Of a stretch of 64,000 nt of DNA, positions 1 through 64,000 are shown piece by piece. Made by a program: the position numbers and the translations under genes. Numbering within the stretch: the first letter of the stretch is position 1; the number at the start of each line of letters is the position of its first letter. The stretch is taken from positions 124,001 through 188,000 of IMG/VR virus record IMGVR_UViG_3300043446_003193; one strand, given 5' to 3'. The notes beneath the pieces are model-generated. The model worked only from the letters and a program-made list of their open reading frames with translations, was not told where the DNA came from and made no database searches.

Positions 1-1878
1 TCCAATATATAAATCATCCCAAAGATGTGTAGGGTCTCCTAAACTATATGCACTATATGTTACATTAGTTGCAGGTATTACATTTTGATTTAATGAATTT
101 AAGTAAGATGCAGTTAATGAATTTACTGCGTTTGAAGCAGTTACATATGCTATTGGTGTCCAACTTGCAGTATAAGGTGAACCTGCTGAAACTTGTAAAA
201 CATATCCTGCATAAGATGAACTAATAGAAGGTAAGTCACCACCTATTGTACCAATTGCCCAACCTGCTGCCGCTTCAGGGAATGTAATTAGAGATGAAGT
301 GTTATCCGTTAATACAATTGTTTGAGGAATTATTTTCTCGTAATTACTGTCAAATGTTTGGATATTAACAAATCTATCTCCAAAATTATGTTCAAATCTC
401 CATTCTAAAGAAGATGTAAAACTTTGTTTAACTGTTCTACCATTCACTTCAATTATACCACCAATACCTGCTACCGCGTATCCAGCAACTGGTGTACCAA
501 ATTCTAAAACTAAAGTATTCACATCAGTTGCAGTAATGGTTTGTGGAAGAACTATTTGTCCGGAATTATTATAAACCGTTACATTTGGATATTGTACATT
601 TAAATTATGCGTGAATGTCCAAGTTGCTGCAGAGGTAGTTTGTGTATGTATTTTTCCACCTCCAGTTAATCCGGTCAATAGAGAACCATCACCTTTGAAT
701 GAACCAGTAAATGAACCAGTGAACGGGTCTGTTAAGGTTACAAATTGTGCAGATCCAGATATTAATGTAGGTTTTTCAGTTAATTCAGTAAATGTAATTG
801 GTGTACCTACTTGTCTATATCTTAAATCTAAAGATGCTGTTGTTTGTTCTGAACCACTAATAATTCCGCCTGGTTTATTTGCAATATTGTCCCAAGTTGT
901 TTGAGTTATTGAACCGCTTAAAACATATCTATTATCGTATGAAGCGGTCAATTGTGCAGATGAACTTACTAAACCATTTGATGCAGATATTGGGCCCGTT
1001 ACTTGTAAAGTACCATTAACTATTATTTTATTTCCACCCGTTTGAGTAATAATAGAATCGGAAATGTGGTCATCTCCACTTGCTACCGGAAGATATCCAG
1101 TTGTTAAACCAATTTCATTTCCCAAAGAACCCGTATTTTTAGGTCCTGCTATTAATATTGCCGAACTATATGCTGCTCCAGATGGATTTTCGTATATCCA
1201 ATGATTATTTACCGAATCCCACCAAAGAGAACCGGTTCCAGATGTACTTCCAGAATCTTGTACACTTATACCACCAAAACGAACTGCAGGTGTTGCTGTA
1301 TTTAATAAAACCGTATTTGTTCCAATACTTACTGCCGAACCCGTAATATTTTGAATTGATGATGTACCTTGAACAATTAAATTTTCAGTTACATATAAAG
1401 AACCACTCATTATTTGTGTTCCTTTAAATGTATTTGAACCAGTTGTTGCAAATGAAGATTCAATTACATCTAATCTTGTATCAATTGATGCGGATAAAAC
1501 ATTTGTACTTGCTGCACTTGCACTAAATGATGTTGCAACGGAGGAACTAAAGTCTCCAGTAACAGTTGAAACCGAAGCAGATAATGCTGAAATATTTGCA
1601 TTACTTGCACTTATTGATGTTGCAACGGAAGAAGAAAATGATTGTGTAAATGAATTAATAGCAGATAACGAAGTATCAACCGATGCCGATTTTGCTTCCA
1701 AAGAATTTAATCTCAATGCCTGTGAACCACTATCTGTTGATAATTCATTAAGCCTTTGATTAATTGAAGCGGAAGCAGCTAAAAACGAAGACGATACTGC
1801 TGTATATCTAGGTATTTCTGCTGTTTGTCCGGCTTGCTGTATTAAGGAACCGGTTATAATAGGACTATCTAAAATCAT
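1..1878 (-). CDS. Fibre/virion structural protein, truncated at the left window edge (not in ORF track)
   Basis: ATG at 1878 (MILDSPIITGSLIQQAGQ...). Segments I translated stay in this frame towards position 1. Shares ATTGSNTF, NLIVQG..NIG.N...RFGG..DSGS, QTTWDNIANKP and TWTFTHNL modules with the neighbouring fibre genes. Confidence 0.85.
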   Translation of the reverse strand, partial: MILDSPIITGSLIQQAGQTAEIPRYTAVSSSFLAASASINQRLNELSTDSGSQALRLNSLEAKSASVDTSLSAINSFTQSFSSSVATSISASNANISALSASVSTVTGDFSSSVATSFSASAASTNVLSASIDTRLDVIESSFATTGSNTFKGTQIMSGSLYVTENLIVQGTSSIQNITGSAVSIGTNTVLLNTATPAVRFGGISVQDSGSTSGTGSLWWDSVNNHWIYENPSGAAYSSAILIAGPKNTGSLGNEIGLTTGYLPVASGDDHISDSIITQTGGNKIIVNGTLQVTGPISASNGLVSSSAQLTASYDNRYVLSGSITQTTWDNIANKPGGIISGSEQTTASLDLRYRQVGTPITFTELTEKPTLISGSAQFVTLTDPFTGSFTGSFKGDGSLLTGLTGGGKIHTQTTSAATWTFTHNLNVQYPNVTVYNNSGQIVLPQTITATDVNTLVLEFGTPVAGYAVAGIGGIIEVNGRTVKQSFTSSLEWRFEHNFGDRFVNIQTFDSNYEKIIPQTIVLTDNTSSLITFPEAAAGWAIGTIGGDLPSISSSYAGYVLQVSAGSPYTASWTPIAYVTASNAVNSLTASYLNSLNQNVIPATNVTYSAYSLGDPTHLWDDLYIG

Positions 1879-1896
1879 TTCTCCGTTTTATTTAAG

Positions 1897-1905
1897 TATA
1901 AATAT
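1897..1905 (-). promoter_or_regulatory. Putative late promoter motif ATATTTATA
   Basis: Intergenic, 18 nt upstream of ATG 1878. Confidence 0.65.
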
Positions 1906-1912
1906 CTTTATG

Positions 1913-2236
1913 TTATGGTTTTGGGTATTTTGCTTTTACTTCTAAACATTTTTGTATATAAGCATCAATTTGTTCTTGATCTCCTTTTACAATCCCATCT
2001 AAATAATCCGTAATTGGTGGATATTCCAATTTTCTCCTTCTTTGATAATTCAATGCATTATATTCGGAAATCAATTCTGCTCTTTTTTCTTCAATATCGG
2101 ATGGTAATGTTATAATATTGCCATCCATATCTACAAGTTCTCCATTTATATTAGCACCCTTAATACCATATTTTTCATTTAATACTGAAATATCATCAAT
2201 ATAATCTATATCTATTATTTTATTTTTATTTATCAT
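1913..2236 (-). CDS. Putative tail-fibre assembly chaperone
   Basis: 107 aa directly after a fibre gene. C-terminal YQRRRKLEYPP...VKAKYPKP resembles small phage fibre-associated chaperones. Confidence 0.55.
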   Translation of the reverse strand: MINKNKIIDIDYIDDISVLNEKYGIKGANINGELVDMDGNIITLPSDIEEKRAELISEYNALNYQRRRKLEYPPITDYLDGIVKGDQEQIDAYIQKCLEVKAKYPKP

Positions 2237-2250
2237 AATTATTTATTTTT

Positions 2251-5200
2251 TTATATCCAATATCCCATTATCCATAATCCAATATAATGTGTACCTCCGG
2301 AATAACCAGTAGCTAAATTTGCATAAACACTTCCATTACTATTTACATTTATTATACCACTATCCATAAGACCGTAATATTGAACACCATTTGTTGTATT
2401 TGCGTTGGATGCATCACCATCATGCCATAATACAAATGATCCATAATCTGATCTAGTAAAAGTGCTTGCTGAATATGGGTATGGTCCTCCTGGTCCTGAC
2501 CAAGGATATGGAGTTGTATCAGTTGATGTACCAAATAAAGATACCGCATGATCACCTTGTCCTGCACCACCACTATATCCAGTAATATGATACCAACCCA
2601 ATACTTGAAGTGCTTTTACACCAGATGGTAAACCTAATCCGGTTGTTGAAAATGATGTTTGAACATTACCAGTTACCGATGCACACCATCCAATTGATGT
2701 TGTTAATACACAATATGTGTGTGCTTTGTAGTTTGCGGTACTAATAATTGGAACCGATGGACAAACAGCATTTGGATGTATTGATAATTTTGCCGTGTTA
2801 TTTGTATAGAATACGTGTCTAGAATTTGTTGCATCTCCACTAGAATGATATTGTATATCATAAATTGGTCCAGAAGTAAATCCATGTATAGTTGCTCCAG
2901 AATTAAATAAGTAAAGTTTTAATGAACCATCAGTATATCCACTTGAATAATCATTATTAAATCTTAATGCTGATGGTGTTGCTGTATTTACTTGTGCTGC
3001 ATTGTTTCCCGTATCAATTAAAATATTTCTTTTATCTTTAATTCTAAATCTTTCATCAAAAGTAGAACCATTCCACATTGTGAATATCATATCGGAACAG
3101 TTTGATCCTGCAGACCCACCTATATTACAAACTTTAATTTGTGCGTTACCAAGACCTGCACCGGCTGTACTGTTATCTACTCCAAAATCAATTCCGGTTG
3201 AAGTTCCTGCTGTATTACTACAATTTGTTAAAGTTATAGATGCCGCATATCCTCCAGCAGATACTCCATTTATATGTAACGTGCTTTCCGGAGATGCAGT
3301 TCCTAATCCCATTGCTCCTGAACCTTGACAGAAAAATATTACATTATTTCCTAATTCATTTATATAAAGTGGTTTTGAACCATGTGACTGTATCCAAGAA
3401 TAACTACAACAAGATACACCCATTCTCAAAGTTGCTCCAGTTGGTGAACCTAATCTTAACATACCCGTATTAGAGTCTCCAGTATTACCACATATATCTA
3501 ATAAAAACGATGGAGTACACGTTCCAATTCCAATTTTACCATCACCCTTTATAAACATTAAAGGTTTTGATACACCGCAGTTTGGCGTGGTACTTGTTCC
3601 AAAATAGATACCATTGTTAGGATCACTGCCGGAATAATCATATACTGCTATATGCAATGCTTCACCAAATGTTCCCGCAGTTTGACAAGTATATTCTTTA
3701 TATCCTATAAATCCATTTAATCCATTATCAGTAAATGCTATACCTTGCATTGCTCCATATGCCGAACTGCAGGTTCTCATTTCTATAAGTTGGTGATTAT
3801 CACTATCTATTAAAAGTAATGTATTTGCGTTTGGTGCACCTGCTCCATTTGGACAACTTGCATAAATGTGAACTTTTGCTAATGCAGAATTTGTTCCTAT
3901 ACCAATTTTTCCACCATCTCTTTGTAAATATAAATCTCTAACAACTCCAGCAGGTGTATATGATTGGATTACTGCTCCACATGCAGTTTGTCCACCAATT
4001 CTTAATTCTCCCGTTGAACTTCCAATTCTTGTATGCCAAACATCATAATCACAATAAACGTGTAAAATTGAAGTTGGGCAAGCGGTATTAATACCCACAT
4101 TACCATTTGGTAACCAAGATGTCCTTACAGTTCCACCAACATTATCAAAAACATATAAATTATCTGTACTATCATTATTTAATTGTAACCACCATTTAAT
4201 ATTTCCTGCGGTTGAAAATTGAATATTTGCTTCCGTATTTACATTACATGCTCTATCAATACGAATACCACCAACTCCATCTCCGGTTGTAGAATTATAT
4301 ACTGTAAATTGTAAACAAGGTGTTGATGTTCCTATACCAATTTTACCACCAATTATATTATTACCACCAAAACATGCATTACCAGTAGAACAAACTGTTC
4401 CAGAAGATAATATAGATGGTGAACATACTGCGGTAGAACCATATAATGTAGTTCCACTTAAAGTTCCTCCTACAAATGCACCGGCACATGATGTACCAAA
4501 ACAACCTATTGGTGAACATGCAATTGTAGATGCATAATTAGTTGTTCCACTCATTGTACCACCAATAAATGATGTAGCACATGCTGTACCAAAACATCCT
4601 ATTGGTGAACAAGATATAGTTGATGAATATGTTGTTGTACCTGTTATAGTACCAGTTCCTATTAAATTATTTTTAACACAAGTTGTTGTACCATCATCTA
4701 CAATGCAAGAATCTACAATATGAAAACCACTTTGTACTTTCGGAATGATATTTGTACTTAAACGAGTTTCATTGCCCAAATTATTATAAGTTTCTGGACC
4801 AGTGATCATTATTGATGATGTTAGTGCCGCTCCACTTACAATTTGGTGAACAAATATCCATTCATTATCAACAGAATCAAATAATAACGAACCAGAAACT
4901 TGCGGTGATGAACCACTATCAATTGCTGCCAATCCTGAAAATCTACTTGAAGGGTTTACAGAGTTTACTGTTATTAAATTAGTACCAATATTAAGAGTAC
5001 TTTGAGAAATATATTGTATTGATGATGAACCTTGTACTACTAAATTTTGACTAATATATAACGAACCTGTAATTGTTTGGTCGGCTTTATAAATATTTGA
5101 ACCAGTTGTTGCTAAACTTCCTGTCTTATTTTCTAATGAGTTTAATCTTGAAATATTAGATGCTGATACAGTTTCTAATGAATTAATTCTTGAAATATTA

Positions 5201-5643
5201 GATGCCGAAATTGTTTCCAATGAACCTATTCTACTTAAATTTGAAGCAGATATTGTTTCAATAGAATTTAATCTTGCCGAAGTAGAAGATGTAAATGTAT
5301 TGATATTAGTTATAGAAATATCAACACTTGAACTTTTACTCTCTAAACTATTTAATCTTCCAATATTAGAACCAGAAACTGTCTGTAAAGTAGTTAATTG
5401 AGATGAAACGGAAGAACTAAATGGATTAAATGAAGAAGTAAATACAAAAGCAGAAGCGGAATATCCATTTAATGTATTTGAATTGTCCGCAGTACCAGTT
5501 ATAGTAGTACTTCCTAAATTAATACTATTGATTTGTGAAAAGTTTGCAGTTGATCCTGAAAATGAAATAGTTCCGTCTGCAGATGCTGATATCTGTGCTA
5601 CTATATTTCCACAACTGTCTTTAAATCTATATTGTCCTGCCAT
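2251..5643 (-). CDS. Tail fibre / receptor-binding protein with Cys-rich distal region
   Basis: 1130 aa; coiled-coil repeats, ATTGSN module and repeated G(K/N)(I/V)GIGTxxP fibre repeats. Confidence 0.75.
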   Translation of the reverse strand: MAGQYRFKDSCGNIVAQISASADGTISFSGSTANFSQINSINLGSTTITGTADNSNTLNGYSASAFVFTSSFNPFSSSVSSQLTTLQTVSGSNIGRLNSLESKSSSVDISITNINTFTSSTSARLNSIETISASNLSRIGSLETISASNISRINSLETVSASNISRLNSLENKTGSLATTGSNIYKADQTITGSLYISQNLVVQGSSSIQYISQSTLNIGTNLITVNSVNPSSRFSGLAAIDSGSSPQVSGSLLFDSVDNEWIFVHQIVSGAALTSSIMITGPETYNNLGNETRLSTNIIPKVQSGFHIVDSCIVDDGTTTCVKNNLIGTGTITGTTTYSSTISCSPIGCFGTACATSFIGGTMSGTTNYASTIACSPIGCFGTSCAGAFVGGTLSGTTLYGSTAVCSPSILSSGTVCSTGNACFGGNNIIGGKIGIGTSTPCLQFTVYNSTTGDGVGGIRIDRACNVNTEANIQFSTAGNIKWWLQLNNDSTDNLYVFDNVGGTVRTSWLPNGNVGINTACPTSILHVYCDYDVWHTRIGSSTGELRIGGQTACGAVIQSYTPAGVVRDLYLQRDGGKIGIGTNSALAKVHIYASCPNGAGAPNANTLLLIDSDNHQLIEMRTCSSAYGAMQGIAFTDNGLNGFIGYKEYTCQTAGTFGEALHIAVYDYSGSDPNNGIYFGTSTTPNCGVSKPLMFIKGDGKIGIGTCTPSFLLDICGNTGDSNTGMLRLGSPTGATLRMGVSCCSYSWIQSHGSKPLYINELGNNVIFFCQGSGAMGLGTASPESTLHINGVSAGGYAASITLTNCSNTAGTSTGIDFGVDNSTAGAGLGNAQIKVCNIGGSAGSNCSDMIFTMWNGSTFDERFRIKDKRNILIDTGNNAAQVNTATPSALRFNNDYSSGYTDGSLKLYLFNSGATIHGFTSGPIYDIQYHSSGDATNSRHVFYTNNTAKLSIHPNAVCPSVPIISTANYKAHTYCVLTTSIGWCASVTGNVQTSFSTTGLGLPSGVKALQVLGWYHITGYSGGAGQGDHAVSLFGTSTDTTPYPWSGPGGPYPYSASTFTRSDYGSFVLWHDGDASNANTTNGVQYYGLMDSGIINVNSNGSVYANLATGYSGGTHYIGLWIMGYWI
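4420..4650 (-). repeat. Coding 93-nt (31-aa) Cys-containing tandem repeat
   Basis: GTT.Y.ST..CSPIGCFGT.CA..F.GGT.S repeated about 2.4 times. Confidence 0.8.
5125..5290 (-). repeat. Coding 42-nt (14-aa) tandem repeats
   Basis: RLNSIETISASNLS / RIGSLETISASNIS / RINSLETVSASNIS; related copies near 7765-7910. Confidence 0.8.
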
Positions 5644-5653
5644 TTATTTTTTA

Positions 5654-8191
5654 TTAATAATTATTACCTGATATTGTTATTTTTCCTGTTAAGCTTTCAA
5701 TTGAGAAAATTCTAACTTCTCCCCATACAAAAGATGATGAACCTAAACTTGAAGAGAAATCTACTTTTACTACACTTCTACATGTACCATCAATTGCAAC
5801 GGTCATTGGTGCATGTGTATTAATAGCACATCCAGAACCACCGGTTATTAGGTTACTATCTGTAATAGATGCTGTTCCTCCAACAAATCTATTAACACCA
5901 TATGTTCTTAAAGAAGTCTGTGTATAAGAATCACTTACACCTTGTAATCTTGAACCATATTCAATCGTAAAAATTAATTCTTGGAAACTATCATTATTAT
6001 CTATTGTAACTAAACAAACAGTTCTTGCAGTACCACTTCCAGTAGTTTTTTCAATATAAAATGGAATTTTATACCATTGTCCACCGGTATGGTAATCATA
6101 TCCTTTTCTTGATAATGAACCACCCGAACATATGGTACAAGCAAAACAAGATATACCGGTACTATCAATACGAAGTCTTTGGCCTCCATCTGCTACAGCT
6201 CCAGTTCCGTATAAAACATCTCCAGCTGTTCCTGCATTTGCTCTTGTATAAAATGTTATACCTTCATTATAATACTGCCTAATAAAACTACCATAATATC
6301 CATTATTCATTTGAACAATAGTATTAGCAATAGCTTGGGATGAGATAGCATTATGTCCTAATACTCCCATTTGTCCACTTGGTGTTGCACTTAAAGAATT
6401 ATAAGAATTAACACAATAAACAGAAGAAAATATTGATGTACTAGCAAATAATACAGGTGTACAAACTTGACAACTAAAACAAGCAATTCCTGTTGCTGCA
6501 AACGTCAATCTAGCTGTATAACAAGTACCTATGGATAGAGGAAACGCGCATCTGGTAGATATAAAGTAATCGTCATTGAATACTTGTATGTCGTTAGCAG
6601 CAAAGTGAGTATATCTATTTGAATCACTTTGACCCACTCCAATACCTGTAGCAGTTCCTCCGGTTATAACTTTTAATATTCCTCCTGCTGTATTTACACC
6701 TGCTCCTGAAGTCATGATATTCATTGCTGGTGCACAAACTTGACAACTAAAACAAGCTATACCTGTACTAGTAATACGCAATCTTTCAGTATTTAAGTAA
6801 GTAGCAAAGCGAATTGTATCTGCTACACCGAATCCTATATTTAATTCATTTCCAGAACCTAAAAAAAGTGTTTGCCCCAATGTTCCATCTGCTCTTTTTA
6901 TGAAAATTCCTTTATCATTTGATAAATTTATATTATCTGTTGTAGTAAGTGTTAATGCGCAAACATTACCAGAAAAACAAGCATTACCGCTTCTATCCAA
7001 TAACATTCTACTTGTATAAGTACCAACTCCATTATTTGTATAAACTTGTAAACCTGTTCCAGTTGATAATGCTACTTTCTCATTATATCCCGTTGTTATT
7101 TCAAAGTTGGTACCAGGACTATTAAGACTAAGTCCTGCTGTTGCTTGATTTGAATATCCCCATTGAATATACCCATCTGTAAACCCACCAACTGAACACC
7201 CTTTTATTGTTATTGATGAAGAATTGGTTGTGTTACCCACAACAAGATTACATGCTATTGTTGTAGTATTACCAAAACATGCGGTTCCTGTACCTATTAA
7301 ATTATTTTTAATACAGGTCGTAGTACCATTATCAAATATACAAGAATCAGTAATATGAAAACTATTAGTTGATTTTGGAATTATATTCGTAGTTAAACGA
7401 GTTTCATTACCGATATTATCGTAAGTTTCGGGACCAGTAATTACGGTAGAAGATGTTACAGCAGTGTTTCCTGCATGAACAAAAATCCATTCATTATCAG
7501 TTGAGTCAAAATAAAGTGAGCCACTCTTTCCCGCTGCACTACCACTATCAATTGCAGATATACCAGCAAATCTAACCGATGGGTTTGCGGTATTTAATAG
7601 GACGGTATTTGTACCAATATTAACCGCCGATGCAGTAATGTTTTGAAGTGAAGAACTACCTTGAACTACTAAGTTATTTTGAATATAAACAGTTCCACTT
7701 ATAATTTGGTCTCCGTTAAATGTGTTACTACCAGTAGTTGCTAATGAACCAGTTTTATTTTCTAACGAATTTAATCTTACAATATTTGAAGCGGATATTG
7801 TTTCAATAGAATTTAATCTTGCAGAAGTAGATGAAGTAAATGCTTCTACACTTCCTAATCTTGCGATGTTTGAAGCAGATATTATTTCAATAGAATTTAA
7901 TCTTGCCGTAGCAGATGCTGTAAATGTATTAGTTCCGGAATTACTTGCAGTAAATGAGTTTAATGAAGAAAGAATACCAACTACTTGTTCACTTCCACTA
8001 ACTAAAGTTGGAACACCTGTTAAGTTTGTATAACTAATAGAACCGGTTAATGCTGATGCAGATACTGCTCCTACAATACTTTGGTCACCTACGAATGTAT
8101 TTGAACCAGTTGTTGTATAAGCTCCTAAATCATTAAATGCATCACCATTTACCGAGAAACTACCAGTAATTATCGCTGAATCTATTCTCAT
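5654..8191 (-). CDS. Tail fibre protein, paralogue of 2251..5643
   Basis: 845 aa; N-terminal third closely similar to the 1130-aa gene (SGSL.FDS.DNEWIFVH, ITGPETY.N.GNETRL); ERLRI/GIACFS repeats distally. Confidence 0.75.
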   Translation of the reverse strand: MRIDSAIITGSFSVNGDAFNDLGAYTTTGSNTFVGDQSIVGAVSASALTGSISYTNLTGVPTLVSGSEQVVGILSSLNSFTASNSGTNTFTASATARLNSIEIISASNIARLGSVEAFTSSTSARLNSIETISASNIVRLNSLENKTGSLATTGSNTFNGDQIISGTVYIQNNLVVQGSSSLQNITASAVNIGTNTVLLNTANPSVRFAGISAIDSGSAAGKSGSLYFDSTDNEWIFVHAGNTAVTSSTVITGPETYDNIGNETRLTTNIIPKSTNSFHITDSCIFDNGTTTCIKNNLIGTGTACFGNTTTIACNLVVGNTTNSSSITIKGCSVGGFTDGYIQWGYSNQATAGLSLNSPGTNFEITTGYNEKVALSTGTGLQVYTNNGVGTYTSRMLLDRSGNACFSGNVCALTLTTTDNINLSNDKGIFIKRADGTLGQTLFLGSGNELNIGFGVADTIRFATYLNTERLRITSTGIACFSCQVCAPAMNIMTSGAGVNTAGGILKVITGGTATGIGVGQSDSNRYTHFAANDIQVFNDDYFISTRCAFPLSIGTCYTARLTFAATGIACFSCQVCTPVLFASTSIFSSVYCVNSYNSLSATPSGQMGVLGHNAISSQAIANTIVQMNNGYYGSFIRQYYNEGITFYTRANAGTAGDVLYGTGAVADGGQRLRIDSTGISCFACTICSGGSLSRKGYDYHTGGQWYKIPFYIEKTTGSGTARTVCLVTIDNNDSFQELIFTIEYGSRLQGVSDSYTQTSLRTYGVNRFVGGTASITDSNLITGGSGCAINTHAPMTVAIDGTCRSVVKVDFSSSLGSSSFVWGEVRIFSIESLTGKITISGNNY

Positions 8192-11100
8192 TATTCTCCT
8201 ATTTTATTTTCTAATTGTTTAACTTTTTCCGATAACTCTTTTACTGCTCCGATTAACAATGCTGTTACTTTTGAGTAATCTAACAACATTACTTCTTCGT
8301 ATGTATTTCCTATAAGTATTTCTTTTTTCGTCACTAATTCTGGTTGAACATCATAAACTTCTTGAGCAATCATACCAATTTGTTTAACTCCTTCGTTGTT
8401 GTATTCACTAACCCAATCAAAAGTATATCCGTTTAATTTCTCTACTTTGTCCAATGAGTTTTCAATCAATTCTAAATTAGTTTTTAAACGATTGTCAGAG
8501 GTTGTATTAAAGTTTTGTGCGTCTACATCACCCGTAACAACCAATGAACCAGTGAACTGATATGAACCATTGCCCATATCGTTTAGTCCGTTCATTATTC
8601 TCGGACCACCTTTAGAAAGTATTGCGTTTCCGGCTGTTGGTATTGCAAAAGTTAAAGTTAAAGTATTTGCATTTGTTGCCTTTATCGTTTGTGGTAATAA
8701 CATTTCATCGTTACTATCATAAACATTTACATTAACATATTTGTAGTTAAGTCCGTGATTAATTGTCCAAGTTGATGCCGATGTTGCTTGGTTATAAAGG
8801 TATCTGTCTCCGGATAAGTTTGAAATACCACCAACGGAAACATGCGCAAATCCATTTTCAGCAGATGCAAATGTAATTGTAAGTTGTGTATTAGAAACTT
8901 TTGTTATTTCATCTGGTATAATTACTTTACCACTATTATCATAAATTGTAACTGATGGATAATCGTATTCTAAATTATGCGTAACTGTCCAAGTTGTACT
9001 CGCTACACTTTGTGAATGTAAATATCTACCACTATCAATGTTTGCATTATCCAATATAAGAGAACCAGTAATAATTAATGAACCAGTGATTATTTCAGTA
9101 CCAATAAATGTATTTGAACCAGTAGTTGCTAATCTACTATATCCAATTAATGTATTTATATCGTTTCCAACTTCTACATATCTTAAATCATATGAAGATG
9201 TTAATTGAGCCGCTCCACTTACAATTCCTGCTGGTTTGTTTTCAATATTATCCCAAGTCGTTTGAGTGATACTTCCACTTAAAACATATCTTGTATCATA
9301 AGAAGATGTAAGTTGAGAAGAACCACTAATCAACCCTAAACCATTTGAAAATATTGAACCAGATACTCCGAAAGAACCAGTAACTTCTGCACCATTACCA
9401 CTCACTCTGAATTTTCTTAACCAAGTACTTCCGTTAAATTCTGCAACATTGAATCCACTACCACCACTATTTCTAGTATCAAATACAAATTCAGAAGAAC
9501 CTCTTTGTCCTAAATCTGCATAATTGTTACCAAACATTTGATAATATGGTCCGTATATTGTAGAACCATCAAACATTCCAAACAATGTATTTGCAGTTGC
9601 ACTATGTACTTGCAATTGTCCATTATTTCCTAAAACAATACTTCCAAGAGTTTTTATAGAACCGGTAAACGAATGTATATCATCTGAACTATCACCAAAT
9701 TTAGTAGAACCACTTTCATATGCTACAAAAGATGTAGTTAATTGTGTTTGTATTTGTTGAGCTACTAAAGTTCCAGTAATTGTTAAACTTCCAGTTATTA
9801 CCTGATTACCATTAAAATTATTTGAACCAGTTGTTGCTAAACTTCCACTTTTAAGTTCTAATGATGTTAATCTATTATTTACAGAAGAACTTAATGCAGT
9901 TATGTTTCCGTTACTTGCACTAAATGATGTTGCAACTGAAGAACTAAAATCTCCGGTAACAGTTGATACACTTGCACTTAAAGAAGTTATATTAGCATTA
10001 CTTGCTGAAATAGAAGTTGCAAAAGCTCCACTTACTGAACTCAATGATGCTGAAACTGAAGAACTTAATGAACTTAATTCCGCATCAGTTGCGTATGTTG
10101 TATTCAAAGAAGAACTCCAACTTTCTAAATTTACAAATCTACTATTTAATGAAGAACTAAATGTAGAATATCCAGTTGTTGAACTTAATGTAATTTGAGA
10201 TGAACCAGAAACTAATGTAGGTTTATTTGCTACATTTGTATAAGAAATATATGATGATGTTTGTGAATTTGATACCGATGCACTCACTATTGATTGCCAA
10301 CTTGCAAATCCATTTTGAACTTGTAAAGTATATCCTTCGTAAGAAGCACTAATAGATGGTAATCCACCACCAACACTTGCTACGACTGTACCAGTTGTTG
10401 GATAAGGGAAATAAATTATAGCTTGTCCACTATCTACGGTTTCAATTCTTGATGGTATAACTACATCTCCAGAAGGTCCAAATACTTCAAATACAGGATA
10501 TTTGTCACCAATATTATGTTGGAATATCCAAGTATCAGATGCAACTGATACTGTTAATCTTTTTGAAGTTCCTTGAGTTGATACACCACCAATACTTGCT
10601 ACTGCATAACCGGTTCTAGCTGATGAAAACACAATATCCATTGAAGAAGTAGTCATTGACTCAATTCTTAATGGCTGTATTACTTGATTATTATTATCAT
10701 AAACGGTTACTACCGGATGTAAATTTTCTAAATTATGTGTGAATGACCAAGTTTGAGCTGCTACCGATTGTGATAATTGTGCAAAGTTTACAGTGTCTAA
10801 TGCAATACCGGTACCAGTATTTGTACCAGTAAATGATATTGATGCTGTTCCACTTGCTAATACAACATTTATTCCAGAACCAGTTTCAAAATTTAATTGT
10901 CCTGCAGTTCCTAAAAATGTACTACCCGTTGCAATTGTTACACCACTTCCCGCTGCAATAATACCATATAATCCACTACCATCTCCACTAAATGCACCAG
11001 TAATTGCAGATGCAGAAACTGTTGATGCTGATATATGTGTAATGTTTAATGAATCAATTGATGTTCCACTTAATTGAGATGAACCAGATATTAATCCATC

Positions 11101-11520
11101 TGGTCTATTTGCAATATTATCCCAAGTTGTTTGTGTTATTGAACCACTTAAAACATATCTTGTATCATAAGAAGAAGTTAATTGAGAAGAACCAGAAACA
11201 ATACCGGATGGTTTATTTGCAATATTATCCCAAGTCGTTTGAGTAATACTTCCAATTAAAACATAACGGAAATCTAATGAAGATGTAACTTGATTTGAAG
11301 AACTTACAACATTTGCTAAATTTGGAGCAATAACATTTCCACTTACAAAAAGAGAACCAGAAATAGTTTGGTCACCAATAAAAGTATTTGAGCCGGTAAT
11401 AAAACCATTGACGTTTCTAGTTTCCCATAAACGAGTAGTCTCATTAAAAAATGGGATATGGTTCTGTTTTGGAGAACTTATATTAACTTCTATGGGTTTT
11501 CTACCTATTAACTTTGACAT
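8191..11520 (-). CDS. Fibre protein with C-terminal peptidase S74 intramolecular chaperone
   Basis: C-terminal TSDNRLKTN...LNGYTFDW...GMIAQEV...DYSKVTALLIGAVKEL is the S74 signature; four TW.(F/I/V).H(N/G)L-type domains. Confidence 0.8.
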   Translation of the reverse strand: MSKLIGRKPIEVNISSPKQNHIPFFNETTRLWETRNVNGFITGSNTFIGDQTISGSLFVSGNVIAPNLANVVSSSNQVTSSLDFRYVLIGSITQTTWDNIANKPSGIVSGSSQLTSSYDTRYVLSGSITQTTWDNIANRPDGLISGSSQLSGTSIDSLNITHISASTVSASAITGAFSGDGSGLYGIIAAGSGVTIATGSTFLGTAGQLNFETGSGINVVLASGTASISFTGTNTGTGIALDTVNFAQLSQSVAAQTWSFTHNLENLHPVVTVYDNNNQVIQPLRIESMTTSSMDIVFSSARTGYAVASIGGVSTQGTSKRLTVSVASDTWIFQHNIGDKYPVFEVFGPSGDVVIPSRIETVDSGQAIIYFPYPTTGTVVASVGGGLPSISASYEGYTLQVQNGFASWQSIVSASVSNSQTSSYISYTNVANKPTLVSGSSQITLSSTTGYSTFSSSLNSRFVNLESWSSSLNTTYATDAELSSLSSSVSASLSSVSGAFATSISASNANITSLSASVSTVTGDFSSSVATSFSASNGNITALSSSVNNRLTSLELKSGSLATTGSNNFNGNQVITGSLTITGTLVAQQIQTQLTTSFVAYESGSTKFGDSSDDIHSFTGSIKTLGSIVLGNNGQLQVHSATANTLFGMFDGSTIYGPYYQMFGNNYADLGQRGSSEFVFDTRNSGGSGFNVAEFNGSTWLRKFRVSGNGAEVTGSFGVSGSIFSNGLGLISGSSQLTSSYDTRYVLSGSITQTTWDNIENKPAGIVSGAAQLTSSYDLRYVEVGNDINTLIGYSRLATTGSNTFIGTEIITGSLIITGSLILDNANIDSGRYLHSQSVASTTWTVTHNLEYDYPSVTIYDNSGKVIIPDEITKVSNTQLTITFASAENGFAHVSVGGISNLSGDRYLYNQATSASTWTINHGLNYKYVNVNVYDSNDEMLLPQTIKATNANTLTLTFAIPTAGNAILSKGGPRIMNGLNDMGNGSYQFTGSLVVTGDVDAQNFNTTSDNRLKTNLELIENSLDKVEKLNGYTFDWVSEYNNEGVKQIGMIAQEVYDVQPELVTKKEILIGNTYEEVMLLDYSKVTALLIGAVKELSEKVKQLENKIGE

Positions 11521-11529
11521 CTTCTTCTA

Positions 11530-11877
11530 TTAGTTATTTGCGTTTTCAAGAACTGATAATACTACTTCTAATGATCCAGATTGTGTAGTTCTCATAATCA
11601 ATGCGTCATTTCTTTCTAAAATTACTTTACCAGGAAAAGGATTTAATGCTTCTCCAACTGGAATATGTGCGTTGTATATCAAAGATGATAATGCTAAAGA
11701 ACCACTCTTTTGAACTTGAACCGTTACAGTTTGTTCACTACCGGTAACATTCGTTACTGCAGCAGATAAAAGGATTGTAGCTAAGTCTTGGTCTTCCTGA
11801 TATATTGTGTTACTTCCACTTGCTAAAGTTTTAGTAATTACTCTGAATCTATTTAAAGGTAATTGACTAGTTGCCAT
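11530..11877 (-). CDS. Small virion structural protein
   Basis: 115 aa beta-rich (LNRFR...GKVILE...LSVLE); resembles small proteins that follow beta-helix structural genes in T4-like phages. Confidence 0.55.
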   Translation of the reverse strand: MATSQLPLNRFRVITKTLASGSNTIYQEDQDLATILLSAAVTNVTGSEQTVTVQVQKSGSLALSSLIYNAHIPVGEALNPFPGKVILERNDALIMRTTQSGSLEVVLSVLENANN

Positions 11878-11887
11878 AATTTATTTT

Positions 11888-14800
11888 TTAATTTTCTAAT
11901 GCTAAGTTTAATGGTGTAAATTGTGCCGATAATGCTTTTGTAAATGTTCTACCTTCAATTGTTCCGGTAGCTTGTCTAATTACAAAATCATTTCCTGCAT
12001 AAAAATCACCTGTTTCATCTCCTGATGTGTGGAATACTCTACCACCACTCACTTCGGAAATTCTAATATCATAATTTGTTTCTCCCACACCACCCTGATT
12101 TACAGGTAATGCTAAGAAGTTAACCCCTGCACCTGCATATGAAAAATCATGTGAAGTTGAAGTGATTAATGAACCAAACTCTTCTAAATATTCTTTTCCT
12201 GCTCCTTGAATAACAACTGTATCTATTGTGTTAATAATAACATCAAATAGTTGTCCAATTTTATTTTTTGCAGGAACACTTAAAGTTGTAAAATGTGAAT
12301 CTGGATCAGTTATAATATATTCTTTCATATATTGCCAAGCCAAAACAAAATCACCTGCTAAAGAGCCGGATGTATTTGATATTTGTGGTATCACCGTAAT
12401 TACTCCTTGTGTAAATGATGAAGTTGCTGCAACTGGTAAAGTATATAATCCAGTTCCAGAAATATCTTGTCCTTTAAATAATCCTTGTGTAAATTGTGAA
12501 GTTCTTGCTGCTTTTGGAACTAATAAATCAGCTGCAATAGCATCAACTACTAATCCACTATCTGTTATTGTAGAAGCATATCTACTACCACTTCCACTCA
12601 CATATGATGATGCATAACTACCTGATAAAGCTAGTTTGTTTATCATATATGTTTGTATATTACTCTTTTGTGCCGAAACTAAAAGAGAAGCATCGGTATC
12701 AATTGATGCACTTACTGCTGAAATATCAGGTTTAACTAACATTCTTAAACCTTCTGCTCTTAACCCATAATCACCAAATGTAGTATTTGAGTTTAATAAA
12801 GAAGCATGTCCTCCATCAATACAATATACACCAGTACTACTAAAGTTTGTAAAGAATGATACCAATTGTCCATATCCTCTACCTCTAATACAAATACCAA
12901 TACCATTAAATGCTACCTGTGTGTAAGCATCTACAATCATTGATTTAAGTGGTGAGTAAGGATGTAATACTGAATCATCTACAATCATTCCACCAGGTCC
13001 GTTTCCTACCAATGGATTATTATTTTCATAATCTAAAGGTACATAGAATTTATCAGCCGGCGTTGAAATTGCAGAACAGTTTTGAACATATGGAGAAGTT
13101 ACGATATAAGCGTTTGGTGCGAATGCAAAAAAGAATCCTTGTCTTGGGTCATCTAAATCATCAATTTCACAACCCTCTAATCTTAATCCCCAACAATATG
13201 TACCATTATTCATTAAGAATAAATTCTCACCTTTTGTTCCAGTTGTAGGTCTAACCACAACACTTCTCAAATCATCTCCCAATATAGAAACATTTGATGG
13301 AACTGTAATTGGTGCTTCCTCAACATAGTATCCACTTTTTACTTGAACACTTTGTCTATAAACAGGAAGACCAGGATTTGCTGCTAATGAAGCGGATGCA
13401 GCTGTTATTGCCGCTTTTATAGTTCTGAATGAAGTTGAAAGAGTTTTACCATCGTTTGTATCTAATCCATCTTCACTTACATACCAAACTTTTTCAGTTA
13501 CACCTATATCAGTTAATCCTGCACCAGAACCACTAAGAGCAGTTGCTATTAAAGTTCCACCAACTGTCAAACTATCTCTTAAACTAACTGAACCTGTAAT
13601 TAAAAGTGAACCGGATATTACAACTGAACCTGTAAATTCATGCTTATCGTCTCCGGTATTTCCAAATTTGTTTGAACCAGAAGTATATAGAACAGATGAA
13701 GAAACTAGGGTTACATGATATTCTTTTGCTGTAATAGTTCCAGTTACATCTAAATTACCACTTATTATTTGATTATCTCTAAATGTATTTGAACCCGTTA
13801 ATGCAATCTTATCAATGTTTGTGGTTTGTAATACATCTATTTGAACTGAACCTGAAACTAATGTAGGTTTTTGTCCAATGTTAGAATATAATACATTTGA
13901 TGCGGATGTTGCAGTTGATGCATTACCATACAAAGAACCACTAATTTGTGTAGCTTGTAAAATACTAGCGGATATTGTATTAGTTGAATATAATGAACCC
14001 GTTAATTGATAAGTTCCATTTAATGATTTTGAATTAACCCATTGTCCACCATTAAATACTAATGTATCTCCAGCGGAAATACCACTAATTGCTACATCTG
14101 ATAATCCTCCTAAAGTTACTGAAATTGGATTTGTTCCACTTGCACCAATTCCATTGATACTTCTAAATAATCCACCTTGTATAATTGCCGCAGTATTACT
14201 ATCTGCTAAATTGGTACAGTCTGCTCTTACTAAAAGATACGCTACAAATATTCCGTTTTGTGCCGTATTAGGTGCTTCAACAAATGATTCATTACTAATT
14301 GCGTTTTGTGCATTTAATAATGTAGTGTATTGGCCATTACCATAATAAACTATAAAAGCGTTTGTAGGTGAATTTGGTATCCAAAACACTCTTTGAATTG
14401 TCCATTGATAGTTATTTGGATTTGTACCATCTACGGTTGTTAATAAACCTGTTGTTTGATCAACATATTTTGTTGGGTCAATTACCGAATATCCCGAATT
14501 TCCTACTCCCGTATCAATTATAGAAGTTGAACCACTAAGATGATAACGATATATTTTTGAAGTATTTATTGCACTTTCAGAAATACTTGATGGGTGATTT
14601 GGATTATTAACATAGTTTGCACCTTGTTTATAAGAAACACCGGCTCCTTTTACAATACTTAATGTTGAACCACTTGGAGCCAATGTATGACCTGATATTT
14701 TTAAAGGTCCAAATGCTCTTGTAAAATCATCATTTTGTTGTTGTGCTCCGTATGCAATTTGTGGTGAATTATATACACCAGTTGATACACTTCCGCTTAA

Positions 14801-15562
14801 ATGAAGTACAACACCTAAACTTATTTCAGTATCCCATTGATTTATATCCGCACTACCCCAAGCATTAGTTTGTTGTACATCTTGTCCATATTCATCAATA
14901 CCAACATATGTTATTTTTGCCGAACCAGAATACTTTATCGGTAAATTGGTTTTTGCATCCCAACTTACTTTTTTAACTGTTGGAAATGGATCTTGAGTAA
15001 GGGATGCATTTAACTTAACAATAAGACCCTCACCTGCTGATATACTAAATGTAGTTGAACCAGGCGTAGAACTCAATACACCACCTTTAAGAACACCTGT
15101 GTAAAGATTACTTTCTAGCCATCTTAAACGAGTTACATTGGTATATCCTTCTCCGTTTTGTGAAAAGTATAAATCATTTGTTGAACCGGAAACATAAATA
15201 TAAGATGCTGAAATAGAAGTATCTATATTAGTAGATACTGGCATAAATTGAACATACCCCTTAATAGTTTCACTACCAGATACATTTAATGCTCCAGTTA
15301 AAGATGTTACACCAATTAAAGTATTTGAACCCGTTGTATATAATGATCCTGTAATTACTACATCTCCGATAGTATTTAATGACCCACTATTTTGTGTATT
15401 TGTTGTGAAAATCTCTTGAATAGTTTCACCATTGGAGCCAGATTTTTCAAAATAAATCTTACCATCGTAAGTATTTATCGCTAATTCTCCTAAATCTAAT
15501 TGAGCAGTAGTTGGACGGTTTCCAGCTACGGCACTCCTACGCAACTTAATTGTTTGGGCCAT
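11888..15562 (-). CDS. Fibre/spike with Mtd_N-like N-terminus and pectin-lyase-like beta-helix
   Basis: N-terminal IKLRRS...P...L.LGELAINTYDGKIYF; internal WYVS.DG.D.NDG...FRTIKAA...VKSGYYVE..PI.VP..VSI.GDDLR is a typical beta-helix cap. Confidence 0.7.
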   Translation of the reverse strand: MAQTIKLRRSAVAGNRPTTAQLDLGELAINTYDGKIYFEKSGSNGETIQEIFTTNTQNSGSLNTIGDVVITGSLYTTGSNTLIGVTSLTGALNVSGSETIKGYVQFMPVSTNIDTSISASYIYVSGSTNDLYFSQNGEGYTNVTRLRWLESNLYTGVLKGGVLSSTPGSTTFSISAGEGLIVKLNASLTQDPFPTVKKVSWDAKTNLPIKYSGSAKITYVGIDEYGQDVQQTNAWGSADINQWDTEISLGVVLHLSGSVSTGVYNSPQIAYGAQQQNDDFTRAFGPLKISGHTLAPSGSTLSIVKGAGVSYKQGANYVNNPNHPSSISESAINTSKIYRYHLSGSTSIIDTGVGNSGYSVIDPTKYVDQTTGLLTTVDGTNPNNYQWTIQRVFWIPNSPTNAFIVYYGNGQYTTLLNAQNAISNESFVEAPNTAQNGIFVAYLLVRADCTNLADSNTAAIIQGGLFRSINGIGASGTNPISVTLGGLSDVAISGISAGDTLVFNGGQWVNSKSLNGTYQLTGSLYSTNTISASILQATQISGSLYGNASTATSASNVLYSNIGQKPTLVSGSVQIDVLQTTNIDKIALTGSNTFRDNQIISGNLDVTGTITAKEYHVTLVSSSVLYTSGSNKFGNTGDDKHEFTGSVVISGSLLITGSVSLRDSLTVGGTLIATALSGSGAGLTDIGVTEKVWYVSEDGLDTNDGKTLSTSFRTIKAAITAASASLAANPGLPVYRQSVQVKSGYYVEEAPITVPSNVSILGDDLRSVVVRPTTGTKGENLFLMNNGTYCWGLRLEGCEIDDLDDPRQGFFFAFAPNAYIVTSPYVQNCSAISTPADKFYVPLDYENNNPLVGNGPGGMIVDDSVLHPYSPLKSMIVDAYTQVAFNGIGICIRGRGYGQLVSFFTNFSSTGVYCIDGGHASLLNSNTTFGDYGLRAEGLRMLVKPDISAVSASIDTDASLLVSAQKSNIQTYMINKLALSGSYASSYVSGSGSRYASTITDSGLVVDAIAADLLVPKAARTSQFTQGLFKGQDISGTGLYTLPVAATSSFTQGVITVIPQISNTSGSLAGDFVLAWQYMKEYIITDPDSHFTTLSVPAKNKIGQLFDVIINTIDTVVIQGAGKEYLEEFGSLITSTSHDFSYAGAGVNFLALPVNQGGVGETNYDIRISEVSGGRVFHTSGDETGDFYAGNDFVIRQATGTIEGRTFTKALSAQFTPLNLALEN

Positions 15563-15614
15563 ATCTATGGTTCTTATTACAGTATATACTAAAAAATGAC
15601 TTATATAAGTCTCT

Positions 15615-15623
15615 TATAAATAT
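15615..15623 (-). promoter_or_regulatory. Putative late promoter motif ATATTTATA
   Basis: Directly after a terminator, upstream of 15562. Confidence 0.65.
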
Positions 15624-15652
15624 AAAAGGATTGATGTTTCCACCAATCCTTT
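15624..15652 (-). terminator. Intrinsic terminator
   Basis: Minus strand AAAGGATTGGTG-GAAA-CATCAATCCTTTT: long stem, GAAA loop, U tract, downstream of 15680..17593. Confidence 0.75.
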
Positions 15653-15679
15653 CCAATTTAATTTTTTATGTTCGTTCTA

Positions 15680-17593
15680 TTAGAAATATCCACCATCAAT
15701 TTTAGATGAGAATTCTAATTTACCATCACTTTCTCTATATCCTAAAATACCAGTCAATACATTTGTAGTAGCTGTTGTAGAAACATATCCTAACTCATTT
15801 GAAGAGTTTCTGAATAATATTGCCGATGAGTTTGTATTTGCATCAGTTCCACCCGCATGCGCTAAAGTTACTTTACCTTTAATGTATGTTTGACCAGATG
15901 AACCGGTTACGATTAATGCGTCTGTGTAATAAGAGAATACTGTTCCGTTATCAATTAAATAAGAATCTCCAATTGCACTTGCTCCAGTTGCTTTTGGTAA
16001 AGTGTTTGGAGTTAAACTAATTTCAGAACCTTGAGTACCATAAGTAGTTGTAATTACTTTACCACTCTGTAAACTAGATGAAACTAATAAGAAATAATCA
16101 TTTGTTGAATCCCAAAGTAAAGATGAAGATATGTTATTAGAACCACTATCCATCATCTCAATACCTGCGTATCTTTGATAAGGTGCGTAAGCGTTTAATC
16201 TAATAATGTTATCATCAATTTCAAGAGTTGATGCGGATAATATGATTTGATTTGCCGAACCTAAAACAGTTAAGTTACCTGCAATAGTAGTTGAACCACT
16301 AACATATAAATTCTTACCGATACCAACACCACCACTTACGATTAATGCTCCATCGTTCCAAGTTGAGTTTTGAGTTGTATTAGAAATAGTTGTAATACCG
16401 GTTACTGATACATTACCTGCTGTTTCTAATTTAATCTTTTCAGAACCATTAGTTGTATCAATTGTAATGTACGGATTTGAAGCTTCTTTTAATACATAAG
16501 CGTTTGCAACATTATCTTCAATTACTTCATTGATTGATGTGATTGAATTACCAATAGTAACTAATTCTGAATTATCAGTTGTTGTGATTGCTACATAGTT
16601 ATTAGCTCCTTCAGCAATTGTTAATGCGTTTGATGTATTATCTTTTAATGCAATGTTAGTTGCTGCATTTGCTACATTAATTGTACCACCACTAACAAAA
16701 AGGTTATCGGTAATTCTAACATTACCTGCACTAACATTTATACCACCACTTACATTTAAAGAACCCGTTTGAGTTGTATTACCTAATTGAGATAATGAAC
16801 CTGTAAGAGCTACTGAAGATGAAATGAAAACTGATGCAGTTGCTGTTAATCTATCAGTTGAATCCGTACCAAATGTAGCAGAACCACTAACAGTAATATT
16901 GTTATAGATTTGAACATCGGATAAATTGATGTTTTGAATATTTGCAGTACCACTAACATGTAAGTTTCTCCAAGCTTGAGTACCACTACCTAAATCAAAT
17001 GCGTTATTAACATCTGGTAGGATTGATGAACTAACTTCACCACCAAAAATAATTTGGTCAGTATTAAAATCACCAATATTAATATTACCACCCAAAGTGA
17101 TATTACCTTTAATATTTGCGTTTCCTTGTAATTCTAAATTTGATGCAGAAATATCACCACTTGCAGAAATGTTTTGAGAAAGAGTTAAACTACCTGTTAA
17201 ATTTACAGAACCATTTAATTGATCAATTGTAAGTTTAGTAACACTTCTTCCTTCTAAGTTACCAGTTAAATCAATATTTGTATTTCCACCACCACCAACA
17301 TTACCTAATATATAAAGAGCTTGGTCATTAGTTGAATAAAATGGAGTACCATCTAATACAGAACCATAAGTTGCAGTTGCAATTGATGGTGCGTTTGTAC
17401 CGGTATAAATTTTTGATACCGCTACGTGCGCTCCAGCTACTCCCTCATCATTTACATTTGGGGAACCTATTAATACGAAAGGACCGTTTAAGTCATTAAT
17501 TGAGCCGGATGCGATAATTAATTCGGCGTTTCTAGCAGTAGTTGTTTTTACACTACCTATACTACCCCTACGATGTTTTATAATTTGAGCCAT
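15680..17593 (-). CDS. Fibre/adaptor protein (Mtd_N-like start, C-terminal IDGGYF)
   Basis: 637 aa; MAQIIKHRRG start, GALIVSGGVGIGKNLYVSG fibre repeat, ends KIDGGYF. Confidence 0.65.
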   Translation of the reverse strand: MAQIIKHRRGSIGSVKTTTARNAELIIASGSINDLNGPFVLIGSPNVNDEGVAGAHVAVSKIYTGTNAPSIATATYGSVLDGTPFYSTNDQALYILGNVGGGGNTNIDLTGNLEGRSVTKLTIDQLNGSVNLTGSLTLSQNISASGDISASNLELQGNANIKGNITLGGNINIGDFNTDQIIFGGEVSSSILPDVNNAFDLGSGTQAWRNLHVSGTANIQNINLSDVQIYNNITVSGSATFGTDSTDRLTATASVFISSSVALTGSLSQLGNTTQTGSLNVSGGINVSAGNVRITDNLFVSGGTINVANAATNIALKDNTSNALTIAEGANNYVAITTTDNSELVTIGNSITSINEVIEDNVANAYVLKEASNPYITIDTTNGSEKIKLETAGNVSVTGITTISNTTQNSTWNDGALIVSGGVGIGKNLYVSGSTTIAGNLTVLGSANQIILSASTLEIDDNIIRLNAYAPYQRYAGIEMMDSGSNNISSSLLWDSTNDYFLLVSSSLQSGKVITTTYGTQGSEISLTPNTLPKATGASAIGDSYLIDNGTVFSYYTDALIVTGSSGQTYIKGKVTLAHAGGTDANTNSSAILFRNSSNELGYVSTTATTNVLTGILGYRESDGKLEFSSKIDGGYF

Positions 17594-17626
17594 TTGCTTT
17601 ACTTTATTGTTATGGTTATTCTAATC

Positions 17627-17635
17627 TATAAATAT
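17627..17635 (-). promoter_or_regulatory. Putative late promoter motif ATATTTATA
   Basis: Intergenic, upstream of 17593. Confidence 0.65.
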
Positions 17636-17670
17636 GTTTTTTTCATATAAAAGTGATGATTTGGATTAAA

Positions 17671-18009
17671 TTAAAAAAATCCACCCAGATCTATAACACC
17701 TACATTCTGCATTGAACTATCTGCAACAGGTGAAGTAGTACCAACTGTTCCAACTCTTTGAATATAAACTGAAGCGGAAACTGCTGTTCTATTAATCGCA
17801 TCTAAACTTGCAGAAACTTGATTATCAACCACCGCCATTGCTCCACTTACAATTACTGAATACTCATCATCAGTTCTTGCCTTAAATGTTGATGATCCAG
17901 AAACTATTAATGCAGATCCGGTTGAATTTCCTACGATTACTACCGAACCTGTAATTGGAACATCAAAATTACTAAAATCTATTTGTTTAGGTTGAATTAA
18001 CTCTGCCAT
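17671..18009 (-). CDS. Small virion adaptor protein
   Basis: 112 aa, TGS/SGS-rich, ends VIDLGGFF. Confidence 0.55.
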   Translation of the reverse strand: MAELIQPKQIDFSNFDVPITGSVVIVGNSTGSALIVSGSSTFKARTDDEYSVIVSGAMAVVDNQVSASLDAINRTAVSASVYIQRVGTVGTTSPVADSSMQNVGVIDLGGFF

Positions 18010-18034
18010 TATCTACTTTGTGTATATTATTATC

Positions 18035-18043
18035 TATAAATAT
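18035..18043 (-). promoter_or_regulatory. Putative late promoter motif ATATTTATA
   Basis: Intergenic, upstream of 18009. Confidence 0.65.
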
Positions 18044-18049
18044 TATTAA

Positions 18050-19144
18050 TTATAGTTTCGTTATTGTTATATATCCTGAACCTGAATTATATCTACTTAA
18101 ATTTGTTATTGCACTTCCACTAAATGTAGATAATCCATCATAATTTCCATCAGATGTTGATATCGTAGTTGCAGTTGATATGATATAAGAACTACCACCC
18201 CCACCACCATCAGATGCAGGTTGAGAACTTCCCCAAGAACCGGCACCTCCGGCATATCCACCACCACCACCACCGGCAATAGGAGTTCCACCGCCACCAC
18301 CACCAAATCCACCTGCAGTTGCATTTGCGGGTGTATATGTTAATGCAGGTAATCCACCAACTGCACCACTTACAAATGCAAAACCTCCTGCACCATGTGA
18401 ACCCAGTTGTGTCATTGTAAATGTTCCGTCACCTCTCATACCATTTCCTAAAAATCCACCACCACCACCTCCATCGTAAAGATTTGAAGATACTACCGAT
18501 GCAGTATTTATATGAGAACGACCTCCTAAACTTCCTGTTCCACCGGGAGCGTTATGTCTTGATAATGAACCGGTTGTTGCGGTTGAACCATTACCTGCCA
18601 ACGAACCACTTTTTAGTATTCCACCAAATCCCATAACATCACCACTATATGCACCTTGCCCACCTGCACCACCTGCTACTAAATAAGGAGTATTTGAACC
18701 TGATAAAACAAAGAATGAACCTCCGCCTCCGCCTACACCAACATATGATAATCCAGATGTTGCTGTATTTAAACTTCTTTGACCAACAACCATTGTAAAC
18801 TTTTGTCCTTGTGTTAGAGGAACTCTGGCTTTAACAATTGCTCCCATAGAACCAGAATATATTCTTGGATATGAACTAATACCACTTGCTGCACCCGCTA
18901 CTTCAATTTCATAAGTTGCAGTTTCAGGTACTGTCCATATTTGATAACCTTGAAATGAACCAGTTGTAAAAAATAAAGGATTTAAAAAATAACTACCAGA
19001 TGTAGAACCCGTATATGCTGCTAATATCGCAGTACCCAAAGGACCGGTTGAACCACTAATTCCTACTGTTGTAAAAGTAAACGATGTAAATGGATATAAT
19101 GCTAAAGAACCTATTGTAAATCCATTTGAAAATTGTATTGCCAT
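18050..19144 (-). CDS. Glycine-rich domain protein (ALK/LTK-type Gly_rich), probable fibre tip
   Basis: GYQIWTVP...YEIEVAGA...VVGQ...GGGGGSF...LVAGGAGG...GGFGGGGG...GGGGGGY.GG pattern. Confidence 0.7.
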   Translation of the reverse strand: MAIQFSNGFTIGSLALYPFTSFTFTTVGISGSTGPLGTAILAAYTGSTSGSYFLNPLFFTTGSFQGYQIWTVPETATYEIEVAGAASGISSYPRIYSGSMGAIVKARVPLTQGQKFTMVVGQRSLNTATSGLSYVGVGGGGGSFFVLSGSNTPYLVAGGAGGQGAYSGDVMGFGGILKSGSLAGNGSTATTGSLSRHNAPGGTGSLGGRSHINTASVVSSNLYDGGGGGGFLGNGMRGDGTFTMTQLGSHGAGGFAFVSGAVGGLPALTYTPANATAGGFGGGGGGTPIAGGGGGGYAGGAGSWGSSQPASDGGGGGSSYIISTATTISTSDGNYDGLSTFSGSAITNLSRYNSGSGYITITKL

Positions 19145-19156
19145 AATTTATACTAT

Positions 19157-21649
19157 TTAGAATAATCTCGCAACACCTTTAATATTAAATGTTCCCGTTT
19201 CAGTTACTTTAATTTGTATATTTCCACCAGATTGTCCAATTGACATTGCAGGTGATGGTCCACCTGCGCCCGATGTTTGTTTACCATTTTGTGATATACC
19301 TGCGTTTACTCCATAAGATGCAAATTGATAGTTTGCAGAAGTTGCAGTTGAGTTTGTAGTATTTACCATCAAAATATCAAATGTTCCACCATTGTAAGAT
19401 GCAGTTGGATAACTCACCAATACATATGCTGTTGGGTTTGTTACTGCTGTATAACTAAATGCGGTTGATGTAGAACCCAATGAAGATTGTAATGTTGCAA
19501 TACTTGCTGATATATTTTGGTCAGATGTGGTAGTACTCGCCGATAATGCATAAAGTGAAGCACTTACCGTATTAAATGATGAACCAGTCCAACTATTAAA
19601 TGATGCGGTTGAAAGTAATGATGAAGTTTGAAATTGTGATGATACACCATTACTATTTCCTACCCAAGCATACCCACTTTGTAAACTTGCGGTAAATGAA
19701 CCACTTATATTAACTGCTCCTGTAATTTCAGCTATTCCATTGTTTTGAATATATAAACTACTACCACTTGTTAATGATAAAACAGAACCAGATGGTATTG
19801 ATAAAGATGAACTTATTAGTGCTACGGAACTTACAGTTAAAGAACCTGTAATAATTTGATTACCATTAAATGCGTTTGAACCGGTAGTTGCAAATGAAGA
19901 TGTTAATTGAGAACTTCCACTAATTACACCAGTAGGTAATAATGAAATAATTTGTGAACTACCACTAACAATACCTCTACCCGTTGTTTCATAACTTCCA
20001 CTTACAAACCCAAAAGAAGATATTTGTGCAGAACTACTAATTGTTCCGGCAGGCGTTCCTGCTACGGTTAAGTTTACTATTCTCGTATTAAATGAAGAAC
20101 TATCTGTTGTATATGATGATGTAAATGTATTAAATGATGAAGTTGTTGTATATCCCCAATTAGTTGTTTGCAACGATGAAGATATAATTCCTCTACCAAT
20201 TATTTCATAACTTCCACTTACAAAGCCAAATGAAGATATTTGTGTAGAACTACTAATTGTTCCAACAGGTATTGTTGAAGAACTAATAAATCCTAATGAG
20301 GTTATTTGTGCAGAAGAACTAATTGTTCCTGCAGGAGAGCTTCCACTTAAATCATATCTTGCATCAAGTGAAGATGTAAGTTGCGAAGAACCACTAATTG
20401 TTCCAGATGGTAATTGTGCTGAACTACTTATTATTCCTCTACCAATTATTTCATAACTTCCACTAACAAATCCAAATGATGTAATTTGTGTAGAAGAACT
20501 TATTAAATTAGATGGTAATGGTTGAACACTACCACTTAATGTATATCTTAAATCATATGAAGATGTTAATTGTGAAGAACTACTAATTGCTCCACTTAAA
20601 CTTGTCAAATATGAACCACTAACAAATCCCAAAGATGTAATTTGTGTAGATGAAGATATAATATTTCTACCAATTGTTTCATATGAACCCGTATTTGATT
20701 CTAATGAGTTTAATCTATCTACTAAACTTGCTGTTGAAAAACTTGCTGTAAAATTATTAAGTGATGATAAATCTACAAATGATTGTGTGGATACTTGAAC
20801 TCCGTTTATTGTTAATCCACCTACTATTTGAACACTACCACTTAAAATTTGAGTATCATTTAATTGGTCTCCAAATTGATTACTACCACTTGCATAAATT
20901 ACAGAAGATGTTTCATATAAAGTATGTAAATTAGTTACAGTTAAATTATCAATAGTTGTTCCATTTAATTGAGTACTACTACTGATTATTCCTCTACCTG
21001 TTGCTTCAAACTCAGTAATTTGTGCAGATGAACTATAAACTCCACTTCCACCCAATACTTGCGAACTTGCACTTACCACTCCCGTTGGTAATAAACTTAT
21101 GATAGAACCACTTAAAATACCTCTACCAGTAGTTTCGTAAGAACCACTCACAAAACCAAATGATGTTATTTGTGATGAACCACTAATTAATGCAGGTTTA
21201 TTTACAATTGTATCAAAATTAGTTGAACCGGTTATACCTGCCGCGGCGGATATTGGTGCTAATATATCAATTGTTGTACCACTAATACCATCAATTCTTC
21301 TTAAATATGCTCTATCATTTGCAGTTAATTGATTTGCAACAAATGATGTACCTGTTTGAGTATCTGTAAATGTGTTTGATCCAGTTATTGCAAATCCTAA
21401 ATCATTTATTTGTTGAGATGATGATATTGTCCCATTTGGTATATTTGTAGATGCTGTAAATGATGCGGTATAATTTTCTAATGAAGTTAATCTTTGATCA
21501 TCTAATGTATTTATACTATCTTTTACTGCATTACTAACAACACTTAATCCCAATTTATAGGTCGTACCTCTATCAATACCCACTATTTGAGTTTCAAGTG
21601 ATGCACTTGTGAGTGGTATTAGTTGCGATATTCTTTTTCCTTGACTCAT
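19157..21649 (-). CDS. Ser-rich repetitive fibre/decoration protein
   Basis: 830 aa; KRISQL N-terminal module and many GTISSSxQI / GFVSGSYE..GRGII repeats. Confidence 0.7.
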   Translation of the reverse strand: MSQGKRISQLIPLTSASLETQIVGIDRGTTYKLGLSVVSNAVKDSINTLDDQRLTSLENYTASFTASTNIPNGTISSSQQINDLGFAITGSNTFTDTQTGTSFVANQLTANDRAYLRRIDGISGTTIDILAPISAAAGITGSTNFDTIVNKPALISGSSQITSFGFVSGSYETTGRGILSGSIISLLPTGVVSASSQVLGGSGVYSSSAQITEFEATGRGIISSSTQLNGTTIDNLTVTNLHTLYETSSVIYASGSNQFGDQLNDTQILSGSVQIVGGLTINGVQVSTQSFVDLSSLNNFTASFSTASLVDRLNSLESNTGSYETIGRNIISSSTQITSLGFVSGSYLTSLSGAISSSSQLTSSYDLRYTLSGSVQPLPSNLISSSTQITSFGFVSGSYEIIGRGIISSSAQLPSGTISGSSQLTSSLDARYDLSGSSPAGTISSSAQITSLGFISSSTIPVGTISSSTQISSFGFVSGSYEIIGRGIISSSLQTTNWGYTTTSSFNTFTSSYTTDSSSFNTRIVNLTVAGTPAGTISSSAQISSFGFVSGSYETTGRGIVSGSSQIISLLPTGVISGSSQLTSSFATTGSNAFNGNQIITGSLTVSSVALISSSLSIPSGSVLSLTSGSSLYIQNNGIAEITGAVNISGSFTASLQSGYAWVGNSNGVSSQFQTSSLLSTASFNSWTGSSFNTVSASLYALSASTTTSDQNISASIATLQSSLGSTSTAFSYTAVTNPTAYVLVSYPTASYNGGTFDILMVNTTNSTATSANYQFASYGVNAGISQNGKQTSGAGGPSPAMSIGQSGGNIQIKVTETGTFNIKGVARLF
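19900..21200 (-). repeat. Coding Ser-rich repeats in the 830-aa gene
   Basis: Multiple SSSxQI(T/S)S(F/L)GFVSGSYE..GRGI units. Confidence 0.8.
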
Positions 21650-21650
21650 T

Positions 21651-22280
21651 TTATAATATTATTTCTTCATCATTTTCGGTTAATATATTGATATTATCTT
21701 CCGTATCTAATATAAATTGTACAAATTTACCTTTTACATAAATATTTGTCTTATTTTTATTAGTTTCATCAATTCCAATAAATTCATTAATTATTAAATG
21801 AACTCCTGTTTCGGATTGTTCAAAACTAAGATAAGTTGGTGTTCTAACTCCATTAACATATACATCAAAATTTGCTTCATATAATTCAGTAACCGCCTGT
21901 ATATAAACATTATTAAAAGTTAATCTAATCCTTCTGTCATCTAAAATATCAATATAATCTGGTTGACGAAATATCCAGTTTGCTGTAATATCTAATATTT
22001 CATCTCTAAATCCTAAAACTAAATCCTTTTCACTTCTTTTAATAGTAGTCGGAATTAACGCTTGACGAGTTTTAGAATTAAATGTTTTTCTGCTTCTACT
22101 ATCAAATGATGTTTCATAATCATAAGTTTGAACCGATGCCAAACTTCCAGAAAATGTTTCCCCTTGAATTTTTAAATCATTTGCAAGTTTGTCAATAAAA
22201 GATGCACCTGGTATTTTATTAATATCAGTTTTAGGTACTACCTTATCTAATTTTCTTGTATTTGAATTAAATATTTTCAT
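21651..22280 (-). CDS. Neck-associated structural protein
   Basis: FDVYVNG beta domain as in the two upstream genes; acidic C-terminal ILDTEDNINILTENDEEIIL. Confidence 0.5.
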   Translation of the reverse strand: MKIFNSNTRKLDKVVPKTDINKIPGASFIDKLANDLKIQGETFSGSLASVQTYDYETSFDSRSRKTFNSKTRQALIPTTIKRSEKDLVLGFRDEILDITANWIFRQPDYIDILDDRRIRLTFNNVYIQAVTELYEANFDVYVNGVRTPTYLSFEQSETGVHLIINEFIGIDETNKNKTNIYVKGKFVQFILDTEDNINILTENDEEIIL

Positions 22281-22603
22281 TACCCTCTATATTCTACGTC
22301 TGCAGAAAGATATACTTTATCTCTTTCGTTTAGAACGTATGGAAAATTTGATTTTTTAAATTTTATATTAACACCATCTGAACTTTCTTCAATAAGATAA
22401 TCTACTGGATTGATTATTACGGTATTTATGTAAACTAAAATTCTATTTTCGTTTTTTTGTCTTTTTATTTCTCTTAAATAGAGTTTAAAAAACCAAAATT
22501 TTGCAACAAAAGTATAATAAGTTTCATCAACACTTTTAAATGTACAAAGTGCTTGATTATCGGTATTGTAGGTATTAACCATATCCAAAAAACTATTCTT
22601 CAT
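22280..22603 (-). CDS. Neck-associated hypothetical protein
   Basis: 107 aa, ILVYIN motif paralogous to the C-terminal domain of 22603..23703; coupled start/stop. Confidence 0.5.
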   Translation of the reverse strand: MKNSFLDMVNTYNTDNQALCTFKSVDETYYTFVAKFWFFKLYLREIKRQKNENRILVYINTVIINPVDYLIEESSDGVNIKFKKSNFPYVLNERDKVYLSADVEYRG

Positions 22604-23703
22604 TATAAATCAATAAATTTACCTATTATTGCAACTTCATAACCAGTAGTTTCTACATTATATCCTAAAACTCCACTATCAAATGTTATTGTTAAATTAT
22701 TTCCTGTTATTAATTTTGAATACGCGCCAACTTCCTCATATACTCTAATACCATTTATATAAACTTTCAAATTATCGTTATTACCAACGGTTGATGAAAG
22801 GATTGACGGTACTGGTATAAATTTAATATCAGAAGTTATAAAAATATTTTGTGCACTTGCTGTTAATATTTTTGAATTATTAAGATTTAACCAATCAATT
22901 ATATCTTTATTATCATAATATGGTGATGGTTTTGTTAGCACTCCTTCTAATCTTCCGTTTCCTGTTACATCCGTTTCGGTAGTAATAACTACTTTCTTTG
23001 TAGACATTGATTTTTTAATAGTTGATTGTTCATCAAACTTTTCAGGAAGTAAATATGCTTTTACATTAAGATTGAATTCTACTCTATTGATTCTTTCAGT
23101 ACCTTCACCAACTTCATTTACAACATTGAACTCAGATACTTCTGTTCTAAATTTAAAACGGTCTTTATCTCCCCAATATTGTCCAGTATAGTTTAATTGT
23201 TCAATTACCTGATTTAATTGTTCAGTAAAGTTTGTCCAACCCATACATTCATAATTCACTTCCACATATTCTGGCATTTGAATTTTATAAATTTCGTATT
23301 TAGGTTTTGAAGTTGTACCTAATAATGTAAAACGGTCGTATCTATTATCTTTTGAATATTTTGTTACTCCTTGATATGAAACGTGTCTTTTTAACATCGG
23401 CATTGCTTCATCTTTTGCAATTGACGTTCTTCTAATCATCAATAATGGTAATTGTATTTTACCATGTATGTCTCTAAAAACACCTTGTCTTCTTGCACCA
23501 TTCCATCTTTCCGAATTACCATATATTACAGGTATTTTTAACGCTTTACCATTATCATCTAATGTTGGTAAAACAGTATCTTCTAAATAAGACATCATTG
23601 CATAATCAATATCAAAGAGAGATACACTTTGTTTAAAGTCTCCTTTGTTTGATTTTAGTTGATTTCCCCTATTTAATGTTTCTTTTAATGGATTTGTAGA
23701 CAT
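22603..23703 (-). CDS. Tail terminator / sheath-stabiliser-like protein (T4 gp15-like)
   Basis: KIPVIYG..ERW...LPLLMI...PEYVEVNYE pattern; third gene after the capsid gene. Confidence 0.55.
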   Translation of the reverse strand: MSTNPLKETLNRGNQLKSNKGDFKQSVSLFDIDYAMMSYLEDTVLPTLDDNGKALKIPVIYGNSERWNGARRQGVFRDIHGKIQLPLLMIRRTSIAKDEAMPMLKRHVSYQGVTKYSKDNRYDRFTLLGTTSKPKYEIYKIQMPEYVEVNYECMGWTNFTEQLNQVIEQLNYTGQYWGDKDRFKFRTEVSEFNVVNEVGEGTERINRVEFNLNVKAYLLPEKFDEQSTIKKSMSTKKVVITTETDVTGNGRLEGVLTKPSPYYDNKDIIDWLNLNNSKILTASAQNIFITSDIKFIPVPSILSSTVGNNDNLKVYINGIRVYEEVGAYSKLITGNNLTITFDSGVLGYNVETTGYEVAIIGKFIDL

Positions 23704-23704
23704 T

Positions 23705-24160
23705 TTAGTTTATTCTTTCTTCTATGTTAAGATTTGATTTAGATACCATAAATGTTTGACAAACAACACTAAAATTATTACCAGGTTGTCCACCTACTAA
23801 TTGTACTTCGGTTGTATTATCAATCTCATAGTATGCTGTATTGAAATAAATGATATCACCTATTTCTGGATATATTCCTTTTTCTTCTAACATCCATCTA
23901 TCCAATTTGAATGTTACATTTTGATCAGTTTCGGCTCCAAATCCTTCGTATCTAGCAGTTTCTGGATCTTTGTTAATTAAAGCAAATACTTCTACACCAG
24001 GATGCCAGGTTTTGTTTATAGATTCTCCATAAATGTTTACCTTTGTTTCATTTAAATTAATTTTAAATAAAACAACTTTATTTTGAACTACATCGTCTAC
24101 TACTTCTCTAGCAAGACTTTTAAATAATTCTATATCTCTACCTACTAAAAATTTTGGCAT
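23705..24160 (-). CDS. Neck/head-closure protein (T4 gp14-like)
   Basis: NIYGES...PEIGDIIYF...YYEI motifs; synteny. Confidence 0.6.
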   Translation of the reverse strand: MPKFLVGRDIELFKSLAREVVDDVVQNKVVLFKINLNETKVNIYGESINKTWHPGVEVFALINKDPETARYEGFGAETDQNVTFKLDRWMLEEKGIYPEIGDIIYFNTAYYEIDNTTEVQLVGGQPGNNFSVVCQTFMVSKSNLNIEERIN

Positions 24161-24161
24161 A

Positions 24162-25358
24162 TTATCCTACATATAATTTTAAAGGAACTTTTCTTAACAT
24201 TTCTTGGTGGTGATTTGATTCATGCGCTTGTTTTTCAAACACATTCTTTCTACTCATCTCTTCTAAATTTTCTCTTAATTGCGTTACTAATAAATCTTTT
24301 TCCACTTGTGCTTCTGCTCTTAACGCTGCACCATCCAATGCAATTTCTCCATCTGGAATAGGAACAGAGGAATATTTTTCTCTAATAGCTCCTAATAATT
24401 CTTTAGATAATGCAAGAGTATATTTTCTAATCCATTGTTTACCCACATCATTAATATTTGAATACTGAATAAAATCATATGGAATATCAGAATAATCAGA
24501 AAGTGAATCGGCTTGAATTGTTTGAGAATCATGTTCAAATTCATCTCTACTCATATATTCAAAATAAACTCTATTCATTCCTGTTCCAGTTGGTACTGGA
24601 AATATTTCTAATTTATTATCTACAATATTAAATGTATGTGCAGATTTTCTTATGTGATCATTAAATTCAATTTGTTGCATTCTTAGAACATCTTCATATA
24701 AAGGCATCATTAAGAATTGTGCTGCAGGTGAGTAGTTACCAAATCCTAATTCTGAAATTAAGTTTAGAGTACCTTGTGCACCAACTGAATATGGGTCAAA
24801 GAAACGAGTGATAGCAGGAATTGCTTCGTGATATACTCTGGTTACATCTATTGTTGAACTTCCTGAAAACAATGTTTGAAAAGATGAAGAAGTTTCAACA
24901 TCTATTGCCTGTTTCATAATATCATATATCTGAACTGATGCGGTTAAATCAACATATGCTTTCTTTATTGCGGTAGAACCACCCACACCCGCTTGAGTTC
25001 CGTATTGTTGTGCCATACGAATCGCAGTAGGAAGAAATGAACCATCAACAAGTGTTTGAGAAAAATTTGAAACTTTTCCCTTTGGTTGGCCTCTTAAAAT
25101 ATCAAGATTATTACGAAGGTTAAATTGATTTACTTGAGAAGAATATTCTGAAGTTGCTTCTTCAAAACAAGCCCAAATTTGTTCATTTTCCAATTCAATA
25201 TTTACAATTGGATAACCTAATCTTTTTGCTACCCAAGTTGCAGTTTTTGGTGCATCTAATCTAAATTCGCTATCGGAATCGTATAATCCAAAAGGAGTTG
25301 ATGAACCTGATATAAATGAGCCAGATATTGAACCAGACCAATAAGTGTTTGCAGACAT
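24162..25358 (-). CDS. Neck/adaptor protein (T4 gp13-like)
   Basis: RLGYPIVNIEL...WIRKYTLALSKELLG.IR.KY...LDG..L..EA..E motifs. Confidence 0.75.
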   Translation of the reverse strand: MSANTYWSGSISGSFISGSSTPFGLYDSDSEFRLDAPKTATWVAKRLGYPIVNIELENEQIWACFEEATSEYSSQVNQFNLRNNLDILRGQPKGKVSNFSQTLVDGSFLPTAIRMAQQYGTQAGVGGSTAIKKAYVDLTASVQIYDIMKQAIDVETSSSFQTLFSGSSTIDVTRVYHEAIPAITRFFDPYSVGAQGTLNLISELGFGNYSPAAQFLMMPLYEDVLRMQQIEFNDHIRKSAHTFNIVDNKLEIFPVPTGTGMNRVYFEYMSRDEFEHDSQTIQADSLSDYSDIPYDFIQYSNINDVGKQWIRKYTLALSKELLGAIREKYSSVPIPDGEIALDGAALRAEAQVEKDLLVTQLRENLEEMSRKNVFEKQAHESNHHQEMLRKVPLKLYVG

Positions 25359-25384
25359 AATAAAAATTTATAGTTTTATACTAC

Positions 25385-25393
25385 TATAAATAT
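25385..25393 (-). promoter_or_regulatory. Putative late promoter motif ATATTTATA
   Basis: After the capsid terminator, upstream of the neck gene. Confidence 0.65.
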
Positions 25394-25398
25394 AGAAA

Positions 25399-25432
25399 TA
25401 AAAAAAGAGGAGATATTTCTACCCCCTCTTTC
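25399..25432 (-). terminator. Intrinsic terminator after the major capsid gene
   Basis: Minus strand AAGAGGGGGTA-GAAA-TATCTCCTCTTTTTT. Confidence 0.85.
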
Positions 25433-25457
25433 TTTTTATTACTCTAATCCGTTAAGA

Positions 25458-27083
25458 TTATAAAGTGTTTAAACCGTTTACGATAATCTTACCGTAGAAT
25501 TCTGGTCTAACGATCTTCTTAGCGTAACGAGTCATAACTCCTCTTCTTGGAGTGAAGTTAGTTGGATCGTACACTAAAGGAGTCATAATCAATGGAACAT
25601 ATGGAGCGTATACAGCACCTGTCTCAAAGAAGTTAGAACCTTTAAATCCTAATAAGATAACGTTCTCAGTCATGTATGGGTTTTTGTAAACATCATATCT
25701 GTTAGAGATAGAACCGATGTTAGTTACACCTGCAGCAAATTGTAAAGCATCTTTACCAGGATTTGCAGAGAAACCGTTCATTGATTCCAAAATAGTTGCA
25801 ACGTTTGGAGATACTACTACGAAGTTAGCACCACCTCTCATTGTTAACTGATGGATTTTGTTAGATACCTTTTGTAATTTGATACCTAAAGTTTGATACC
25901 AAGTACTCTTAGTGTATGCAGAAGCAGCTGCTGCGTTAGAATCTACCGCGAATGCTCCAGTTGCACTATTGTAATCGTATCCAACTCTTGCATCCCAATA
26001 ATCAGTTGTGAATGCGTTTTGTTGTAACATTTCTAAGATTTCCAAATCAATTTCTAAAGAAATGTACTCAGATAACATTTGAGTTAACTCAGCTTCAGCG
26101 TCTACACTATGGTAAGCATTTAAGTCTTGAGCTAATTCAGGAGTCCAAATTGCTTTCAACTTACGAGTCTTAGCAACGATTGGTTCTGATTTCAATTCTA
26201 ATTCAATTTCTGGAATGTCTAAGTTTGAACCTTTATCTTCAAAGTCACCTCTGTTTTCAGCAGATGGTTGCTTATGATAAGATAATGTAGCACCACCAGC
26301 ACTTACACCACCTGCAGATCCTGTACCGTAGAATTCTACTGAAGTACCATTGATCTTAGTGTATTTAGGATAGTAGTTGTTAGCTGTGATAGAACCAGAT
26401 TGTAAGATTTCAAATGCTCTTACACCGTTCCAATCAGCATCAGTTGGTAAAGTTACAGTTACTTTTTTGATACCACCAGCTGCTAAAGAAGCAGATAAGT
26501 CAGCGTCAAAATTGATATCAGCCCAAGATGCAGTTGCAACTGTTGCGTCTAACGCTGCTGATGTATCGTTGATTGTATAACCAAATCTTCCAGCTCCGTA
26601 AAGACCACCTTCAGCAACTTGAGTAGAACCCAATTTGTTACCGTGAGATGCTTCAGAGTTGTAAGTTAAGTTATCCTTACCGAAAGTACCACCTTTACCG
26701 AATAATGAATTACCGTTAAAGTCTGGGTTACCAGCTTGTGAAGTACCATATTTGAAGTCCATGTAGAAAATAAGACCTGAAGGTAAGTTCATAGGTTGTA
26801 CTGAAACGAATTCTTTAGCTGCGATAGAACCGAAGATTCTTCTTACTAAAGGTAACGCAACACCAGCCCATTCTTCAGAACCTGCTGAAGTACCTGTTCT
26901 TGTAGCCTCATCCAATAATTGCTTAGCTTGGTTTTCTAACATTACTGCCATACCATGCTTAGTAGTTTCTGAACCTACTCCTTCAAGTAAGCCAGTTTTT
27001 TCCCATTTGCTTTTCAAACCTCTAGTTTGCTCAAGCATTACGCTCTGTGGGTTAGCGCCTGTCATTAATTTTTTTAAGTCCAT
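25458..27083 (-). CDS. Major capsid protein (T4 gp23 family)
   Basis: LPLVRR, VSVQPMNLPSGLIFY, AKTRKLKA.WT.ELAQDL.A.H..DAEAEL, YAPYVPL, F.PRRGVMTRY are gp23 signatures. Confidence 0.97.
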   Translation of the reverse strand: MDLKKLMTGANPQSVMLEQTRGLKSKWEKTGLLEGVGSETTKHGMAVMLENQAKQLLDEATRTGTSAGSEEWAGVALPLVRRIFGSIAAKEFVSVQPMNLPSGLIFYMDFKYGTSQAGNPDFNGNSLFGKGGTFGKDNLTYNSEASHGNKLGSTQVAEGGLYGAGRFGYTINDTSAALDATVATASWADINFDADLSASLAAGGIKKVTVTLPTDADWNGVRAFEILQSGSITANNYYPKYTKINGTSVEFYGTGSAGGVSAGGATLSYHKQPSAENRGDFEDKGSNLDIPEIELELKSEPIVAKTRKLKAIWTPELAQDLNAYHSVDAEAELTQMLSEYISLEIDLEILEMLQQNAFTTDYWDARVGYDYNSATGAFAVDSNAAAASAYTKSTWYQTLGIKLQKVSNKIHQLTMRGGANFVVVSPNVATILESMNGFSANPGKDALQFAAGVTNIGSISNRYDVYKNPYMTENVILLGFKGSNFFETGAVYAPYVPLIMTPLVYDPTNFTPRRGVMTRYAKKIVRPEFYGKIIVNGLNTL

Positions 27084-27106
27084 TGTATGTACTTTTAATT
27101 GTTTGT

Positions 27107-28324
27107 TTATTTAATAATACCTGCTAATTTCTTAAATCTGTCAGAAAAATCAGCTGATTCAGCAATTACTTGCTTAGCTGCTGCTGGCTTAGTAGATTTT
27201 ACTGCTTTGCTAGCGATTCCTTCAGAAATAGATTTTTTAGTAGATTTGTTAGATGAAGAATATTTGAAATTCTCTGCTAATGTAGAGTAAACCAATTTAA
27301 CTTCTCTAACTGATTTTGTTCTATCCAAAGTTTCAATCACTTTAACTTTTTGTTCGTTAGTCATGTTGTGTGCTCTGAATAATTTGTTAGCGAATAACAA
27401 CTTAGCGTTCAATAAGTTCACTTCGTTGATTGTTTTTTGTAAAGACTTGATAGTTTTGTAAGCTTCGTTAAGTTCTTTTTCTTTTTCTTCTTCTTCAGCT
27501 TCGTCAACTTTCTCTTTATCGTCTTTCATATCCGCTTCCATTTCACGTAAGATTTCTTCTAAATCAACAACGTCTTTGTCATCTTCTTTAGATTCTTCTT
27601 CGTTGGTTACAACCACTTTAGGGTCTTCACCTTTGTCTGTACCTGCTTCAGAACCATCTGCTAAATTTTCGTTTTTAGCTTCTTCATCTTCTTCAGCTTC
27701 GTACATAGGTTTTTCTTCTTCTTCAGAATCTTCACCTTCTAATTGAGCTTCTAATTCTCTGATGATAGCTTCTAAGTCCATGTCATCTTCTGTTTCTTCT
27801 TCTTCAGAACCAGTTACGTCATAGTCTTCACCATCTTCTTCTCCTGTCTCATCCGCACCCGCAGTAAATGCTGGTAATTCTTCTTCAGAATCTTCTCCTT
27901 CTAATTCTGCTAATCTAGCTTTTAATTGAGCGATTTCGTCTTGTTTTGCAACTTCGTCATCACCAGCTTGATCATCAGCGAAAGGATTTTCTTCTTCAGA
28001 GATATCTGCTACCTTTTTGAAATCATCAACTTGTGCACCTGGTTCGCCAGATGTTGTTTCAGTTGAACCTGCTTCAAATTCAGTATCAGCGTCTAATGTA
28101 GGATTAGATGTAGATGCACCAATGTTTGATGAATCTAATTCTTCGTCAACTTTTTCAGCTTCTTTATCTTCAGCTTCAGCTTCTGCTCTTAACTTTGCAG
28201 ATAAGATAGATTGAAGTCTTGGAGTGAAAGCCTCTTCAAGTGCGATTTTTGCGTTTGCTAAAGCAGTTTCTTTTACAGCTTTGGCATCAGCGATTGCTTC
28301 TTTCAATAATTTTGAATTTGCCAT
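27107..28324 (-). CDS. Prohead core scaffold protein (gp22-like)
   Basis: Very acidic coiled-coil protein directly upstream of the capsid gene; ends FKKLAGIIK. Confidence 0.75.
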   Translation of the reverse strand: MANSKLLKEAIADAKAVKETALANAKIALEEAFTPRLQSILSAKLRAEAEAEDKEAEKVDEELDSSNIGASTSNPTLDADTEFEAGSTETTSGEPGAQVDDFKKVADISEEENPFADDQAGDDEVAKQDEIAQLKARLAELEGEDSEEELPAFTAGADETGEEDGEDYDVTGSEEEETEDDMDLEAIIRELEAQLEGEDSEEEEKPMYEAEEDEEAKNENLADGSEAGTDKGEDPKVVVTNEEESKEDDKDVVDLEEILREMEADMKDDKEKVDEAEEEEKEKELNEAYKTIKSLQKTINEVNLLNAKLLFANKLFRAHNMTNEQKVKVIETLDRTKSVREVKLVYSTLAENFKYSSSNKSTKKSISEGIASKAVKSTKPAAAKQVIAESADFSDRFKKLAGIIK

Positions 28325-28470
28325 CTTTTTTCCTTAAATTTTGTTGTGAAGTTATTCTTGTAGGGAACTCCAATGTAATTATGTTGATTGTTCGGTCACA
28401 CCTTATAAGAGAAGGGTATTCATTAACCAACGATGTCTTGTAATCTTATAATAAAAATAAGATATTTGAG

Positions 28471-28479
28471 AATAAATAT
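28471..28479 (-). promoter_or_regulatory. Putative late promoter motif variant ATATTTATT
   Basis: Upstream of the scaffold-capsid unit. Confidence 0.55.
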
Positions 28480-28489
28480 ATAAAATTTT

Positions 28490-28510
28490 TAGAAAACTAA
28501 AGAAAATTAG
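28490..28510 (+). repeat. AGAAAACTAA-AGAAAATTAG tandem (candidate operator)
   Basis: TAGAAAACTAAAGAAAA (17 nt) is identical to 55574-55590. Confidence 0.7.
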
Positions 28511-28686
28511 TGATTATACTTATTTTTTCTTATAGTTTCTTCTTTTTGTAACCTTTTTTTAATAGAAGGTTTAGTAAAGTTCTTTCTTTCTCTAAGTTCT
28601 TCTATTTGTTTTATGGACTGAACTTTCTTTTTATATTCCTTTAATGCCCACTCTATGTTTCCGTTTTTCACGTTAACTATTAACAT
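28507..28686 (-). CDS. rpsU: 30S ribosomal protein bS21 (phage-encoded; 59 aa, absent from ORF track)
   Basis: My translation: MLIVNVKNGNIEWALKEYKKKVQSIKQIEELRERKNFTKPSIKKRLQKEETIRKNKYNH*. It has the S21 pattern V...NIE.ALK..K.K......ELR.R..F.KPS..R, with an MLI(I/V) start as in Bacteroidota S21. Confidence 0.9.
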   Translation of the reverse strand: MLIVNVKNGNIEWALKEYKKKVQSIKQIEELRERKNFTKPSIKKRLQKEETIRKNKYNH

Positions 28687-28692
28687 AACTAA

Positions 28693-28992
28693 TTAATATG
28701 GTGTTTGATATTCCAATTGTTTTTTTAATTCTCTTTCGTATTCCTTTTCAATTTTATCTAAATCATCTTTAGCAGATTTAATATCTTCTTGATGTTTTTT
28801 TAATTGATAAAGATATTGGTTTTTTCTATCTTCGTTTTGTTCATCAAAATATGCTTTACTCATCATTTTTTGACGAGTTGTTAATCCTTCATATTTTCTT
28901 ATAGCATCAATGTATGCAGATGATGCTTTTCTAAAACCGGCTCTTATTTTAACTGCTTCTTCTTTTAAAGGAATTAGATTTATTAGTTTCAT
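28693..28992 (-). CDS. Putative internal head protein
   Basis: Coiled-coil 99 aa beginning MKLINLIPLKEE. Confidence 0.5.
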   Translation of the reverse strand: MKLINLIPLKEEAVKIRAGFRKASSAYIDAIRKYEGLTTRQKMMSKAYFDEQNEDRKNQYLYQLKKHQEDIKSAKDDLDKIEKEYERELKKQLEYQTPY

Positions 28993-29363
28993 TATTGTAA
29001 ATTAACTAATTTATATTTTGTAGAATATAATAAAGTTACAATCGTATCAATATCGTTTTGTAACCAACTCATTTGTAACTTTTCATCTTTTCTTAATTTC
29101 TCAACTGCTTTACAAAGTTTTTCAAAATAAGAAATTATATTTTTGATATCATTGTTAGTATCAATACCACTTACTGGTTGAACTTTGATTAATCCGTACT
29201 GTCCTTGATATGCTTCCACTAATCCATCTACTAATCCACCAATTGAATCGTAATATGTACCTAAAGCCAAATGAGCAGATAATGCACCAACACCTTTAAC
29301 TCCCCAATGGAAAGCATGTGCTTGTGTTCTACTGTGTAATAATAATGATGCTAATTGTTCCAT
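28992..29363 (-). CDS. Ferritin/Dps-like four-helix protein (DUF5856-like)
   Basis: QAH.FHW...HLALG.YYD.I..LVD.LVE.YQG.YG...LQN.ID.I..L...T.YKL pattern. Confidence 0.75.
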   Translation of the reverse strand: MEQLASLLLHSRTQAHAFHWGVKGVGALSAHLALGTYYDSIGGLVDGLVEAYQGQYGLIKVQPVSGIDTNNDIKNIISYFEKLCKAVEKLRKDEKLQMSWLQNDIDTIVTLLYSTKYKLVNLQ

Positions 29364-29792
29364 TTATTTACAAGTTTTACATTCGTTAATTCCCAGTCTT
29401 TGTTTCATCACATCTTCAGAAATATCTGCTATTTCAAAATATCTTCCTAATACATGTCCCATATCTTCATAAAGAGCCTCTAATCTTTGTTGTTGTGCTC
29501 TAGCTTCTACTGCTTCCTTTTCAAATGAAGTTTGTAACTTTTTAAGTTCATTCATATTTCTCTTAATAGTTACTCTATCAAACCAATCTCCACCTTCTCT
29601 TAAAGTATATTCTTGTGCTGCATCTGCAATACCACCCAATGTTTCTGCAATTTGCATAATATCAGATTTTCTACTCATACCTTCTCTATGTTGGTTATAT
29701 GTAGAAATTATTTCTAAGAAGTGTTTTTTTAATTCAGAAGGCAATTGTTCTAATTGTTCTTCTTCTTTCAATAAATCTTTTAACTTTATCAT
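29364..29792 (-). CDS. Putative internal head protein
   Basis: 142 aa helical, begins MIKLKDLLKEEE. Confidence 0.5.
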   Translation of the reverse strand: MIKLKDLLKEEEQLEQLPSELKKHFLEIISTYNQHREGMSRKSDIMQIAETLGGIADAAQEYTLREGGDWFDRVTIKRNMNELKKLQTSFEKEAVEARAQQQRLEALYEDMGHVLGRYFEIADISEDVMKQRLGINECKTCK

Positions 29793-30067
29793 CTATGTAC
29801 GATTTTATACTTTTTTAATCTTTGTACTGCCTGAGATAAGTCCTGTGGAGTCATATCTAATGCGTCTACTAATTTAGCAATAACTAATTGTTCTTTTTTT
29901 CTTGGTAAGTTATATGATTTAATAACTTGCAATGCTCTATCTAAAAATCTTTCTACTTTAGAAGGTAGATTAACATCCATATCTTCCAAATCTTCATTCA
30001 TTTCTTCTTTTGAAAGAACTACTGCAGTTGTATAATTAGCCGGTATTAAGTTTATTAACTTTGCCAT
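29789..30067 (-). CDS. Putative internal head protein
   Basis: 92 aa, begins MAKLINLIP; ATGA overlap with the next gene. Confidence 0.5.
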   Translation of the reverse strand: MAKLINLIPANYTTAVVLSKEEMNEDLEDMDVNLPSKVERFLDRALQVIKSYNLPRKKEQLVIAKLVDALDMTPQDLSQAVQRLKKYKIVHR

Positions 30068-30068
30068 A

Positions 30069-30659
30069 TTAGTTTAATTCAATTATGATTTCTCTCATTA
30101 AATCCTGTGATTTACACCACTTACCACATTCTTCTGCCATCTGTTTCCATTGTTTAGATTCGTTCATTGGTGCCATAAATGCTCCATGTGTAGATGGATT
30201 AGAAACAAAATCCCAACCTACTAATTCAAAATCTTCTTGAACCATTACAGTTCCATCTCTTAATTCTTTAACAGACCCTAAACCTCTTGATGAAATACCT
30301 AAACGAATATTATTCTTTAATAATTCTTTTAATATGTTACCAGATGGAGTTGAAAGTATTTCTACTACACCACATACATCATCACCTTCCCAAAAAATTT
30401 CTCTAATATTGTGAGATACATTTTTTAAGTTAATTACTGGAGAATCCGGATGGTCTAATTCACCCAACGCTCTTCTTTCTTTAATGAGTTGTTCGTATTT
30501 TTTACACTCTCTTTCCAATATTTCACGTGGATATCTTCTACCATTTTGGTTTGCAGCCCCAGCTCTTTGAAGAATGCCCTTAACTAAATAAGTACCATTT
30601 TCTTCTTGTTGAAGTTTTGCTTCAAATAAGTGTGTTTCTATTAATAGTCCTTTGTTCAT
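30069..30659 (-). CDS. Prohead core protease (T4 gp21 family)
   Basis: NQNGRRYP, ALGELDHP, INL.NVSH, TPSGNI, LGISSRGLGS, DFVSNPST..AF signatures. Confidence 0.95.
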   Translation of the reverse strand: MNKGLLIETHLFEAKLQQEENGTYLVKGILQRAGAANQNGRRYPREILERECKKYEQLIKERRALGELDHPDSPVINLKNVSHNIREIFWEGDDVCGVVEILSTPSGNILKELLKNNIRLGISSRGLGSVKELRDGTVMVQEDFELVGWDFVSNPSTHGAFMAPMNESKQWKQMAEECGKWCKSQDLMREIIIELN

Positions 30660-30952
30660 TAGTCTTTTTTTCTTAATGCTGCTAAATCAGAACCTTCAAT
30701 TTCTCCGTCTTTATCAACATCAATTTGTTTTTGCTTATCAGTCAATTCTGCTTCATTATATCCTCTTAATCTACCTTCTGATTTTGCTTTATAAGCAGTA
30801 TCAACCGCATTAAAGAATTTTTTCTTATCATCATCACTCATAGAGCTGATATCTTTGCCACTCTTATCTAACATATGTTTAAACAATTGCTGATAATCGT
30901 TTTCTTCTTTAACTACCTGACGGATAAGTTCTTTTAATTGTGATGTTTTCAT
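30659..30952 (-). CDS. Putative internal head protein with EF-hand-like loop
   Basis: MKTSQLKELIRQVVKEE start; C-terminal DVDKDGEIEGSD. Confidence 0.55.
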   Translation of the reverse strand: MKTSQLKELIRQVVKEENDYQQLFKHMLDKSGKDISSMSDDDKKKFFNAVDTAYKAKSEGRLRGYNEAELTDKQKQIDVDKDGEIEGSDLAALRKKD

Positions 30953-31549
30953 TTATTCTGATATTTTACGAATTTGTTGCTCTAATTTTATCAATCTTTC
31001 CTTTATAGTATAAATATGTTTATTTGTTCTTTTCCAAAAATTCTGATTACTTACACCACTTTCTTGCTTTATTTTACCATACCAATTCAAAAACCTTTCC
31101 ATTTCAGCAAGTTGTTTACTTATATTAGAAATTCCTTTTCCTATTTTGTGTGTTGCAGGAACATTTTCTTTTTTAAGTTCTAACCAACGATTTTCTTTAA
31201 CAACACTATATCCAGTTAAATCTGCTTGCCTTTTTCCTTTAGATTTTTCATCACCTTTTTTAGTGAACGCATATGGAGTATTATAAGGACCAGCCGCATC
31301 GCTAGTTGTCATTTCATCAACCATTCGTTCTCTAACCATTTTACGAATGATTTCTTTTATTTTTTGAAGTTCTTCTTCCTTTTTATCAGGTAATCCAGCG
31401 TGTTTTGTAGATGCAAAATCTTTAGCATCTTTATCGGACATTGAATCTGCTGCTTTTTGTACTTCTGGAGATGGGTTTTCCATATCACCTTTTTGAGCGG
31501 CATGAACCATTCCCATAAATCTTTGTTGTGCTTTAGATACTGCTGGCAT
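30953..31549 (-). CDS. DUF3008-like multi-module head protein
   Basis: MPAVSKAQQRFMG...DFASTKH.GLP.K N-terminal module followed by further modules after Glu sites. Confidence 0.6.
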   Translation of the reverse strand: MPAVSKAQQRFMGMVHAAQKGDMENPSPEVQKAADSMSDKDAKDFASTKHAGLPDKKEEELQKIKEIIRKMVRERMVDEMTTSDAAGPYNTPYAFTKKGDEKSKGKRQADLTGYSVVKENRWLELKKENVPATHKIGKGISNISKQLAEMERFLNWYGKIKQESGVSNQNFWKRTNKHIYTIKERLIKLEQQIRKISE

Positions 31550-31565
31550 TTTTAATAAATTTAAA

Positions 31566-31802
31566 TTATTGTAATACTATAACCGAACCGGTTAAATTAA
31601 TTAATGCTGCAGGATAACAAGGAAATATCTGATGGTTATCTATTGAAGCCAAACTTATACTACCACCACCCTCTAATGCTATACTTCCACTAGGATTTCC
31701 TTCCCCTCTCATTATACCCCAAACATTTGGATAGTTTGTACCTGGACCTAATGCAACTGAAGAAGATACTATTGTTACTTTGTATGCTCTATAATTTGTC
31801 AT
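31566..31802 (-). CDS. Small hypothetical (likely exterior head) protein
   Basis: 78 aa beta-rich, contains SSS, SGS and TGS. Confidence 0.5.
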   Translation of the reverse strand: MTNYRAYKVTIVSSSVALGPGTNYPNVWGIMRGEGNPSGSIALEGGGSISLASIDNHQIFPCYPAALINLTGSVIVLQ

Positions 31803-31805
31803 TTT

Positions 31806-32681
31806 TTATTTTTTTATTGATTCCTTTAATTCTTTTAATAATTCATAACTCATCATCAATGCAGATAAATGTTGTTCTTTAATCTTTTTTACAGATTTAA
31901 TTTTTTTAATATTTGCAATTGTTTCTGCTAATTTGATTTTAGTAACTTTATCTGAAATTTTTGAACCAACTTCTTTTAAATTAGTAACTATGTTTGAAAC
32001 TTCATTACTAACATATTCATTTAACTTACCAGTATTATTGATATTGTTGATATATTCTCTCAATAATCCTTTTTGTTCTTCAGTAAGGTTTTTGTATTTT
32101 GTATTAAAACTTTCTACTAATAACTTGTAAGATACTGCTCTTAAATCCTCATCTTGTTTTTTATATTCTTCTAAAACAGCATCTTTCATTTTAGAATCTT
32201 TATTTTGAATAGAAGAGTTGATAATATTTTCTGCAATTGTAAAACGAGATGAAACTATATCAGTTGGGTCAAATTGTTCATCTGATGTAACTGTTTCAAA
32301 AATTTTATAAATAGATGCTAATGTTTTATAATTAGAAATTGGAGATTTAATAAACTCATCTAAATTATAAGTTTCTTTAATCTCTTTAATAAGATTATAT
32401 TTTTCTTTTGTAAGTTTTTTCTCGTCTAATCTTTTACGAGCTTCTAAAATCGTATTGATGAATTGATCAGCTTTTGATTCTGAATTATATTTTTCATTAA
32501 TAAGATATTGGTATAATTTCAATTCTTTTGATAATTCTTTTTTAGAATTAAAATATTCTTTTAGAATTTTTTCTGCTACGGACTTATTTGCAGACATTAT
32601 TTCTGCGGTAATTTGTCTTACTAGTAATTCAAATATAAAACCAGTATTTTTAAATTTAGAATGTTTAATTTTTTTCATCAA
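31806..32681 (-). CDS. Conserved head-morphogenesis protein downstream of portal
   Basis: 291 aa helical, KHSKFKNTG.IFELLVR; ATG at 32678 is the likelier start. Confidence 0.55.
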   Translation of the reverse strand: MMKKIKHSKFKNTGFIFELLVRQITAEIMSANKSVAEKILKEYFNSKKELSKELKLYQYLINEKYNSESKADQFINTILEARKRLDEKKLTKEKYNLIKEIKETYNLDEFIKSPISNYKTLASIYKIFETVTSDEQFDPTDIVSSRFTIAENIINSSIQNKDSKMKDAVLEEYKKQDEDLRAVSYKLLVESFNTKYKNLTEEQKGLLREYINNINNTGKLNEYVSNEVSNIVTNLKEVGSKISDKVTKIKLAETIANIKKIKSVKKIKEQHLSALMMSYELLKELKESIKK

Positions 32682-32699
32682 TTGATATAGTTAATCAGA

Positions 32700-32708
32700 T
32701 ATAAATAT
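32700..32708 (-). promoter_or_regulatory. Putative late promoter motif ATATTTATA
   Basis: Intergenic, upstream of 32681. Confidence 0.65.
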
Positions 32709-32725
32709 ATTTTTCTATTAGTTTA

Positions 32726-34474
32726 TTACTCTTTTGTTAAATCTTCTGTCAAAATCTTCTTTTTGTTACCATTCATATCTTTGAAAACTTCTAAATATGA
32801 ATTTTTTGGAACATATTTTTTAACAGAACCTTCTTTCGCTTTAAGAGTTTTTATTCCTAATGGGTCTCTACCTTCTGGATGGTCATCCTTACCATATCTA
32901 ACTGGGTCTTTAGGTCTACCAACCCCATCTTCCTCTAATTCTGCTTTTAATTTATTTAATTCTTCTTCAACATTTGTAGGGCCTTCGGTTCCAGTTTCTT
33001 TTGCTGGATCTACACCCTGTGTTTCAATTGATGTTAAACGGAATGTTTGTTTAGTATCTTCTAATATTGAAAGTGTTTGCTCATCTTGTTCATCTTTAGC
33101 CATTCCCATTATAGCTTGATACATCCATTCTTTAGAGAACATTTTTGTTTGTTGCATTTGTTGAATTAATGCAACTTTAGATGTATACAACTCTACTTTC
33201 TCTTGCTCATAAATTTTAGATGGAATAGTTAATTCCAATGTAAAGTTTGTTAAACGGTCATCATCAATACCTTGTGCGTATAAGTGGATGATTGCAATTT
33301 TGGTTAATTCAGAAACCATAACTCTTTGTATTCTCTCAATGGTTTTTGCAAATCTAACATCCATCGCTGCAAGAGTTGCTTTACCATTTGTATCTTCTTC
33401 ATATCCTAAATATGCTTTTGGAATTTGAAGTGCTGCCATCAATTTATTTTTAAGATAATTGATGTCTTCAATCATATTGTATTCCAACCCTTTTAGAGTA
33501 TCAATTGAAGTACCATTATCATTACCTCTTACTGGCATATAATAATCTTCAATCAAATTCTGTATATTGTATTTTAAATTATATTCACCCGTTCTTTCAT
33601 CAACAAATGGAACTTTTTTAGATGCATTTATAATTTTTTGCATGTAGTTATCTACCTCATTTGGTGGAATATTACCTACATCAATTTTAAAGATTCGTTT
33701 TTCAGGTGCTCTCATTACTCTATGAATCAACATAGCATCTTCCATCAACATCAATTGTTTCCAAACTCTTCTTGCACCTTCTAACATTGATTTACCATAT
33801 GGAAGGAAGTTGGAATCGTTATTTAAACGGAAGTGAGCAACTTCATAATTTTCAAATTCTTTTTTAGGAGTTTGTCCATAAGAACCCAATGGGTTTTGAT
33901 ATGGAGCGTATACAAATTTAACTCTTTGTGGATTTTGTTGGTCAAACCCTTCAACTCTACTAACTTCATATGAAGAAAGTGGCATAACATTTACAATACC
34001 AATTCCTTCTTCTGCTGCGATTTCTAATTGTAAATATAAATCACCATATTTTACTAAATTTCTTGTCCATGGCCATAAGTTAAATTCAACATTTAAAATA
34101 TCGTAGAAAAGATTTTCTAATATTTGTTTTACATTATCATCTTCGTGATGAATTTTTAAAACATTACCCATTTCATTTCTAGCAGTACACTCATCTGCAT
34201 ATGTATTTAATGCTGATGATAGTATTGGGTCTGTATCCATTGAATCGTAATCTCTGAACAAGTCAATTCTAACTTGTTGATATGCCATTGATGATTCAAT
34301 GTTACCAGTTCCATAATTTGTAACCTTTAATTTCATAAAGCGGTCAACAAGATTAGTGGTCATATTTTGCCACTCATCTGTATCAATTACTTTAACTCCC
34401 TTTTCGGTTTTACGAACTATGGTGTTTGTTGAAAATAATTTTTGTAACCTGCCTAATACTGATTTATCTGCCAT
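32726..34474 (-). CDS. Portal protein (T4 gp20 family)
   Basis: LMLMEDAMLIHR.MRAPE.RIF.IDVGN.P, EDYY.P.RG...T.IDTL.G, EDI.Y...KL..AL.IP. Confidence 0.95.
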   Translation of the reverse strand: MADKSVLGRLQKLFSTNTIVRKTEKGVKVIDTDEWQNMTTNLVDRFMKLKVTNYGTGNIESSMAYQQVRIDLFRDYDSMDTDPILSSALNTYADECTARNEMGNVLKIHHEDDNVKQILENLFYDILNVEFNLWPWTRNLVKYGDLYLQLEIAAEEGIGIVNVMPLSSYEVSRVEGFDQQNPQRVKFVYAPYQNPLGSYGQTPKKEFENYEVAHFRLNNDSNFLPYGKSMLEGARRVWKQLMLMEDAMLIHRVMRAPEKRIFKIDVGNIPPNEVDNYMQKIINASKKVPFVDERTGEYNLKYNIQNLIEDYYMPVRGNDNGTSIDTLKGLEYNMIEDINYLKNKLMAALQIPKAYLGYEEDTNGKATLAAMDVRFAKTIERIQRVMVSELTKIAIIHLYAQGIDDDRLTNFTLELTIPSKIYEQEKVELYTSKVALIQQMQQTKMFSKEWMYQAIMGMAKDEQDEQTLSILEDTKQTFRLTSIETQGVDPAKETGTEGPTNVEEELNKLKAELEEDGVGRPKDPVRYGKDDHPEGRDPLGIKTLKAKEGSVKKYVPKNSYLEVFKDMNGNKKKILTEDLTKE

Positions 34475-34494
34475 TTTGTTTTATATAATTTTTT

Positions 34495-34525
34495 TGAAGA
34501 TACGAAAAATAATTGGAATTACCAA
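34495..34525 (-). promoter_or_regulatory. Bacteroidota-type promoter (variant) upstream of portal
   Basis: Minus strand TTG-N20-TATCTTCA. Confidence 0.5.
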
Positions 34526-35586
34526 GCTCTACAACTCCAATATCTTGCTTTCCATCTTGGGCCTGGATTATCACAATTATGTCTCGCTCTAAAATTCTTT
34601 CTTCTTTCTGGATTATCTTTTTTAATAACCATTCTCTTTCCTTTTGCAGATGTACCACCAAATCCAAAGTTTACTTTAACAACATTTCCTTTGTCGTTTT
34701 TAACATATACTTTAAATTTCTTTACATCACCTTGCATTGGTTTACCTAATTTAACACTTCTACCTTGATATTCTGCTTCATATACACAATTACAATTTGC
34801 CTCTGCAAGTTGTTTGGTATATTCTCTCATAAATTTAATAAAATCATGAGTATCTTGTTCGTTTTCTACATCATACTCATCAATTTCTGTTGCGTCATCT
34901 CCATAGTATCCACCAGGTTGGTCGTTTTCTTTTACAGGTACACAGTTTGGAACCATTTTACCATTTTTCATTTTACCACCAATTTCTCTATATCCATCCC
35001 AACATTCATGTAATGCATTTAGTTCTCCTAAACTTTCATCACATTTTCTCCAACCACCACCTTTTTCTTTGTAGTTTTTTGCGGCCCATCCATTTGCATA
35101 TGCTGATGGGTATACATCAAATTTAGACTTAGCAGCGGATTTAGATGCTGCCCATTTACCAGGGTCTGTTGGGCAATTCTTTTCTAAGAATAAATTTAGT
35201 TTTTCTTCTATATTCATAGTTTCATTTTTTTTCTTTCCTGCGCAATGTGCTTTTTGACTAAAACCTTTTGGATTATTACAGTCTATACTATTTTTATATT
35301 TTTGACTCCAATCTTCATTTTTTGGTTTAGTAGAAACATATATAGGTGTTTTACCTTGTCCACTACTATCTTTACCACCTCTTCCCGCATCGTTTTGTGC
35401 AGCTCTCTTTCTACGAGTTGCACTTTCTTTCTCTTTCTTACTCATTCCGGCAGCTTTTGCAGCGGGAACACATTTGGCATATCCACTTTTATCTCCAGAA
35501 GTTCCACATGGTGGGTGTTTACCATCAACTTTCTTGCCGATGTTTACCCATTTTTCTTTAAACCATTTATTTAAATCTTCGTTCAT
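34519..35586 (-). CDS. Multi-module basic Cys/Trp-rich protein (candidate polyprotein)
   Basis: 355 aa made of about five short basic modules separated by acidic xxE linkers. Confidence 0.7.
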   Translation of the reverse strand: MNEDLNKWFKEKWVNIGKKVDGKHPPCGTSGDKSGYAKCVPAAKAAGMSKKEKESATRRKRAAQNDAGRGGKDSSGQGKTPIYVSTKPKNEDWSQKYKNSIDCNNPKGFSQKAHCAGKKKNETMNIEEKLNLFLEKNCPTDPGKWAASKSAAKSKFDVYPSAYANGWAAKNYKEKGGGWRKCDESLGELNALHECWDGYREIGGKMKNGKMVPNCVPVKENDQPGGYYGDDATEIDEYDVENEQDTHDFIKFMREYTKQLAEANCNCVYEAEYQGRSVKLGKPMQGDVKKFKVYVKNDKGNVVKVNFGFGGTSAKGKRMVIKKDNPERRKNFRARHNCDNPGPRWKARYWSCRAW

Positions 35587-35603
35587 CTATAAGAGTTTCA
35601 ACA

Positions 35604-35612
35604 TATAAATAT
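35604..35612 (-). promoter_or_regulatory. Putative late promoter motif ATATTTATA
   Basis: Intergenic, upstream of 35586. Confidence 0.65.
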
Positions 35613-35617
35613 AAAAT

Positions 35618-37225
35618 TTATCCAATTAACCAGGTTAAATTTTCTGTTCCTTTTTTTCCTAAATCCATTTCATATGGATTTTGTTTTAAATGGTTAGTGG
35701 ATATTAATCCTTCATATTTGTTTATTTGTGTTGCACCTAACATACTTTTAGTTAAGTCAATACCTTCTTGTTTTAAACGAAGTGCTGTATTTCTAACCCA
35801 AAGTCCAATTGCCATAGCCATTGTCAAGTCATCATTATAACCCTTCATAGCTTCTGCTCTTCCAGCTTGCCAAATAAATGTAAATAATTCATCTATCAAT
35901 CTACCAGAACGAATAAGGATATCTTTATCGTTTATGTAGGTATCTAATGTTGAAATAATAAGAGGACGAGTTTTTGATGTAGTAGAGAATCCTGCAACCA
36001 TTTTCTTTTCATCTCTATAAAATTTACTACTCATTTGTTTTTCTACATCAATATATTTTAAATCAACACTCATATAAAATAGATTTCCGTATCCTCTATC
36101 TATACATTGTTGAATTGTAGACCATCCTACGTTTGAGTTTTCTACTACTAGTAATGCGTTGTTCCATTCGGTTGCAACGGCTACTAAAAAGTTTCCAAAG
36201 TCTTTTGTTTCAATTTTACCTCTATATTCTGCAACTTGAGAACTATCCTCAATATCAATAACCTGAAAAGTAGAATAATCCGAACCATCTCCTCTCGCTA
36301 CGTCGGCCACTACCATATATTGTCTATTATAATTTGGATGTTCCCATTTCCAATAGTTACCATCAAACCCAGTTTTTTCTATCGGGTCCATCACATATGT
36401 ATCTTTATACCACATCAATAATTGAGGATCTATTACAGTGTCACCAGAAGATACGAAGTCACAGTCACATTCTTGTGCTGCACCTTTAACTCCTAAGATT
36501 CTTGTTTGTTCATCTCTCCACGCTTGATTTCTTTCAGGGTGTACAGTCCAATGTAGATTAATACAATTAAACCCGTTTGAACCATTTTCTCCTTCAACCC
36601 ACATTTTATGGAACCAGTTACCCACACCATTAGGAGTAGATAATACAATAGCAGCACCACCCGTTGAAAGTGTTGACTGTGCTGATAACCAAATTTCATC
36701 AATATCTCTAATGAATGCGGCCTCATCCACAACTAATAGGGATAGGGCTTCCGAACGTCCTGCATCAGGAGAACTTGCAATTGCTTTTACTTGAGAACCA
36801 TTTTTTAATTTAAGAGAAAGTTTGTTATCTTCAGCTGCTGCGGTTGAACCATCTCTTAACCAAACAGGAAGAAGGTCATGCATTACTCTAACCTTTTCAA
36901 CAAGGTTTTTGGCTACCGTAACTTTTGTTGCAATAACCAATGCATTAAAATCTTGATTAAATAACATTTTCCAAAGAATGTATCCTGCAGAAAGTGTTGA
37001 AAGACCTAACTGACGGGATTTAAGAATAATGTTAAAACGATTATCTTTAAAATCTGTTAAACATCCCTCCTGGAAAGGATAAAGGTGAAAGGGTATTTTT
37101 CCTCTCACCGGGTGCTGAATTACACAATATTTTTTCATAAAGTAAATGGGGTCTCCCGCACACTTACGATATTCTTCAGCGATTATCTCTTTCAGGCTCT
37201 TCTTTGGTTGAGCTTGAGCTTGCAT
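35618..37225 (-). CDS. Terminase large subunit (T4 gp17 family)
   Basis: Walker A ILKSRQLGLST, Walker B LLVVDEAAF, STPNG, RNase H-like ADVARGDGSDYS and NDDL.MA. Confidence 0.96.
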   Translation of the reverse strand: MQAQAQPKKSLKEIIAEEYRKCAGDPIYFMKKYCVIQHPVRGKIPFHLYPFQEGCLTDFKDNRFNIILKSRQLGLSTLSAGYILWKMLFNQDFNALVIATKVTVAKNLVEKVRVMHDLLPVWLRDGSTAAAEDNKLSLKLKNGSQVKAIASSPDAGRSEALSLLVVDEAAFIRDIDEIWLSAQSTLSTGGAAIVLSTPNGVGNWFHKMWVEGENGSNGFNCINLHWTVHPERNQAWRDEQTRILGVKGAAQECDCDFVSSGDTVIDPQLLMWYKDTYVMDPIEKTGFDGNYWKWEHPNYNRQYMVVADVARGDGSDYSTFQVIDIEDSSQVAEYRGKIETKDFGNFLVAVATEWNNALLVVENSNVGWSTIQQCIDRGYGNLFYMSVDLKYIDVEKQMSSKFYRDEKKMVAGFSTTSKTRPLIISTLDTYINDKDILIRSGRLIDELFTFIWQAGRAEAMKGYNDDLTMAMAIGLWVRNTALRLKQEGIDLTKSMLGATQINKYEGLISTNHLKQNPYEMDLGKKGTENLTWLIG

Positions 37226-37872
37226 TATTTTTTAAATTTAATCTTCCAATATACACCTGCCCCAACATATGGTGATAAAGAACCATTTGTTCCATCAACC
37301 GTTCTGTTTGCAACGCCGGCACCTAATTGGTAAATTTTATCTTTTTTAGTTTTTACTATAACACCTGCACCTATATTAGATACCACATCTGCTTTATTAA
37401 ATCCACCATTGAATCCATAATATACTTGTGTTTTAGGTAATTCTTTAACAATAAGAGTTTCTTTAATTTCTCTTTGTTTTACACTTGCATTGAAAGTTCT
37501 ACCTAAAATTTTATTTTGTGTAATAGTATCTGTTACTGCTACTGTACCCAATGAATCAGGCAATCTTAAAGTATCTTTATAAACATTTTTAGCAAAGAAA
37601 TCTTTTAATAACGCTGCTGTGTCTACTATTGTAGGAATTACAACTTCTTTTTCAACAATTGTTTCGTGATAAATATCTGCACCTTTTTTAGTTACAACTT
37701 TAGTTTTTACAACTTCAAATGTATCAATATCATGTTTAATAACTTCATATTTTTTACCATCAATTCTAACAGTTCTTCCTGGCATTTTACCACCTGGATT
37801 AAAATACTCCAATAATACGATTACAACTAATACCGCAATTGCGATGTTTTTTAAATTTAATAATTTTTTCAT
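37225..37872 (-). CDS. Membrane-anchored protein, candidate lysis/spanin-like
   Basis: N-terminal hydrophobic helix, extended stalk, C-terminal amphipathic beta-strands ending YVGAGVYWKIKF. Confidence 0.55.
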   Translation of the reverse strand: MKKLLNLKNIAIAVLVVIVLLEYFNPGGKMPGRTVRIDGKKYEVIKHDIDTFEVVKTKVVTKKGADIYHETIVEKEVVIPTIVDTAALLKDFFAKNVYKDTLRLPDSLGTVAVTDTITQNKILGRTFNASVKQREIKETLIVKELPKTQVYYGFNGGFNKADVVSNIGAGVIVKTKKDKIYQLGAGVANRTVDGTNGSLSPYVGAGVYWKIKFKK

Positions 37873-37876
37873 AATT

Positions 37877-38545
37877 TTATTTTTTAATTAATTCTGGATG
37901 ATTTAACTCAACCAACTTTTCTTCTAATAACCTTTTTCTTTCAATCAATAATTCTATTGCTTCATAAGAATTATCAATATCTTTTTTTAAATCTTTTTTT
38001 ACTTTTTCAATGTCAACATCCCAATCCCATTTTGAAATTGTACCATCTTCATTAACCATTTCAATTTGTTGTTTCACTCCACCTAAAGCCTCTTCCAATC
38101 TATCTTTATATTCTCTTATAAAAGCCAATTTATTTCTGGTTATTTTATAATCTTCATAGTACGGATATGTACCATCTATCTTTAGATTTGTTTCTAGTTT
38201 TGCTAAACAATTTGTACATAATCCTGTTTTACGGATTAGTTTTTTGTCTGCCCAACTATATTTTCCAGTCTCACATTTTTCATCAGAACAAGTATTTAAT
38301 TTTTGTAAATACTGTCTAACATCATCCATTTGTGAATGAGCGATTTTAAAACCTTCTTTTTGTTCCCAAGTCTTACCATCAGAATCGGTCCAGATTTCTC
38401 CAACCTTTCTTTTTTGCTCACTTTCTTTTTCATAACCAAATACTCTTTGAGTATTATCTTCTCTTCCAAAAACCGTGTCTATAATGAGTTTACGAGATTT
38501 GTGCATCCCTTTTGCTTTCTCATCAAAACTTTTTCTTTTTGCCAT
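37877..38545 (-). CDS. Hypothetical protein with putative Zn site
   Basis: CSDEKC...LCTNC; lies upstream of the terminase. Confidence 0.6.
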   Translation of the reverse strand: MAKRKSFDEKAKGMHKSRKLIIDTVFGREDNTQRVFGYEKESEQKRKVGEIWTDSDGKTWEQKEGFKIAHSQMDDVRQYLQKLNTCSDEKCETGKYSWADKKLIRKTGLCTNCLAKLETNLKIDGTYPYYEDYKITRNKLAFIREYKDRLEEALGGVKQQIEMVNEDGTISKWDWDVDIEKVKKDLKKDIDNSYEAIELLIERKRLLEEKLVELNHPELIKK

Positions 38546-38564
38546 TGTAACTGTTTAATTTATA

Positions 38565-38573
38565 TATAAATAT
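38565..38573 (-). promoter_or_regulatory. Putative late promoter motif ATATTTATA
   Basis: Intergenic, upstream of 38545. Confidence 0.65.
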
Positions 38574-38581
38574 ATATTGTC

Positions 38582-41500
38582 TTATTCATAAAAAATACCA
38601 AGTATCTGATTTAATGGTGCGAATGTACCTGTAAGTTTATATGTTTTTCCATTATAAAAGAATACCAGTCCTTCATTTGCCACTATTCTTTCAATTCCAC
38701 CCAATCTATTCAATCTACTCAATTCTTGTTTTAATTTTTGAATTTGTGCAGGATTGCCAGAAGTTTTAACTTGATCGGCAACTGTTTTTAATCGTGATTT
38801 CATTGAACGAATTGCCTTATCAGGATGAACCGTCAATACACTACCAACAAATTCTAAAACATCTGCACCTACTCCTAAAAATATTTCTTCAAATGGTTTG
38901 ATATTATCTTTTTGTTGTTTTGCAACATTTACTTTATCATTATTCATTGCCCAGTCTTGTAACTTAGGATTTGATATTGTATTTAATCTAAAAGATTTAT
39001 CACCAAATGCCCATCTTCTAATTAAAGCTTCTTTTGTAAGTTTATCAACTTTAACAGGTGCGTTTGATGTAATCCACCAATCCCACCAACTTTGATGATA
39101 ATCTGCTACATTATCTGAATCTTTTAATCCAAATTCGGATTGTAATTTTGAAATCTTAGAAAGATATTTTGATTGTTTAGAACTTAAATCTTCTGATTTT
39201 GGAATTTCAGTTATTGGTGGTCCTTGAATTGTGTATTTAGATTGAACATCTGCATTTACTTGCTTAATCATACCTGCTAATACACTCTCTGCTCCATCCA
39301 CCTTACCAACAGCGTTTCCTTTTTCATCATATTCTATACAATTGTGAAATACTAAAAGTGCTTGTCCGTAAGGAATAACATTTACCGAAGTTGGCCAAAT
39401 TACTTCAATATTCATAAATTTGGTTCCTTCACCAAATACTTTTTCTCTTTGTTTTTGAGATAATGCAGATACTGCTGCTGAAAGGTCTTTCATTGCGTAA
39501 TTATATGCATCTGTTAAACCACCTCTTCCGCCAAATTTTGATGCAACATCTTCAATGCCCATTGCACTTGCTCCACCATTTGATAAATGTCCTTTATTTC
39601 TAGCTGCAATTAATCTACCATTTTTCCAGCTGATTGCTAACGCCTGTCCATCGGTTTTTTCTCTTACTACACCTAAATCCCCATTAAGTGCTTTTGTAAC
39701 GATATCTTTAAGGTGTCCAAATGTCAAATCCATATCATCAAATGGATGACTCATATGACCATATGCCCCACCTTCCATTAATAGACCTTCTTTTAAAAAT
39801 TCAGTTGGTTTTTCATCAAATCTAGGTAGGTTTCTTGCAGAATATTTTACAGTATATTGGGTTTCATCTTCATCACCCCATATTGCATCTGCTATTGGAA
39901 AATCCATCTGCGTATATCCACCACTATAATACCAATCATCTCCTTTATTTACACCATCGTCTGCGTCTAATTTTCTAGTATGTCCTTTTGGTAAATAAGC
40001 ACCATCGGCTTGAGAATCTGCATCAGCTAATCCACTTATTTCATTTATATACATTTCAATATCTTCGTATAATTTTGAAATTTGTTCGTCAAAGTTAGGT
40101 TTGATGTTTAATTCTTTTTCCATTTTAGTTATCTCATCATATCCCATATTTCTCAATGATCTTGCAACATCATTTGCTTTATATCCGTTTGGATTTCCGA
40201 ATAAGTATGCATTTATTCTTTTTCTGAATGTTGAATTTTTATATGCATCAATTAAATTTTTAAAATGAACATCATTGGAACCCATTTCATCTATTTTACG
40301 AAATGTAGTTGCCTGTCTTCCATTTATTGTTGGCATTCCATGATCATCCTTTCCAATATCTTTAACTTGTACCTTTTTATTTTTAAACTTACCCATTAAA
40401 ATAGTATCACCCGTATCAACATCTACATTAACATCTTCTTTGTTAATTTCAATTGCTGCCAGTTGCTTTTTAGCAGATGCTAACGAATCATGAGTTCCTA
40501 ATCTATCTCCACCATTTTTTGGATATACAACATATTTGTCACCAACTTTTTTTATGGTTTCGTTTACATTTTCATTGTAGATTTGTTTGTTGATTCTACC
40601 ATATTCTCTCATTAGAATTCCTGCAACTGCATGTGCTTGGTTTTCTATTGGAGAACCATCTGCACCATCTTTTTCTAAATTTCTAACTAACCCCAATTCA
40701 TCTTGCTTTCTATGAACCATTTCATGTGCAAGAGTTCTTAGGATATCTGCTGTTAATCTACCTTCGGTTGCAACATATATGGATTTATCTTCAGGATTAT
40801 ATCCACCTAAACTTGTTTTTACTTCTGCGAATTCTCTTCCACCAACTAATGTAACATTTGGTGTTTCTTTTAATTTTAATCTTTTAGTTGCAAATTCTAC
40901 AAAATGTTGAATAGATTGTTGTTTTGTTTCTGATAAATTTTCATTTAAAGAAAACTTACTAATCATTTTTTTATTATTCCAACTATCTGCTATTTTTTCC
41001 GCAATTTCAGGAGTAATATCCATATTTTCTATTCTTTCTGCAATTGCGGCTGCAAATATATTTAGTGCACTTGCTTCATCAATATCTTCGGCAAAAATAG
41101 CAGCTTTTCCTACACCAGTTGCAACTACTTCTGTTACAGCATGTGGTATCAATTCCATAGCCGTATGTTTTACCAACCCAGCAGCACCATGTGCCAATCC
41201 GCCACCAACTGCTGCAAATAATGCTGTTGTAGCTATTTTAATACCAACGGATTTTAAAGCTTTTTTCTGCTTATCATCTAATTTACCACCAGCCATTAAA
41301 GTTTTTACACTACTACCAGCTGTTTTAAATGTATCATATTCATGCTTCAAACCATGCATAATTGCATGTCCAGCACCTTTTGCTTTGTCCATTATAGCCT
41401 GACCCCAACTTCTTCTCTCATCGTGTCCTTCTTTTTTATTTAATAACTTAGAAAAAGTTTGTTTTTCTTCTTTACTCCAATTTTTTACTTTTTCTTGTAT

Positions 41501-42667
41501 TCTTTTTACTTGACCTTCTTTTGTATTTCCTGATTTTTCTTTTTGTGCATTTTTTTCAGCATCAGATTTTAATTCTACACCAGATAATTTTTGTTCTGGA
41601 GGCGGACCTTGTTGGGTATCAGAATCGGTTCCTATTGGAGAAGTTTTTTCTTTATCTATTTTTCCTTGAGTGGTTTGTCCTTGTTTTGTTGGTTGTCCAG
41701 GCTCAGATGGTTTAGCTGCTTGAGTTGCTGCTTTTCCAGGTTCTTCTTTTTTCTTTGGTTGATTAGCAGGAGCATCGGCTGGCCCAGCTATTTTAGCAGC
41801 TTGAATATGTGCAGGATGCTCTTTAGGTAATCGTAATGCATCTCTTGCTTTAATTTTCTTTTGTTGTCCTTTTGAATTTGTATATGTTATATCAACGTCT
41901 AATGCAGGATTTTCAGCTTCTCCAAAATATTGATTTGTAAATTCTTCAAACATTTCATTGGTAATGTAGTTTTGAATTATTTCAGAAATAGGATCATATA
42001 CATAATCATCGTCTGTTGTAGCTACTGCTCTAATTTCTTTATTCTTTTTTTCAATAGCCTCTACATCTTCTTTTGAAGGGTATCCTCTATATAATTCTTC
42101 GTTAAGTTTGGTTGTTATCATTTTGAATATTTCTCTATCAAATTTTGGATATGCTTTTAAGAAAAACTTTTTAGCTTTTTCTTTATCATTACTTCCCAAT
42201 CCTTTTCTAACTTGAGTTCCACTAATTGGATTTGGTTCTGGAGGGATAGGATATGTATAACCAATTTCATCATAACCATATCCAGATTTTCCGTTATATG
42301 GTTTGAAATATTTACCTTGTAACCTTGTTGCATCTTTTTCACCAACTGCTGCAATATAAGCAGTAGTTTTTCCATCAAACTTTCCAAGTATTTCTACCGG
42401 TCTATATGGGTTAGAAACTTTAACAAATTTTGAAGCAGGAACTCCAAACATTGTAGTTGCTATTTCTTTTTTTTCTTTAAAAGTAAATGGTGATTTATCT
42501 GAAGATGTATCATTAGAACTTGCTATATAGACATTTGCTTCTCCAAACTGAGAAACTAATCTTTGATACGCATCATAATGTCCTCTGTGAAATGGTTGAA
42601 AACGACCACCGTATATTACGATAGTTTTTTTAACCTCTGGTTTATTCACTTCTTTTATTAAATTCAT
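38582..42667 (-). CDS. Multidomain protein: HxGH nucleotidyltransferase + HExxH metallopeptidase-like + RNA-ligase-like (DUF6267-like) domain
   Basis: YGGRFQPFHRGH at the N-terminus; LRTLAHEMVH mid-protein; C-terminal GHMSHPFD...EKTDG...EGLVF...YKLTG. Confidence 0.75.
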   Translation of the reverse strand: MNLIKEVNKPEVKKTIVIYGGRFQPFHRGHYDAYQRLVSQFGEANVYIASSNDTSSDKSPFTFKEKKEIATTMFGVPASKFVKVSNPYRPVEILGKFDGKTTAYIAAVGEKDATRLQGKYFKPYNGKSGYGYDEIGYTYPIPPEPNPISGTQVRKGLGSNDKEKAKKFFLKAYPKFDREIFKMITTKLNEELYRGYPSKEDVEAIEKKNKEIRAVATTDDDYVYDPISEIIQNYITNEMFEEFTNQYFGEAENPALDVDITYTNSKGQQKKIKARDALRLPKEHPAHIQAAKIAGPADAPANQPKKKEEPGKAATQAAKPSEPGQPTKQGQTTQGKIDKEKTSPIGTDSDTQQGPPPEQKLSGVELKSDAEKNAQKEKSGNTKEGQVKRIQEKVKNWSKEEKQTFSKLLNKKEGHDERRSWGQAIMDKAKGAGHAIMHGLKHEYDTFKTAGSSVKTLMAGGKLDDKQKKALKSVGIKIATTALFAAVGGGLAHGAAGLVKHTAMELIPHAVTEVVATGVGKAAIFAEDIDEASALNIFAAAIAERIENMDITPEIAEKIADSWNNKKMISKFSLNENLSETKQQSIQHFVEFATKRLKLKETPNVTLVGGREFAEVKTSLGGYNPEDKSIYVATEGRLTADILRTLAHEMVHRKQDELGLVRNLEKDGADGSPIENQAHAVAGILMREYGRINKQIYNENVNETIKKVGDKYVVYPKNGGDRLGTHDSLASAKKQLAAIEINKEDVNVDVDTGDTILMGKFKNKKVQVKDIGKDDHGMPTINGRQATTFRKIDEMGSNDVHFKNLIDAYKNSTFRKRINAYLFGNPNGYKANDVARSLRNMGYDEITKMEKELNIKPNFDEQISKLYEDIEMYINEISGLADADSQADGAYLPKGHTRKLDADDGVNKGDDWYYSGGYTQMDFPIADAIWGDEDETQYTVKYSARNLPRFDEKPTEFLKEGLLMEGGAYGHMSHPFDDMDLTFGHLKDIVTKALNGDLGVVREKTDGQALAISWKNGRLIAARNKGHLSNGGASAMGIEDVASKFGGRGGLTDAYNYAMKDLSAAVSALSQKQREKVFGEGTKFMNIEVIWPTSVNVIPYGQALLVFHNCIEYDEKGNAVGKVDGAESVLAGMIKQVNADVQSKYTIQGPPITEIPKSEDLSSKQSKYLSKISKLQSEFGLKDSDNVADYHQSWWDWWITSNAPVKVDKLTKEALIRRWAFGDKSFRLNTISNPKLQDWAMNNDKVNVAKQQKDNIKPFEEIFLGVGADVLEFVGSVLTVHPDKAIRSMKSRLKTVADQVKTSGNPAQIQKLKQELSRLNRLGGIERIVANEGLVFFYNGKTYKLTGTFAPLNQILGIFYE

Positions 42668-42670
42668 GTC

Positions 42671-42679
42671 TATAAATAT
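42671..42679 (-). promoter_or_regulatory. Putative late promoter motif ATATTTATA
   Basis: Ends 3 nt before ATG 42667. Confidence 0.55.
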
Positions 42680-42720
42680 CTTAAATGTTGTACTTTTAGC
42701 TTTTTAGTAACTTTTTTAAT

Positions 42721-42751
42721 CAAACATAGTGAAAATTTTTGAAATTTCCAA
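42721..42751 (-). promoter_or_regulatory. Bacteroidota housekeeping-sigma promoter
   Basis: Minus strand TTG-N20-TATGTTTG, a full match to the -33 TTG / -7 TAnnTTTG consensus, upstream of 42667. Confidence 0.7.
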
Positions 42752-44140
42752 TTAAAGTTTTACATTTATCATCCAAGCATTTTCTGCAAATTGTTCTTTT
42801 GATACTAATTCGTATTGAACTTGATTTATACCATCTTCCTTATAATTTATTTTTCCTTCCTGCATTTCCTTAACAAATCTTCTTTCGTTTTTTGCAGTTG
42901 GTTCACCCTTTATCCATTCTCCATTTACAAATCCCTCACTAGGATGTGGTAATGCGTAAAATCTTCCATTTCTTCTATATGGTGTATTATTACTACTTAC
43001 TTTAAATGTTTCATTTGTTATCTCTACATTATGTATCAATAAATCAGAAATTACATTATTTTTATCTTTTAAAAAATCAGATATATTTTCAGGTAAAACT
43101 ACATCATTGTAAATTTTAATATCTGCAATCTTTCCTTTTAAATAATTTGCTATAATTGGATTACATTCACTGCATGGATTTTTACCAATTAAAATATCAT
43201 TATTATATTTTTTTAATTTACCTTCAAATTCATGCGGTTTATATTCCAATGTTTCTGTTCTTGTATTTTTAATTAAATTACTATTACAATAAAAATATAT
43301 TTTATTTTCTTTAGAGTCTACCGAAACTGTTATCCATGTCCATTCTCCAAATCCTCTTTTTATCCATGCATAAATTTGATTATCGTTTTGAGAATATAAA
43401 GAAGCGGATATTGCTCTAGAATTATTAAATCCTATAAAATAAGATTCTTTTTTATCTATACTTAAAATTGGATATTCTACATATCGTTTATCTTTTATAC
43501 CTATTAACCATTCTTTATATTTTTCAGGCTGATCTTCAATTTTACACAAAATAGATAATGTATGTGATTGGGATAATAATTCCGATATACCAGTATCTTT
43601 TGGAATCGTTATATAAGAATTCTCTCCATCAAAATTAAAACAAGGAATATCATTGTATTCAAAAAATAAATTATCTTCTGTTAATCCTTCAAAACGACAT
43701 CTCCAAAATAGGTCATCATCTTCCATACCCCAATCCCAATATTCATTAGAGTAACCATTTGTTGCTTCTACCTGTTCTTTATTCATTAATACAACACCAC
43801 CGAAGTATTGTTCATAGTTTAATCTATATTTGTATTTAGATACGGCGGTTGCAATATGTGTTGGAAACTTGTCTGGATATGAATAATCACAACTATCGTT
43901 TTCCGGTAACATATCTACATCGTGAAAAGCAACATAATCACATCCATCTTCAAATGCATGTTTGGCTGCAATATTTTTCATCGCACCTCTATTGAATAAT
44001 TTATCATCCGTTTGGTGTACAATATAAAATTGATGTGGAATTCCTTTTTTGTTTAAAAATTTTGTAAGATGAGGAACTAACATTTTAAGATGATATTCCC
44101 TATCTCTATAAGGAACACATATTCCGAGTTTTTTTATCAT
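42752..44140 (-). CDS. GT7 (beta-1,4-galactosyltransferase-like) glycosyltransferase with inserted LamG/ConA-like domain
   Basis: VPYRDR..HL, FNRG, FHDVD, YFGGV, NGYSN.YW.WG.EDDD GT7 motifs; insert with FNFDG..SYI...W..ITV...GKIADIKIYN; GT7 C-terminus resumes at RF..LPH...DGIN.V.Y. Confidence 0.85.
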   Translation of the reverse strand: MIKKLGICVPYRDREYHLKMLVPHLTKFLNKKGIPHQFYIVHQTDDKLFNRGAMKNIAAKHAFEDGCDYVAFHDVDMLPENDSCDYSYPDKFPTHIATAVSKYKYRLNYEQYFGGVVLMNKEQVEATNGYSNEYWDWGMEDDDLFWRCRFEGLTEDNLFFEYNDIPCFNFDGENSYITIPKDTGISELLSQSHTLSILCKIEDQPEKYKEWLIGIKDKRYVEYPILSIDKKESYFIGFNNSRAISASLYSQNDNQIYAWIKRGFGEWTWITVSVDSKENKIYFYCNSNLIKNTRTETLEYKPHEFEGKLKKYNNDILIGKNPCSECNPIIANYLKGKIADIKIYNDVVLPENISDFLKDKNNVISDLLIHNVEITNETFKVSSNNTPYRRNGRFYALPHPSEGFVNGEWIKGEPTAKNERRFVKEMQEGKINYKEDGINQVQYELVSKEQFAENAWMINVKL

Positions 44141-44142
44141 AA

Positions 44143-44607
44143 CTATTTTCCTTTAGGAGACACATAAATTGTATCTCTTATAAGTATTTGTTTTTCCGTA
44201 TAAGGAGCATATACGGATGTATTATAACATTTAATATCTAAAAAATGACCAGCTTTTGTTGTTGGCATATTGACATATTCTATATTATTTATTTCTATTT
44301 CATTTAATTTATAATCTAATATTTTTATATTATTTCCTTCCTTTATTTGGGTATATAATTCATTTATTCTTATTTCCAATATTTCATCTGATTCATTTTT
44401 ATATAAAACATATGAATCTGGATGAAAAATAATTCCATCAATTTTGTAATAGTTTGGTTCTTTCAAAACTTTAGTAAACTCTATTGTTGCGGTTTTATAT
44501 TTTTCCTCAACAGGGCAATATCCTGTTAATGAGTTTACCTTTGGCTTTAAATCAATAATATTTTTAATTATTAATTCGTTATATTTTATATTCTCAAATA
44601 AATTCAT
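44143..44607 (-). CDS. Hypothetical protein
   Basis: 154 aa ORF packed between the Hint-domain gene and the GT7 gene. Confidence 0.6.
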   Translation of the reverse strand: MNLFENIKYNELIIKNIIDLKPKVNSLTGYCPVEEKYKTATIEFTKVLKEPNYYKIDGIIFHPDSYVLYKNESDEILEIRINELYTQIKEGNNIKILDYKLNEIEINNIEYVNMPTTKAGHFLDIKCYNTSVYAPYTEKQILIRDTIYVSPKGK

Positions 44608-44609
44608 AA

Positions 44610-47600
44610 TTAAGGAGTTATTTTACCACCTGGCCCTAAAACGTTGTGTACTAATATATTATTTGCAAAGTAAGTATCATTTGTTTCAACATCTAATGAA
44701 ATAAATTCATCTAATTCATCAACTCTTATTTTTTCTTCAATCATTTCCCAGTTACCATCTAAATTATACATCATATCACCAACTATAACGTCTTCTGCTC
44801 TTAAAAATTTATATTCATTATCTCTTTTTATAAAAATAGGATGTTCAAAAGTTATTTTTAATTTATCATTTATTACATAATGATAATGCCAGACTCCACT
44901 TGTAACAGATTTTACGGCACTCATAGAATCTACATAATCAAAAGTATTTGTAGAAAATGTTTTCCATGCATCTTCTTCTTCAGAAAATCCATCAATAGAA
45001 ATATTTTTTAATAAATCCCCTTCTATCAAATCTTCAACATTTTTTTCACTACCATCCCACATTAAAATTTTTGTACCTTTTGCTAAACACGTTCCGCCAC
45101 CTGTACAATCACAACCTGCTCCTGTGTATTTATATATCAAACAAGAGGAATTTGCTGTTCCAGAACACCCACTTTCAGATACTGCATATATTTCATAATA
45201 TATTGGGTTATCACATGCAATACTACTTATACTAAAAGCATATGATGTACCAAATGAACGAGAACCTTGATTTAATATACTACCTTCCGGTCCATAATCA
45301 AATGTACATTTATACCAAACTACATAATAAGTCGCCGCATTTTGTGCGTTTGCAGTACCTGTTCTGGAAAATGCGTATGTTAAAGTACCACAAGTTGGAG
45401 TATCCAATGAAACAGTAGGTGCAGTTATATTTCCAGATGCAGCTACTGCATTATATGAAATTGCACTATTTGTTGCGGTTGTTGATAATAATGTATCTGA
45501 TGAATTATATATTTTCGCTCTAAAATACATAGTAGTACCACTTGTTAGTGATATAAAAGCAGCATAATTAGTATTTGCTGTAATACTTGTAAATGTTTCT
45601 GCCGCCGTCCAAGTTGAATTATCCGTACTTTTTTCTATTACCAATTTTGTAGCAGTATCAATTTGACCAACCGAATATGTAGCAGTTACTCCACCACATA
45701 CTACTGATTTAGATACAAATGATAATGTATTTACTACACCTCTATTTCTTAATACAATATAATAATCAGTTCCTTGAGAAGTATCTGTTGATGATTTTTG
45801 CCCATGTATACGATATGTAGTTGTTACTCCTAAAGTAGCACTACTTACAACTCTTGCAGCTAAATAGTAATTACCATTTGTATATGGTAGACTGTTTCCA
45901 GAAGTATCACCTGTATTATATAATTGGAAGGTTTTTATATTTAGCGCACCTTCACCCTGTTGTGGAGATGTATTATCTGCTGTTTCCCAAAGTCCATTAT
46001 ATGTGTTTTGAAACATTCTAAACATACCATATGCGCCGGTTCCTGGTGCATTTCCGGAATCTACTGATACTGTCATTGTAGTATACGCACCTGGGAAATT
46101 ACTCCAAGTGTATTTATTATCCATTGATAATACGGTATGTATGGATGCCAAAGCCTTTGTGTTCGGTTCTAAATTATCAAATGTAATTACAGAAGAATTT
46201 GTACTAAATGTACCGCCAGTTCTACCACTCCAGGTATCTAAATTTATAATTCTAGTAGGAGTATATGTTGGTCCTTGATATGCGTATATACCATATAGTG
46301 TTGCAGGGGTATTTAATGTAAAAGTATAATCTAAATCTTCAACTAATTGATTTGCAGTCCAACTAGAATATTTTATTGTACCCCAGTCATCGGTTGCTTT
46401 TACTCTCATTTTATATGTACTACCAAAACTCAAACCAGTAAATGTAATACCCGATTGTGTTGTAAGAACAGTACCATTAGTATCTGCTATTTGGTATTCA
46501 ACTGTTATATTATCAGCAGTTAAATCAATAGTTCCATCATTTGAATCATATGTTAATAATCCTGCATATATACTCATTTCAGTATATCCTTTTGTAAATG
46601 CTACACTAGGAGTTCCTGTTATTGATGCTAATCTTTTACCCTTTACTGTTATTGAAATATCTTTAGACCTTTCACTACCAGCATTAATATATAAAGTCCA
46701 TGCATTAGTTGTACCGGAGTAAGTATATAAGTTACCCCACCATGTATAAGTTACTGTTCCTCTTGATGAAGAACTTAAAGTAGTTTTTGATGTTGTTGCC
46801 AACTTTCTACAAAATGTAGTACTGGTATTTGTTCTTATCAAATAAGTGCCATTATACGGGTTTGCACCATTAAAACTAAGTGGAGATGCTTGCATTCTAT
46901 TATTATCTAACCAAACATACCAATATCCACCCTGTGAGTTTGTCTCAGTTGGACCGTTTGTTGTATATGATGCATCTAATGTAAAATTAACTCCTCTAAT
47001 AGCATATCCGTCAACAAACCCACTTCCTCCTTTTACCACATCAATTGTTCCAGGTTCTCTAGTAACAGTAACTGTTTTATTAGTTAAAGTATGATAATAA
47101 TATAATCCTGAACTTATTGTATATGTTAAATAAACCGAACCATATCCATCACCAATTGTAGATGAATTACAAATTGCATCATATAAACTAAGTGCAGAAA
47201 AAGAAAAAGAAGCTACTGAATCTGGGTCTATTTGTGCATCAGTTAAACTTTGTCCTCCCGCACTTCCCCCATTTGGATAATATGCATCCAATCTTGCAGA
47301 TATTTTAGTGAAATTGCCAGATGATCTGGTTACTGAAAAAACAACAGACTGAACTTGAGAAAGTGTACCGGAATTTATGTTAGATGTTAAAGAATATCCG
47401 TATCCTTGATTTGGATACCCATATACTGTCACACTTGTTTCATTAAAATCAGATTGTCTATATGTACCACCAGATGCTTTTACATGATAATACCAAGTTT
47501 GATCAGCAGATGGAGCAGTCCAACCATTATGTGCTGTTGTATAAGTACCACTATTCAAATCTGCATAAGTTCCTCCAGACCCTACTTTGTATTGAAAGTT

Positions 47601-49406
47601 ATCATAAGTAAATGCAGTTGCTAATGATTTTGTTATACTAATAGAACCATTTGAATATTCTCTTCCAGTTACCCAACTTGCACCCAATCCAATTTGACTT
47701 TGATTTATTTTAAAACGAACACTAAAATTATCAGTTAATACAAATCCATTTCCATCTGTAATTGTGGCCGTATGTGTTGATGTTCCATCATTTGCAGATG
47801 TCGCAGGATTATTAACAGTTATAGTAATTACTCCAGATGCCGTTTTTGCTCCTGATGCGGAAACCGTGCTATCGGTTGACGTAGCAGAAACACTTGTAAC
47901 AGAAAATCCATTATCATTTGAACCATTAATAGTAACCGTTCCTGTAAAAGTTCTATTAGCTCCTGTTAAAACATAATCTTGATCATCAATTGTTAAAACT
48001 CCCTTTTGTGGTATTAATATATCTCCGGTTTCTGTATATCCGGATACAAATGTAGAATTGCCATCGCTTCTTCTTGCTCTTACTCTTGCTTTTGCATATT
48101 GTGCAGTTGTAGTTTTACCTGCAATAGTTACCGAAGGTGTTACATTTGTACCGGCTGCAACCAAAGAAGTCCATGCTCCATAAGAACCACCACTATCTTT
48201 AACAGCATAATCTATATCATAATTTAAAGTAGTTCCACTTACAGCTGCAGTCAAAGCAGTGACCGTTACACCAAATGATTGTCCAAAAGCAGAATATGCT
48301 GCACTAATAGATGGTGAAACCATAGCAACAGTTACATTCGTAGTTGTATGATTTCTAACACTACTATTACTACTATTTGTAATATTTACTCTAAGAGATT
48401 GACTACCTAAAGTATTATAATAAATTGATAAATTTTGAGAAGTTGATGTAGAAATACTTGCTCCTGTTAATACCCAATTATAAGATATTGCAATAGAATC
48501 GGGATTATATAAAACTGTTGAAGTAACAGAATATGCAACAAAAGGTTCTACACTCGTAGAAGCACCAATTGATACCGCCATTGGTCTTCTAAATGTAGTT
48601 GCCGTAGTACTTGCCGTATCAAATGGGTTTGCCGAATCTTTGACCACAATAGTATAATCATCATCGGCCGTATTACTTGAATTATTAAAAGTTGCAGTAT
48701 TTACATCTGCAGAACCATAACCTGCTCCATTAAAATTATAATAATACGGAGAAACACCACCTGCAACATTCACAGTAAAATCTACGGAACCGGTAGTATA
48801 ATTATACGTTCCTGCGCCAGTAAATGATGGAGAAGTTGTAACTGATGTAATTGTTAAATCAACTGCATTTACAAAAACTGTTTTAGAATCATTTGCTTGT
48901 TTATTTGAAGAGTTTATTCTAAGTTCTAATCGTAATGTGTTTGTAGAATTTGGTACAATATATGTATTACTATTATCAACATAAAAGTCAGAAGCATTAG
49001 TTACATTTCCGGTAAGAGTTGCAGGAAATACATTTGTTCCAGTATATACACCATTTACCCAGATTTTAATATATGCCGTTTCTCCGGACTGCATACCCGT
49101 CACAGTATATGTAAAATCTAATCTTTTACCTGATTGAGCATTTGTATTAGCAGGACTAGTTAAAGTATTTATTGTAATTGCAGGAACTTTACCTTCAAAT
49201 TCTACAAACTCATATTGACTTCCAGTAGGCCTTGCTCCAGTACTTGGGTTTAATACTCCGACAGTATTTGGTAAATCTCTGACAGTATTTGGGTCAACTG
49301 TACCGGTCAAAAATTGATTTGCAACATATGAACCACTTACTGTCGTAGTTGCAGTGTTAAGACCGGCAGAAGAACCTAAATCTCCAATTCGTATATTACT
49401 TGCCAT
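44610..49406 (-). CDS. Large Ig/FN3-like repeat tail protein with C-terminal Hint domain
   Basis: S/T-rich beta-sandwich repeats; GGT|CLAKGTKILMWDG...T.EHP...TYFANNILVHN. Confidence 0.8.
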   Translation of the reverse strand: MASNIRIGDLGSSAGLNTATTTVSGSYVANQFLTGTVDPNTVRDLPNTVGVLNPSTGARPTGSQYEFVEFEGKVPAITINTLTSPANTNAQSGKRLDFTYTVTGMQSGETAYIKIWVNGVYTGTNVFPATLTGNVTNASDFYVDNSNTYIVPNSTNTLRLELRINSSNKQANDSKTVFVNAVDLTITSVTTSPSFTGAGTYNYTTGSVDFTVNVAGGVSPYYYNFNGAGYGSADVNTATFNNSSNTADDDYTIVVKDSANPFDTASTTATTFRRPMAVSIGASTSVEPFVAYSVTSTVLYNPDSIAISYNWVLTGASISTSTSQNLSIYYNTLGSQSLRVNITNSSNSSVRNHTTTNVTVAMVSPSISAAYSAFGQSFGVTVTALTAAVSGTTLNYDIDYAVKDSGGSYGAWTSLVAAGTNVTPSVTIAGKTTTAQYAKARVRARRSDGNSTFVSGYTETGDILIPQKGVLTIDDQDYVLTGANRTFTGTVTINGSNDNGFSVTSVSATSTDSTVSASGAKTASGVITITVNNPATSANDGTSTHTATITDGNGFVLTDNFSVRFKINQSQIGLGASWVTGREYSNGSISITKSLATAFTYDNFQYKVGSGGTYADLNSGTYTTAHNGWTAPSADQTWYYHVKASGGTYRQSDFNETSVTVYGYPNQGYGYSLTSNINSGTLSQVQSVVFSVTRSSGNFTKISARLDAYYPNGGSAGGQSLTDAQIDPDSVASFSFSALSLYDAICNSSTIGDGYGSVYLTYTISSGLYYYHTLTNKTVTVTREPGTIDVVKGGSGFVDGYAIRGVNFTLDASYTTNGPTETNSQGGYWYVWLDNNRMQASPLSFNGANPYNGTYLIRTNTSTTFCRKLATTSKTTLSSSSRGTVTYTWWGNLYTYSGTTNAWTLYINAGSERSKDISITVKGKRLASITGTPSVAFTKGYTEMSIYAGLLTYDSNDGTIDLTADNITVEYQIADTNGTVLTTQSGITFTGLSFGSTYKMRVKATDDWGTIKYSSWTANQLVEDLDYTFTLNTPATLYGIYAYQGPTYTPTRIINLDTWSGRTGGTFSTNSSVITFDNLEPNTKALASIHTVLSMDNKYTWSNFPGAYTTMTVSVDSGNAPGTGAYGMFRMFQNTYNGLWETADNTSPQQGEGALNIKTFQLYNTGDTSGNSLPYTNGNYYLAARVVSSATLGVTTTYRIHGQKSSTDTSQGTDYYIVLRNRGVVNTLSFVSKSVVCGGVTATYSVGQIDTATKLVIEKSTDNSTWTAAETFTSITANTNYAAFISLTSGTTMYFRAKIYNSSDTLLSTTATNSAISYNAVAASGNITAPTVSLDTPTCGTLTYAFSRTGTANAQNAATYYVVWYKCTFDYGPEGSILNQGSRSFGTSYAFSISSIACDNPIYYEIYAVSESGCSGTANSSCLIYKYTGAGCDCTGGGTCLAKGTKILMWDGSEKNVEDLIEGDLLKNISIDGFSEEEDAWKTFSTNTFDYVDSMSAVKSVTSGVWHYHYVINDKLKITFEHPIFIKRDNEYKFLRAEDVIVGDMMYNLDGNWEMIEEKIRVDELDEFISLDVETNDTYFANNILVHNVLGPGGKITP

Positions 49407-52400
49407 TAGATAAAACCTGTTTTAAAGTATTTACTTCTTTTTTTAAATTTTGTATTTGTTTAACCATAATTGGAATTAGTTCATTATATTTTATGGTTAA
49501 ATACTCTCCCATTATTCTTCCATCTGTTAAATTTGGATATATTTTTTCAACATCTTGTGCAATAAATCCATAATGTTTTTTATTTTCACTATCAGAATTC
49601 CAACTATATGCAACCGGATGTAATCTATCCATATCTTCAATTTCAGTTTCATCTATATCAACTATATTTTTTTTCAATCTTATATCAGAACTAAGTGATG
49701 TTGAAAAACCGGCAATATCACCTTTTACATGCAATTCTCCATAGTGAGCAAAATATCCTGCAGATTTTATATTTGCATTAGCAGCTGTTGGTGTAGCAAT
49801 ATCTTCAACTTTAAGAAAATTACCAGTACTATCCTGTGAACTATTAAATAATGCCTGTAATCCTCTTTCTGAAATTTCTACTTGTTTTGTTAATGAAGTA
49901 GCTGTTAAAGATAATCCTTTTGCATAATAATTTGTTGAAGATGGTGAATATGAATCTACTCCAATACTTTCTGCCCAAATTGCATATCCAGCTGGTATAG
50001 TACCAAATCCAAATAAAGTAAATGAATCATAATAATCAATATGCCATCTTGTTTTTCTATAATTCGCAACCAAACCATTTGATTTTGTAGTGGATATTTG
50101 TAATGGGTTTGTTGTTTTACCAAGAGTTATAAATTGAAAAGAAGTATCTGCAAATTCTTCTTGAGTACTTGTAGTAGATGGAGAAACTGTTCTAGAAATT
50201 GAACCAATTGATGTTCCACCATAAGATAATGTACTTGTTACAGTTGCAGTACCAGTAACCGAATCAAAAGAAGTATAAAAATCAATATATTGTCCATCCA
50301 TTTGTGAAAGAGTAGTATATGATGTTCCTTTTTTAGTATTAAAATATGATATAAAAGCAGTAACAGCTGCTTCAGCACTACCACCTATCCATCCTCTAGT
50401 GATAGAAGAATAATAATTTAAATTCGTTGGGTCTTGACTTAAATTATATTTTATATGATATGCAATATTTAGAGCTGCTTGATCAACAGTTGAAAAAGTA
50501 CCAGTAGAAGCTACATATGTATACTCCATTGTTGGAGCATTGTTCCATTCTAAATCAATTCTATATTTAACCGATGCGTTAATTGAATATGTTGATGTAG
50601 CAGATAAACTGGTATACATATTAGTACTTGTTGCCGACAAAGTAGCTACCGTAGAACCATTAACATTATACAAATACAAATTTTGTGGTGTTGAAGTTCC
50701 TATACTAAAATAAGTTTGAGCGGTAGTTGCCGTTATTGCACTACCTGCTCCTGGAACTGTTGTTAACAATTCACCTGGATGAATAAGTACACGGTTTCCT
50801 GCATAGGTACTTTCCCCTGTAATTTGAATATAATTATCAGCCCCAGTTCCTCCAGCATTTAAAGTAATTTTATCTTTAGAAATGCTATTTTGACCAATAA
50901 CCCACCCACCAATAGTACCATCAGTAGCAGTTATTTTTCCAGATATGTTCGCGTTGGAAGCTACTAAAGCACCTGCAGTATCTACTCTAAATGGAGCAGA
51001 GTTAAATGCCGTATTACCCGCATGAAATCCTGCAATTGACATTACCGCTTGTGAATTACCGGATGAATTACCTGCTATTACTCTTGATTGACCACCATCT
51101 AATATCACACCATTTGTTGCAGTACCACCAATTAATTTTCCTGCTTGAATTTCAAATCCACCAATTGATCCAGTTTGAGCAGTTAATGTTGTTGCAGATA
51201 TTGCACCACCAATATCAACTATATTTGTTGCAGATGCATCGTATTTAAAATAATTACTACCACTAACAAAACTTACTTTTGGTACAAATGAACTTCCACT
51301 AATTCCTAACCAAATACCATTAGTACCATATGATTGAACTCCTTGACCTATTGAAACAAATGGTTTGGTAGTTCCACCTGCTAATGTTATATTTGCAGCA
51401 GAACCAGATGCATTAGTACCAATATTTAAAGTATTTTTAACATACGATTCATCAAATATTGCAATCTTAGCTGCAACAAAGAAATCTTGTGTTCCCAAAT
51501 ATTCCCAATAAGAATTGCTTGCTCCATCGGTAGGTGCATTTCCAGTTGTTTGCTGTAATGTTGCGTAATATTTTGTAACACCTCCTGAACTTTGATAAAC
51601 GGCATCTCTTCTTGAAGAACCCGCAACAGTTGTGTAATAATAAGTTGTGCCTGCTGCATATTCTCCTCTTAACACAATACCAGGACCCGTCGCTCCGGTA
51701 TTTCCATCAGTACCATCCGATGAAACATTTACATTATGTGTTTTATAAAAAGTTGTAGAAGTTCCTTCCGAATCTACATATGATCCGGTAATGCTTACAA
51801 TTAATCCACTTGTAGAAGATGGTGTAGAAGGTGTTATTGTTGTATATCCATCACCATCTACACCGGCATTTGTACCATTTGTTACAGAAGATATTCTAAA
51901 TGAAGGTATAACATATGGAGAAGTGGCATCATACGCATATGCACTACCACCTTCATTTACATATAATTTAAATGAAGAAGGAGTACCATATGAACCTGCT
52001 GTACTTTTTGTAATAGTTTGTCCATCTTTTTCAATTGATACAACTACCGCCGGTGGTGCCGCTAATGCTTTAGAAACGGTAGCTACAACATTTTTAGTAC
52101 CAGATGTACCTTCACTATCGGTATAGTTTACAGGTATTGTTACTTGAGCAGTTGAACCAGTTATTGAAGATGCCGTTGATGTTATTGTTATAACATTTGA
52201 CGAAACTGTTCCTGCCAATCCATTTGTATATGTTGGTGTACCTATTGAAGTAAATCTACTTGTACCAGATTCCAAAGCAGTTATCGTTAATGCGGTTGGA
52301 GTAGCAGAACCACTTGTTTTTGAATTTGCATTTATTGATTGTGCAGATGGAGATACTGCTACTAATACATTTGGTGTACCTGCTTTAGCTTTTGAATATG

Positions 52401-55400
52401 TTACTAATTTTACAAATGTACTATCACTTCCTCTACCATCTCTGTAAGTTACTTTTAAATTTATACTACCACTATCAGCGGATAACGCGGTTATAGAATA
52501 GTTGTTATTTGTAAGTACTGCTGTTACATTTGAAGATGATGAAATACTTGCACTAAATTTATTGTTTCCAATTGTAGATGCGTATGAAATATCTTCACTT
52601 CCAACTTTTACTGATATAGAACCACTACTTGCTAAAAACCCACCAAAAACAGTTCCACCAGAATATGCAGGAAATGTTGTATTTTCGTTTGATACTGTCA
52701 CTGCAATTTGTGATTCAGCTATTACCGGAGTAATTGTAATTGTATCACTATAAACTGCATTATTTAAATCATAAGCAGTAAATGTATATGTTGTTGCGCC
52801 AGATGAATATGAATAATCACTACCATTTATACTATATGATTGTACACCGGTGGTATTATTGTTAGAACCAACGGTCAAAGCTGGTTTACTACTACCACTA
52901 GTTACAGTAATTTCATTTGTAGTACTTCCTAAATTATTTCTTTTTACATCAATTGTTATAGTTTGTCCAGATGGTGATAAACTCAAATCGGTCATTTTAT
53001 AAAAAAACTGATTAGCGTTAGAAACTGCATTTAAGTTTTTACTCTTATCACCTTTTAATACACCTTCCAATTGTACCGAAGATGAATATCCTCCTTTATT
53101 AAAATAATAAGTTCCTTTATGTGTAAGTTGGGTAGGAGTAGCATATGACCAAGATGCTACATTTGTACCTAGCATTGCAACATCGTGTTGATCATCTCCA
53201 CTAAAAACACGATAAACAGACTCGGTAGATTTTCCTATATATTCGGTAGATATTAAAGCTAATTTTGGTAAATAAGAACCAGAAGTTATGTAAATACTAC
53301 CAGAAACAATGTTATTTGTTAGCTTTATATCAATAAAATCATTAAGTTGTGCAGGAACATTATTATCGTCTGGATCATACACAAATTGATTTTTATTAGC
53401 AATTGCAATGAAATTTTGACCATCAATACCATCTGCACCAACAGCTCCTTGATCAACTCTATAAATGTTTACCAAATCTCTTACATCTTCGCAAGATGCC
53501 GTATATTGAACTCTACTAATTTTTGATGAAGATATTGATCCAGTAAAATTAGAAACCAAAAGAGTTGCGGATGTTTCCGTTACATTTGTTAATAAACCAG
53601 GATAAAAAGGTTCAGATGCATAAACCGATGGATTAATGTAATCACCATTTGCATCAAATGCTGAAGAGTAGAATGTTACAGAACCGGTTAATCCTATTTT
53701 TGAAATATCAAAATTTATTGAAGATACTCCAATTGTTTCTCCTGAGCCAGAAAAACTAAATAGTGTATTATCTGGAGTTACTGTTAATGATTTTTGAACA
53801 ATTGTATCTGTTCCACCAGTAAATGTAATTTCTTTTTCTAAAGTAACAGGTACATAATTGTTATTAATATCGTAAAATTCAAAACGAAAATCGTAAGTAT
53901 CATTATTTACTTTAGTCGGAACATTTACATTTAGAGTAACTTCATTAGGAGAAAAGTTTGTTTCTTGAGAAGCTCGTAAACTTATGTTTGATAAATACCA
54001 TTCTCCTTGATGAATATTAAAAAATATTTGTCCCTGCCCATCAGTATCTGGTTTAAAATTTATTTGTTGTTTATCAAATCTTCTAAAAGATTCACTAACA
54101 TTAAATTCACCTAAAAGTTTTCCATATCCAAGATCAGAGTCCTCAACTACGAATGCCGGTCCAACACCAAACACATTTAATTTTCCATAACCAAAAGAAG
54201 ATGATTGCAATAAAAGACTGAAATCTAATTGATATTCAGTATTACTTAGAAAATCAATATCATTGTGATTATAAAAAACTCTCTGTGGATGTTGTGTTGT
54301 ATTTAAAGTATTATCGTCTTGTAGTTTTACTGAAGATGCTAATACTGAATCATTTTGTGTAGCAGTATAATATGTATTTTCTTCATGTTTTTTATATTTC
54401 CAAAAATCATCTATTATTTTTTGAGATGAAAATTGTCCTATTCTAACATTTACACTTCCACTATATGCATCAGTTTGAAATAGTTCATTTGATTCTAACT
54501 GAATATCTTCTAATAAACTATAATTTCCAATATCTGATTTTCTTTTACCAAATATTTTCAAACGATTTACATCACCACTAAATGTTTCCAAATTAGCTAT
54601 TTTTATTTTAGCATAAGAAGAACTAATTGCAGAGTTTGTTAAAGTTACACTTTCGTTATATGGTAATGTAAATGATGCGGAAGAAAAATCAGTTACATAT
54701 TGTACGGCGTTTGTGGCATTTGAAGATGTTTCATAATAAGGAATTGTTGCTAATGCTTTTTTAGAATTAACAACATCTTTTATAATTGTAGAATATGATT
54801 GATTTAATCCAGTTATCGTAATTGTTTCACCTTCCATAGATGATGAAAAATTACTTCCACTAATTTTTAATTCATAAATTGTATCACCTTTGAAAGTTCT
54901 AAAATTTGAACCAGATGTAGGTTGTACCGAAACACCATCAACACTTCCACTAATAGTTACTCTATTTACAGTTCTATTGTATATTGGTAAAATTGTTTCA
55001 GTTATATCTACCGTCGGTCTACGATAGAAACGAATCTTTGTTGTATTTGCAATAATAGGATTTACATTCACTACTTTTTGCCATCTAACATTATATTGAT
55101 TTTCCCAGTTTGAAGGGATTGGTGTTAGTAATCCATTAGCATCTTCATATTCACTTAATTCTCCTAATATAGTAATTGTACATGGACCAAATGCAGTATC
55201 TGGATAAACATATACTGCCACTACTTTTGAAGTTCCTTCATAATATTCAGGAATACCTTCTCCTGGTTCGTGATAAATTACATTTCCTAATGCATCTTTA
55301 ATTTCTATCTTTATAAGAGTATCGGCAACTAATTCAGGAGAACCCTGAATTAAAAAAGAGTTTTTACCACCAGAAAAAGTTCCAGGTAGTTCGGTGATTC

Positions 55401-55491
55401 TAAAGTATCTACTATTTGGATCAGTATCTTCTAAAAATATATTATATCTCTCTAAATTTTCTGGAAATAGAGTCTTTTTAAGAATGGCCAT
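49396..55491 (-). CDS. Giant tail/central fibre protein with C-terminal peptidase S74 chaperone
   Basis: 2031 aa; G.IGG(F/W).I repeats; ends SSDIRLKKNI...PVAYSWN...GFIAQDV...YNELIPIMV. Confidence 0.8.
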   Translation of the reverse strand: MAILKKTLFPENLERYNIFLEDTDPNSRYFRITELPGTFSGGKNSFLIQGSPELVADTLIKIEIKDALGNVIYHEPGEGIPEYYEGTSKVVAVYVYPDTAFGPCTITILGELSEYEDANGLLTPIPSNWENQYNVRWQKVVNVNPIIANTTKIRFYRRPTVDITETILPIYNRTVNRVTISGSVDGVSVQPTSGSNFRTFKGDTIYELKISGSNFSSSMEGETITITGLNQSYSTIIKDVVNSKKALATIPYYETSSNATNAVQYVTDFSSASFTLPYNESVTLTNSAISSSYAKIKIANLETFSGDVNRLKIFGKRKSDIGNYSLLEDIQLESNELFQTDAYSGSVNVRIGQFSSQKIIDDFWKYKKHEENTYYTATQNDSVLASSVKLQDDNTLNTTQHPQRVFYNHNDIDFLSNTEYQLDFSLLLQSSSFGYGKLNVFGVGPAFVVEDSDLGYGKLLGEFNVSESFRRFDKQQINFKPDTDGQGQIFFNIHQGEWYLSNISLRASQETNFSPNEVTLNVNVPTKVNNDTYDFRFEFYDINNNYVPVTLEKEITFTGGTDTIVQKSLTVTPDNTLFSFSGSGETIGVSSINFDISKIGLTGSVTFYSSAFDANGDYINPSVYASEPFYPGLLTNVTETSATLLVSNFTGSISSSKISRVQYTASCEDVRDLVNIYRVDQGAVGADGIDGQNFIAIANKNQFVYDPDDNNVPAQLNDFIDIKLTNNIVSGSIYITSGSYLPKLALISTEYIGKSTESVYRVFSGDDQHDVAMLGTNVASWSYATPTQLTHKGTYYFNKGGYSSSVQLEGVLKGDKSKNLNAVSNANQFFYKMTDLSLSPSGQTITIDVKRNNLGSTTNEITVTSGSSKPALTVGSNNNTTGVQSYSINGSDYSYSSGATTYTFTAYDLNNAVYSDTITITPVIAESQIAVTVSNENTTFPAYSGGTVFGGFLASSGSISVKVGSEDISYASTIGNNKFSASISSSSNVTAVLTNNNYSITALSADSGSINLKVTYRDGRGSDSTFVKLVTYSKAKAGTPNVLVAVSPSAQSINANSKTSGSATPTALTITALESGTSRFTSIGTPTYTNGLAGTVSSNVITITSTASSITGSTAQVTIPVNYTDSEGTSGTKNVVATVSKALAAPPAVVVSIEKDGQTITKSTAGSYGTPSSFKLYVNEGGSAYAYDATSPYVIPSFRISSVTNGTNAGVDGDGYTTITPSTPSSTSGLIVSITGSYVDSEGTSTTFYKTHNVNVSSDGTDGNTGATGPGIVLRGEYAAGTTYYYTTVAGSSRRDAVYQSSGGVTKYYATLQQTTGNAPTDGASNSYWEYLGTQDFFVAAKIAIFDESYVKNTLNIGTNASGSAANITLAGGTTKPFVSIGQGVQSYGTNGIWLGISGSSFVPKVSFVSGSNYFKYDASATNIVDIGGAISATTLTAQTGSIGGFEIQAGKLIGGTATNGVILDGGQSRVIAGNSSGNSQAVMSIAGFHAGNTAFNSAPFRVDTAGALVASNANISGKITATDGTIGGWVIGQNSISKDKITLNAGGTGADNYIQITGESTYAGNRVLIHPGELLTTVPGAGSAITATTAQTYFSIGTSTPQNLYLYNVNGSTVATLSATSTNMYTSLSATSTYSINASVKYRIDLEWNNAPTMEYTYVASTGTFSTVDQAALNIAYHIKYNLSQDPTNLNYYSSITRGWIGGSAEAAVTAFISYFNTKKGTSYTTLSQMDGQYIDFYTSFDSVTGTATVTSTLSYGGTSIGSISRTVSPSTTSTQEEFADTSFQFITLGKTTNPLQISTTKSNGLVANYRKTRWHIDYYDSFTLFGFGTIPAGYAIWAESIGVDSYSPSSTNYYAKGLSLTATSLTKQVEISERGLQALFNSSQDSTGNFLKVEDIATPTAANANIKSAGYFAHYGELHVKGDIAGFSTSLSSDIRLKKNIVDIDETEIEDMDRLHPVAYSWNSDSENKKHYGFIAQDVEKIYPNLTDGRIMGEYLTIKYNELIPIMVKQIQNLKKEVNTLKQVLSNGK

Positions 55492-55502
55492 TAATCTTTT
55501 TA

Positions 55503-55511
55503 CATAAATAT
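55503..55511 (-). promoter_or_regulatory. Putative late promoter motif variant ATATTTATG
   Basis: Upstream of 55491. Confidence 0.55.
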
Positions 55512-55532
55512 TCTCAAAAAAATAATCTTCAC

Positions 55533-55541
55533 ATATTTATA
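55533..55541 (+). promoter_or_regulatory. Putative late promoter motif ATATTTATA (plus strand)
   Basis: Upstream of the only plus-strand gene, 55602. Confidence 0.6.
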
Positions 55542-55544
55542 TAA

Positions 55545-55594
55545 AGAAAACTAATAAATACTATATTGTATTATAGAAAACTAAAGAAAACTAA
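55545..55594 (+). repeat. Three AGAAAACTAA direct repeats (candidate operator)
   Basis: Copies start at 55545, 55575 and 55585. Confidence 0.8.
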
Positions 55595-55601
55595 ATAAGT
55601 T

Positions 55602-55787
55602 ATGAAATACGCAATGTTGCAAATTAAAAAAGAAACCCATGAACTTCTCAAATCATATTGTGAAGAACACGGGTTTAAAATGGGTAGTTTAGTTGAAAAT
55701 CTAATCAAAAAACACGTTGGTGTTTCAAAACCTCAATCAGGTGTGTTGAAGGCTGATAAAGTTACTGTTAGAAATCAATCTTACTAA
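55602..55787 (+). CDS. Small DNA-binding regulator, ribbon-helix-helix-like
   Basis: Only credible plus-strand gene. A short beta strand (YAMLQI) precedes two helices (ETHELLKSYCEEHG.KM..LVE.LI); it has its own upstream ATATTTATA motif. Confidence 0.7.
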   Translation: MKYAMLQIKKETHELLKSYCEEHGFKMGSLVENLIKKHVGVSKPQSGVLKADKVTVRNQSY

Positions 55788-58700
55788 ATCCATTCTCTTT
55801 TTTTATTTCTATTAATCCATCTACGATATCTCTCATAGCATCTAAGTGAGAAATAACCCAAATGAAATCAAATTGAGTTTTAAGATATTGCATCATTCCG
55901 AATAGGGATGATAGATTATCACTATCTAATGTACCAAATCCCTCATCAATCACTAAGAAGTTTGGTCTAGGTAATCCACATATGTTTATCAATGCAACTC
56001 TGATTGCTAAACCACTAATAAACTTTTCCATACCACTACACATTTCTAATGCCCATTCTTGATCCTCGTAAACTATCTTTGCGTTGATATTCTTGCCATC
56101 TACTTCCATTACAACCCCGAAATCAACTACTTGTCCTAAGATATTATTTACTTCCGTTTGAATAACCGGTAATGCTTTAGAAATTAATTCATATGGAATA
56201 CCATCTCTCTTTACAGCATCTAAATAATAGGTGTATAGGCGGTTCTTTTCTTCTAAATCCTTAACTTCATCCATTTTAGCTTTGATACCGTCTATAAACG
56301 ATTGCAATTGAGAAATAGAACCATTTACAGAAGTTATATCTTTATTAATTTGTTTAATTACTTTATCAACTTCTGATTTAAGAATTTCTTTTTCTTTAAT
56401 TTGTTTTTCTAATTGTTTGTTTGTTTCAATTGTATCTTCGTTTTCGTAATATTTTTCAATATCTTCTTCAACTTTATCCAATTGAGTTTGTAATAATTCT
56501 TCTTTTGTTTCTAAACCTTTGTATTCCATTTCGGCTTTCTCTAATATAACTTTTATTCTGGAATATCTTGTTTTGATTTCTTGTAATTCATTATATTGTT
56601 CTTCTACACCTTCCATAGTATCCAATGTTTGTTGAATACCTGTACAATTAACCAATGCTTCTCTAAATTCTTCTTTCAATTGAGGTAATAATTCTTTTAC
56701 TCTCATTGCATCTTTTACAAAAGTATTATCACAACAAAACTCACAATTTGGGTCGTATTTATGATTATTCAAATGTGCAATCGTTTCTTCTGCAGAACTT
56801 ACATGCACTTTTGCAATATCATAAGTTTTAGTTGCTTCGGTTAATGCTTTTTGTTCTTTTTGATAATTTGAATATGCCGTTTCAATATCAACGCCGCCAA
56901 ATGATTTCTTATCTTCTATTGATTGTGATAATTCATTAAGGGTATTGGTATGATTTTCTATTTTAGTTTCAGTATTGGTATATTCCGTTTCTAAATCTTC
57001 AATTTGTTTTGTAATTAATTTTCTTTTATCTTCCAAAGTGGGTAAATCTAAATTAGAATCAATTGGTGCAAGTTGTCTTGTTAATCCTAACACCTCGTTC
57101 TCAATACTTTCTTTTATTTTTGCTTCAGAATTTAATTGTTGTTGTAATTCTTTTAATTCACCTTTTTTATATTTAATCTCAATACCTTTATTTGCCAATT
57201 CTGTTGTAAAATCAGTTTTCTTAAAATTTTTGATAAGAACACTTACTTCTCTAATATCTTCTACTGCTGTATCAAACAACTTATCAAAGATATTCAATCC
57301 CATAAATTGTGCCAATAAATCTTTTCTTTCACTTTGTGATTTATCAATGAATAGTGCATTATTCCCTTGCAGAGATAATGCAGTTAATACGAAATCCTCA
57401 TACTTACCAACATATTGTTCAATGATGGTGTTTGTATCTCTTCTTTCTGTTCCATTAAGTGAAGTTCTTTCATCTCCATCCATTTTATAGAACTCAACAT
57501 CTACTTTTACATTCTTTCCTTTGTTGATTGTTTTAGCAGTTCTTTCAATAAAATATCTTTCACCATTAATATCAAATTCTAACTTACATTTGAAATCGGT
57601 TTTACGATTATTCATTATGTTTGCTGCTTTGAATGCTCTACTACTCTTATCGTATAAACAAAATGAAATAGAGTCAAATAGAGATGATTTACCACTTGCA
57701 TTTGGTGCAAATAATCCCATCAATCCGTTTAATTTACTGAAATCAATAACATTGTCCTCACCATAGGAGAACATGTTACTAAACTCAAACTTTATAGGTT
57801 TCCATTGGATATTTCTTGCAACATCATCTAATACAATTCTACTATTAATATCTCTATTGATTGTTTCCAATTCAGATAAATCTTTATCTGTCACAAATGG
57901 CATCATTCTCTTAACATAATCATGTATTAAAGAGTTTTGATGGTTTACATCTGTAATATCTTCAAAATCTAATTTGTTTTGTCTATTTCCGGTCTTTAAT
58001 TTGGAAAGTGAATCCGTTCTAATGATTGTAAAATCTTCAAGTCCGTATCTCATCTTAATTTCTGTCAATACTTTCTTTGTATCGGCAGTATCGGTATTAG
58101 ATAAACGAACTCTCAATCTTGCATTCTTTGGCATATTGTTTACAACCGGAACTACACCATTATCTACATCCAAAGTATAATAACCATAATCGTTTGGTAA
58201 ATCAACACTCTCATAAGTTAGAGTATCCATATCCCAAACTAAGAAACCATGTTTATCTAATGTTTCACCGAAGTTTTGTTGAACCAATGAACCAGCATAA
58301 ACTACCTTACAACCTGCCGGACTAATCATCTCTTGTCTTTTATGAATATCACCCAATAGAGCTAAATCATATCCATCAAATATATCGGTTGTAAAATGTC
58401 TACTACTAACCACATAACCCACATCCGTAATAGAATTATCCACGGGGCCGTGGAATAATGCAATCTTTGTTTTTGCATCAATATCTTCTGCTTTAGGCCA
58501 ATTATCTTTATTATCAAAAATAGAATAAACAGCGAATGCAGTATCACCATATTTCCAAACTTGTGTATCTCTTAAATAATAAAAATTATCCAAATTCAAT
58601 GCTTCTACAATTGGAGTAAGAACATCAATTCTATCCAAATTATTCATATTACAATCGTGATTACCTGTAATAAGAATTGTAGGTGCTAATTTTGCACACT

Positions 58701-58914
58701 CCGTAAATAACCAACTAATCTCTCTAACTAATTCAGGAGACATTTCCAATTTAGCATGAGCAATATCACCTGCTAAATAAATGATTGCATTTTCCGTTCC
58801 TCTATTACGGATTTCCTCAAACATTTTTTCAAATACTTGTCTATACTCTTTGTGTCGTTTCACGTTACGGATATGTACGTCCGCAATATGGTAAATTGTT
58901 TTTAATTTACTCAT
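55768..58914 (-). CDS. Fused SbcD/Mre11 (gp47) - SbcC/Rad50 (gp46) recombination nuclease
   Basis: Phosphoesterase motifs ADVH, GDIAH, GNHD, GDIH; Walker A NASGKSS, Zn hook CEFC, signature SGME, Walker B IDEGFG, ISH. Confidence 0.92.
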   Translation of the reverse strand: MSKLKTIYHIADVHIRNVKRHKEYRQVFEKMFEEIRNRGTENAIIYLAGDIAHAKLEMSPELVREISWLFTECAKLAPTILITGNHDCNMNNLDRIDVLTPIVEALNLDNFYYLRDTQVWKYGDTAFAVYSIFDNKDNWPKAEDIDAKTKIALFHGPVDNSITDVGYVVSSRHFTTDIFDGYDLALLGDIHKRQEMISPAGCKVVYAGSLVQQNFGETLDKHGFLVWDMDTLTYESVDLPNDYGYYTLDVDNGVVPVVNNMPKNARLRVRLSNTDTADTKKVLTEIKMRYGLEDFTIIRTDSLSKLKTGNRQNKLDFEDITDVNHQNSLIHDYVKRMMPFVTDKDLSELETINRDINSRIVLDDVARNIQWKPIKFEFSNMFSYGEDNVIDFSKLNGLMGLFAPNASGKSSLFDSISFCLYDKSSRAFKAANIMNNRKTDFKCKLEFDINGERYFIERTAKTINKGKNVKVDVEFYKMDGDERTSLNGTERRDTNTIIEQYVGKYEDFVLTALSLQGNNALFIDKSQSERKDLLAQFMGLNIFDKLFDTAVEDIREVSVLIKNFKKTDFTTELANKGIEIKYKKGELKELQQQLNSEAKIKESIENEVLGLTRQLAPIDSNLDLPTLEDKRKLITKQIEDLETEYTNTETKIENHTNTLNELSQSIEDKKSFGGVDIETAYSNYQKEQKALTEATKTYDIAKVHVSSAEETIAHLNNHKYDPNCEFCCDNTFVKDAMRVKELLPQLKEEFREALVNCTGIQQTLDTMEGVEEQYNELQEIKTRYSRIKVILEKAEMEYKGLETKEELLQTQLDKVEEDIEKYYENEDTIETNKQLEKQIKEKEILKSEVDKVIKQINKDITSVNGSISQLQSFIDGIKAKMDEVKDLEEKNRLYTYYLDAVKRDGIPYELISKALPVIQTEVNNILGQVVDFGVVMEVDGKNINAKIVYEDQEWALEMCSGMEKFISGLAIRVALINICGLPRPNFLVIDEGFGTLDSDNLSSLFGMMQYLKTQFDFIWVISHLDAMRDIVDGLIEIKKENGFSKIDF

Positions 58915-59870
58915 AAACTATTTATTTTATTTAACAATAATTCTTCCGAAGTAAATTCTTTAGTTTTCTTTAGTTCTTCGTAGAATTTTTCATACCCCAT
59001 ATCGGCGGCATCTTTATCTTTTAAATACATCATTTTAACCTGTATTCCATTCTTTCTAAAATACTCTGCTGCTTTCAATGCCTCACTTATCGCATCGTTA
59101 TCTAATGAAATAATGATATCACTAACACCACTCATAAAGATTTTCTCAACTAATGATTTTGAAGGAAACTTACCTAATAGTGGAATGGCATTTCTTTTAA
59201 TTGTAATTGCATCAAATACACCCTCACAAAGTATAATTGGTTCATTCCAATTTACCTGAGAATCAAAACAAATTATATTTTTACTAATTGGTGGGTTTTT
59301 ATATTTCATCTTCTCTTCTGGATAATAAGAACGAGAAACAAAATAATTTAATGAACCATCGGAATTATAAGAAGGTATAATAACCCTTCTAGCGTATAAT
59401 CCTTCCATACAATATCCTATATTATATTTTATAATATCTTTTTCAGTAATACCCCTTTCAGTAAGATAATGCATGGCATGTTTATATTCAGGATTAAACC
59501 CTTTAGGAACCTCATTAAGAGGTTTAAATTCTTTTGGTAGGGAAATGAACACCTTTGTATCGGCATCCTCTAATTGTGGGTTATATTGAGAATCTCCATA
59601 TATTTCTCTAATAATAGAAATAGTCTTTCTATCAACATCCAACTTTTTTAATAAGGATGTTAGTTTTTTACCACCACTATTACACGTCCAACAATGCCAC
59701 TTTTGAGTTTCGGTATTAACTTGTAACTTTTGTTTGTGGTGATTACAAAACGGGCAATAAAATGCCAATTCGTTACCCCTTAATACGGAATAACTACCCA
59801 ACGCATTAGATAGCGTGGTCGTAACTATATTTTTATCAGTTTGCTTCAACACAACTGTAATATACAACAA
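58911..59870 (-). CDS. DNA primase (Zn finger + TOPRIM)
   Basis: CPFC...HCWTC, ILCEGVFD, LDND, KD motifs; the true start may be the in-frame GTG at 59852. Confidence 0.9.
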   Translation of the reverse strand: MLYITVVLKQTDKNIVTTTLSNALGSYSVLRGNELAFYCPFCNHHKQKLQVNTETQKWHCWTCNSGGKKLTSLLKKLDVDRKTISIIREIYGDSQYNPQLEDADTKVFISLPKEFKPLNEVPKGFNPEYKHAMHYLTERGITEKDIIKYNIGYCMEGLYARRVIIPSYNSDGSLNYFVSRSYYPEEKMKYKNPPISKNIICFDSQVNWNEPIILCEGVFDAITIKRNAIPLLGKFPSKSLVEKIFMSGVSDIIISLDNDAISEALKAAEYFRKNGIQVKMMYLKDKDAADMGYEKFYEELKKTKEFTSEELLLNKINSL

Positions 59871-59888
59871 ATATTTGATATTACCAAA
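59857..59888 (-). promoter_or_regulatory. Bacteroidota-type promoter (variant) upstream of primase
   Basis: Minus strand TTTG-N20-TATATTAC; shares TTGGTAAT with the portal-upstream site. Confidence 0.5.
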
Positions 59889-59905
59889 TATTTACATAAG
59901 TATTT

Positions 59906-60319
59906 TTACTCAGAAAACCAAGAATCCGGTATTTCTTTATCTGCATACTTAAATCCGTGTTTATCACACCAATCTCCGTATGTAGTTTTGGATTTTTTGT
60001 TGATTTTATTCTTAGAATTGGAAAATACGAATCGTATATCTAAATTAGGATTTTGTTCCTTTACCAGTAAGTGTTTCTTACGGTCTGCAATTACAAACCT
60101 ACCCTTTGTTTCTACTCTTATCCCGTTTGGTAACTTAAAATCAGGATTGTAAGTATGTTCAGAAGCAGGTATAGTATAAGATACTTTTTCGGATTCATAT
60201 TGAACCTCAATACCCCTAGCTGAAATTTGATTAGAAATGTTTTCTTCAAGACCTGACTTAAACCCATACTTTTTTGCAACCCATTTAGGATTGTTCTTTT
60301 TTGTAACTTTTTTAGCCAT
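59906..60319 (-). CDS. T7 endonuclease I-like Holliday junction resolvase
   Basis: FKSGLEE...YE...Y.PDF.LPNGI.VETKGRF...DRKKH. Confidence 0.9.
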   Translation of the reverse strand: MAKKVTKKNNPKWVAKKYGFKSGLEENISNQISARGIEVQYESEKVSYTIPASEHTYNPDFKLPNGIRVETKGRFVIADRKKHLLVKEQNPNLDIRFVFSNSKNKINKKSKTTYGDWCDKHGFKYADKEIPDSWFSE

Positions 60320-60324
60320 TAAGT

Positions 60325-60537
60325 TTATTTAGTTTTTAATGTGTCTGAGTATTTTTTCTCATTCACTTCTCCACCTCTACCTGTTTTAAATTTAGCCGCA
60401 GTTAATACTTGCTCATCTGCTTTTTTCAAATCATTTGTAGTATATGGAGTTTTTGCTGCAACACCAGCGTCAAATCCAATTTTATCAACACCTAATGCTG
60501 ATTGTTGTGCTTTGTATGTATCTAATATTGTTGCCAT
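60325..60537 (-). CDS. Hypothetical protein
   Basis: 70 aa with an upstream ATATTTATA motif. Confidence 0.65.
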   Translation of the reverse strand: MATILDTYKAQQSALGVDKIGFDAGVAAKTPYTTNDLKKADEQVLTAAKFKTGRGGEVNEKKYSDTLKTK

Positions 60538-60554
60538 CTGTTTTGTATTTTAAA

Positions 60555-60563
60555 TATAAATAT
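60555..60563 (-). promoter_or_regulatory. Putative late promoter motif ATATTTATA
   Basis: Upstream of 60537. Confidence 0.65.
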
Positions 60564-60567
60564 AAGA

Positions 60568-61521
60568 TTATGTGTCAAATCGTACAATAAAATTAACTGT
60601 CAAATCATGTTCTGACTTTATTGGTTGTGGTAATTTTGCAACCGCCAATAAATCACAGTTATCATCATACAATCCAATTGTTGTAATAAATGGTGCTAAA
60701 AAAGAGCCAGTTGAATCTACCGAACTACTAACATCCCAATGATCAAACCCACCTGATATAGCGGAATTTACAGATGAACCAAATCTATAATCTAATATAT
60801 CACCATTTTCTAATACTGATTTTTTACGAATGTATTTTGCGGGTTGGGTTGTATATAATTTTTGTATTTTATTATCTGCTGTGTTTAATTCATATTCTCC
60901 ACCAACACTAACTATTGCAGTTGGATTTGTTGAAACATTGAATTCATCTTGCTCACAAATCAAAAGATATTCGTGCTCATAAATTGTTTCGGTAGATTTA
61001 TATTGTATATCCCATGTACCACCTAATTTTGAATTAGAACCACTTGTAATTACAACCAATCCTTGATTGTAAAATACATTTCCAATTCTATGATTACTTC
61101 CGCTCAATACTAAATTACTATACTTATCATCTACATAGTAAGTTCCACCATCATTTAATAAAACCGAACCCTTTTTTATTCCATCACCAATACAATTTTG
61201 TGGTATTGATATTACTTTTGCTGAACCACTTAAAAATCTTTCTGGATTTGTTTCATCATATACATTTGTTTTACTACCTAATCTATAAAATGGGTCATTT
61301 TCTTTTCCATTATAAAATTGGGCTCTAAGCTGTCCAAATACAGAATATTTGTTATATATTGACCCACTTAATAATCCGGTAGTAATTGTATTTGCATCAT
61401 TAGATGTATAGTTACCATCTACTGCTTCCAATAGTGTAACTCCTGCTGATGTTTTATCCCATTCTTTATAAGCTTTGAATGGTCTAATACTAATATCTGA
61501 TTTAGGTATTCTTTTTAACAT
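60568..61521 (-). CDS. Baseplate/tail structural protein
   Basis: Ends PFITTIGLYDD...LLAVAKL..PI; paralogous to 61595..62818. Confidence 0.6.
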   Translation of the reverse strand: MLKRIPKSDISIRPFKAYKEWDKTSAGVTLLEAVDGNYTSNDANTITTGLLSGSIYNKYSVFGQLRAQFYNGKENDPFYRLGSKTNVYDETNPERFLSGSAKVISIPQNCIGDGIKKGSVLLNDGGTYYVDDKYSNLVLSGSNHRIGNVFYNQGLVVITSGSNSKLGGTWDIQYKSTETIYEHEYLLICEQDEFNVSTNPTAIVSVGGEYELNTADNKIQKLYTTQPAKYIRKKSVLENGDILDYRFGSSVNSAISGGFDHWDVSSSVDSTGSFLAPFITTIGLYDDNCDLLAVAKLPQPIKSEHDLTVNFIVRFDT

Positions 61522-61527
61522 ATCGTA

Positions 61528-61536
61528 TATAAATAT
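61528..61536 (-). promoter_or_regulatory. Putative late promoter motif ATATTTATA
   Basis: After a terminator, 6 nt before ATG 61521. Confidence 0.65.
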
Positions 61537-61545
61537 CTCAAAACT

Positions 61546-61570
61546 AAAAACCCACCAAATTAAGGTGGGT
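61546..61570 (-). terminator. Intrinsic terminator
   Basis: Minus strand ACCCACC-TTAATTT-GGTGGGTTTTT. Confidence 0.8.
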
Positions 61571-61594
61571 CATAGTTTTTATTTTATTCTCCGA

Positions 61595-62818
61595 TTAGAA
61601 GTCTAATTTAACTTTGATTGCAATCTCTTTATCAAAAGATTTTTCAATTGGTTTTGAAGTTTTAGCTACTGCTAATAATTCATTTGCGTCATCATACAAT
61701 CCAACAGTTGTAATGAAAACCTTAGGGTCTTTTTCAAATGTTGATTGAACGAATTGTCCAACTGAACCAGTTACGAATGTTGGGTTATTTGAGAAGTTAA
61801 ATTCTCTATTGTTTGCTCTTACGAAATAATGAGAGGTTGAAACATTCTCAGTTCTACGAGCTTGGAAATCTGCACCTAAATTAATTGCTTTAAATAAATT
61901 GATAGAACCAGTTAAGTTGTGATAAACACCACTTTGAGAACTAGTTGCACCCGCTAAATTACCACCAACACTTGCACTTATTGCAGATGGGTTTAATAAG
62001 ATAACACCCATATCAGGATAGAATAAACCATATCCTTTACCATTTGATGCTGTGTATGTACTAATAGATGATGTTAAAGCAGAACCAATGTTTAATGAAC
62101 CACTAACAATATTATAAACTCTACCTGCAGTTGTTACATTCTCATCTGTACCACCACTATCATCAATTAATGTAATTAAACCAACTGAACCAGAAAGTTT
62201 CAATGAGAAGTTTCCTGGGTCCAATCTTTCTTTATATCTTGCTCTATTTACATTAATTGCGTAGAAATTAGTTAAATCGTGTCCAGCTGCAGTTGAACCA
62301 CTATATACACTAAAGTACGGGTCAGCAGAATCTAATAATACATTTCTAAATTGGTTATAAACCGCTTTAGTAGGCATTGTAGATGAATCATCTTGTGTTA
62401 ATGTTGGTGCACCATATCCATCAACATCACCATACGCAATTGAGAATTGAACCTCTGCTGTATCTGATGATGGAGTTGCGTTATAAACATCAATATAGTA
62501 CTTACCACTTGCATCTGCAACTTGTGTTGAAGATGTATAGGCAACTGTCAATGAACCGGTATCACCACTCCATATACCAGAAGTTACTATTTCTGTTTTG
62601 TTAGTTACTTTATCAATTGCACCAAATTTTTTATAAATACCATTTGAAATAGTATTTGTATCTGCACTAATTTGTTCTCCTTGTCCTAAAAATGTGTTTA
62701 CGATTCTAACTAATTCGTTAGTATCTACCGGAGTACCTGTTGTATTTGCAGCAGTCGCTAAGTACTGTGATAAGTTACTTGCTAAAAGGGCTCCTCTATT
62801 GTCTCTTATTAATGCCAT
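61595..62818 (-). CDS. Baseplate/tail structural protein
   Basis: EFNFSNNPT...VFITTVGLYDDANELLAVAK.SKPI.K C-terminal domain. Confidence 0.6.
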   Translation of the reverse strand: MALIRDNRGALLASNLSQYLATAANTTGTPVDTNELVRIVNTFLGQGEQISADTNTISNGIYKKFGAIDKVTNKTEIVTSGIWSGDTGSLTVAYTSSTQVADASGKYYIDVYNATPSSDTAEVQFSIAYGDVDGYGAPTLTQDDSSTMPTKAVYNQFRNVLLDSADPYFSVYSGSTAAGHDLTNFYAINVNRARYKERLDPGNFSLKLSGSVGLITLIDDSGGTDENVTTAGRVYNIVSGSLNIGSALTSSISTYTASNGKGYGLFYPDMGVILLNPSAISASVGGNLAGATSSQSGVYHNLTGSINLFKAINLGADFQARRTENVSTSHYFVRANNREFNFSNNPTFVTGSVGQFVQSTFEKDPKVFITTVGLYDDANELLAVAKTSKPIEKSFDKEIAIKVKLDF

Positions 62819-62826
62819 AGTTTATA

Positions 62827-63450
62827 TTATTGAACGTAAGTTACTGTTACTGGAATAGTTTGTGAACCACCCGTTTCATTACCATAAACTGTGATTGTAG
62901 TTTTGATAGTAGATGTTAATGAACGGTTAGGAATAAATTTGAAAGATAAACCTTTAGCGATAGCTGCTGTTGCAGATACATCATCACCAATGAATACTGG
63001 TACTGAACCTACGTCAGATGTTACACCTTCACCTACAATATCACCTGCGTTTTTATTTGCCAATAGAATTGTATATCCTAAACTTCTATTTCCCGCTGGA
63101 GATGTAGTTGGTGATAAAGCAACTTCACCACTTCTTTGATTTACTGAAATATTAGGAACACCAAATTCAACAACAGGAATTCTAGTTGTGCTTTTTGGTA
63201 ATGTTACTAATTTGTATTTCATTACTTGAGTTTCATCTGGATTAGCTTCCAACACTGGCATATTTTTAATTGCCGCGTCGTAATATGCAGAACCCAATGG
63301 ATGAGCTGGCTCATATAAACTGTAATCAATTTCATCATCTGCTAAAGCAAATTGAGTGATGTTAATTCCTCCACCTGCTGCTAATTTCTCTCTACCTTTT
63401 TTGGTAAGAATAGCATCTACTGTTAATTCGGTGTTACTTAAATATCCCAT
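62827..63450 (-). CDS. Baseplate wedge-like structural protein
   Basis: DAILTKKGRE.LA...ITQFALADDEIDY N-terminus typical of baseplate/collar-like proteins. Confidence 0.55.
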   Translation of the reverse strand: MGYLSNTELTVDAILTKKGREKLAAGGGINITQFALADDEIDYSLYEPAHPLGSAYYDAAIKNMPVLEANPDETQVMKYKLVTLPKSTTRIPVVEFGVPNISVNQRSGEVALSPTTSPAGNRSLGYTILLANKNAGDIVGEGVTSDVGSVPVFIGDDVSATAAIAKGLSFKFIPNRSLTSTIKTTITVYGNETGGSQTIPVTVTYVQ

Positions 63451-63471
63451 AGTATTGTATTAATCGTTTGA

Positions 63472-63480
63472 TATAAATAT
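63472..63480 (-). promoter_or_regulatory. Putative late promoter motif ATATTTATA
   Basis: Upstream of 63450. Confidence 0.65.
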
Positions 63481-63498
63481 AATAATTTTCAAATTCCG

Positions 63499-64000
63499 TT
63501 ATTCTACTTCCAAAATTGGTTCACTTGCATCTCTACCTGCCTTATTAACTCTCAATGTATTAGGATTAGTAGTAAATACTTCTACTGGAGGAGTACCGTC
63601 TAATGTAGTCGCTGCAGTATTTTTGGAACCTCTAAAGAAAGAATTTTCTAATCCTCTTGTTAAATCGGAAGTATTTCTAAAGTGAGTAGGTAAGTATCCA
63701 TTTAATGGAGTTACACTAACAATACTTCCAGTTCCTGCATTTATAGTTTTTGAACCAGAAAATGGTTGTACATTTAAATATGTTTCATAATATACAGAAG
63801 ATGTTAGTTCAACTCCACCTCTTTCATCTCCCTTACCATTAACAACCACTTTATATTTAACAATATCTCTTCTTTTTTGTTCTTTAATTAAATCAACTTT
63901 GATTCTTTCTTTTACCGTTCTATTATTTTCATCAATATATGTTCTAATAGCATATCCGTTTTGTGCATATATTCCGAATCCAATTGTTTCATAATCAGTT
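63499..64000 (-). CDS. Structural protein, 5'-truncated at the right window edge
   Basis: The frame of the tracked 116-aa ORF stays open to 63999 (TDYETIGFGIYAQNGY...). Confidence 0.75.
   Translation of the reverse strand, partial: TDYETIGFGIYAQNGYAIRTYIDENNRTVKERIKVDLIKEQKRRDIVKYKVVVNGKGDERGGVELTSSVYYETYLNVQPFSGSKTINAGTGSIVSVTPLNGYLPTHFRNTSDLTRGLENSFFRGSKNTAATTLDGTPPVEVFTTNPNTLRVNKAGRDASEPILEVE

Follow-up and report, generated by a model that had tools for sequence, protein, structure and literature searches.

Why do the outer virion proteins of a 209-kb aquatic phage (IMG/VR record IMGVR_UViG_3300043446_003193) carry so many copies of one short Ser/Thr-Gly-Ser motif, and are these copies marks for phage-encoded sugar-adding enzymes? 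The question arose from a sequence-only reading of a 64,000-nucleotide stretch of this genome (here, the window; positions 124,001 to 188,000 of the record), which claimed that [ST]-[GAS]-S tripeptides recur across unrelated exterior proteins, that they are scarce in internal ones, and that a GT7 glycosyltransferase in the tail operon points to sequon-directed O-glycosylation of the particle. The observation proved to be real, and stronger than first stated. The interpretation is only partly supported, since the motif does not track the GT7 and no modification has been demonstrated.

All the peptides on which the claim rested are present: the neck N-terminus WSGSISGSFISGSS, the capsid sites ATASW, LSASL, QSGSI and GTGSA at residues 184, 197, 229 and 254, and sites in the 78-, 115-, 317-, 407- and 2031-aa proteins and in every fibre. 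Comparison with shuffled proteins, proposed beforehand as a test, showed a large excess. Against global and 20-aa local shuffles, respectively, ten fibre-like ORFs of the window carry 241 sites versus 93 and 109 (z 16 and 14) and six other exterior proteins carry 34 versus 7.8 and 10.2 (z 9.7 and 8.1), while the 27 remaining ORFs carry 6 versus 8.9 and 10.7, i.e., no enrichment. The features concerned are listed in the table.

Table. Features of the window and of the rest of the genome (positions within the window unless marked G000, the whole 209-kb genome)
Feature	Position	Strand	Size	Observations
Block of fibre-like genes	1..21649	-	partial 1047-aa ORF at the left edge, then 1130, 845, 1109, 1224, 637 and 830 aa	Small 115-, 112- and 364-aa genes lie between them; also a 107-aa ORF (1913-2236) with no motif site. 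Belongs to a 15-member paralogue family (paralogue graph) that continues upstream of the window; holds most motif copies. The 364-aa protein has an ALK_LTK glycine-rich domain.
Neck (gp13-like) protein	24162..25358	-	398 aa	Three SGS copies in the first 19 residues; 7 sites against 1.3-2.6 expected. Orthologues in immuto, Mel-JY01 and RM378; motif positions mostly not conserved.
Major capsid protein (Gp23 family)	25458..27083	-	541 aa	Pfam Gp23 1.2e-77. Four motif sites in the variable central region; all sites fall in alignment columns 127-307.
78-aa protein	31566..31802	-	78 aa	3 sites against 0.3-0.4 expected, p 0.004-0.007.
GT7-LamG glycosyltransferase	42752..44140	-	462 aa	beta4GalT-type catalytic core (residues 2-155) fused to a ConA-like/Laminin_G_3 domain (171-354); no N-terminal membrane stem. 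Pfam Glyco_transf_7N 6e-21, Glyco_transf_7C 1e-20, Laminin_G_3 4e-7. Best solved match beta4GalT7 3lw6, E 2.6e-36; query residue 2 aligns to chain residue 50.
Protein of unknown function	44143..44607	-	154 aa	Between the 1598-aa gene and the GT7, with 2-nt spacing on each side. No Pfam or PHROG hit; a 148-aa counterpart keeps the same position in the loci L003 and L004.
Thr-rich protein	44610..49406	-	1598 aa	Same operon. Not motif-enriched: 8 sites against 13-14 expected. Weak HINT-like C-terminus: sub-threshold Intein_splicing and PT-HINT matches; an Atlas search gave only a HINT-domain lead.
Fibre or spike protein	49396..55491	-	2031 aa	First gene of the operon that ends with the GT7. C-terminal Peptidase_S74 chaperone domain (7.8e-16); 31 sites against 16-20 expected. 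Same gene order in L003 and L004.
Baseplate-region proteins p317 and p407	60568..62818	-	317 and 407 aa	BLAST-linked paralogues; 6 sites against 1.3 and 11 against 2.6-3.7 expected. The p407 family is very large and carries conserved TSS, LSGS, VSGS and xGS sites.
Baseplate-region protein, C-terminal end	63499..64000	-	1677 aa (whole)	Runs off the right edge of the window. Whole ORF at G000 187499-192532: 26 sites against 6.7-9.6 expected.
Ser-rich protein	G000 25698-27182		494 aa	38 sites against 40 expected from local composition.
GT2	G000 57830-58462		210 aa	Best solved relative GmaR.

In an unbiased ranking over the whole genome, SGS (164 observed versus 48.7 expected, z 16.5) and TGS (115 versus 42.1, z 11.2) were the two most overrepresented of all 8000 tripeptides. 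SAS, SSS and TAS were also raised, whereas GSS, SSG, GSG, GGS, AGS, SGT and GAS were not. The SSS/TSS members of the motif as first proposed are weak, and its core is [ST]-[G>A]-S. The capsid protein is a weak case: its four sites versus 1.8 expected are not significant alone (p about 0.1), and the count reaches 13 versus 6.9 (15 of 1000 shuffles) only when four orthologues are pooled. Likewise, the reported scarcity in terminase, portal and similar proteins is simply what their low Ser content predicts, at under one site expected each.

Could the excess be an artifact of composition, low complexity, repeats or a DNA-level signal? Many fibre copies lie in shared modules, and the 494-aa Ser-rich protein is explained by local composition. 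However, after masking of BLAST-detectable paralogy and internal repeats the excess remains (346 versus 238, z 7.9), and it is seen in about ten families unrelated by BLAST. There is no shared DNA word: the motif is spelled by 66 distinct 9-mers using both TCN and AGY Ser codons, and this phage and immuto (see below) prefer different codons. Together with the global and local shuffles and the flat permuted tripeptides, these controls refute an artifact. The excess is confined to fibres, sheath, baseplate, neck and, weakly, capsid; a beta-rich TonB-receptor-like protein in the same genome shows 3 sites versus 3.3 expected.

The motif also marks a lineage. [ST]GS runs at 3.0 to 4.5x expected in this phage and its three cultured relatives, Flavobacterium phage immuto, Microcystis phage Mel-JY01 and Rhodothermus phage RM378, against 0.9 to 1.7x for [ST]GT, and at 5.4x against 0.94x across 80 metagenomic relatives. 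In the fibre-rich controls T4, T5, P-SSM2, phiKZ and phi38:1 it is at 0.7 to 1.5x, which rejects a generic property of phage fibres. Within the lineage, sites turn over while density is kept: most sites differ between orthologues of sheath, neck, capsid, p355 and p407, and sheath and capsid sites lie in variable, gapped regions, yet each orthologue stays enriched (sheath across four phages, 32 versus 13.5).

Is the motif, then, merely a structural habit, i.e., a preferred way of building tight turns or strand edges in the beta-rich fibre, baseplate and sheath-decoration domains of these phages, inherited with those domains and unmodified? This is the main rival, possible and only slightly less favored than the reading we prefer. 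A hydrophobic residue precedes the motif at -1 (56%) and follows at +3 (50%), with an alternating pattern thereafter and a Gly at +7 in fibres, and spacing peaks at 6 and 12 residues. The Gly is invariant in close p407 homologues, several sites are conserved across the whole p407 family, and in an AF2 model of p407 (pLDDT 85.8; secondary structure only) most sites lie at strand-loop junctions, in loops, strand ends or turns. On the other hand, the same model places sites in mixed contexts (a hairpin, a strand end, a helix, a helix N-cap and loops), and the flanks carry little information, at most 0.21 bits per position over 1703 distinct instances. Discrimination is fivefold for Ser over Thr at position 3 and for S/T over A/G at position 1; among 150 diverse p407 representatives, [ST]GS is at 6.4x and [AG]GS at only 1.15x. 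In fibre segments homologous to P-SSM2, the phage's SGS and TGS align to SGA and DGG, so that the Gly is kept, which fits a structural habit, while the hydroxyls are specific to this lineage, and homologous and analogous fibres in P-SSM2, T4, phiKZ, phi38:1 and the relative LR756508 do without the motif. A structural beta-turn explanation is not excluded. Other structural searches added little: Foldseek found no fold match in the PDB for the p407 model, sequence searches of two fibres against solved structures found nothing, and PHROGs gave almost nothing for the structural proteins.

Is the GT7 the enzyme that the motif serves? By sequence it is a genuine beta4GalT7-like enzyme, at 74.8 and 73.3 bits for Glyco_transf_7N and Glyco_transf_7C against cutoffs of 27 and 23, and its HDVDMLP and WGMEDDD align with the DVD and WGxEDDD motifs of beta4GalT7. 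The alignment stops at chain residue 200 of 287, the rest of the phage protein matching Laminin_G_3 instead, and the C-terminal third of the catalytic domain appears to be replaced by a ConA-like domain; beta4GalT1 scores almost as well (1e-31). The GT7 is co-operonic with two giant tail proteins in a conserved arrangement, and beta4GalT7, the second enzyme of the proteoglycan linkage region, acts on a sugar attached to Ser in Ser-Gly sites. However, GT7-LamG has no homologue in immuto, Mel-JY01, RM378 or any other of 50,697 phage records, and it is absent from the complete metagenomic relative G002, whose baseplate region is 7.1x enriched. It is patchy in other relatives, sometimes in two to three tandem copies, and absent from most that carry the motif. 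Moreover, GT7 enzymes extend glycans rather than start them, no GT14-type xylosyltransferase (PF02485) was found in the genome, SGxG is at 0.92x and acidic contexts are not enriched, and the S/T-rich 1598-aa neighbor lacks the enrichment. The link between this motif and this GT7 is therefore not supported; as a sole explanation it is already contradicted and very unlikely. A sigma-70 promoter and terminator scan of the GT7 operon was uninformative, with fewer hits than in shuffles.

The phage has far more glycosylation capacity than the sequence-only reading saw. The genome holds six more glycosylation-type genes, the inventory beyond GT7-LamG comprising a GT2+7C (366 aa), a GT2 (229 aa), a methyltransferase, a HAD plus NTP-transferase fusion, the 210-aa GT2, a GT-B (423 aa) and a GT4 (460 aa). 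The 210-aa GT2 is present in all four enriched cultured phages and in both complete metagenomic relatives, and absent from LR756508, a relative with 55% capsid identity and no enrichment (0.82x), although this is the single phylogenetic contrast on which the association rests. Among the 50,697 phage records it occurs only in the enriched phages, apart from four short (3.8- to 6-kb) Listeria phage fragments at 27 to 31% identity. An AF2 model of it was too poor to use (pLDDT 50.6, shallow alignment), but a profile search of the PDB gave as best solved relative GmaR (E 1.3e-6), the cytoplasmic Listeria flagellin O-GlcNAc transferase, which O-glycosylates Ser/Thr residues at three to six surface-exposed sites of a polymerizing structural protein (PMC3551598). 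The match is weak (31 bits), GmaR carries an extra anti-repressor part, and GT-A enzymes with similar sequences act on many kinds of acceptor. The core transferases are kept across phages of Flavobacterium, Microcystis and Rhodothermus, which argues for a phage-intrinsic substrate rather than host glycans. They lie among replication genes, though, and could modify DNA by an undetected route: no thymidylate-synthase-type hydroxymethylase to feed DNA glycosylation was found, but a Tet_JBP search lacked a positive control and so proves nothing.

Overall, [ST]-[G>A]-S, usually with a hydrophobic residue on either side, behaves like a directional short linear motif on exterior virion proteins, selected at the amino acid level and, in our reading, under positive selection. 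We tentatively favor the view that it is the sequon of a phage-encoded, cytoplasmic protein O-glycosylation system that would decorate fibres, sheath, baseplate, neck and capsid before or during assembly. The initiating enzyme would be a lineage-core transferase, the best candidate being the 210-aa GT2, possibly working with the two neighboring GT-B genes (423 and 460 aa), with the HAD plus nucleotidyltransferase fusion supplying the sugar donor. GT7-LamG would be an optional accessory that extends or diversifies the glycan in the subset of phages carrying it. What the analysis establishes is the motif statistics, the restriction of the motif to this lineage and to virion proteins, and the enzyme inventory with its distribution among phages; that any modification occurs, that it is a sugar, which residue accepts it (the strict Ser at position 3 is our guess) and which enzyme does what, including any sugar transfer by the GT7, are inferences. 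The statistical signature would also fit a recognition site for something else, such as phosphorylation, acylation or phosphoglycosylation, a fibre or virion assembly chaperone, or a docking decoration protein, as nothing in the data names the chemistry. We consider this unlikely: no kinase, acyltransferase or chaperone tracking the motif was found in a nonsystematic search, and transferases are the one enzyme class both abundant in the genome and core to the lineage.

Phage-encoded glycosyltransferases have already been proposed to decorate structural proteins made in the cytoplasm in mycobacteriophages (Freeman et al. 2023, as summarized in PMC12619734). There the glycans, shown experimentally, sit on C-terminal extensions of the capsid and tail-tube subunits, whereas the candidate sites here are a tripeptide scattered over about ten protein families, including fibres and sheath. 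The general O-glycosylation of Bacteroidota, the likely host phylum, also uses a three-residue sequon, D-(S/T)-(A/I/L/V/M/T), on many unrelated proteins, but is host encoded and works outside the cytoplasm; its sequon is not enriched here (0.98x; 108 observed versus 110 expected in S/T-rich proteins), nor is NxS/T (0.92x). Serine-rich-repeat adhesin glycosylation (GtfA/GtfB), which acts on Ser-x-Ser-type repeats, and chlorovirus capsid glycosylation, which uses virus-encoded enzymes (PMC9614988 for giant viruses), are likewise cytoplasmic glycosylation of structural surface proteins, with different enzyme families and acceptor contexts. To our knowledge no O-glycosylation sequon of the form [ST]-G-S has been described, which, like the lack of enrichment of known sequons, counts against the sequon reading. 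A literature search returned only unrelated papers.

In its boldest form, which remains doubtful, this reading would mean that an abundant clade of aquatic myoviruses, with members so far known to infect Flavobacterium, Microcystis and Rhodothermus, runs its own general protein O-glycosylation system with a private sequon, [ST]-[G/A]-S. A small GmaR-like GT2 would initiate the glycan and accessory transferases that come and go, including beta4GalT7-like GT7-LamG proteins, would elaborate it, so that the whole outside of the particle would be sugar coated. If the motif proves structural instead, it is still a sharp sequence signature of this lineage. If it is a sequon, this would be the first sequon-directed glycosylation of a whole phage particle, in a group very common in water samples, the p407 and GT2 families each returning thousands of metagenomic homologues. 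It would change how the fibre and receptor-binding proteins of these phages are modeled, could explain why they carry so many glycosyltransferases of unknown role, and would give a simple sequence readout, [ST]GS density, for predicting which virion surfaces are coated.

The 209,443-bp phage contig (G000) is about 32% G+C, and every gene in the window lies on the minus strand. These genes encode a T4-type capsid protein (Pfam Gp23, 1e-77) and a neck protein, the portal, terminase, primase, and an SbcC-like protein, and a long run of fiber genes. By capsid protein, the nearest named phages are Microcystis phage Mel-JY01 (55%), Flavobacterium phage immuto (53%), an uncultured 484-kb phage, LR756508 (55%), and Rhodothermus phage RM378 (39%). 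Three of these are cultured, immuto on Flavobacterium sp. LMO8, Mel-JY01 on Microcystis, and RM378 on Rhodothermus marinus. A TonB-dependent-receptor/SusC-like outer membrane protein of 1,093 aa encoded elsewhere in the genome (CarboxypepD_reg plus OMP beta-barrel, 8.7e-62) looks host derived and points to a Bacteroidota host. It shows no enrichment in the motif (3 sites against 3.3 expected). Coordinates of the features are compiled in the table below.

Features referred to in the text. Window positions are those of bases 124001-188000 of G000; other positions are those of the record named.
Feature	Record	Positions	Strand
GT7-LamG protein, 462 aa	window	42752-44140	minus
Thr-rich protein, 1598 aa	window	44610-49406	minus
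Peptidase_S74 fiber protein, 2031 aa	window	49396-55491	minus
Fourteen fiber-like ORFs filling about 46 kb	window and G000	window 1-21649 and upstream to about G000 99600 (G000 99.6-145.6 kb)	
Gly-rich protein, 364 aa	window	18050-19144	minus
Protein with N-terminal cytidylyltransferase-like domain, 1361 aa	window	38582-42667	minus
TonB-dependent-receptor/SusC-like protein, 1093 aa	G000, outside the window	42686-45967	minus
Additional glycosylation-type genes	G000, outside the window	50-62 kb	
HAD-nucleotidyltransferase fusion, 456 aa	G000, outside the window	56482-57852	minus
Tandem GT7-LamG paralogs	L002 (ENA contig of 222 kb)	2692-5474	
Region without [ST]GS excess	LR756508.1 (484-kb uncultured phage)	60-260 kb	

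The recurrence of the [ST][GAS]S tripeptides described in the sequence-only reading was confirmed, and every peptide quoted there is present. ORFs were called by a simple longest-ATG rule, and expected counts were obtained from per-protein composition or shuffles. Most fibers and the 78-, 112-, 115-, 317-, 398-, and 407-aa proteins carry 2 to 5 times more [ST][GAS]S than expected, against both whole-protein shuffles and shuffles within 20-residue blocks. Summed by class within the window, the 10 fiber-like ORFs had 241 sites (93 expected from global and 109 from local shuffles) and six other exterior proteins had 34 (7.8 and 10.2), while the 1598-aa protein had 8 (13 and 14) and the remaining 27 ORFs had 6 (8.9 and 10.7). 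The 1598-aa Thr-rich protein is the one large S/T-rich late protein without the motif; it has subthreshold HINT/intein-splicing matches at residues 1449 to 1588 and may process itself. Two of the earlier claims need trimming. The capsid protein, in which the motif had been said to cluster, is not significant alone and becomes so only when four orthologs are pooled (13 against 6.9), and the scarcity in the terminase, portal, and the like is what their composition predicts.

In an unbiased ranking of all tripeptides over the whole genome, SGS came first (164 against 48.7, z 16.5) and TGS second (115 against 42.1, z 11.2), with SAS (2.2×), SSS (1.95×), and TAS (1.75×) also raised. Rearrangements of the same residues were flat (GSS, 1.4; SSG, 0.7; GSG, 1.05; GGS, 0.77; AGS, 0.92; SGT, 1.1; GAS, 0.6). 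Fifteen fiber-like ORFs of 534 to 2,031 aa form one BLAST-linked paralog family, of which the 2031-aa protein lies apart from the other 14, an unusually large fiber repertoire for one phage, and shared modules such as RLNSLE..TGSLATTGSN recur between members. We therefore masked every segment that aligns to an earlier protein or to an earlier part of the same protein. The excess remained (346 against 238, z 7.9) and stayed significant in the sheath, the neck, p317/p407 (the 317- and 407-aa proteins), p355, the 1677-aa protein, the 364-aa protein, and the three small proteins. The 364-aa protein has 24% Gly and matches the ALK/LTK glycine-rich domain (3.4e-8). The signal acts on amino acids and not on DNA, since the [ST]GS sites use 66 different 9-mers and both Ser codon families, and immuto uses different codons for the same motif. 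An artifact is, on these grounds, very unlikely, and the least likely of the explanations considered.

The core of the motif is narrow. Position 1 must be S or T, position 2 prefers G, then A, then S, and position 3 is Ser and not Thr, with [ST]GS running at 3.0 to 4.5× while [ST]GT runs at 0.9 to 1.7×. The flanks say little: over 1,703 distinct instances no flanking position exceeds 0.21 bits, and there is only a mild preference for a hydrophobic residue at −1 and +3. In fibers, a longer pattern appears, hydrophobic-[ST]-G-S-hydrophobic-x-hydrophobic-x-G.

To investigate where else the motif occurs, we compared the observed/expected ratio of [ST]GS in S/T-rich proteins across phages. The ratio was 3.49 in this phage, 3.02 in immuto, 4.45 in Mel-JY01, and 4.01 in RM378, as opposed to 0.83 in T4, 0.67 in T5, 1.39 in P-SSM2 (32 kb of S/T-rich protein), 0.73 in phiKZ, and 1.47 in Cellulophaga phage phi38:1. 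SGS and TGS rank among the top six tripeptides in all four cultured phages of the lineage. In 80 IMG/VR loci around p407 homologs (40 to 82% identity), the ratio was 5.4 (1,573 against 292), with [ST]AS at 2.6× and [ST]GT at 0.94×, although these loci repeat the same few protein families and are not independent. The motif is therefore not a general property of fibers but marks one lineage. One relative breaks the pattern: in 200 kb of LR756508 that includes its capsid, p407, and fiber-like genes, [ST]GS is at 0.82×. The structural proteins of LR756508 are much poorer in Ser/Thr, and its p407 ortholog keeps three conserved sites, but its fibers have none in excess.

Between orthologs of the sheath, neck, capsid, p355, and p407, a few sites are fixed (VSGS in all four p407 proteins and TGSL in all three p355 proteins), while most sit at different places, often in gapped, variable regions. 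Each ortholog nevertheless stays enriched, the sheath across four phages showing 32 sites against 13.5. Among 120 close p407 homologs, substitutions tend to keep the motif (TSS/TAS/SAS and SGS/TGS) while the flanks drift. Across 150 diverse representatives [ST]GS is at 6.4×, and the family consensus holds TSS, GSGS, LSGS, VSGS, and xGS. An AF2 model of p407 (pLDDT 85.8), from which secondary structure but not solvent exposure could be read, places its 11 sites in mixed settings, i.e., loop into strand, strand into loop, one hairpin turn, one strand end, one helix interior, one helix N-cap, and plain loops. The model has no fold match in the PDB. Where a fiber of this phage is homologous to a P-SSM2 fiber, its SGS and TGS align to SGA and DGG; the Gly looks structural, and the flanking hydroxyls are the lineage-specific addition. 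The main alternative to a modification site, considered possible and only somewhat less likely than the reading favored below, is that the motif reflects a lineage-specific structural habit at turns and strand edges. The hydrophobic flanks, the conserved p407 sites, and the conserved Gly favor this alternative, whereas the Ser-over-Thr discrimination, the mixed structural contexts, and the negative controls weigh against it.

The 462-aa protein of the window matches Glyco_transf_7N, Glyco_transf_7C, and Laminin_G_3. Its best solved relative is beta4GalT7 (E 2.6e-36), with the DVD and WGxEDDD motifs in place, and beta4GalT1 is close behind. The alignment starts at residue 2 of the phage protein, so there is no membrane stem, and ends where the ConA-like domain begins. 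The gene follows the 2031-aa Peptidase_S74 fiber gene, the 1598-aa gene, and a 154-aa gene with an overlap or 2-nt gaps, and the same order is kept in relatives at 62% identity; its earlier description as lying inside the tail operon is therefore fair. The family has 1,857 metagenomic homologs. In other large contigs it occurs as a tandem pair beside radical-SAM, methyltransferase, and sugar-nucleotide genes. In L002, for example, a different large viral contig, two GT7-LamG paralogs sit in tandem beside a radical-SAM enzyme, a methyltransferase, a mannose-1-phosphate guanylyltransferase-like gene, and LamG-domain proteins, in what looks like a glycan-building island. However, GT7-LamG has no homolog in any of 50,697 phage records. 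It is absent from the complete relative G002, whose baseplate region is 7.1× enriched, and is present, sometimes in two or three tandem copies, in only some other relatives. The motif does not depend on it, and the proposal in the sequence-only reading that the motif serves this GT7 is very unlikely.

Outside the window, the additional glycosylation-type genes comprise a GT2+7C protein (366 aa), a GT2 (229 aa), a methyltransferase, a beta-phosphoglucomutase-like HAD fused to a sugar-1-phosphate nucleotidyltransferase (456 aa), a GT2 of 210 aa, a weak GT-B (423 aa), and a GT4 (460 aa). The 456-aa fusion would make a one-protein route to an NDP-sugar; it has no ortholog in immuto, Mel-JY01, or RM378 by BLAST. 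The 210-aa GT2 and the GT4, in contrast, have orthologs in all three. The 210-aa GT2 is 82 to 88% identical across hundreds of metagenomic clusters. In the phage collection it occurs only in the enriched phages, plus four short (3.8- to 6-kb) records labeled Listeria phage (OR848533.1, OR847070.1, OR848573.1, and OR847307.1) that match at 27 to 31% identity and may be fragments carrying a gmaR-like gene. It is present in both complete metagenomic relatives and absent from LR756508, which does keep the GT4, so that its association with the motif has a single phylogenetic contrast. A profile of the 210-aa GT2 found GmaR as its best solved relative (E 1.3e-6), with weaker matches including chondroitin synthase and the peptide glycosyltransferase SunS. 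GmaR is the Listeria O-GlcNAc transferase that modifies three to six surface-exposed sites of flagellin (PMC3551598). In immuto, the gene next to the GT2 is annotated as a dTDP-4-amino-4,6-dideoxygalactose transaminase. The genome has no thymidylate-synthase-family hydroxymethylase and no GT14. An alternative is that the core transferases modify DNA. A recent paper on jumbo aquatic Bacteroidota phages, which may or may not be the same lineage, reports four core glycosyltransferase orthogroups of unknown role (PMC12619734). Within the window, a 1361-aa protein has only an N-terminal cytidylyltransferase-like domain recognized, leaving about 1,250 residues unexplained. In a syntenic position (upstream of the terminase), immuto has a 907-aa protein annotated as an NadR-type NMN adenylyltransferase and Mel-JY01 a “cytidylyltransferase like protein,” counterparts by position only, without established sequence similarity.

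We tentatively favor the reading that [ST]-[G>A]-S is a sequon for a lineage-core cytoplasmic protein O-glycosylation system, in which GT7-LamG would be an optional extender. The argument rests on the narrow core with uninformative flanks, the restriction to exterior virion proteins, the positional turnover with density kept, the absence of the motif from homologous folds in other phages, and a conserved set of transferases whose distribution across very different hosts suggests a phage-intrinsic substrate. While the motif excess, its distribution, and the enzyme inventory are established by the analysis, that the motif is modified at all, and that the transferases act on it, is inferred from sequence alone. 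A non-sugar modification or an assembly-factor site appears unlikely but would be a further possibility. Overall, the observation holds and is extended here beyond what was first noted, whereas its interpretation is supported only in part: the idea of a virion-surface sequon is viable, but the GT7 is not its key enzyme. If the reading is true, phage virion glycosylation, itself already known, would here take a new form, directed by a short sequon on the virion surface.

What the first reader, a model, noticed from the sequence alone, without database searches (positions are those of the whole stretch)
1897..63480. Sense-strand ATATTTATA upstream motif: the T4 late promoter reversed
Seen: 14 intergenic copies (12 exact, 2 one-off variants) lie upstream of gene starts. 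On the coding strand the motif reads ATATTTATA, the reverse complement of the T4 gp55 promoter TATAAATA. Its orientation flips for the single plus-strand gene (55533), so it tracks gene direction. Two copies end only 3 and 6 nt before the ATG. Inference: a lineage-specific late promoter read by a divergent sigma factor, giving near-leaderless mRNAs. An RNA-level translation enhancer or antisense T4-type promoters are alternatives.
Basis: partly seen in the sequence, partly recalled or inferred. Interest (0 to 1): 0.6.

Follow-up and report, generated by a model that had tools for sequence, protein, structure and literature searches.

The report
Phage late promoter with its own sigma
ATATTTATA is very likely the core of a phage-specific promoter that switches on mainly virion genes in a large group of distant T4 relatives infecting Bacteroidota, and the phage carries a matching gp55-like sigma factor.

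Summary
The window has 15 exact ATATTTATA copies. Thirteen are intergenic and all 13 lie in the sense orientation of the gene downstream. In the whole 209-kb phage genome, 31 sense copies lie in the 5.6% of DNA that is intergenic, against 0.7 expected, with one antisense copy.

The motif is also the top intergenic 9-mer in about 160 related metagenomic loci, and it is strand-biased in the cultured Flavobacterium phage immuto. It follows terminators, has no -35 element, and sits at a constrained distance from start codons.

The genome, outside the window, encodes a 230-aa sigma factor. Its N-terminal domain is homologous to T4 gp55 (hhalign 94%; best structural match is gp55 in PDB 7D7C). The motif co-occurs with this sigma family down to 43% identity.

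"Reversed T4 promoter" is the wrong frame. TATTTATA matches TATAAATA at 6 of 8 positions in the same orientation, and it sits where the host's -7 box sits.

No transcript-start data exist, so promoter function and the sigma assignment remain inferred. I rate it a new variant of a known kind.

The parts
63472..63480 (-). ATATTTATA, 21 nt upstream of the ATG of ORF 62827-63450 (207 aa, unknown)
61528..61536 (-). ATATTTATA, 6 nt upstream of the ATG of ORF 60568-61521. It follows a hairpin plus T-run at about 61546-61570.
60555..60563 (-). ATATTTATA, 17 nt upstream of ORF 60325-60537. That ORF heads the run endonuclease - primase - SbcD/SbcC fusion.
55533..55541 (+). ATATTTATA on the + strand, 60 nt upstream of the + strand Arc-like repressor gene 55602-55787. 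Conserved in 61 of 73 relatives.
55503..55511 (-). One-off variant ATATTTATG, 11 nt upstream of the 2031-aa tail-fibre gene 49396-55491. It is the other half of a divergent promoter region.
42671..42679 (-). ATATTTATA, 3 nt upstream of the ATG of ORF 38582-42667 (1361 aa, N-terminal cytidylyltransferase/NadR-like). Candidate leaderless mRNA.
38565..38573 (-). ATATTTATA, 19 nt upstream of ORF 37877-38545. That ORF heads the run that ends with the terminase large subunit 35618-37225.
35604..35612 (-). ATATTTATA, 17 nt upstream of ORF 34519-35586. The portal gene 32726-34474 follows.
32700..32708 (-). ATATTTATA, 21 nt upstream of ORF 31806-32678
31009..31017 (-). ATATTTATA inside the 3' part of ORF 30953-31549, 56 nt upstream of the next ORF 30659-30952. 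Possible internal promoter, or chance.
28471..28479 (-). Variant ATATTTATT, 146 nt upstream of the scaffold-like gene 27107-28324 and the major capsid gene 25458-27083. It is preceded by TTTCTTTAGTTTTCT and followed by a conserved structured leader.
25385..25393 (-). ATATTTATA, 26 nt upstream of ORF 24162-25358 (head-tail adaptor-like). It lies directly after the major-capsid-gene terminator at about 25400-25430. The terminator-then-motif arrangement is kept in relatives, with variable spacing and different downstream genes.
18035..18043 (-). ATATTTATA, 25 nt upstream of ORF 17671-18009
17627..17635 (-). ATATTTATA, 33 nt upstream of ORF 15680-17593 (637 aa)
15615..15623 (-). ATATTTATA, 52 nt upstream of the tail-fibre gene 11888-15562. 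It abuts a hairpin plus T-run at about 15624-15652.
5088..5096 (-). ATATTTATA deep inside ORF 2251-5643. The count of sense copies inside genes matches chance expectation, so this one is probably not functional.
1897..1905 (-). ATATTTATA, 18 nt upstream of the ORF that ends in the window at 1878 (1047 aa)

Best explanation
ATATTTATA is the core recognition element of a phage-specific promoter class. It has no -35 or -33 element.

Proposed mechanism:
1. Host core RNA polymerase is redirected to the motif by a phage-encoded sigma factor of 230 aa at G000:C1:202292-202984, - strand, outside the window.
2. The sigma's N-terminal domain is a homologue of T4 gp55, that is, of sigma region 2.
3. The sigma gene lies in an operon driven by a host-type Bacteroidota promoter (-33 TTTG, -7 TAnnTTTG). 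This gives a cascade: host sigma-A, then phage sigma, then ATATTTATA promoters.
4. These promoters sit mainly in front of virion and morphogenesis genes.
5. Transcription probably starts 4-5 nt after the motif, which places the motif at about -13 to -5. Most leaders would then be about 16-20 nt, and mRNAs would be leaderless where the ATG lies 3-4 nt after the motif.

Shown: the enrichment, the orientation, conservation across the clade, the absence of an upstream element, the spacing constraints, the existence and gp55 homology of the sigma, and its co-occurrence with the motif.

Inferred: that the motif is a promoter, that this sigma reads it, the start-site position, and the 'late' timing.
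For: Enrichment, orientation and conservation:
- 45-fold intergenic, sense-only enrichment (31 against 0.69 expected; antisense 1). It is the top intergenic 9-mer of the genome.
- It is again the top intergenic 9-mer in 80 loci around related capsid genes: 207 sense against 1 antisense. The same holds in loci whose sigma is only 53-64% identical (62:1) or 43-51% identical (33:4).
- Flavobacterium phage immuto has 16 forward and 1 reverse copies. They include sites just upstream of the terminase and tail-sheath genes and just after the capsid gene.

Promoter-like anatomy:
- After the capsid gene, a conserved hairpin plus T-run is followed at variable distance by the motif and then by different genes in different relatives. 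The motif therefore behaves as a module of its own.
- In 217 non-redundant sites there is no conserved upstream box. T is preferred just before the motif, and C is almost excluded at the 4th and 5th nt after it (2 and 5 of 217).
- Spacing to the ATG peaks at 20-24 nt, with a sharp second peak at exactly 4 nt.
- The host-type promoters of the same phages show the matching peak, 6 nt after TATATT. That puts both boxes at -12 to -5, the mapped position of the sigma-A -7 box in Flavobacterium psychrophilum (PMC9723704).
- The motif clusters in the structural-gene region at 83-192 kb, while host-type promoters cluster elsewhere.

The sigma:
- It is the top hit of a gp55 HMM that I built.
- 17 of 89 family members hit Pfam Sigma70_r2.
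- hhalign against a gp55 alignment gives 93.9% probability, E 1.5e-7.
- The AlphaFold model has pLDDT 93. Its best structural match is gp55 in 7D7C, Z 10.3, followed only by sigma factors.
- The gp55 residues that hold flipped promoter bases (Y97, T99, F86, L54; PMC7892883) align with conserved Y92, T/S94, Y/F82 and I/L/V51.
- Homologues occur in immuto (E 1e-38) and Mel-JY01 (E 1e-42).
Against: - There is no transcript 5'-end data. The only RNA data were metatranscriptome contigs of relatives, which cannot show starts.
- The link between sigma and motif rests on co-occurrence and homology, not on binding.
- A few motif copies precede non-structural genes: the endonuclease/primase/SbcCD run and a NadR-like gene. 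'Late' may therefore be too narrow.
- The capsid operon itself has only a degenerate version of the motif.
- T4's co-activator gp33 and clamp gp45 were not found, so the T4 mechanism cannot simply be transferred.
- The C-terminal domain of the sigma is only weakly sigma-4-like (Z 6.0). No upstream DNA element exists for it to read.
Confidence: 0.7

Rival explanations
1. The motif is a promoter, but host sigma-A reads it as a strong, -33-independent ('extended -7') variant of TAnnTTTG, perhaps with a phage activator. The gp55-like sigma would serve another promoter set.
For: In the register inferred from the leaderless spacing, TATTTATA occupies -12 to -5 exactly like the host -7 box. It shares TA at -12/-11 and T at -8 and -6.
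Against: It departs from the host consensus at the conserved TTG (A at -7 and at -5) and lacks the -33 TTTG that the phage's own host-type promoters keep invariably at fixed spacing. No other over-represented intergenic motif is left for the conserved phage sigma to read. The motif tracks the sigma family across distant relatives.
Confidence: 0.12
2. The motif is the binding site of a phage DNA-binding regulator, an activator or repressor, and not the element contacted by sigma.
For: It is a 9-bp invariant sequence upstream of genes. The phage encodes at least one small regulator, the Arc-like protein at 55602-55787.
Against: The fixed 4-nt spacing to leaderless start codons, the C-free start region and the lack of any other promoter element after terminators indicate that the motif itself positions the polymerase. 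The motif is not an inverted or direct repeat, as dimeric regulators usually need. A different sequence, TTAGTTTTCT, looks like the Arc operator.
Confidence: 0.08
3. The motif acts in the RNA, as a translation enhancer for Shine-Dalgarno-less Bacteroidota initiation or as a processing site like that of T4 RegB.
For: It is sense-strand specific, and its distance to the ATG is fairly narrow (mode 20-24 nt). Bacteroidota lack Shine-Dalgarno use (PMC6847099, abstract).
Against: It sits straight after intrinsic terminators, with no other promoter to make the RNA. Distances range from 3 to more than 100 nt. With 3-4 nt gaps it would sit too close to the start codon to act as a ribosome landing site. 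Its reverse complement is depleted inside genes (1 against 8.5 expected; 4 in 824 kb of coding DNA in relatives). That fits a DNA-level, orientation-sensitive signal, although one reading frame of TATAAATAT contains a stop codon.
Confidence: 0.06
4. These are T4-type TATAAATA promoters firing on the opposite strand and making antisense RNAs.
For: The complementary strand reads TATAAATAT, which contains the T4 consensus.
Against: Such transcripts would run into the 3' end of the upstream gene, where no ORFs lie. The spacing is constrained relative to the downstream sense ATG, not to anything upstream. The motif flips together with the one + strand gene.
Confidence: 0.01

Closest known systems
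T4 late promoters (TATAAATA at -13 to -6) read by gp55 with gp33 and the gp45 sliding clamp
   Same: - An 8-9 bp A/T-only element at about -10, with no -35 element, in front of virion genes.
- The phage belongs to the T4 capsid/portal/terminase superfamily.
- It encodes a gp55 homologue and clamp-loader gp44/gp62 homologues.
- The motif matches at 6 of 8 positions in the same orientation.
   Different: - The two central bases are TT, not AA, and an extra conserved A precedes the element.
- The sigma is longer (230 aa against 185 aa) and has a C-terminal helical, HTH-like domain in place of gp55's tail.
- No gp33 or gp45 homologue was detected.
- Nearly all transcription runs on one strand.
Bacteroidota sigma-A promoters (-33 TTTG, -7 TAnnTTTG)
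   Same: The box has the same inferred position (-12 to -5), starts with TA and is T-rich. The phage's own second promoter class fits this consensus: A-TTTGG, then 19 nt ending in CG, then TATATTtG.
   Different: The motif lacks the -33 element and replaces TTTG with TATA. Its copies concentrate in the structural-gene region, while the host-type promoters mostly lie elsewhere in the genome, though a few sites carry both.
In-silico late promoter consensus of other T4-related phages (KVP40, 44RR, S-PM2, Aeh1; review PMC2988020)
   Same: Close variants of one short -10-like element are conserved within a lineage and predicted from intergenic over-representation.
   Different: Per the review, the first three consensus sequences are highly similar to T4's, and the one named variant (Aeh1) differs at -13/-12. 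I found no report of a TT-centred variant or of this sigma family.
Other phage-encoded sigma factors that reprogramme host polymerase (for example Bacillus phage SPO1 gp28 and gp33/34; named from my own knowledge, not tested here)
   Same: A temporal cascade in which an early gene product replaces the host sigma and reads a distinct promoter.
   Different: Those promoters are two-part (-35 and -10). This one is a single box.

Membership tests
T4-type late transcription system | An 8-bp TATAAATA box at about -13 to -6 | tested here: not met
   The consensus is ATATTTATA in all sites used. TATTTATA matches at 6 of 8 positions. The position of about -12 to -5 is inferred from the 4-nt leaderless spacing.
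T4-type late transcription system | No -35 or upstream sequence element | tested here: met
   No information content from -45 to -16 in 31 genomic sites and in 217 sites across the clade.
T4-type late transcription system | A gp55-family sigma (sigma region 2 homologue) encoded by the phage | tested here: met
   hhalign 93.9%, E 1.5e-7, against a gp55 alignment. The best structural match is 7d7c_F (gp55), Z 10.3, 118 residues aligned. 17 of 89 family members hit Sigma70_r2. PHROG and Pfam models do not hit the protein itself.
T4-type late transcription system | gp33 co-activator that binds the beta flap | tested here: inconclusive
   The sigma family shows no similarity to T4 gp33. A separate gp33 was not searched for exhaustively, and gp33 is poorly conserved.
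T4-type late transcription system | gp45 (PCNA-like) sliding clamp as activator | tested here: inconclusive
   phrog_223 and T4 gp45 find nothing convincing, yet clamp-loader homologues gp44 (E 1e-36) and gp62 (E 5e-8) are present. A clamp probably exists but was not identified.
T4-type late transcription system | Drives late (virion) genes, after and dependent on replication | not testable with these tools
   The downstream genes are mostly terminase, portal-region, adaptor and tail-fibre genes. No timing data exist.
Bacteroidota sigma-A promoter | -33 TTTG and -7 TAnnTTTG about 19-21 nt apart | tested here: not met
   The ATATTTATA sites have no conserved upstream TTTG. The phage's other promoter class does meet this feature.
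Sigma-70 family, two-domain (sigma-2 plus sigma-4) architecture | A C-terminal region-4 helix-turn-helix | tested here: inconclusive
   Whole-chain alignments to sigma-E, sigma-H and sigma-B span residues 12-221. The C-terminal domain alone gives only Z 6.0 to sigma-A region 4, amid unrelated helical folds, and nothing in Foldseek.

The most novel reading that the evidence does not exclude
[quoted passage not shown] A gp55-type region-2 domain is joined to a C-terminal flap-binding, sigma-4-like or gp33-like domain. It would read a re-tuned box (TATTTATA at -12 to -5) without a separate gp33, and it would often start exactly at the A of the ATG to make leaderless mRNAs in a host phylum that lacks Shine-Dalgarno use.
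Probability: 0.3. Interest if true: 0.72.

Novelty: new variant of a known kind. Interest (0 to 1): 0.55.

Why it matters
- It gives a testable promoter and sigma pair for a very large, mostly uncultured group of freshwater and estuarine giant phages. The sigma family has more than 1,300 clusters at 50% identity, and one member of the group, Flavobacterium phage immuto, is in culture.
- It shows how the T4 late-transcription module diverged in a phylum with a different promoter grammar. The element sits where the host -7 box sits but has its own letters, and the sigma has gained a second domain.
- It offers a compact, host-orthogonal promoter and sigma pair as a possible tool for Bacteroidota genetics.
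- The motif can be used to annotate operon starts and true start codons in these phage genomes.

Tried and rejected
Searches for the sigma that gave nothing:
- The genome search on the phage's own genome with T4 gp55, phrog_234, phrog_12791, phrog_223, Sigma70_r2 and Sigma70_r4_2. In the gp55 and PHROG searches the quick first-look filter passed no candidate at all, so those blanks were not informative. In the two Pfam searches it passed one candidate, which scored nothing.
- phmmer with T4 gp55 alone.
- tblastn of T4 gp55 against all phage records did not list immuto or RM378 among the 60 rows shown of 2,025 matching records.
- PHROG and Pfam scans of about 40 proteins found no sigma.

Leads rejected:
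- The annotated 'sigma factor' of phage RM378 is unrelated to this family. RM378 shows no strand bias of the motif (3:3).
- No similarity between the sigma family and gp33.
- The gp55 H95 position is F or Y in this family, but it also varies within gp55 homologues. I therefore dropped the idea that it explains the AA-to-TT change.

Blanks on side questions:
- Foldseek on the C-terminal domain gave nothing.
- The ESM Atlas gave nothing useful for the 407-aa protein weakly similar to gp45.
- Rfam found nothing in the window.
- Literature searches for the motif, for immuto, for Mel-JY01 and for Bacteroidota T4-like late promoters found nothing on this signal.

RNA evidence:
- Only metatranscriptome contigs of relatives were on hand. 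Depth is 100-5,000 over 25401-28400, the capsid and scaffold genes, and at most 25 over 22601-25400.
- This fits a transcription unit that ends at the capsid-gene terminator. It is confounded by sequence conservation and by how the runs were chosen, and contigs cannot show RNA ends.

My strict hairpin scan found terminators in front of only 3 of 31 sites. Terminator-promoter pairs are therefore a subset, not the rule.

Full report
WHAT THE WINDOW IS

The window is bases 124001-188000 of a 209,443-bp virus record that is rated complete. G+C is about 32%. About 205 of 207 ORFs lie on the - strand.

The window carries a T4-type major capsid protein, portal and large terminase (phrog_138, phrog_213, phrog_2). 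It also carries tail fibres with C-terminal chaperone domains and a fused SbcD/SbcC nuclease.

By capsid protein, the closest cultured relatives are:
- Microcystis phage Mel-JY01, 55% identity.
- Flavobacterium phage vB_FspM_immuto, 53%.
- Rhodothermus phage RM378, 39%.
- Classical T4-like phages, about 26%.

It is therefore a distant member of the T4 superfamily. Its promoter grammar (below) and its relative immuto point to a Bacteroidota host. The host assignment is an inference.

THE OBSERVATION

- One search finds 15 exact ATATTTATA in the window, 14 on the - strand. Twelve of those 14 are intergenic, and so is the single + strand copy. Two lie inside ORFs.
- In the whole genome, 31 sense copies fall in the 11.8 kb of intergenic DNA, against 0.69 expected (P about 1e-39). 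There is one intergenic antisense copy.
- Inside genes the sense count equals expectation (7 against 7.7). The antisense count is low (1 against 8.5).
- The motif is the most frequent intergenic 9-mer of the genome.
- The + strand copy precedes a real + strand gene, an Arc-like ribbon-helix-helix repressor (phrog_3180, E 5e-6). In 61 of 73 related loci the exact motif stands upstream of that gene in its own sense.

IS IT FUNCTIONAL, AND AS WHAT?

Conservation:
- In 80 metagenomic loci around related capsid genes (78-98% identity, 933 kb), the motif is again the top intergenic 9-mer: 207 sense against 1 antisense.
- The same holds around genes for the sigma described below, at 53-64% identity (62:1) and at 43-51% identity (33:4).
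- Phage immuto has 16 forward and 1 reverse copies. Some lie just upstream of the terminase and tail-sheath genes and just after the capsid gene.

Modularity: downstream of the capsid gene, a conserved hairpin plus T-run is followed at variable distance by the motif and then by different genes in different relatives. That is how a terminator-promoter junction behaves.

Anatomy, from 217 non-redundant sites:
- No upstream box.
- A/T-rich sequence from -15 to -2 relative to the motif's first base.
- T before the motif in 64% of sites.
- C almost absent at the 4th and 5th nt after the motif (2 and 5 of 217), where A or G dominates.

Spacing to the start codon peaks at 20-24 nt. There is a sharp second peak at exactly 4 nt (12 sites, against 3 at 3 nt and 1 at 5 nt). 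One orthologous gene (product MANLIRLKQI...) keeps the 4-nt gap while the four letters vary. A fixed distance with free sequence is what a start site set by a -10-like box would give for a leaderless mRNA.

A SECOND PROMOTER CLASS AS AN INTERNAL RULER

The phage has a second motif class: A-TTTGG, then 19 nt ending in CG, then TATATT-t-G. This matches the Bacteroidota sigma-A promoter, -33 TTTG and -7 TAnnTTTG.
- These sites cluster at 0-70 kb and 183-208 kb of the genome. ATATTTATA clusters at 83-192 kb, among the structural genes.
- Their short-gap genes peak at 6 nt after TATATT. That places the 8-nt box at -12 to -5, as mapped for sigma-A in Flavobacterium psychrophilum (PMC9723704).
- By the same logic, ATATTTATA lies at -13 to -5 and TATTTATA at -12 to -5.

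THE SIGMA FACTOR

- Standard models did not find a sigma.
- A gp55 HMM that I built from seven diverse T4-like phages ranked one ORF first (E 0.0015). It is G000:C1:202292-202984 (-), 230 aa, 14 kb beyond the window.
- It belongs to a large family: 3,308 close hits and 1,310 clusters at 50% identity.
- 17 of 89 family members reach Pfam Sigma70_r2.
- A profile-profile comparison with the gp55 alignment gives 93.9% probability, E 1.5e-7, over 92 columns.
- The AlphaFold model is confident, pLDDT 93. Its best structural match is gp55 in the T4 late open complex 7D7C (Z 10.3), and all other top matches are sigma factors.
- In T4, gp55 flips the non-template bases at -12, -9 and -8 into pockets lined by N13, L54, R57, F86, H95, Y97 and T99 (PMC7892883). 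In the alignment, Y97, T99, F86 and L54 correspond to conserved Y92, T/S94, Y/F82 and I/L/V51.
- The C-terminal 100 residues form a helical, HTH-like domain. Its best match is sigma-A region 4, at only Z 6.0, so its nature is open.
- The gene is the sixth in an operon that starts at a host-type promoter.
- Homologues exist in immuto and Mel-JY01. RM378 has only a weak hit and no motif bias.

MOST LIKELY MECHANISM

1. Early on, host sigma-A holoenzyme transcribes the operon that holds the sigma gene.
2. The new sigma then directs core polymerase to ATATTTATA boxes in front of the morphogenesis genes.
3. Initiation 4-5 nt downstream gives short leaders or leaderless mRNAs.

Steps 1 to 3 are inferred. 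The parts list and their statistics are shown.

RELATION TO T4

T4's box is TATAAATA at -13 to -6. Its reverse complement, TATTTATA, differs from it only at the two central bases, because TAT..ATA is self-complementary. The motif is therefore better described as a same-orientation variant at 6 of 8 positions, at nearly the same place, than as a reversed promoter.
- System features met: no -35 element, a gp55 homologue, virion genes downstream.
- Not met: the exact box sequence.
- Open: gp33 and the gp45 clamp. Neither was found, although clamp-loader homologues are present.

The T4 review asks why no fused late sigma exists. This two-domain protein is a candidate answer, but the identity of the second domain is unproven.

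RIVALS

- Host sigma-A reading a -33-less variant: possible but less likely. The box departs from the conserved TTG, and no other motif is left for the conserved phage sigma.
- A regulator binding site: unlikely, given the start-site geometry.
- An RNA-level element: unlikely, given the terminator junctions and the 3-4 nt gaps.
- Antisense T4-type promoters: contradicted by all the positional data.

LIMITS

- There are no 5'-end data.
- Metatranscriptome contigs of relatives cover the capsid and scaffold genes heavily and the genes after the terminator barely. Conservation and run selection confound this, and contigs show no RNA ends.
- My ORF map uses ATG starts only, so a few gaps to the start codon may be off.

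VERDICT

This is a real, strongly selected signal. It is most likely a phage-specific late promoter read by a divergent gp55-like sigma. I rate it a new variant of a known kind, of moderate interest, and higher if the sigma proves to be a natural single-chain gp55-plus-sigma-4 factor.

Noticed in passing
Genome-wide; in the window at about 59859-59888 (-). The best examples are at genome 6.8-46 kb and 205-208 kb.: A second promoter class: A-TTTGG, then 19 nt ending in CG, then TATATT-t-G. It matches the Bacteroidota sigma-A consensus (-33 TTTG, -7 TAnnTTTG). There are 67 non-redundant copies in the clade, and the gap to leaderless ATGs peaks at 6 nt. It points to a Bacteroidota host.
   Followed up: yes
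G000:C1:202292-202984 (-), outside the window (locus L097:14292-14984): A 230-aa gp55-like sigma factor with an extra C-terminal helical domain. The family is very large and well conserved (80-93% identity among close relatives), and it is annotated only as a hypothetical protein wherever a source names it.
   Followed up: yes
window 55545-55594 (three copies) and 28491-28500 (one copy): On the - strand, which is the sense strand of nearly all genes, the 10-mer TTAGTTTTCT occurs in only four places in the genome, all intergenic (its reverse complement AGAAAACTAA also has one copy inside a gene). Three are in the leader of the + strand Arc-like repressor gene. One is immediately upstream of the degenerate late box of the scaffold/capsid operon. 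It is a likely operator that links the Arc-like protein to capsid-operon control.
   Followed up: partly
window 28325-28436 (-): A conserved leader of about 110 nt in front of the scaffold-like and major capsid genes. The predicted stems show compensatory changes; for example, one pair is A-U in 13 relatives and G-C in 11. There is no Rfam match.
   Followed up: partly
window 55768-58914 (-): One 1048-aa ORF joins an SbcD-like phosphoesterase (T4 gp47-like) to an SbcC/SMC-like ATPase (T4 gp46-like). These are separate genes in T4.
   Followed up: no
window 22601-28600: In four metatranscriptomes from different studies, contigs of relatives cover 25401-28400 (capsid and scaffold genes) at summed depths of 100-5,000, but 22601-25400 at 25 or less. 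The drop coincides with the terminator after the capsid gene. It is confounded by conservation and by how the runs were chosen.
   Followed up: partly
Coding regions of the whole genome and of loci L010-L089: The reverse complement of the motif is rare inside genes: 1 against 8.5 expected in the genome, and 4 in about 820 kb of coding DNA in relatives. The sense motif occurs at the expected rate. This may reflect selection against antisense promoters, although one reading frame of TATAAATAT contains a stop codon.
   Followed up: partly
window 38582-42667 (-) and 42752-44140 (-): A 1361-aa protein with an N-terminal cytidylyltransferase/NadR-like domain, and a family-7 glycosyltransferase fused to a concanavalin-like lectin domain. 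Both lie among the structural genes. Relatives of this clade are reported to modify their DNA (immuto appears in a paper on 7-deazaguanine derivatives in phages).
   Followed up: no
genome 63164-64812 (-), outside the window: Clamp-loader homologues of T4 gp44 (E 1e-36) and gp62 (E 5e-8) are present, but no recognisable gp45 clamp was found. The clamp is either very divergent or of another type.
   Followed up: partly

What the first reader, a model, noticed from the sequence alone, without database searches (positions are those of the whole stretch)
2251..7345. Abrupt Ser/Thr-to-Cys switch in the distal halves of two fibres
Seen: the 1130- and 845-aa fibres are nearly Cys-free until the same homologous point (FHI.DS-C, near 4705 and 7340). 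After it they carry Cys every 5-30 residues, about 30 in the longer protein by my count. Cys sits in positions where such repeats usually hold S/T/N (GIGTCTP, GINTACP, GIACFSCQVC), and the S-x-S motif thins out there. The equivalent segments of the paralogues (HISDSIIT in 1..1878; AIGDSYLI in the 637-aa gene) have no Cys, and I see none in the 1109-, 637- or 830-aa fibres. The spacing does not match Zn fingers. Inference: a systematic hydroxyl-to-thiol replacement, serving inter-chain disulfides, a metal-binding ladder along the trimer axis, or a thiol-directed modification imported from another lineage.
Basis: partly seen in the sequence, partly recalled or inferred. Interest (0 to 1): 0.75.

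Follow-up and report, generated by a model that had tools for sequence, protein, structure and literature searches.

The report
Cysteine-rich distal modules of phage fibres
Two tail-fibre genes of an uncultured 209-kb aquatic phage change, at a shared recombination junction, from a cysteine-free shaft to receptor-binding modules with 3-4% cysteine at fixed motif positions that relatives fill with Thr, Ser, Gly or Asn; these are most likely disulfide staples, an unusual but family-wide variant of a known fibre architecture.

Summary
Fibre A (2251..5643, minus strand) has 1 Cys in residues 1-312 and 31 in residues 313-987. Fibre B (5654..8191) has 0 in residues 1-283 and 22 in residues 284-804. 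The pattern is not special to these two genes. At least seven fibres of this phage, fibre arrays on two related large contigs, and about 100 metagenomic homologues show the same switch.

The switch falls at the most conserved stretch shared by five paralogues. Nucleotide identity is 0.8-0.9 there and random 30 codons later, so it is a cassette boundary.

Cys spacing is strongly non-random: CxxC, Cx4C, Cx5C and Cx8C. Cys co-occur in pairs. They sit in or beside the 'capping-loop' motif of trimeric beta-helix fibre modules, in a junction hairpin and in the tip knob.

Cys-free homologues carry T-x-x-S-x-x-T where B has C-x-x-C-x-x-C, and T/T where B's knob has C726/C804. Other Cys columns hold G, N, A or I. 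The hydroxyl-to-thiol idea is therefore partly right.

The most likely role is local disulfide staples formed after lysis. No thiol-modifying or oxidising enzyme was found in the genome. The bonds themselves are untested.

The parts
2251..5643 (-). Fibre A gene (1130 aa)
   Evidence: ORF listed. 32 Cys. No Pfam or PHROG hit. 106 metagenomic homologues of the distal part.
4708..5643 (-). A residues 1-312: Ser-rich, Cys-poor shaft with about 14-residue repeats. It holds a single Cys, at residue 11.
   Evidence: This part is 62% identical to B over A89-348 / B64-317. Cys11 is conserved in five otherwise Cys-poor homologues.
4642..4827 (-). A residues 273-334: conserved junction or adaptor (ITGPETY..GNETRL..NIIPK..FHI.DS-C-I.D.GTTT-C-.KNNL.GTGT) holding the first Cys pair, C313 and C322 (Cx8C around a D-G turn).
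   Evidence: Five paralogues share it. Nucleotide identity is 0.78-0.89 for codons -40 to +20 around the first Cys and falls to 0.27-0.35 beyond codon +30.
4372..4611 (-). A residues 345-424: two and a half copies of a 31-residue repeat, C-SPIG-C-FGTx-C-...; the outer Cys pair is conserved and the middle Cys is optional.
   Evidence: The same module is found in more than 25 homologues. Co-occurrence of 345/355 has phi 0.54 and of 376/386 phi 0.71; position 381 is Lys in 16 of 33 homologues.
3034..4356 (-). A residues 430-870: five beta-helix-type modules, each opened by a G-x-[IV]-G-[IL]-[GN]-T-x-x-[PA] capping-loop motif. It has 17 Cys, several at motif positions +7/+8 and +16/+17.
   Evidence: The motif equals the capping-loop consensus of PMC10769870.
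2254..2682 (-). A residues 988-1130: Cys-free C-terminal tip.
5654..8191 (-). Fibre B gene (845 aa)
   Evidence: Of its 66 homologues, 65 are Cys-rich.
7343..8191 (-). B residues 1-283: Cys-free shaft.
7250..7342 (-). B residues 284-314: junction Cys quartet at 284, 293, 305 and 314 (spacings 9, 12, 9).
   Evidence: C293 and C305 are conserved in 33 of 36 and 31 of 34 homologues; C284 and C314 are optional.
6125..7249 (-). B residues 315-689: four beta-rich modules, each ending in R-L-x-I-x-x-x-G-x-x-C-F-x-[CG]-x-x-C. These are Cys-variant capping loops at 405/411, 480/483/486, 571/574/577 and 682/685/688 (window 6959-6979, 6734-6754, 6461-6481, 6128-6148). There is also a Cx8C pair, 548/557 (window 6521-6550).
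   Evidence: The AF2 model is all-beta with mean pLDDT 77. A profile hit to the Bd3182 fibre (8ojn) aligns the triad with the capping loop.
5657..6124 (-). B residues 690-845: C-terminal beta-sandwich knob with Cys 726, 788 and 804.
   Evidence: The AF2 model has mean pLDDT 86. The best Foldseek matches are C-terminal parts of Acinetobacter phage tailspikes 6e1r, 5w5p and 8oq0. The three positions read CCC in 29 close homologues and TST or other S/T combinations in the Cys-free clade.

Best explanation
A and B are modular trimeric tail fibres of a large uncultured aquatic phage.

Architecture. A Ser-rich, Cys-free shaft ends in a highly conserved adaptor. This adaptor serves as a cassette-exchange junction among at least five paralogues. 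Downstream lie interchangeable receptor-binding cassettes: beta-helix-type modules bounded by capping loops, followed by a tip domain.

Where the Cys sit. In one lineage of these cassettes, small residues at structurally fixed positions have been replaced by Cys, in pairs or triads. These positions are Thr/Ser/Gly/Pro in the capping loops, Gly/Asn or Ile/Ile at hairpin or strand ends, and Thr/Thr in the knob.

Proposed mechanism (inferred, not shown). The fibres fold in the reducing cytoplasm. After lysis into oxic water, neighbouring Cys close short-range disulfides: Cx8C, Cx5C or CxxC, and a cross-strand pair in the knob. These bonds rigidify surface loops and module edges and make the exposed distal fibre more resistant to unfolding and proteases. 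Triads and odd Cys counts leave room for some inter-chain bonds or free thiols.
For: Shown:
- The abrupt switch sits at a shared junction.
- The same pattern occurs in at least 7 fibres of this genome, in the related contigs L002 and L003, and in about 100 homologues.
- Cys spacing is non-random. Gaps of 3, 9, 6 and 5 are enriched 3.4x, 3.0x, 2.0x and 1.6x, while gaps of 1, 2, 4 and 7 are depleted.
- Cys are gained and lost in pairs. C at +1 of the GIGT motif goes with C at -8/-9 in 24 of 31 instances (Fisher p = 3e-27). Pair 548/557 has phi 0.69, pair 376/386 phi 0.71 and pair 480/486 phi 0.54.
- Knob residues 726/804 are C/C in one clade of 37 and T/T in the sister clade, with one nested T/T reversal.
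- The junction pair flanks a D-G/N-G turn, and its two positions change together across paralogues: I/I, A/G, Y/S and C/C.
- The triads align with the capping loop of the solved trimeric fibre Bd3182, which is a surface feature (PMC10769870).
- The genome has no Erv1, DsbA, radical-SAM or LanC gene.

Precedent: disulfide networks are known in the tails of phage Milano and cyanophage Pam3 (PMC10811340, PMC9942802). A disulfide is also reported in a Bdellovibrio fibre tip.
Against: - No bond was observed, and no trimer model or coordinates were available, so S-S distances could not be measured.
- 43 of 104 Cys-rich family members have an odd number of Cys.
- Triads occur with any two of the three Cys: CGC, TCC, SCC and CCT. 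The connectivity is therefore not fixed.
- Two knob homologues have C726 without C804.
- Co-occurrence statistics are inflated by shared ancestry.
- The phage encodes no oxidase, so oxidation would have to be spontaneous.
- AF2 gives low confidence to the triad stretches themselves.
Confidence: 0.55

Rival explanations
1. The Cys stay reduced and act as thiolate ligands for metal ions or clusters. This could be Zn, Fe or Cu bound by the CxxCxxC triads of three chains, or an Fe-S cluster. The metals would stabilise the trimer or take part in receptor binding.
For: CxxCxxC is a classic metal or Fe-S spacing, and B has three copies with the outer Cys highly conserved. Metals in phage tails have precedent. 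Lambda gpL carries an Fe-S cluster held by four Cys (PMC10721106). T4 gp37 carries His-bound iron; that point rests on my own knowledge. Odd Cys counts are common in the family.
Against: Ligand positions are not invariant: CGC, TCC, CSC, CNC, SCC and the fully hydroxyl TST all occur in the same motif. Most Cys come as covarying pairs, not as single axis-facing columns. The triad aligns with a surface capping loop, not with the trimer axis. Virions in oxic water would oxidise exposed thiolates. The only Pfam Cys-rich hit (TNFR_c6) scores 15.8 bits against a cut-off of 29.4.
Confidence: 0.12
2. The Cys form a redox-sensitive device. Disulfides, or CxxC pairs able to exchange, hold the distal fibre in a primed state. 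They are reduced or shuffled at the host surface and so trigger the next step of infection.
For: CxxC is the redox-active spacing, and triads with any two of the three Cys suggest exchangeable partners. DTT releases fibres and triggers contraction in Pam3. The Milano authors argue that disulfides must be broken for contraction.
Against: In Pam3 and Milano the redox-relevant Cys link the fibre N-terminus to the baseplate. Here the Cys are in the distal, receptor-binding part. No evidence of any conformational switch exists. This reading builds on the disulfide explanation and adds to it; the two are not exclusive.
Confidence: 0.12
3. The Cys are substrates of an enzymatic thiol modification, such as thioether cross-links, S-glycosylation or lipidation.
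For: The Cys lie in S/T/G-rich stretches reminiscent of modified peptides. A block of genes inside the fibre locus encodes a DUF5672 protein and a 170-aa protein that looks to me, from its sequence alone, like a methyltransferase. The same DUF5672 block recurs in a related phage.
Against: The genome has no LanC-like or radical-SAM gene, and its single thioredoxin sits beside ribonucleotide-reductase-like genes. Nothing links the DUF5672 block to Cys. Pairwise Cys covariation is not expected for single-site modification.
Confidence: 0.04
4. The Cys have no special role. They are near-isosteric, selectively neutral replacements of Ser, Thr or Ala, inherited from one ancestor and spread by cassette shuffling.
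For: Cys-free versions of every module exist and presumably work. In the knob, the Cys state maps to essentially one clade.
Against: Within the Cys-rich clade the positions are strongly conserved; for example, 486 is C in 36 of 40 homologues, 577 in 35 of 38 and 726 in 13 of 13. Spacing is far from random. Cys replaces Gly and Pro at loop-defining positions. The same enrichment recurs in unrelated module types.
Confidence: 0.07

Closest known systems
Trimeric intertwined beta-helix fibre modules with 'capping loops': Bdellovibrio MAT fibres Bd3182, Bd2133 and Bd1334 (PDB 8ONC, 8OJN, 8OND, 8OML), and the S74-type phage fibres K1F endosialidase stalk and T5 pb1
   Same: Fibre A carries five copies of the capping-loop consensus V-G-G/N-x-x-x-P-x-x-x-L at module starts. 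A profile of B's modules hits Bd3182 and aligns B's triad with that loop. Foldseek lists the Bdellovibrio fibres among the neighbours of the module model. Both have a modular, mosaic architecture with varied tip domains, and a disulfide is reported in one tip.
   Different: A and B have no S74 chaperone domain. In B the Gly, Thr and Pro of the loop are replaced by three Cys. Cys density is 3.6-4%, whereas the word search of the MAT paper found no 'disulfide' or 'cysteine' and one legend reporting a single 'disulphide' in the Bd1334 tip. The sequence similarity is marginal (E = 0.0084).
Disulfide-networked phage tails: Agrobacterium phage Milano and cyanophage Pam3
   Same: In both, virion tail proteins are enriched in Cys, and disulfides seen in structures stabilise the particle. 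A's lone N-terminal Cys11 resembles their fibre Cys38 and Cys28, which bond to the baseplate.
   Different: There the bonds lie in the sheath and baseplate and at the fibre N-terminus, and structural proteins reach 2.1% Cys (Milano). Here the Cys are concentrated at 3.6-4% in the distal receptor-binding modules, in repeated sequence motifs, and no bond has been observed.
P22 tailspike 'cysteine annulus' and the collagen or collectin type of inter-chain Cys knots
   Same: Both involve Cys pairs in a trimeric beta-helical adhesin that come together from three chains and assist registration or assembly.
   Different: The P22 disulfides are transient and absent from the native trimer. P22 has 8 Cys in all and no repeated Cys motifs.
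Metal-binding tail proteins: lambda gpL Fe-S cluster; T4 gp37 His-Fe sites (the latter from my own knowledge)
   Same: Conserved Cys or His motifs in tail tip or fibre proteins bind metal.
   Different: gpL uses four invariant Cys in one compact domain. Here the triad positions vary between C, G, S, T and N and align with a surface loop.

Membership tests
Beta-helix fibre modules with capping loops (MAT / S74-type fibres) | Capping-loop consensus V-G-G/N-pi-x-x-P-x-x-x-L at module edges | tested here: met
   A has 5 instances of G-x-[IV]-G-[IL]-[GN]-T-x-x-[PA]-x-x-x-[LVF]. Across the homologue set there are 635 distinct instances. B carries the Cys-substituted variant, aligned to the Bd3182 loop.
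Beta-helix fibre modules with capping loops (MAT / S74-type fibres) | Detectable sequence or fold similarity to a solved member | tested here: inconclusive
   The profile hit to 8ojn/8onc has E = 0.0084 and 19 bits over 41 profile positions. Foldseek scores to 8ond, 8oml and 8onc are weak (E 0.3-2). The best match is 7chu_A, with rmsd 2.5 Angstrom over 93 columns.
Beta-helix fibre modules with capping loops (MAT / S74-type fibres) | Intertwined homotrimer | not testable with these tools
   Only monomer AF2 was available, and coordinates are not returned.
Beta-helix fibre modules with capping loops (MAT / S74-type fibres) | C-terminal Peptidase_S74 chaperone (S74 subgroup only) | tested here: not met
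   A and B have no Pfam hit. The neighbouring 1109-aa fibre does have one (E = 5.8e-16). A and B would therefore correspond to the non-S74 subgroup.
Disulfide-stabilised phage tail proteins (Milano / Pam3 type) | Cys enrichment of structural proteins over the proteome | tested here: met
   Distal halves have 3.6-4.0% Cys against a proteome value of 0.9%. The Milano benchmark is 2.1% against 1.4%.
Disulfide-stabilised phage tail proteins (Milano / Pam3 type) | Disulfide bonds physically present in the virion | not testable with these tools
   This needs MS, non-reducing gels or a structure.
Fe-S or metal-binding tail proteins (gpL type) | Invariant set of ligand Cys | tested here: not met
   Triad census: CCC 56, CGC 12, TCC 9, TST 5, CSC 5, CNC 4, SCC 3.
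Zn-finger / TNFR-like Cys-rich domains | Pfam model match above the gathering score | tested here: not met
   TNFR_c6 scores 15.8 bits against a cut-off of 29.4. No other Cys-rich family was hit.
Enzymatically cross-linked peptides (lanthipeptide or sactipeptide type) | Cognate modifying enzyme encoded nearby | tested here: not met
   LANC_like and Radical_SAM are absent from the complete 209-kb genome, and the Radical_SAM control genomes did match.

The most novel reading that the evidence does not exclude
A lineage of large aquatic phages has built thiol chemistry into host recognition. In this reading, the surface capping loops of many receptor-binding fibres carry CxxCxxC or Cx5C sites that are functional and not merely structural. 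They would bind a metal or undergo thiol-disulfide exchange at the host envelope, giving a redox- or metal-gated adsorption step across a whole array of fibres.
Probability: 0.1. Interest if true: 0.85.

Novelty: new variant of a known kind. Interest (0 to 1): 0.55.

Why it matters
Phage structural proteins are normally Cys-poor, and disulfides in tails have only recently been seen, in Milano and Pam3. This case is different. A whole family of receptor-binding cassettes, known only from metagenomes, places Cys at defined positions of a recognised fibre motif. Natural Cys-free counterparts (TST against CCC, T/T against C/C) can serve as built-in controls.

If the Cys are disulfide staples, they show a second way to rigidify capping loops, in place of Gly and Pro. 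They would also help explain virion durability in oxic water, and they would matter for expressing such fibres, which would then need oxidising conditions. If the Cys are functional thiols or metal sites, that would be a new adsorption chemistry.

The junction also marks a precise cassette-exchange site in a phage that carries about 15 fibre genes.

Tried and rejected
- DNA and protein searches against 50,697 isolate phage genomes found nothing for the A/B locus DNA, A's distal part, the junction region or B's knob. The modules are so far metagenome-only. The capsid protein's nearest isolates are Microcystis phage Mel-JY01 and the Flavobacterium 'immuto' phages, at 53-55% identity, so the host remains unknown.
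- The IMG/VR scan failed with the alignment, which had no conserved stretch, and found no relative with the single protein.
- phmmer of both distal parts against PDB sequences found nothing. Only the profile search did.
- The ESM Atlas look-alikes were uninformative; its own model has pTM 0.21.
An alignment of the whole distal part of B (A1) was never folded.
- Only monomer models without coordinates could be had, so Cys-Cys distances and axis or surface placement could not be measured. The adjacency of the strands bearing C726 and C804 is unverified.
- A global MAFFT alignment of A with its closest homologues was unreliable because the proteins are mosaics. BLAST without composition correction over-extended. 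Both were replaced by motif-anchored and HSP-based tables.
- Rejected: sequencing or code artefact. The Cys are ordinary TGT/TGC codons, conserved across independent samples.
- Rejected: DGR-type hypervariation, because the Cys are conserved, not variable.
- Rejected: recent foreign import, because GC3 is equal in both halves.

Full report
**Setting.** The window is bases 124001-188000 of a 209,443-nt IMG/VR virus record. CheckV rates it 100% complete, and its GC content is 31.8%. The record encodes a T4-like major head protein, a portal and a terminase. The nearest isolates by capsid protein are Microcystis phage Mel-JY01 and the Flavobacterium 'immuto' phages, at 53-55% identity. All fibre genes lie on the minus strand. 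The fibre locus runs from about 27 kb upstream of the window to about window position 21,650 and holds some 15 fibre-like genes.

**Observation.**
- Fibre A (2251..5643, 1130 aa) has 32 Cys: one at residue 11 and 31 in residues 313-987, with none after 987.
- Fibre B (5654..8191, 845 aa) has 22 Cys, all in residues 284-804.
- Distal halves hold 3.6-4.0% Cys, N-terminal halves under 1%, and the proteome 0.9%.
- The 1109-, 637- and 830-aa fibres have none.
- The fibre cut by the window's left edge does have 9 Cys, but these lie beyond the window.
- Five further fibres upstream (783, 773, 1100, 813 and 789 aa) show the same Cys-free start and Cys-rich end. A 534-aa protein has 16 Cys spread from residue 4 onward.

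**The switch is a cassette boundary.** A and B are 62% identical over A89-348 / B64-317 and cannot be aligned further on. Five paralogues share one junction...ITGPETY..GNETRL..N.IPK..FHI.DS-C-I.D.GTTT-C-.KNNL.GTGT(A-C-F). Their mean pairwise nucleotide identity is 0.78-0.89 from 40 codons before to 20 codons after the first Cys. It is only 0.52-0.67 further upstream and 0.27-0.35 from codon +30 on. GC3 is the same on both sides, 0.11-0.14. Across the boundary Ser falls from 0.15-0.21 to 0.10, Gly rises from 0.08 to 0.14, Thr is flat, and S-x-S motifs fall about five-fold. The composition change is therefore a change of domain type, not a one-for-one swap.

**The pattern is family-wide.**
- Of 106 homologues of A's distal part, 33 have more than 1% Cys with the same late onset. 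They share the module C-SPIG-C-FATS-C...C-SPVGKFTS-C.
- Of 66 homologues of B's distal part, 65 are Cys-rich, and B's Cys are conserved in them.
- An exhaustive search of 1.84 billion representative proteins found only 267 clusters at E up to 0.001. The more distant ones are mostly Cys-poor.
- Two related large contigs, of 223 kb and 124 kb, carry arrays of fibres with the same pattern.
- None of 50,697 isolate phage genomes has these modules.

**Cys placement is ordered.** In 104 Cys-rich family members, gaps between successive Cys of 3, 9, 6 and 5 residues are enriched 3.4-, 3.0-, 2.0- and 1.6-fold over shuffles. Gaps of 1, 2, 4 and 7 are depleted.

Recurrent units:
- Cx8C: A 313/322, 522/531, 709/718 and 978/987; B 284/293, 305/314 and 548/557.
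- Cx4Cx4C, inside a 31-residue repeat of A.
- Cx5C and CxxCxxC at the ends of B's modules.

In both kinds of triad the outer pair is conserved and the middle Cys is optional; it is replaced by Lys or Gly.

Co-occurrence:
- Cys at +1 of the G-x-V-G-I-G-T motif goes with a Cys 8-9 residues upstream in 24 of 31 cases (Fisher p = 3e-27).
- Pair 548/557 has phi 0.69 and pair 376/386 has phi 0.71.
- These figures are inflated by shared ancestry.

**What the modules are.** A has five copies of G-x-[IV]-G-[IL]-[GN]-T-x-x-[PA]-x-x-x-L. A profile of B's modules hits the solved Bdellovibrio fibre Bd3182 (8OJN/8ONC) at E = 0.0084. The hit aligns B's G-I-A-C-F-x-C-x-x-C-x-P with G-R-V-G-V-G-T-T-A-P-T-S. 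That stretch is the 'capping loop' of the trimeric intertwined beta-helix, with consensus V-G-G/N-pi-x-x-P-x-x-x-L. The capping loop is a surface feature that bounds a cleft, and it is shared with K1F endosialidase and T5 pb1 (PMC10769870).

The AF2 monomer models agree in being all-beta:
- Modules B466-700: mean pLDDT 77. The best Foldseek neighbour is Geobacillus virus E2 ORF18, followed by weak matches to Bdellovibrio fibres, the Mu fibre and reovirus sigma1.
- Knob B690-845: mean pLDDT about 90. It resembles the C-terminal parts of Acinetobacter phage tailspikes.
- The triad stretches themselves are modelled with low confidence.

**Testing 'hydroxyl to thiol'.** Cys-free homologues of B's modules read T-G-A-A-T-F-S-S-N-V-T where B reads T-G-I-A-C-F-S-C-Q-V-C. 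They have G and N where B has C548 and C557. Across 143 distinct motif instances the triads are CCC 56, CGC 12, TCC 9, TST 5, CSC 5, CNC 4 and SCC 3.

In the knob, positions 726/788/804 read CCC in 29 close homologues and TST in 13 distant ones. MAFFT places C788 in a two-residue insert. A tree built without those columns splits into a Cys-bearing half and a Cys-free half, each of 37 rows. One T/T sequence is nested in the Cys half, on a long branch.

Column-wise against Cys-poor homologues, S+T is 0.31 at A's Cys columns against 0.20 at random columns (p = 0.026). For B it is 0.44 against 0.23 (p = 0.006). Many Cys columns nevertheless hold G, N, A, V, I or L. The junction pair is I/I, A/G or Y/S in the Cys-free paralogues.

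**Function.**
- The genome has no Erv1, DsbA, radical-SAM or LanC homologue. Its one thioredoxin lies beside reductase-like genes.
- Short fixed spacings, pairwise covariation, coupled changes at contact-like position pairs (T/T, I/I) and the surface location of the capping loops all fit local disulfides formed on exposure to oxic water. This is inferred, not shown.
- Odd Cys counts in 43 of 104 proteins, and triads with any two of the three Cys, leave room for inter-chain bonds, free thiols, redox exchange or metal binding.
- Precedents: Milano and Pam3 for tail disulfides, P22 for transient inter-chain disulfides, and lambda gpL for an Fe-S cluster.
- An axial metal ladder is the least compatible with the capping-loop alignment.

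**Verdict.** It is a Cys-rich variant of a known modular fibre architecture. Its most likely role is conventional (disulfide stabilisation), but its chemistry is untested.

Noticed in passing
window 1..21650 and about 27 kb upstream (genome 96.7-145.6 kb): A fibre locus of about 49 kb holds some 15 fibre-like genes. At least five are paralogues sharing one N-terminal shaft and junction but carrying unrelated distal cassettes. Related 223-kb and 124-kb contigs have similar arrays. This suggests a multi-fibre, possibly broad-host-range, virion.
   Followed up: partly
window 5611-5613 (A residue 11): The single N-terminal Cys of fibre A (..F-K-D-S-C-G..) is conserved at position 11 in five otherwise Cys-poor homologues (..[FY]-Q-C-G-[VI]-T..). 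It recalls the fibre Cys28 (Pam3) and Cys38 (Milano), which bond covalently to the baseplate.
   Followed up: partly
L004 3479-6352 (genome 111078-113951, upstream of the window): A four-gene block sits inside the fibre locus. It comprises a DUF5672 protein (Pfam E = 1.7e-25), a 235-aa unknown, a 170-aa protein with C17-x2-C20 that looks to me like a methyltransferase from its sequence, and a 299-aa unknown (phrog_8954). A similar block (299-, 228- and 261-aa genes, the last with DUF5672) recurs in the related contig L002. These may be fibre- or glycan-modifying enzymes.
   Followed up: partly
window 11530-11877 and 1913-2236; genome 117907-118254: Small ORFs of 115 and 107 aa (phrog_1276, phrog_9114) follow fibre genes repeatedly. 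A 107-aa ORF also precedes the B homologue in L003. They may be fibre assembly factors.
   Followed up: no
window 8191-11520: The Cys-free 1109-aa fibre ends in a Peptidase_S74 intramolecular chaperone (E = 5.8e-16) and carries repeated Ig-like or carbohydrate-binding-like segments. S74 and non-S74 fibres therefore coexist in one phage, as in the Bdellovibrio MAT family.
   Followed up: no
window 38582-42667, 44610-49406, 49396-55491, 55768-58914: Four very large ORFs stand out. A 1361-aa protein has an N-terminal cytidylyltransferase-like part. ORFs of 1598 and 2031 aa were not examined. A 1048-aa protein matches SbcD-like and SbcC-like families in one chain.
   Followed up: no
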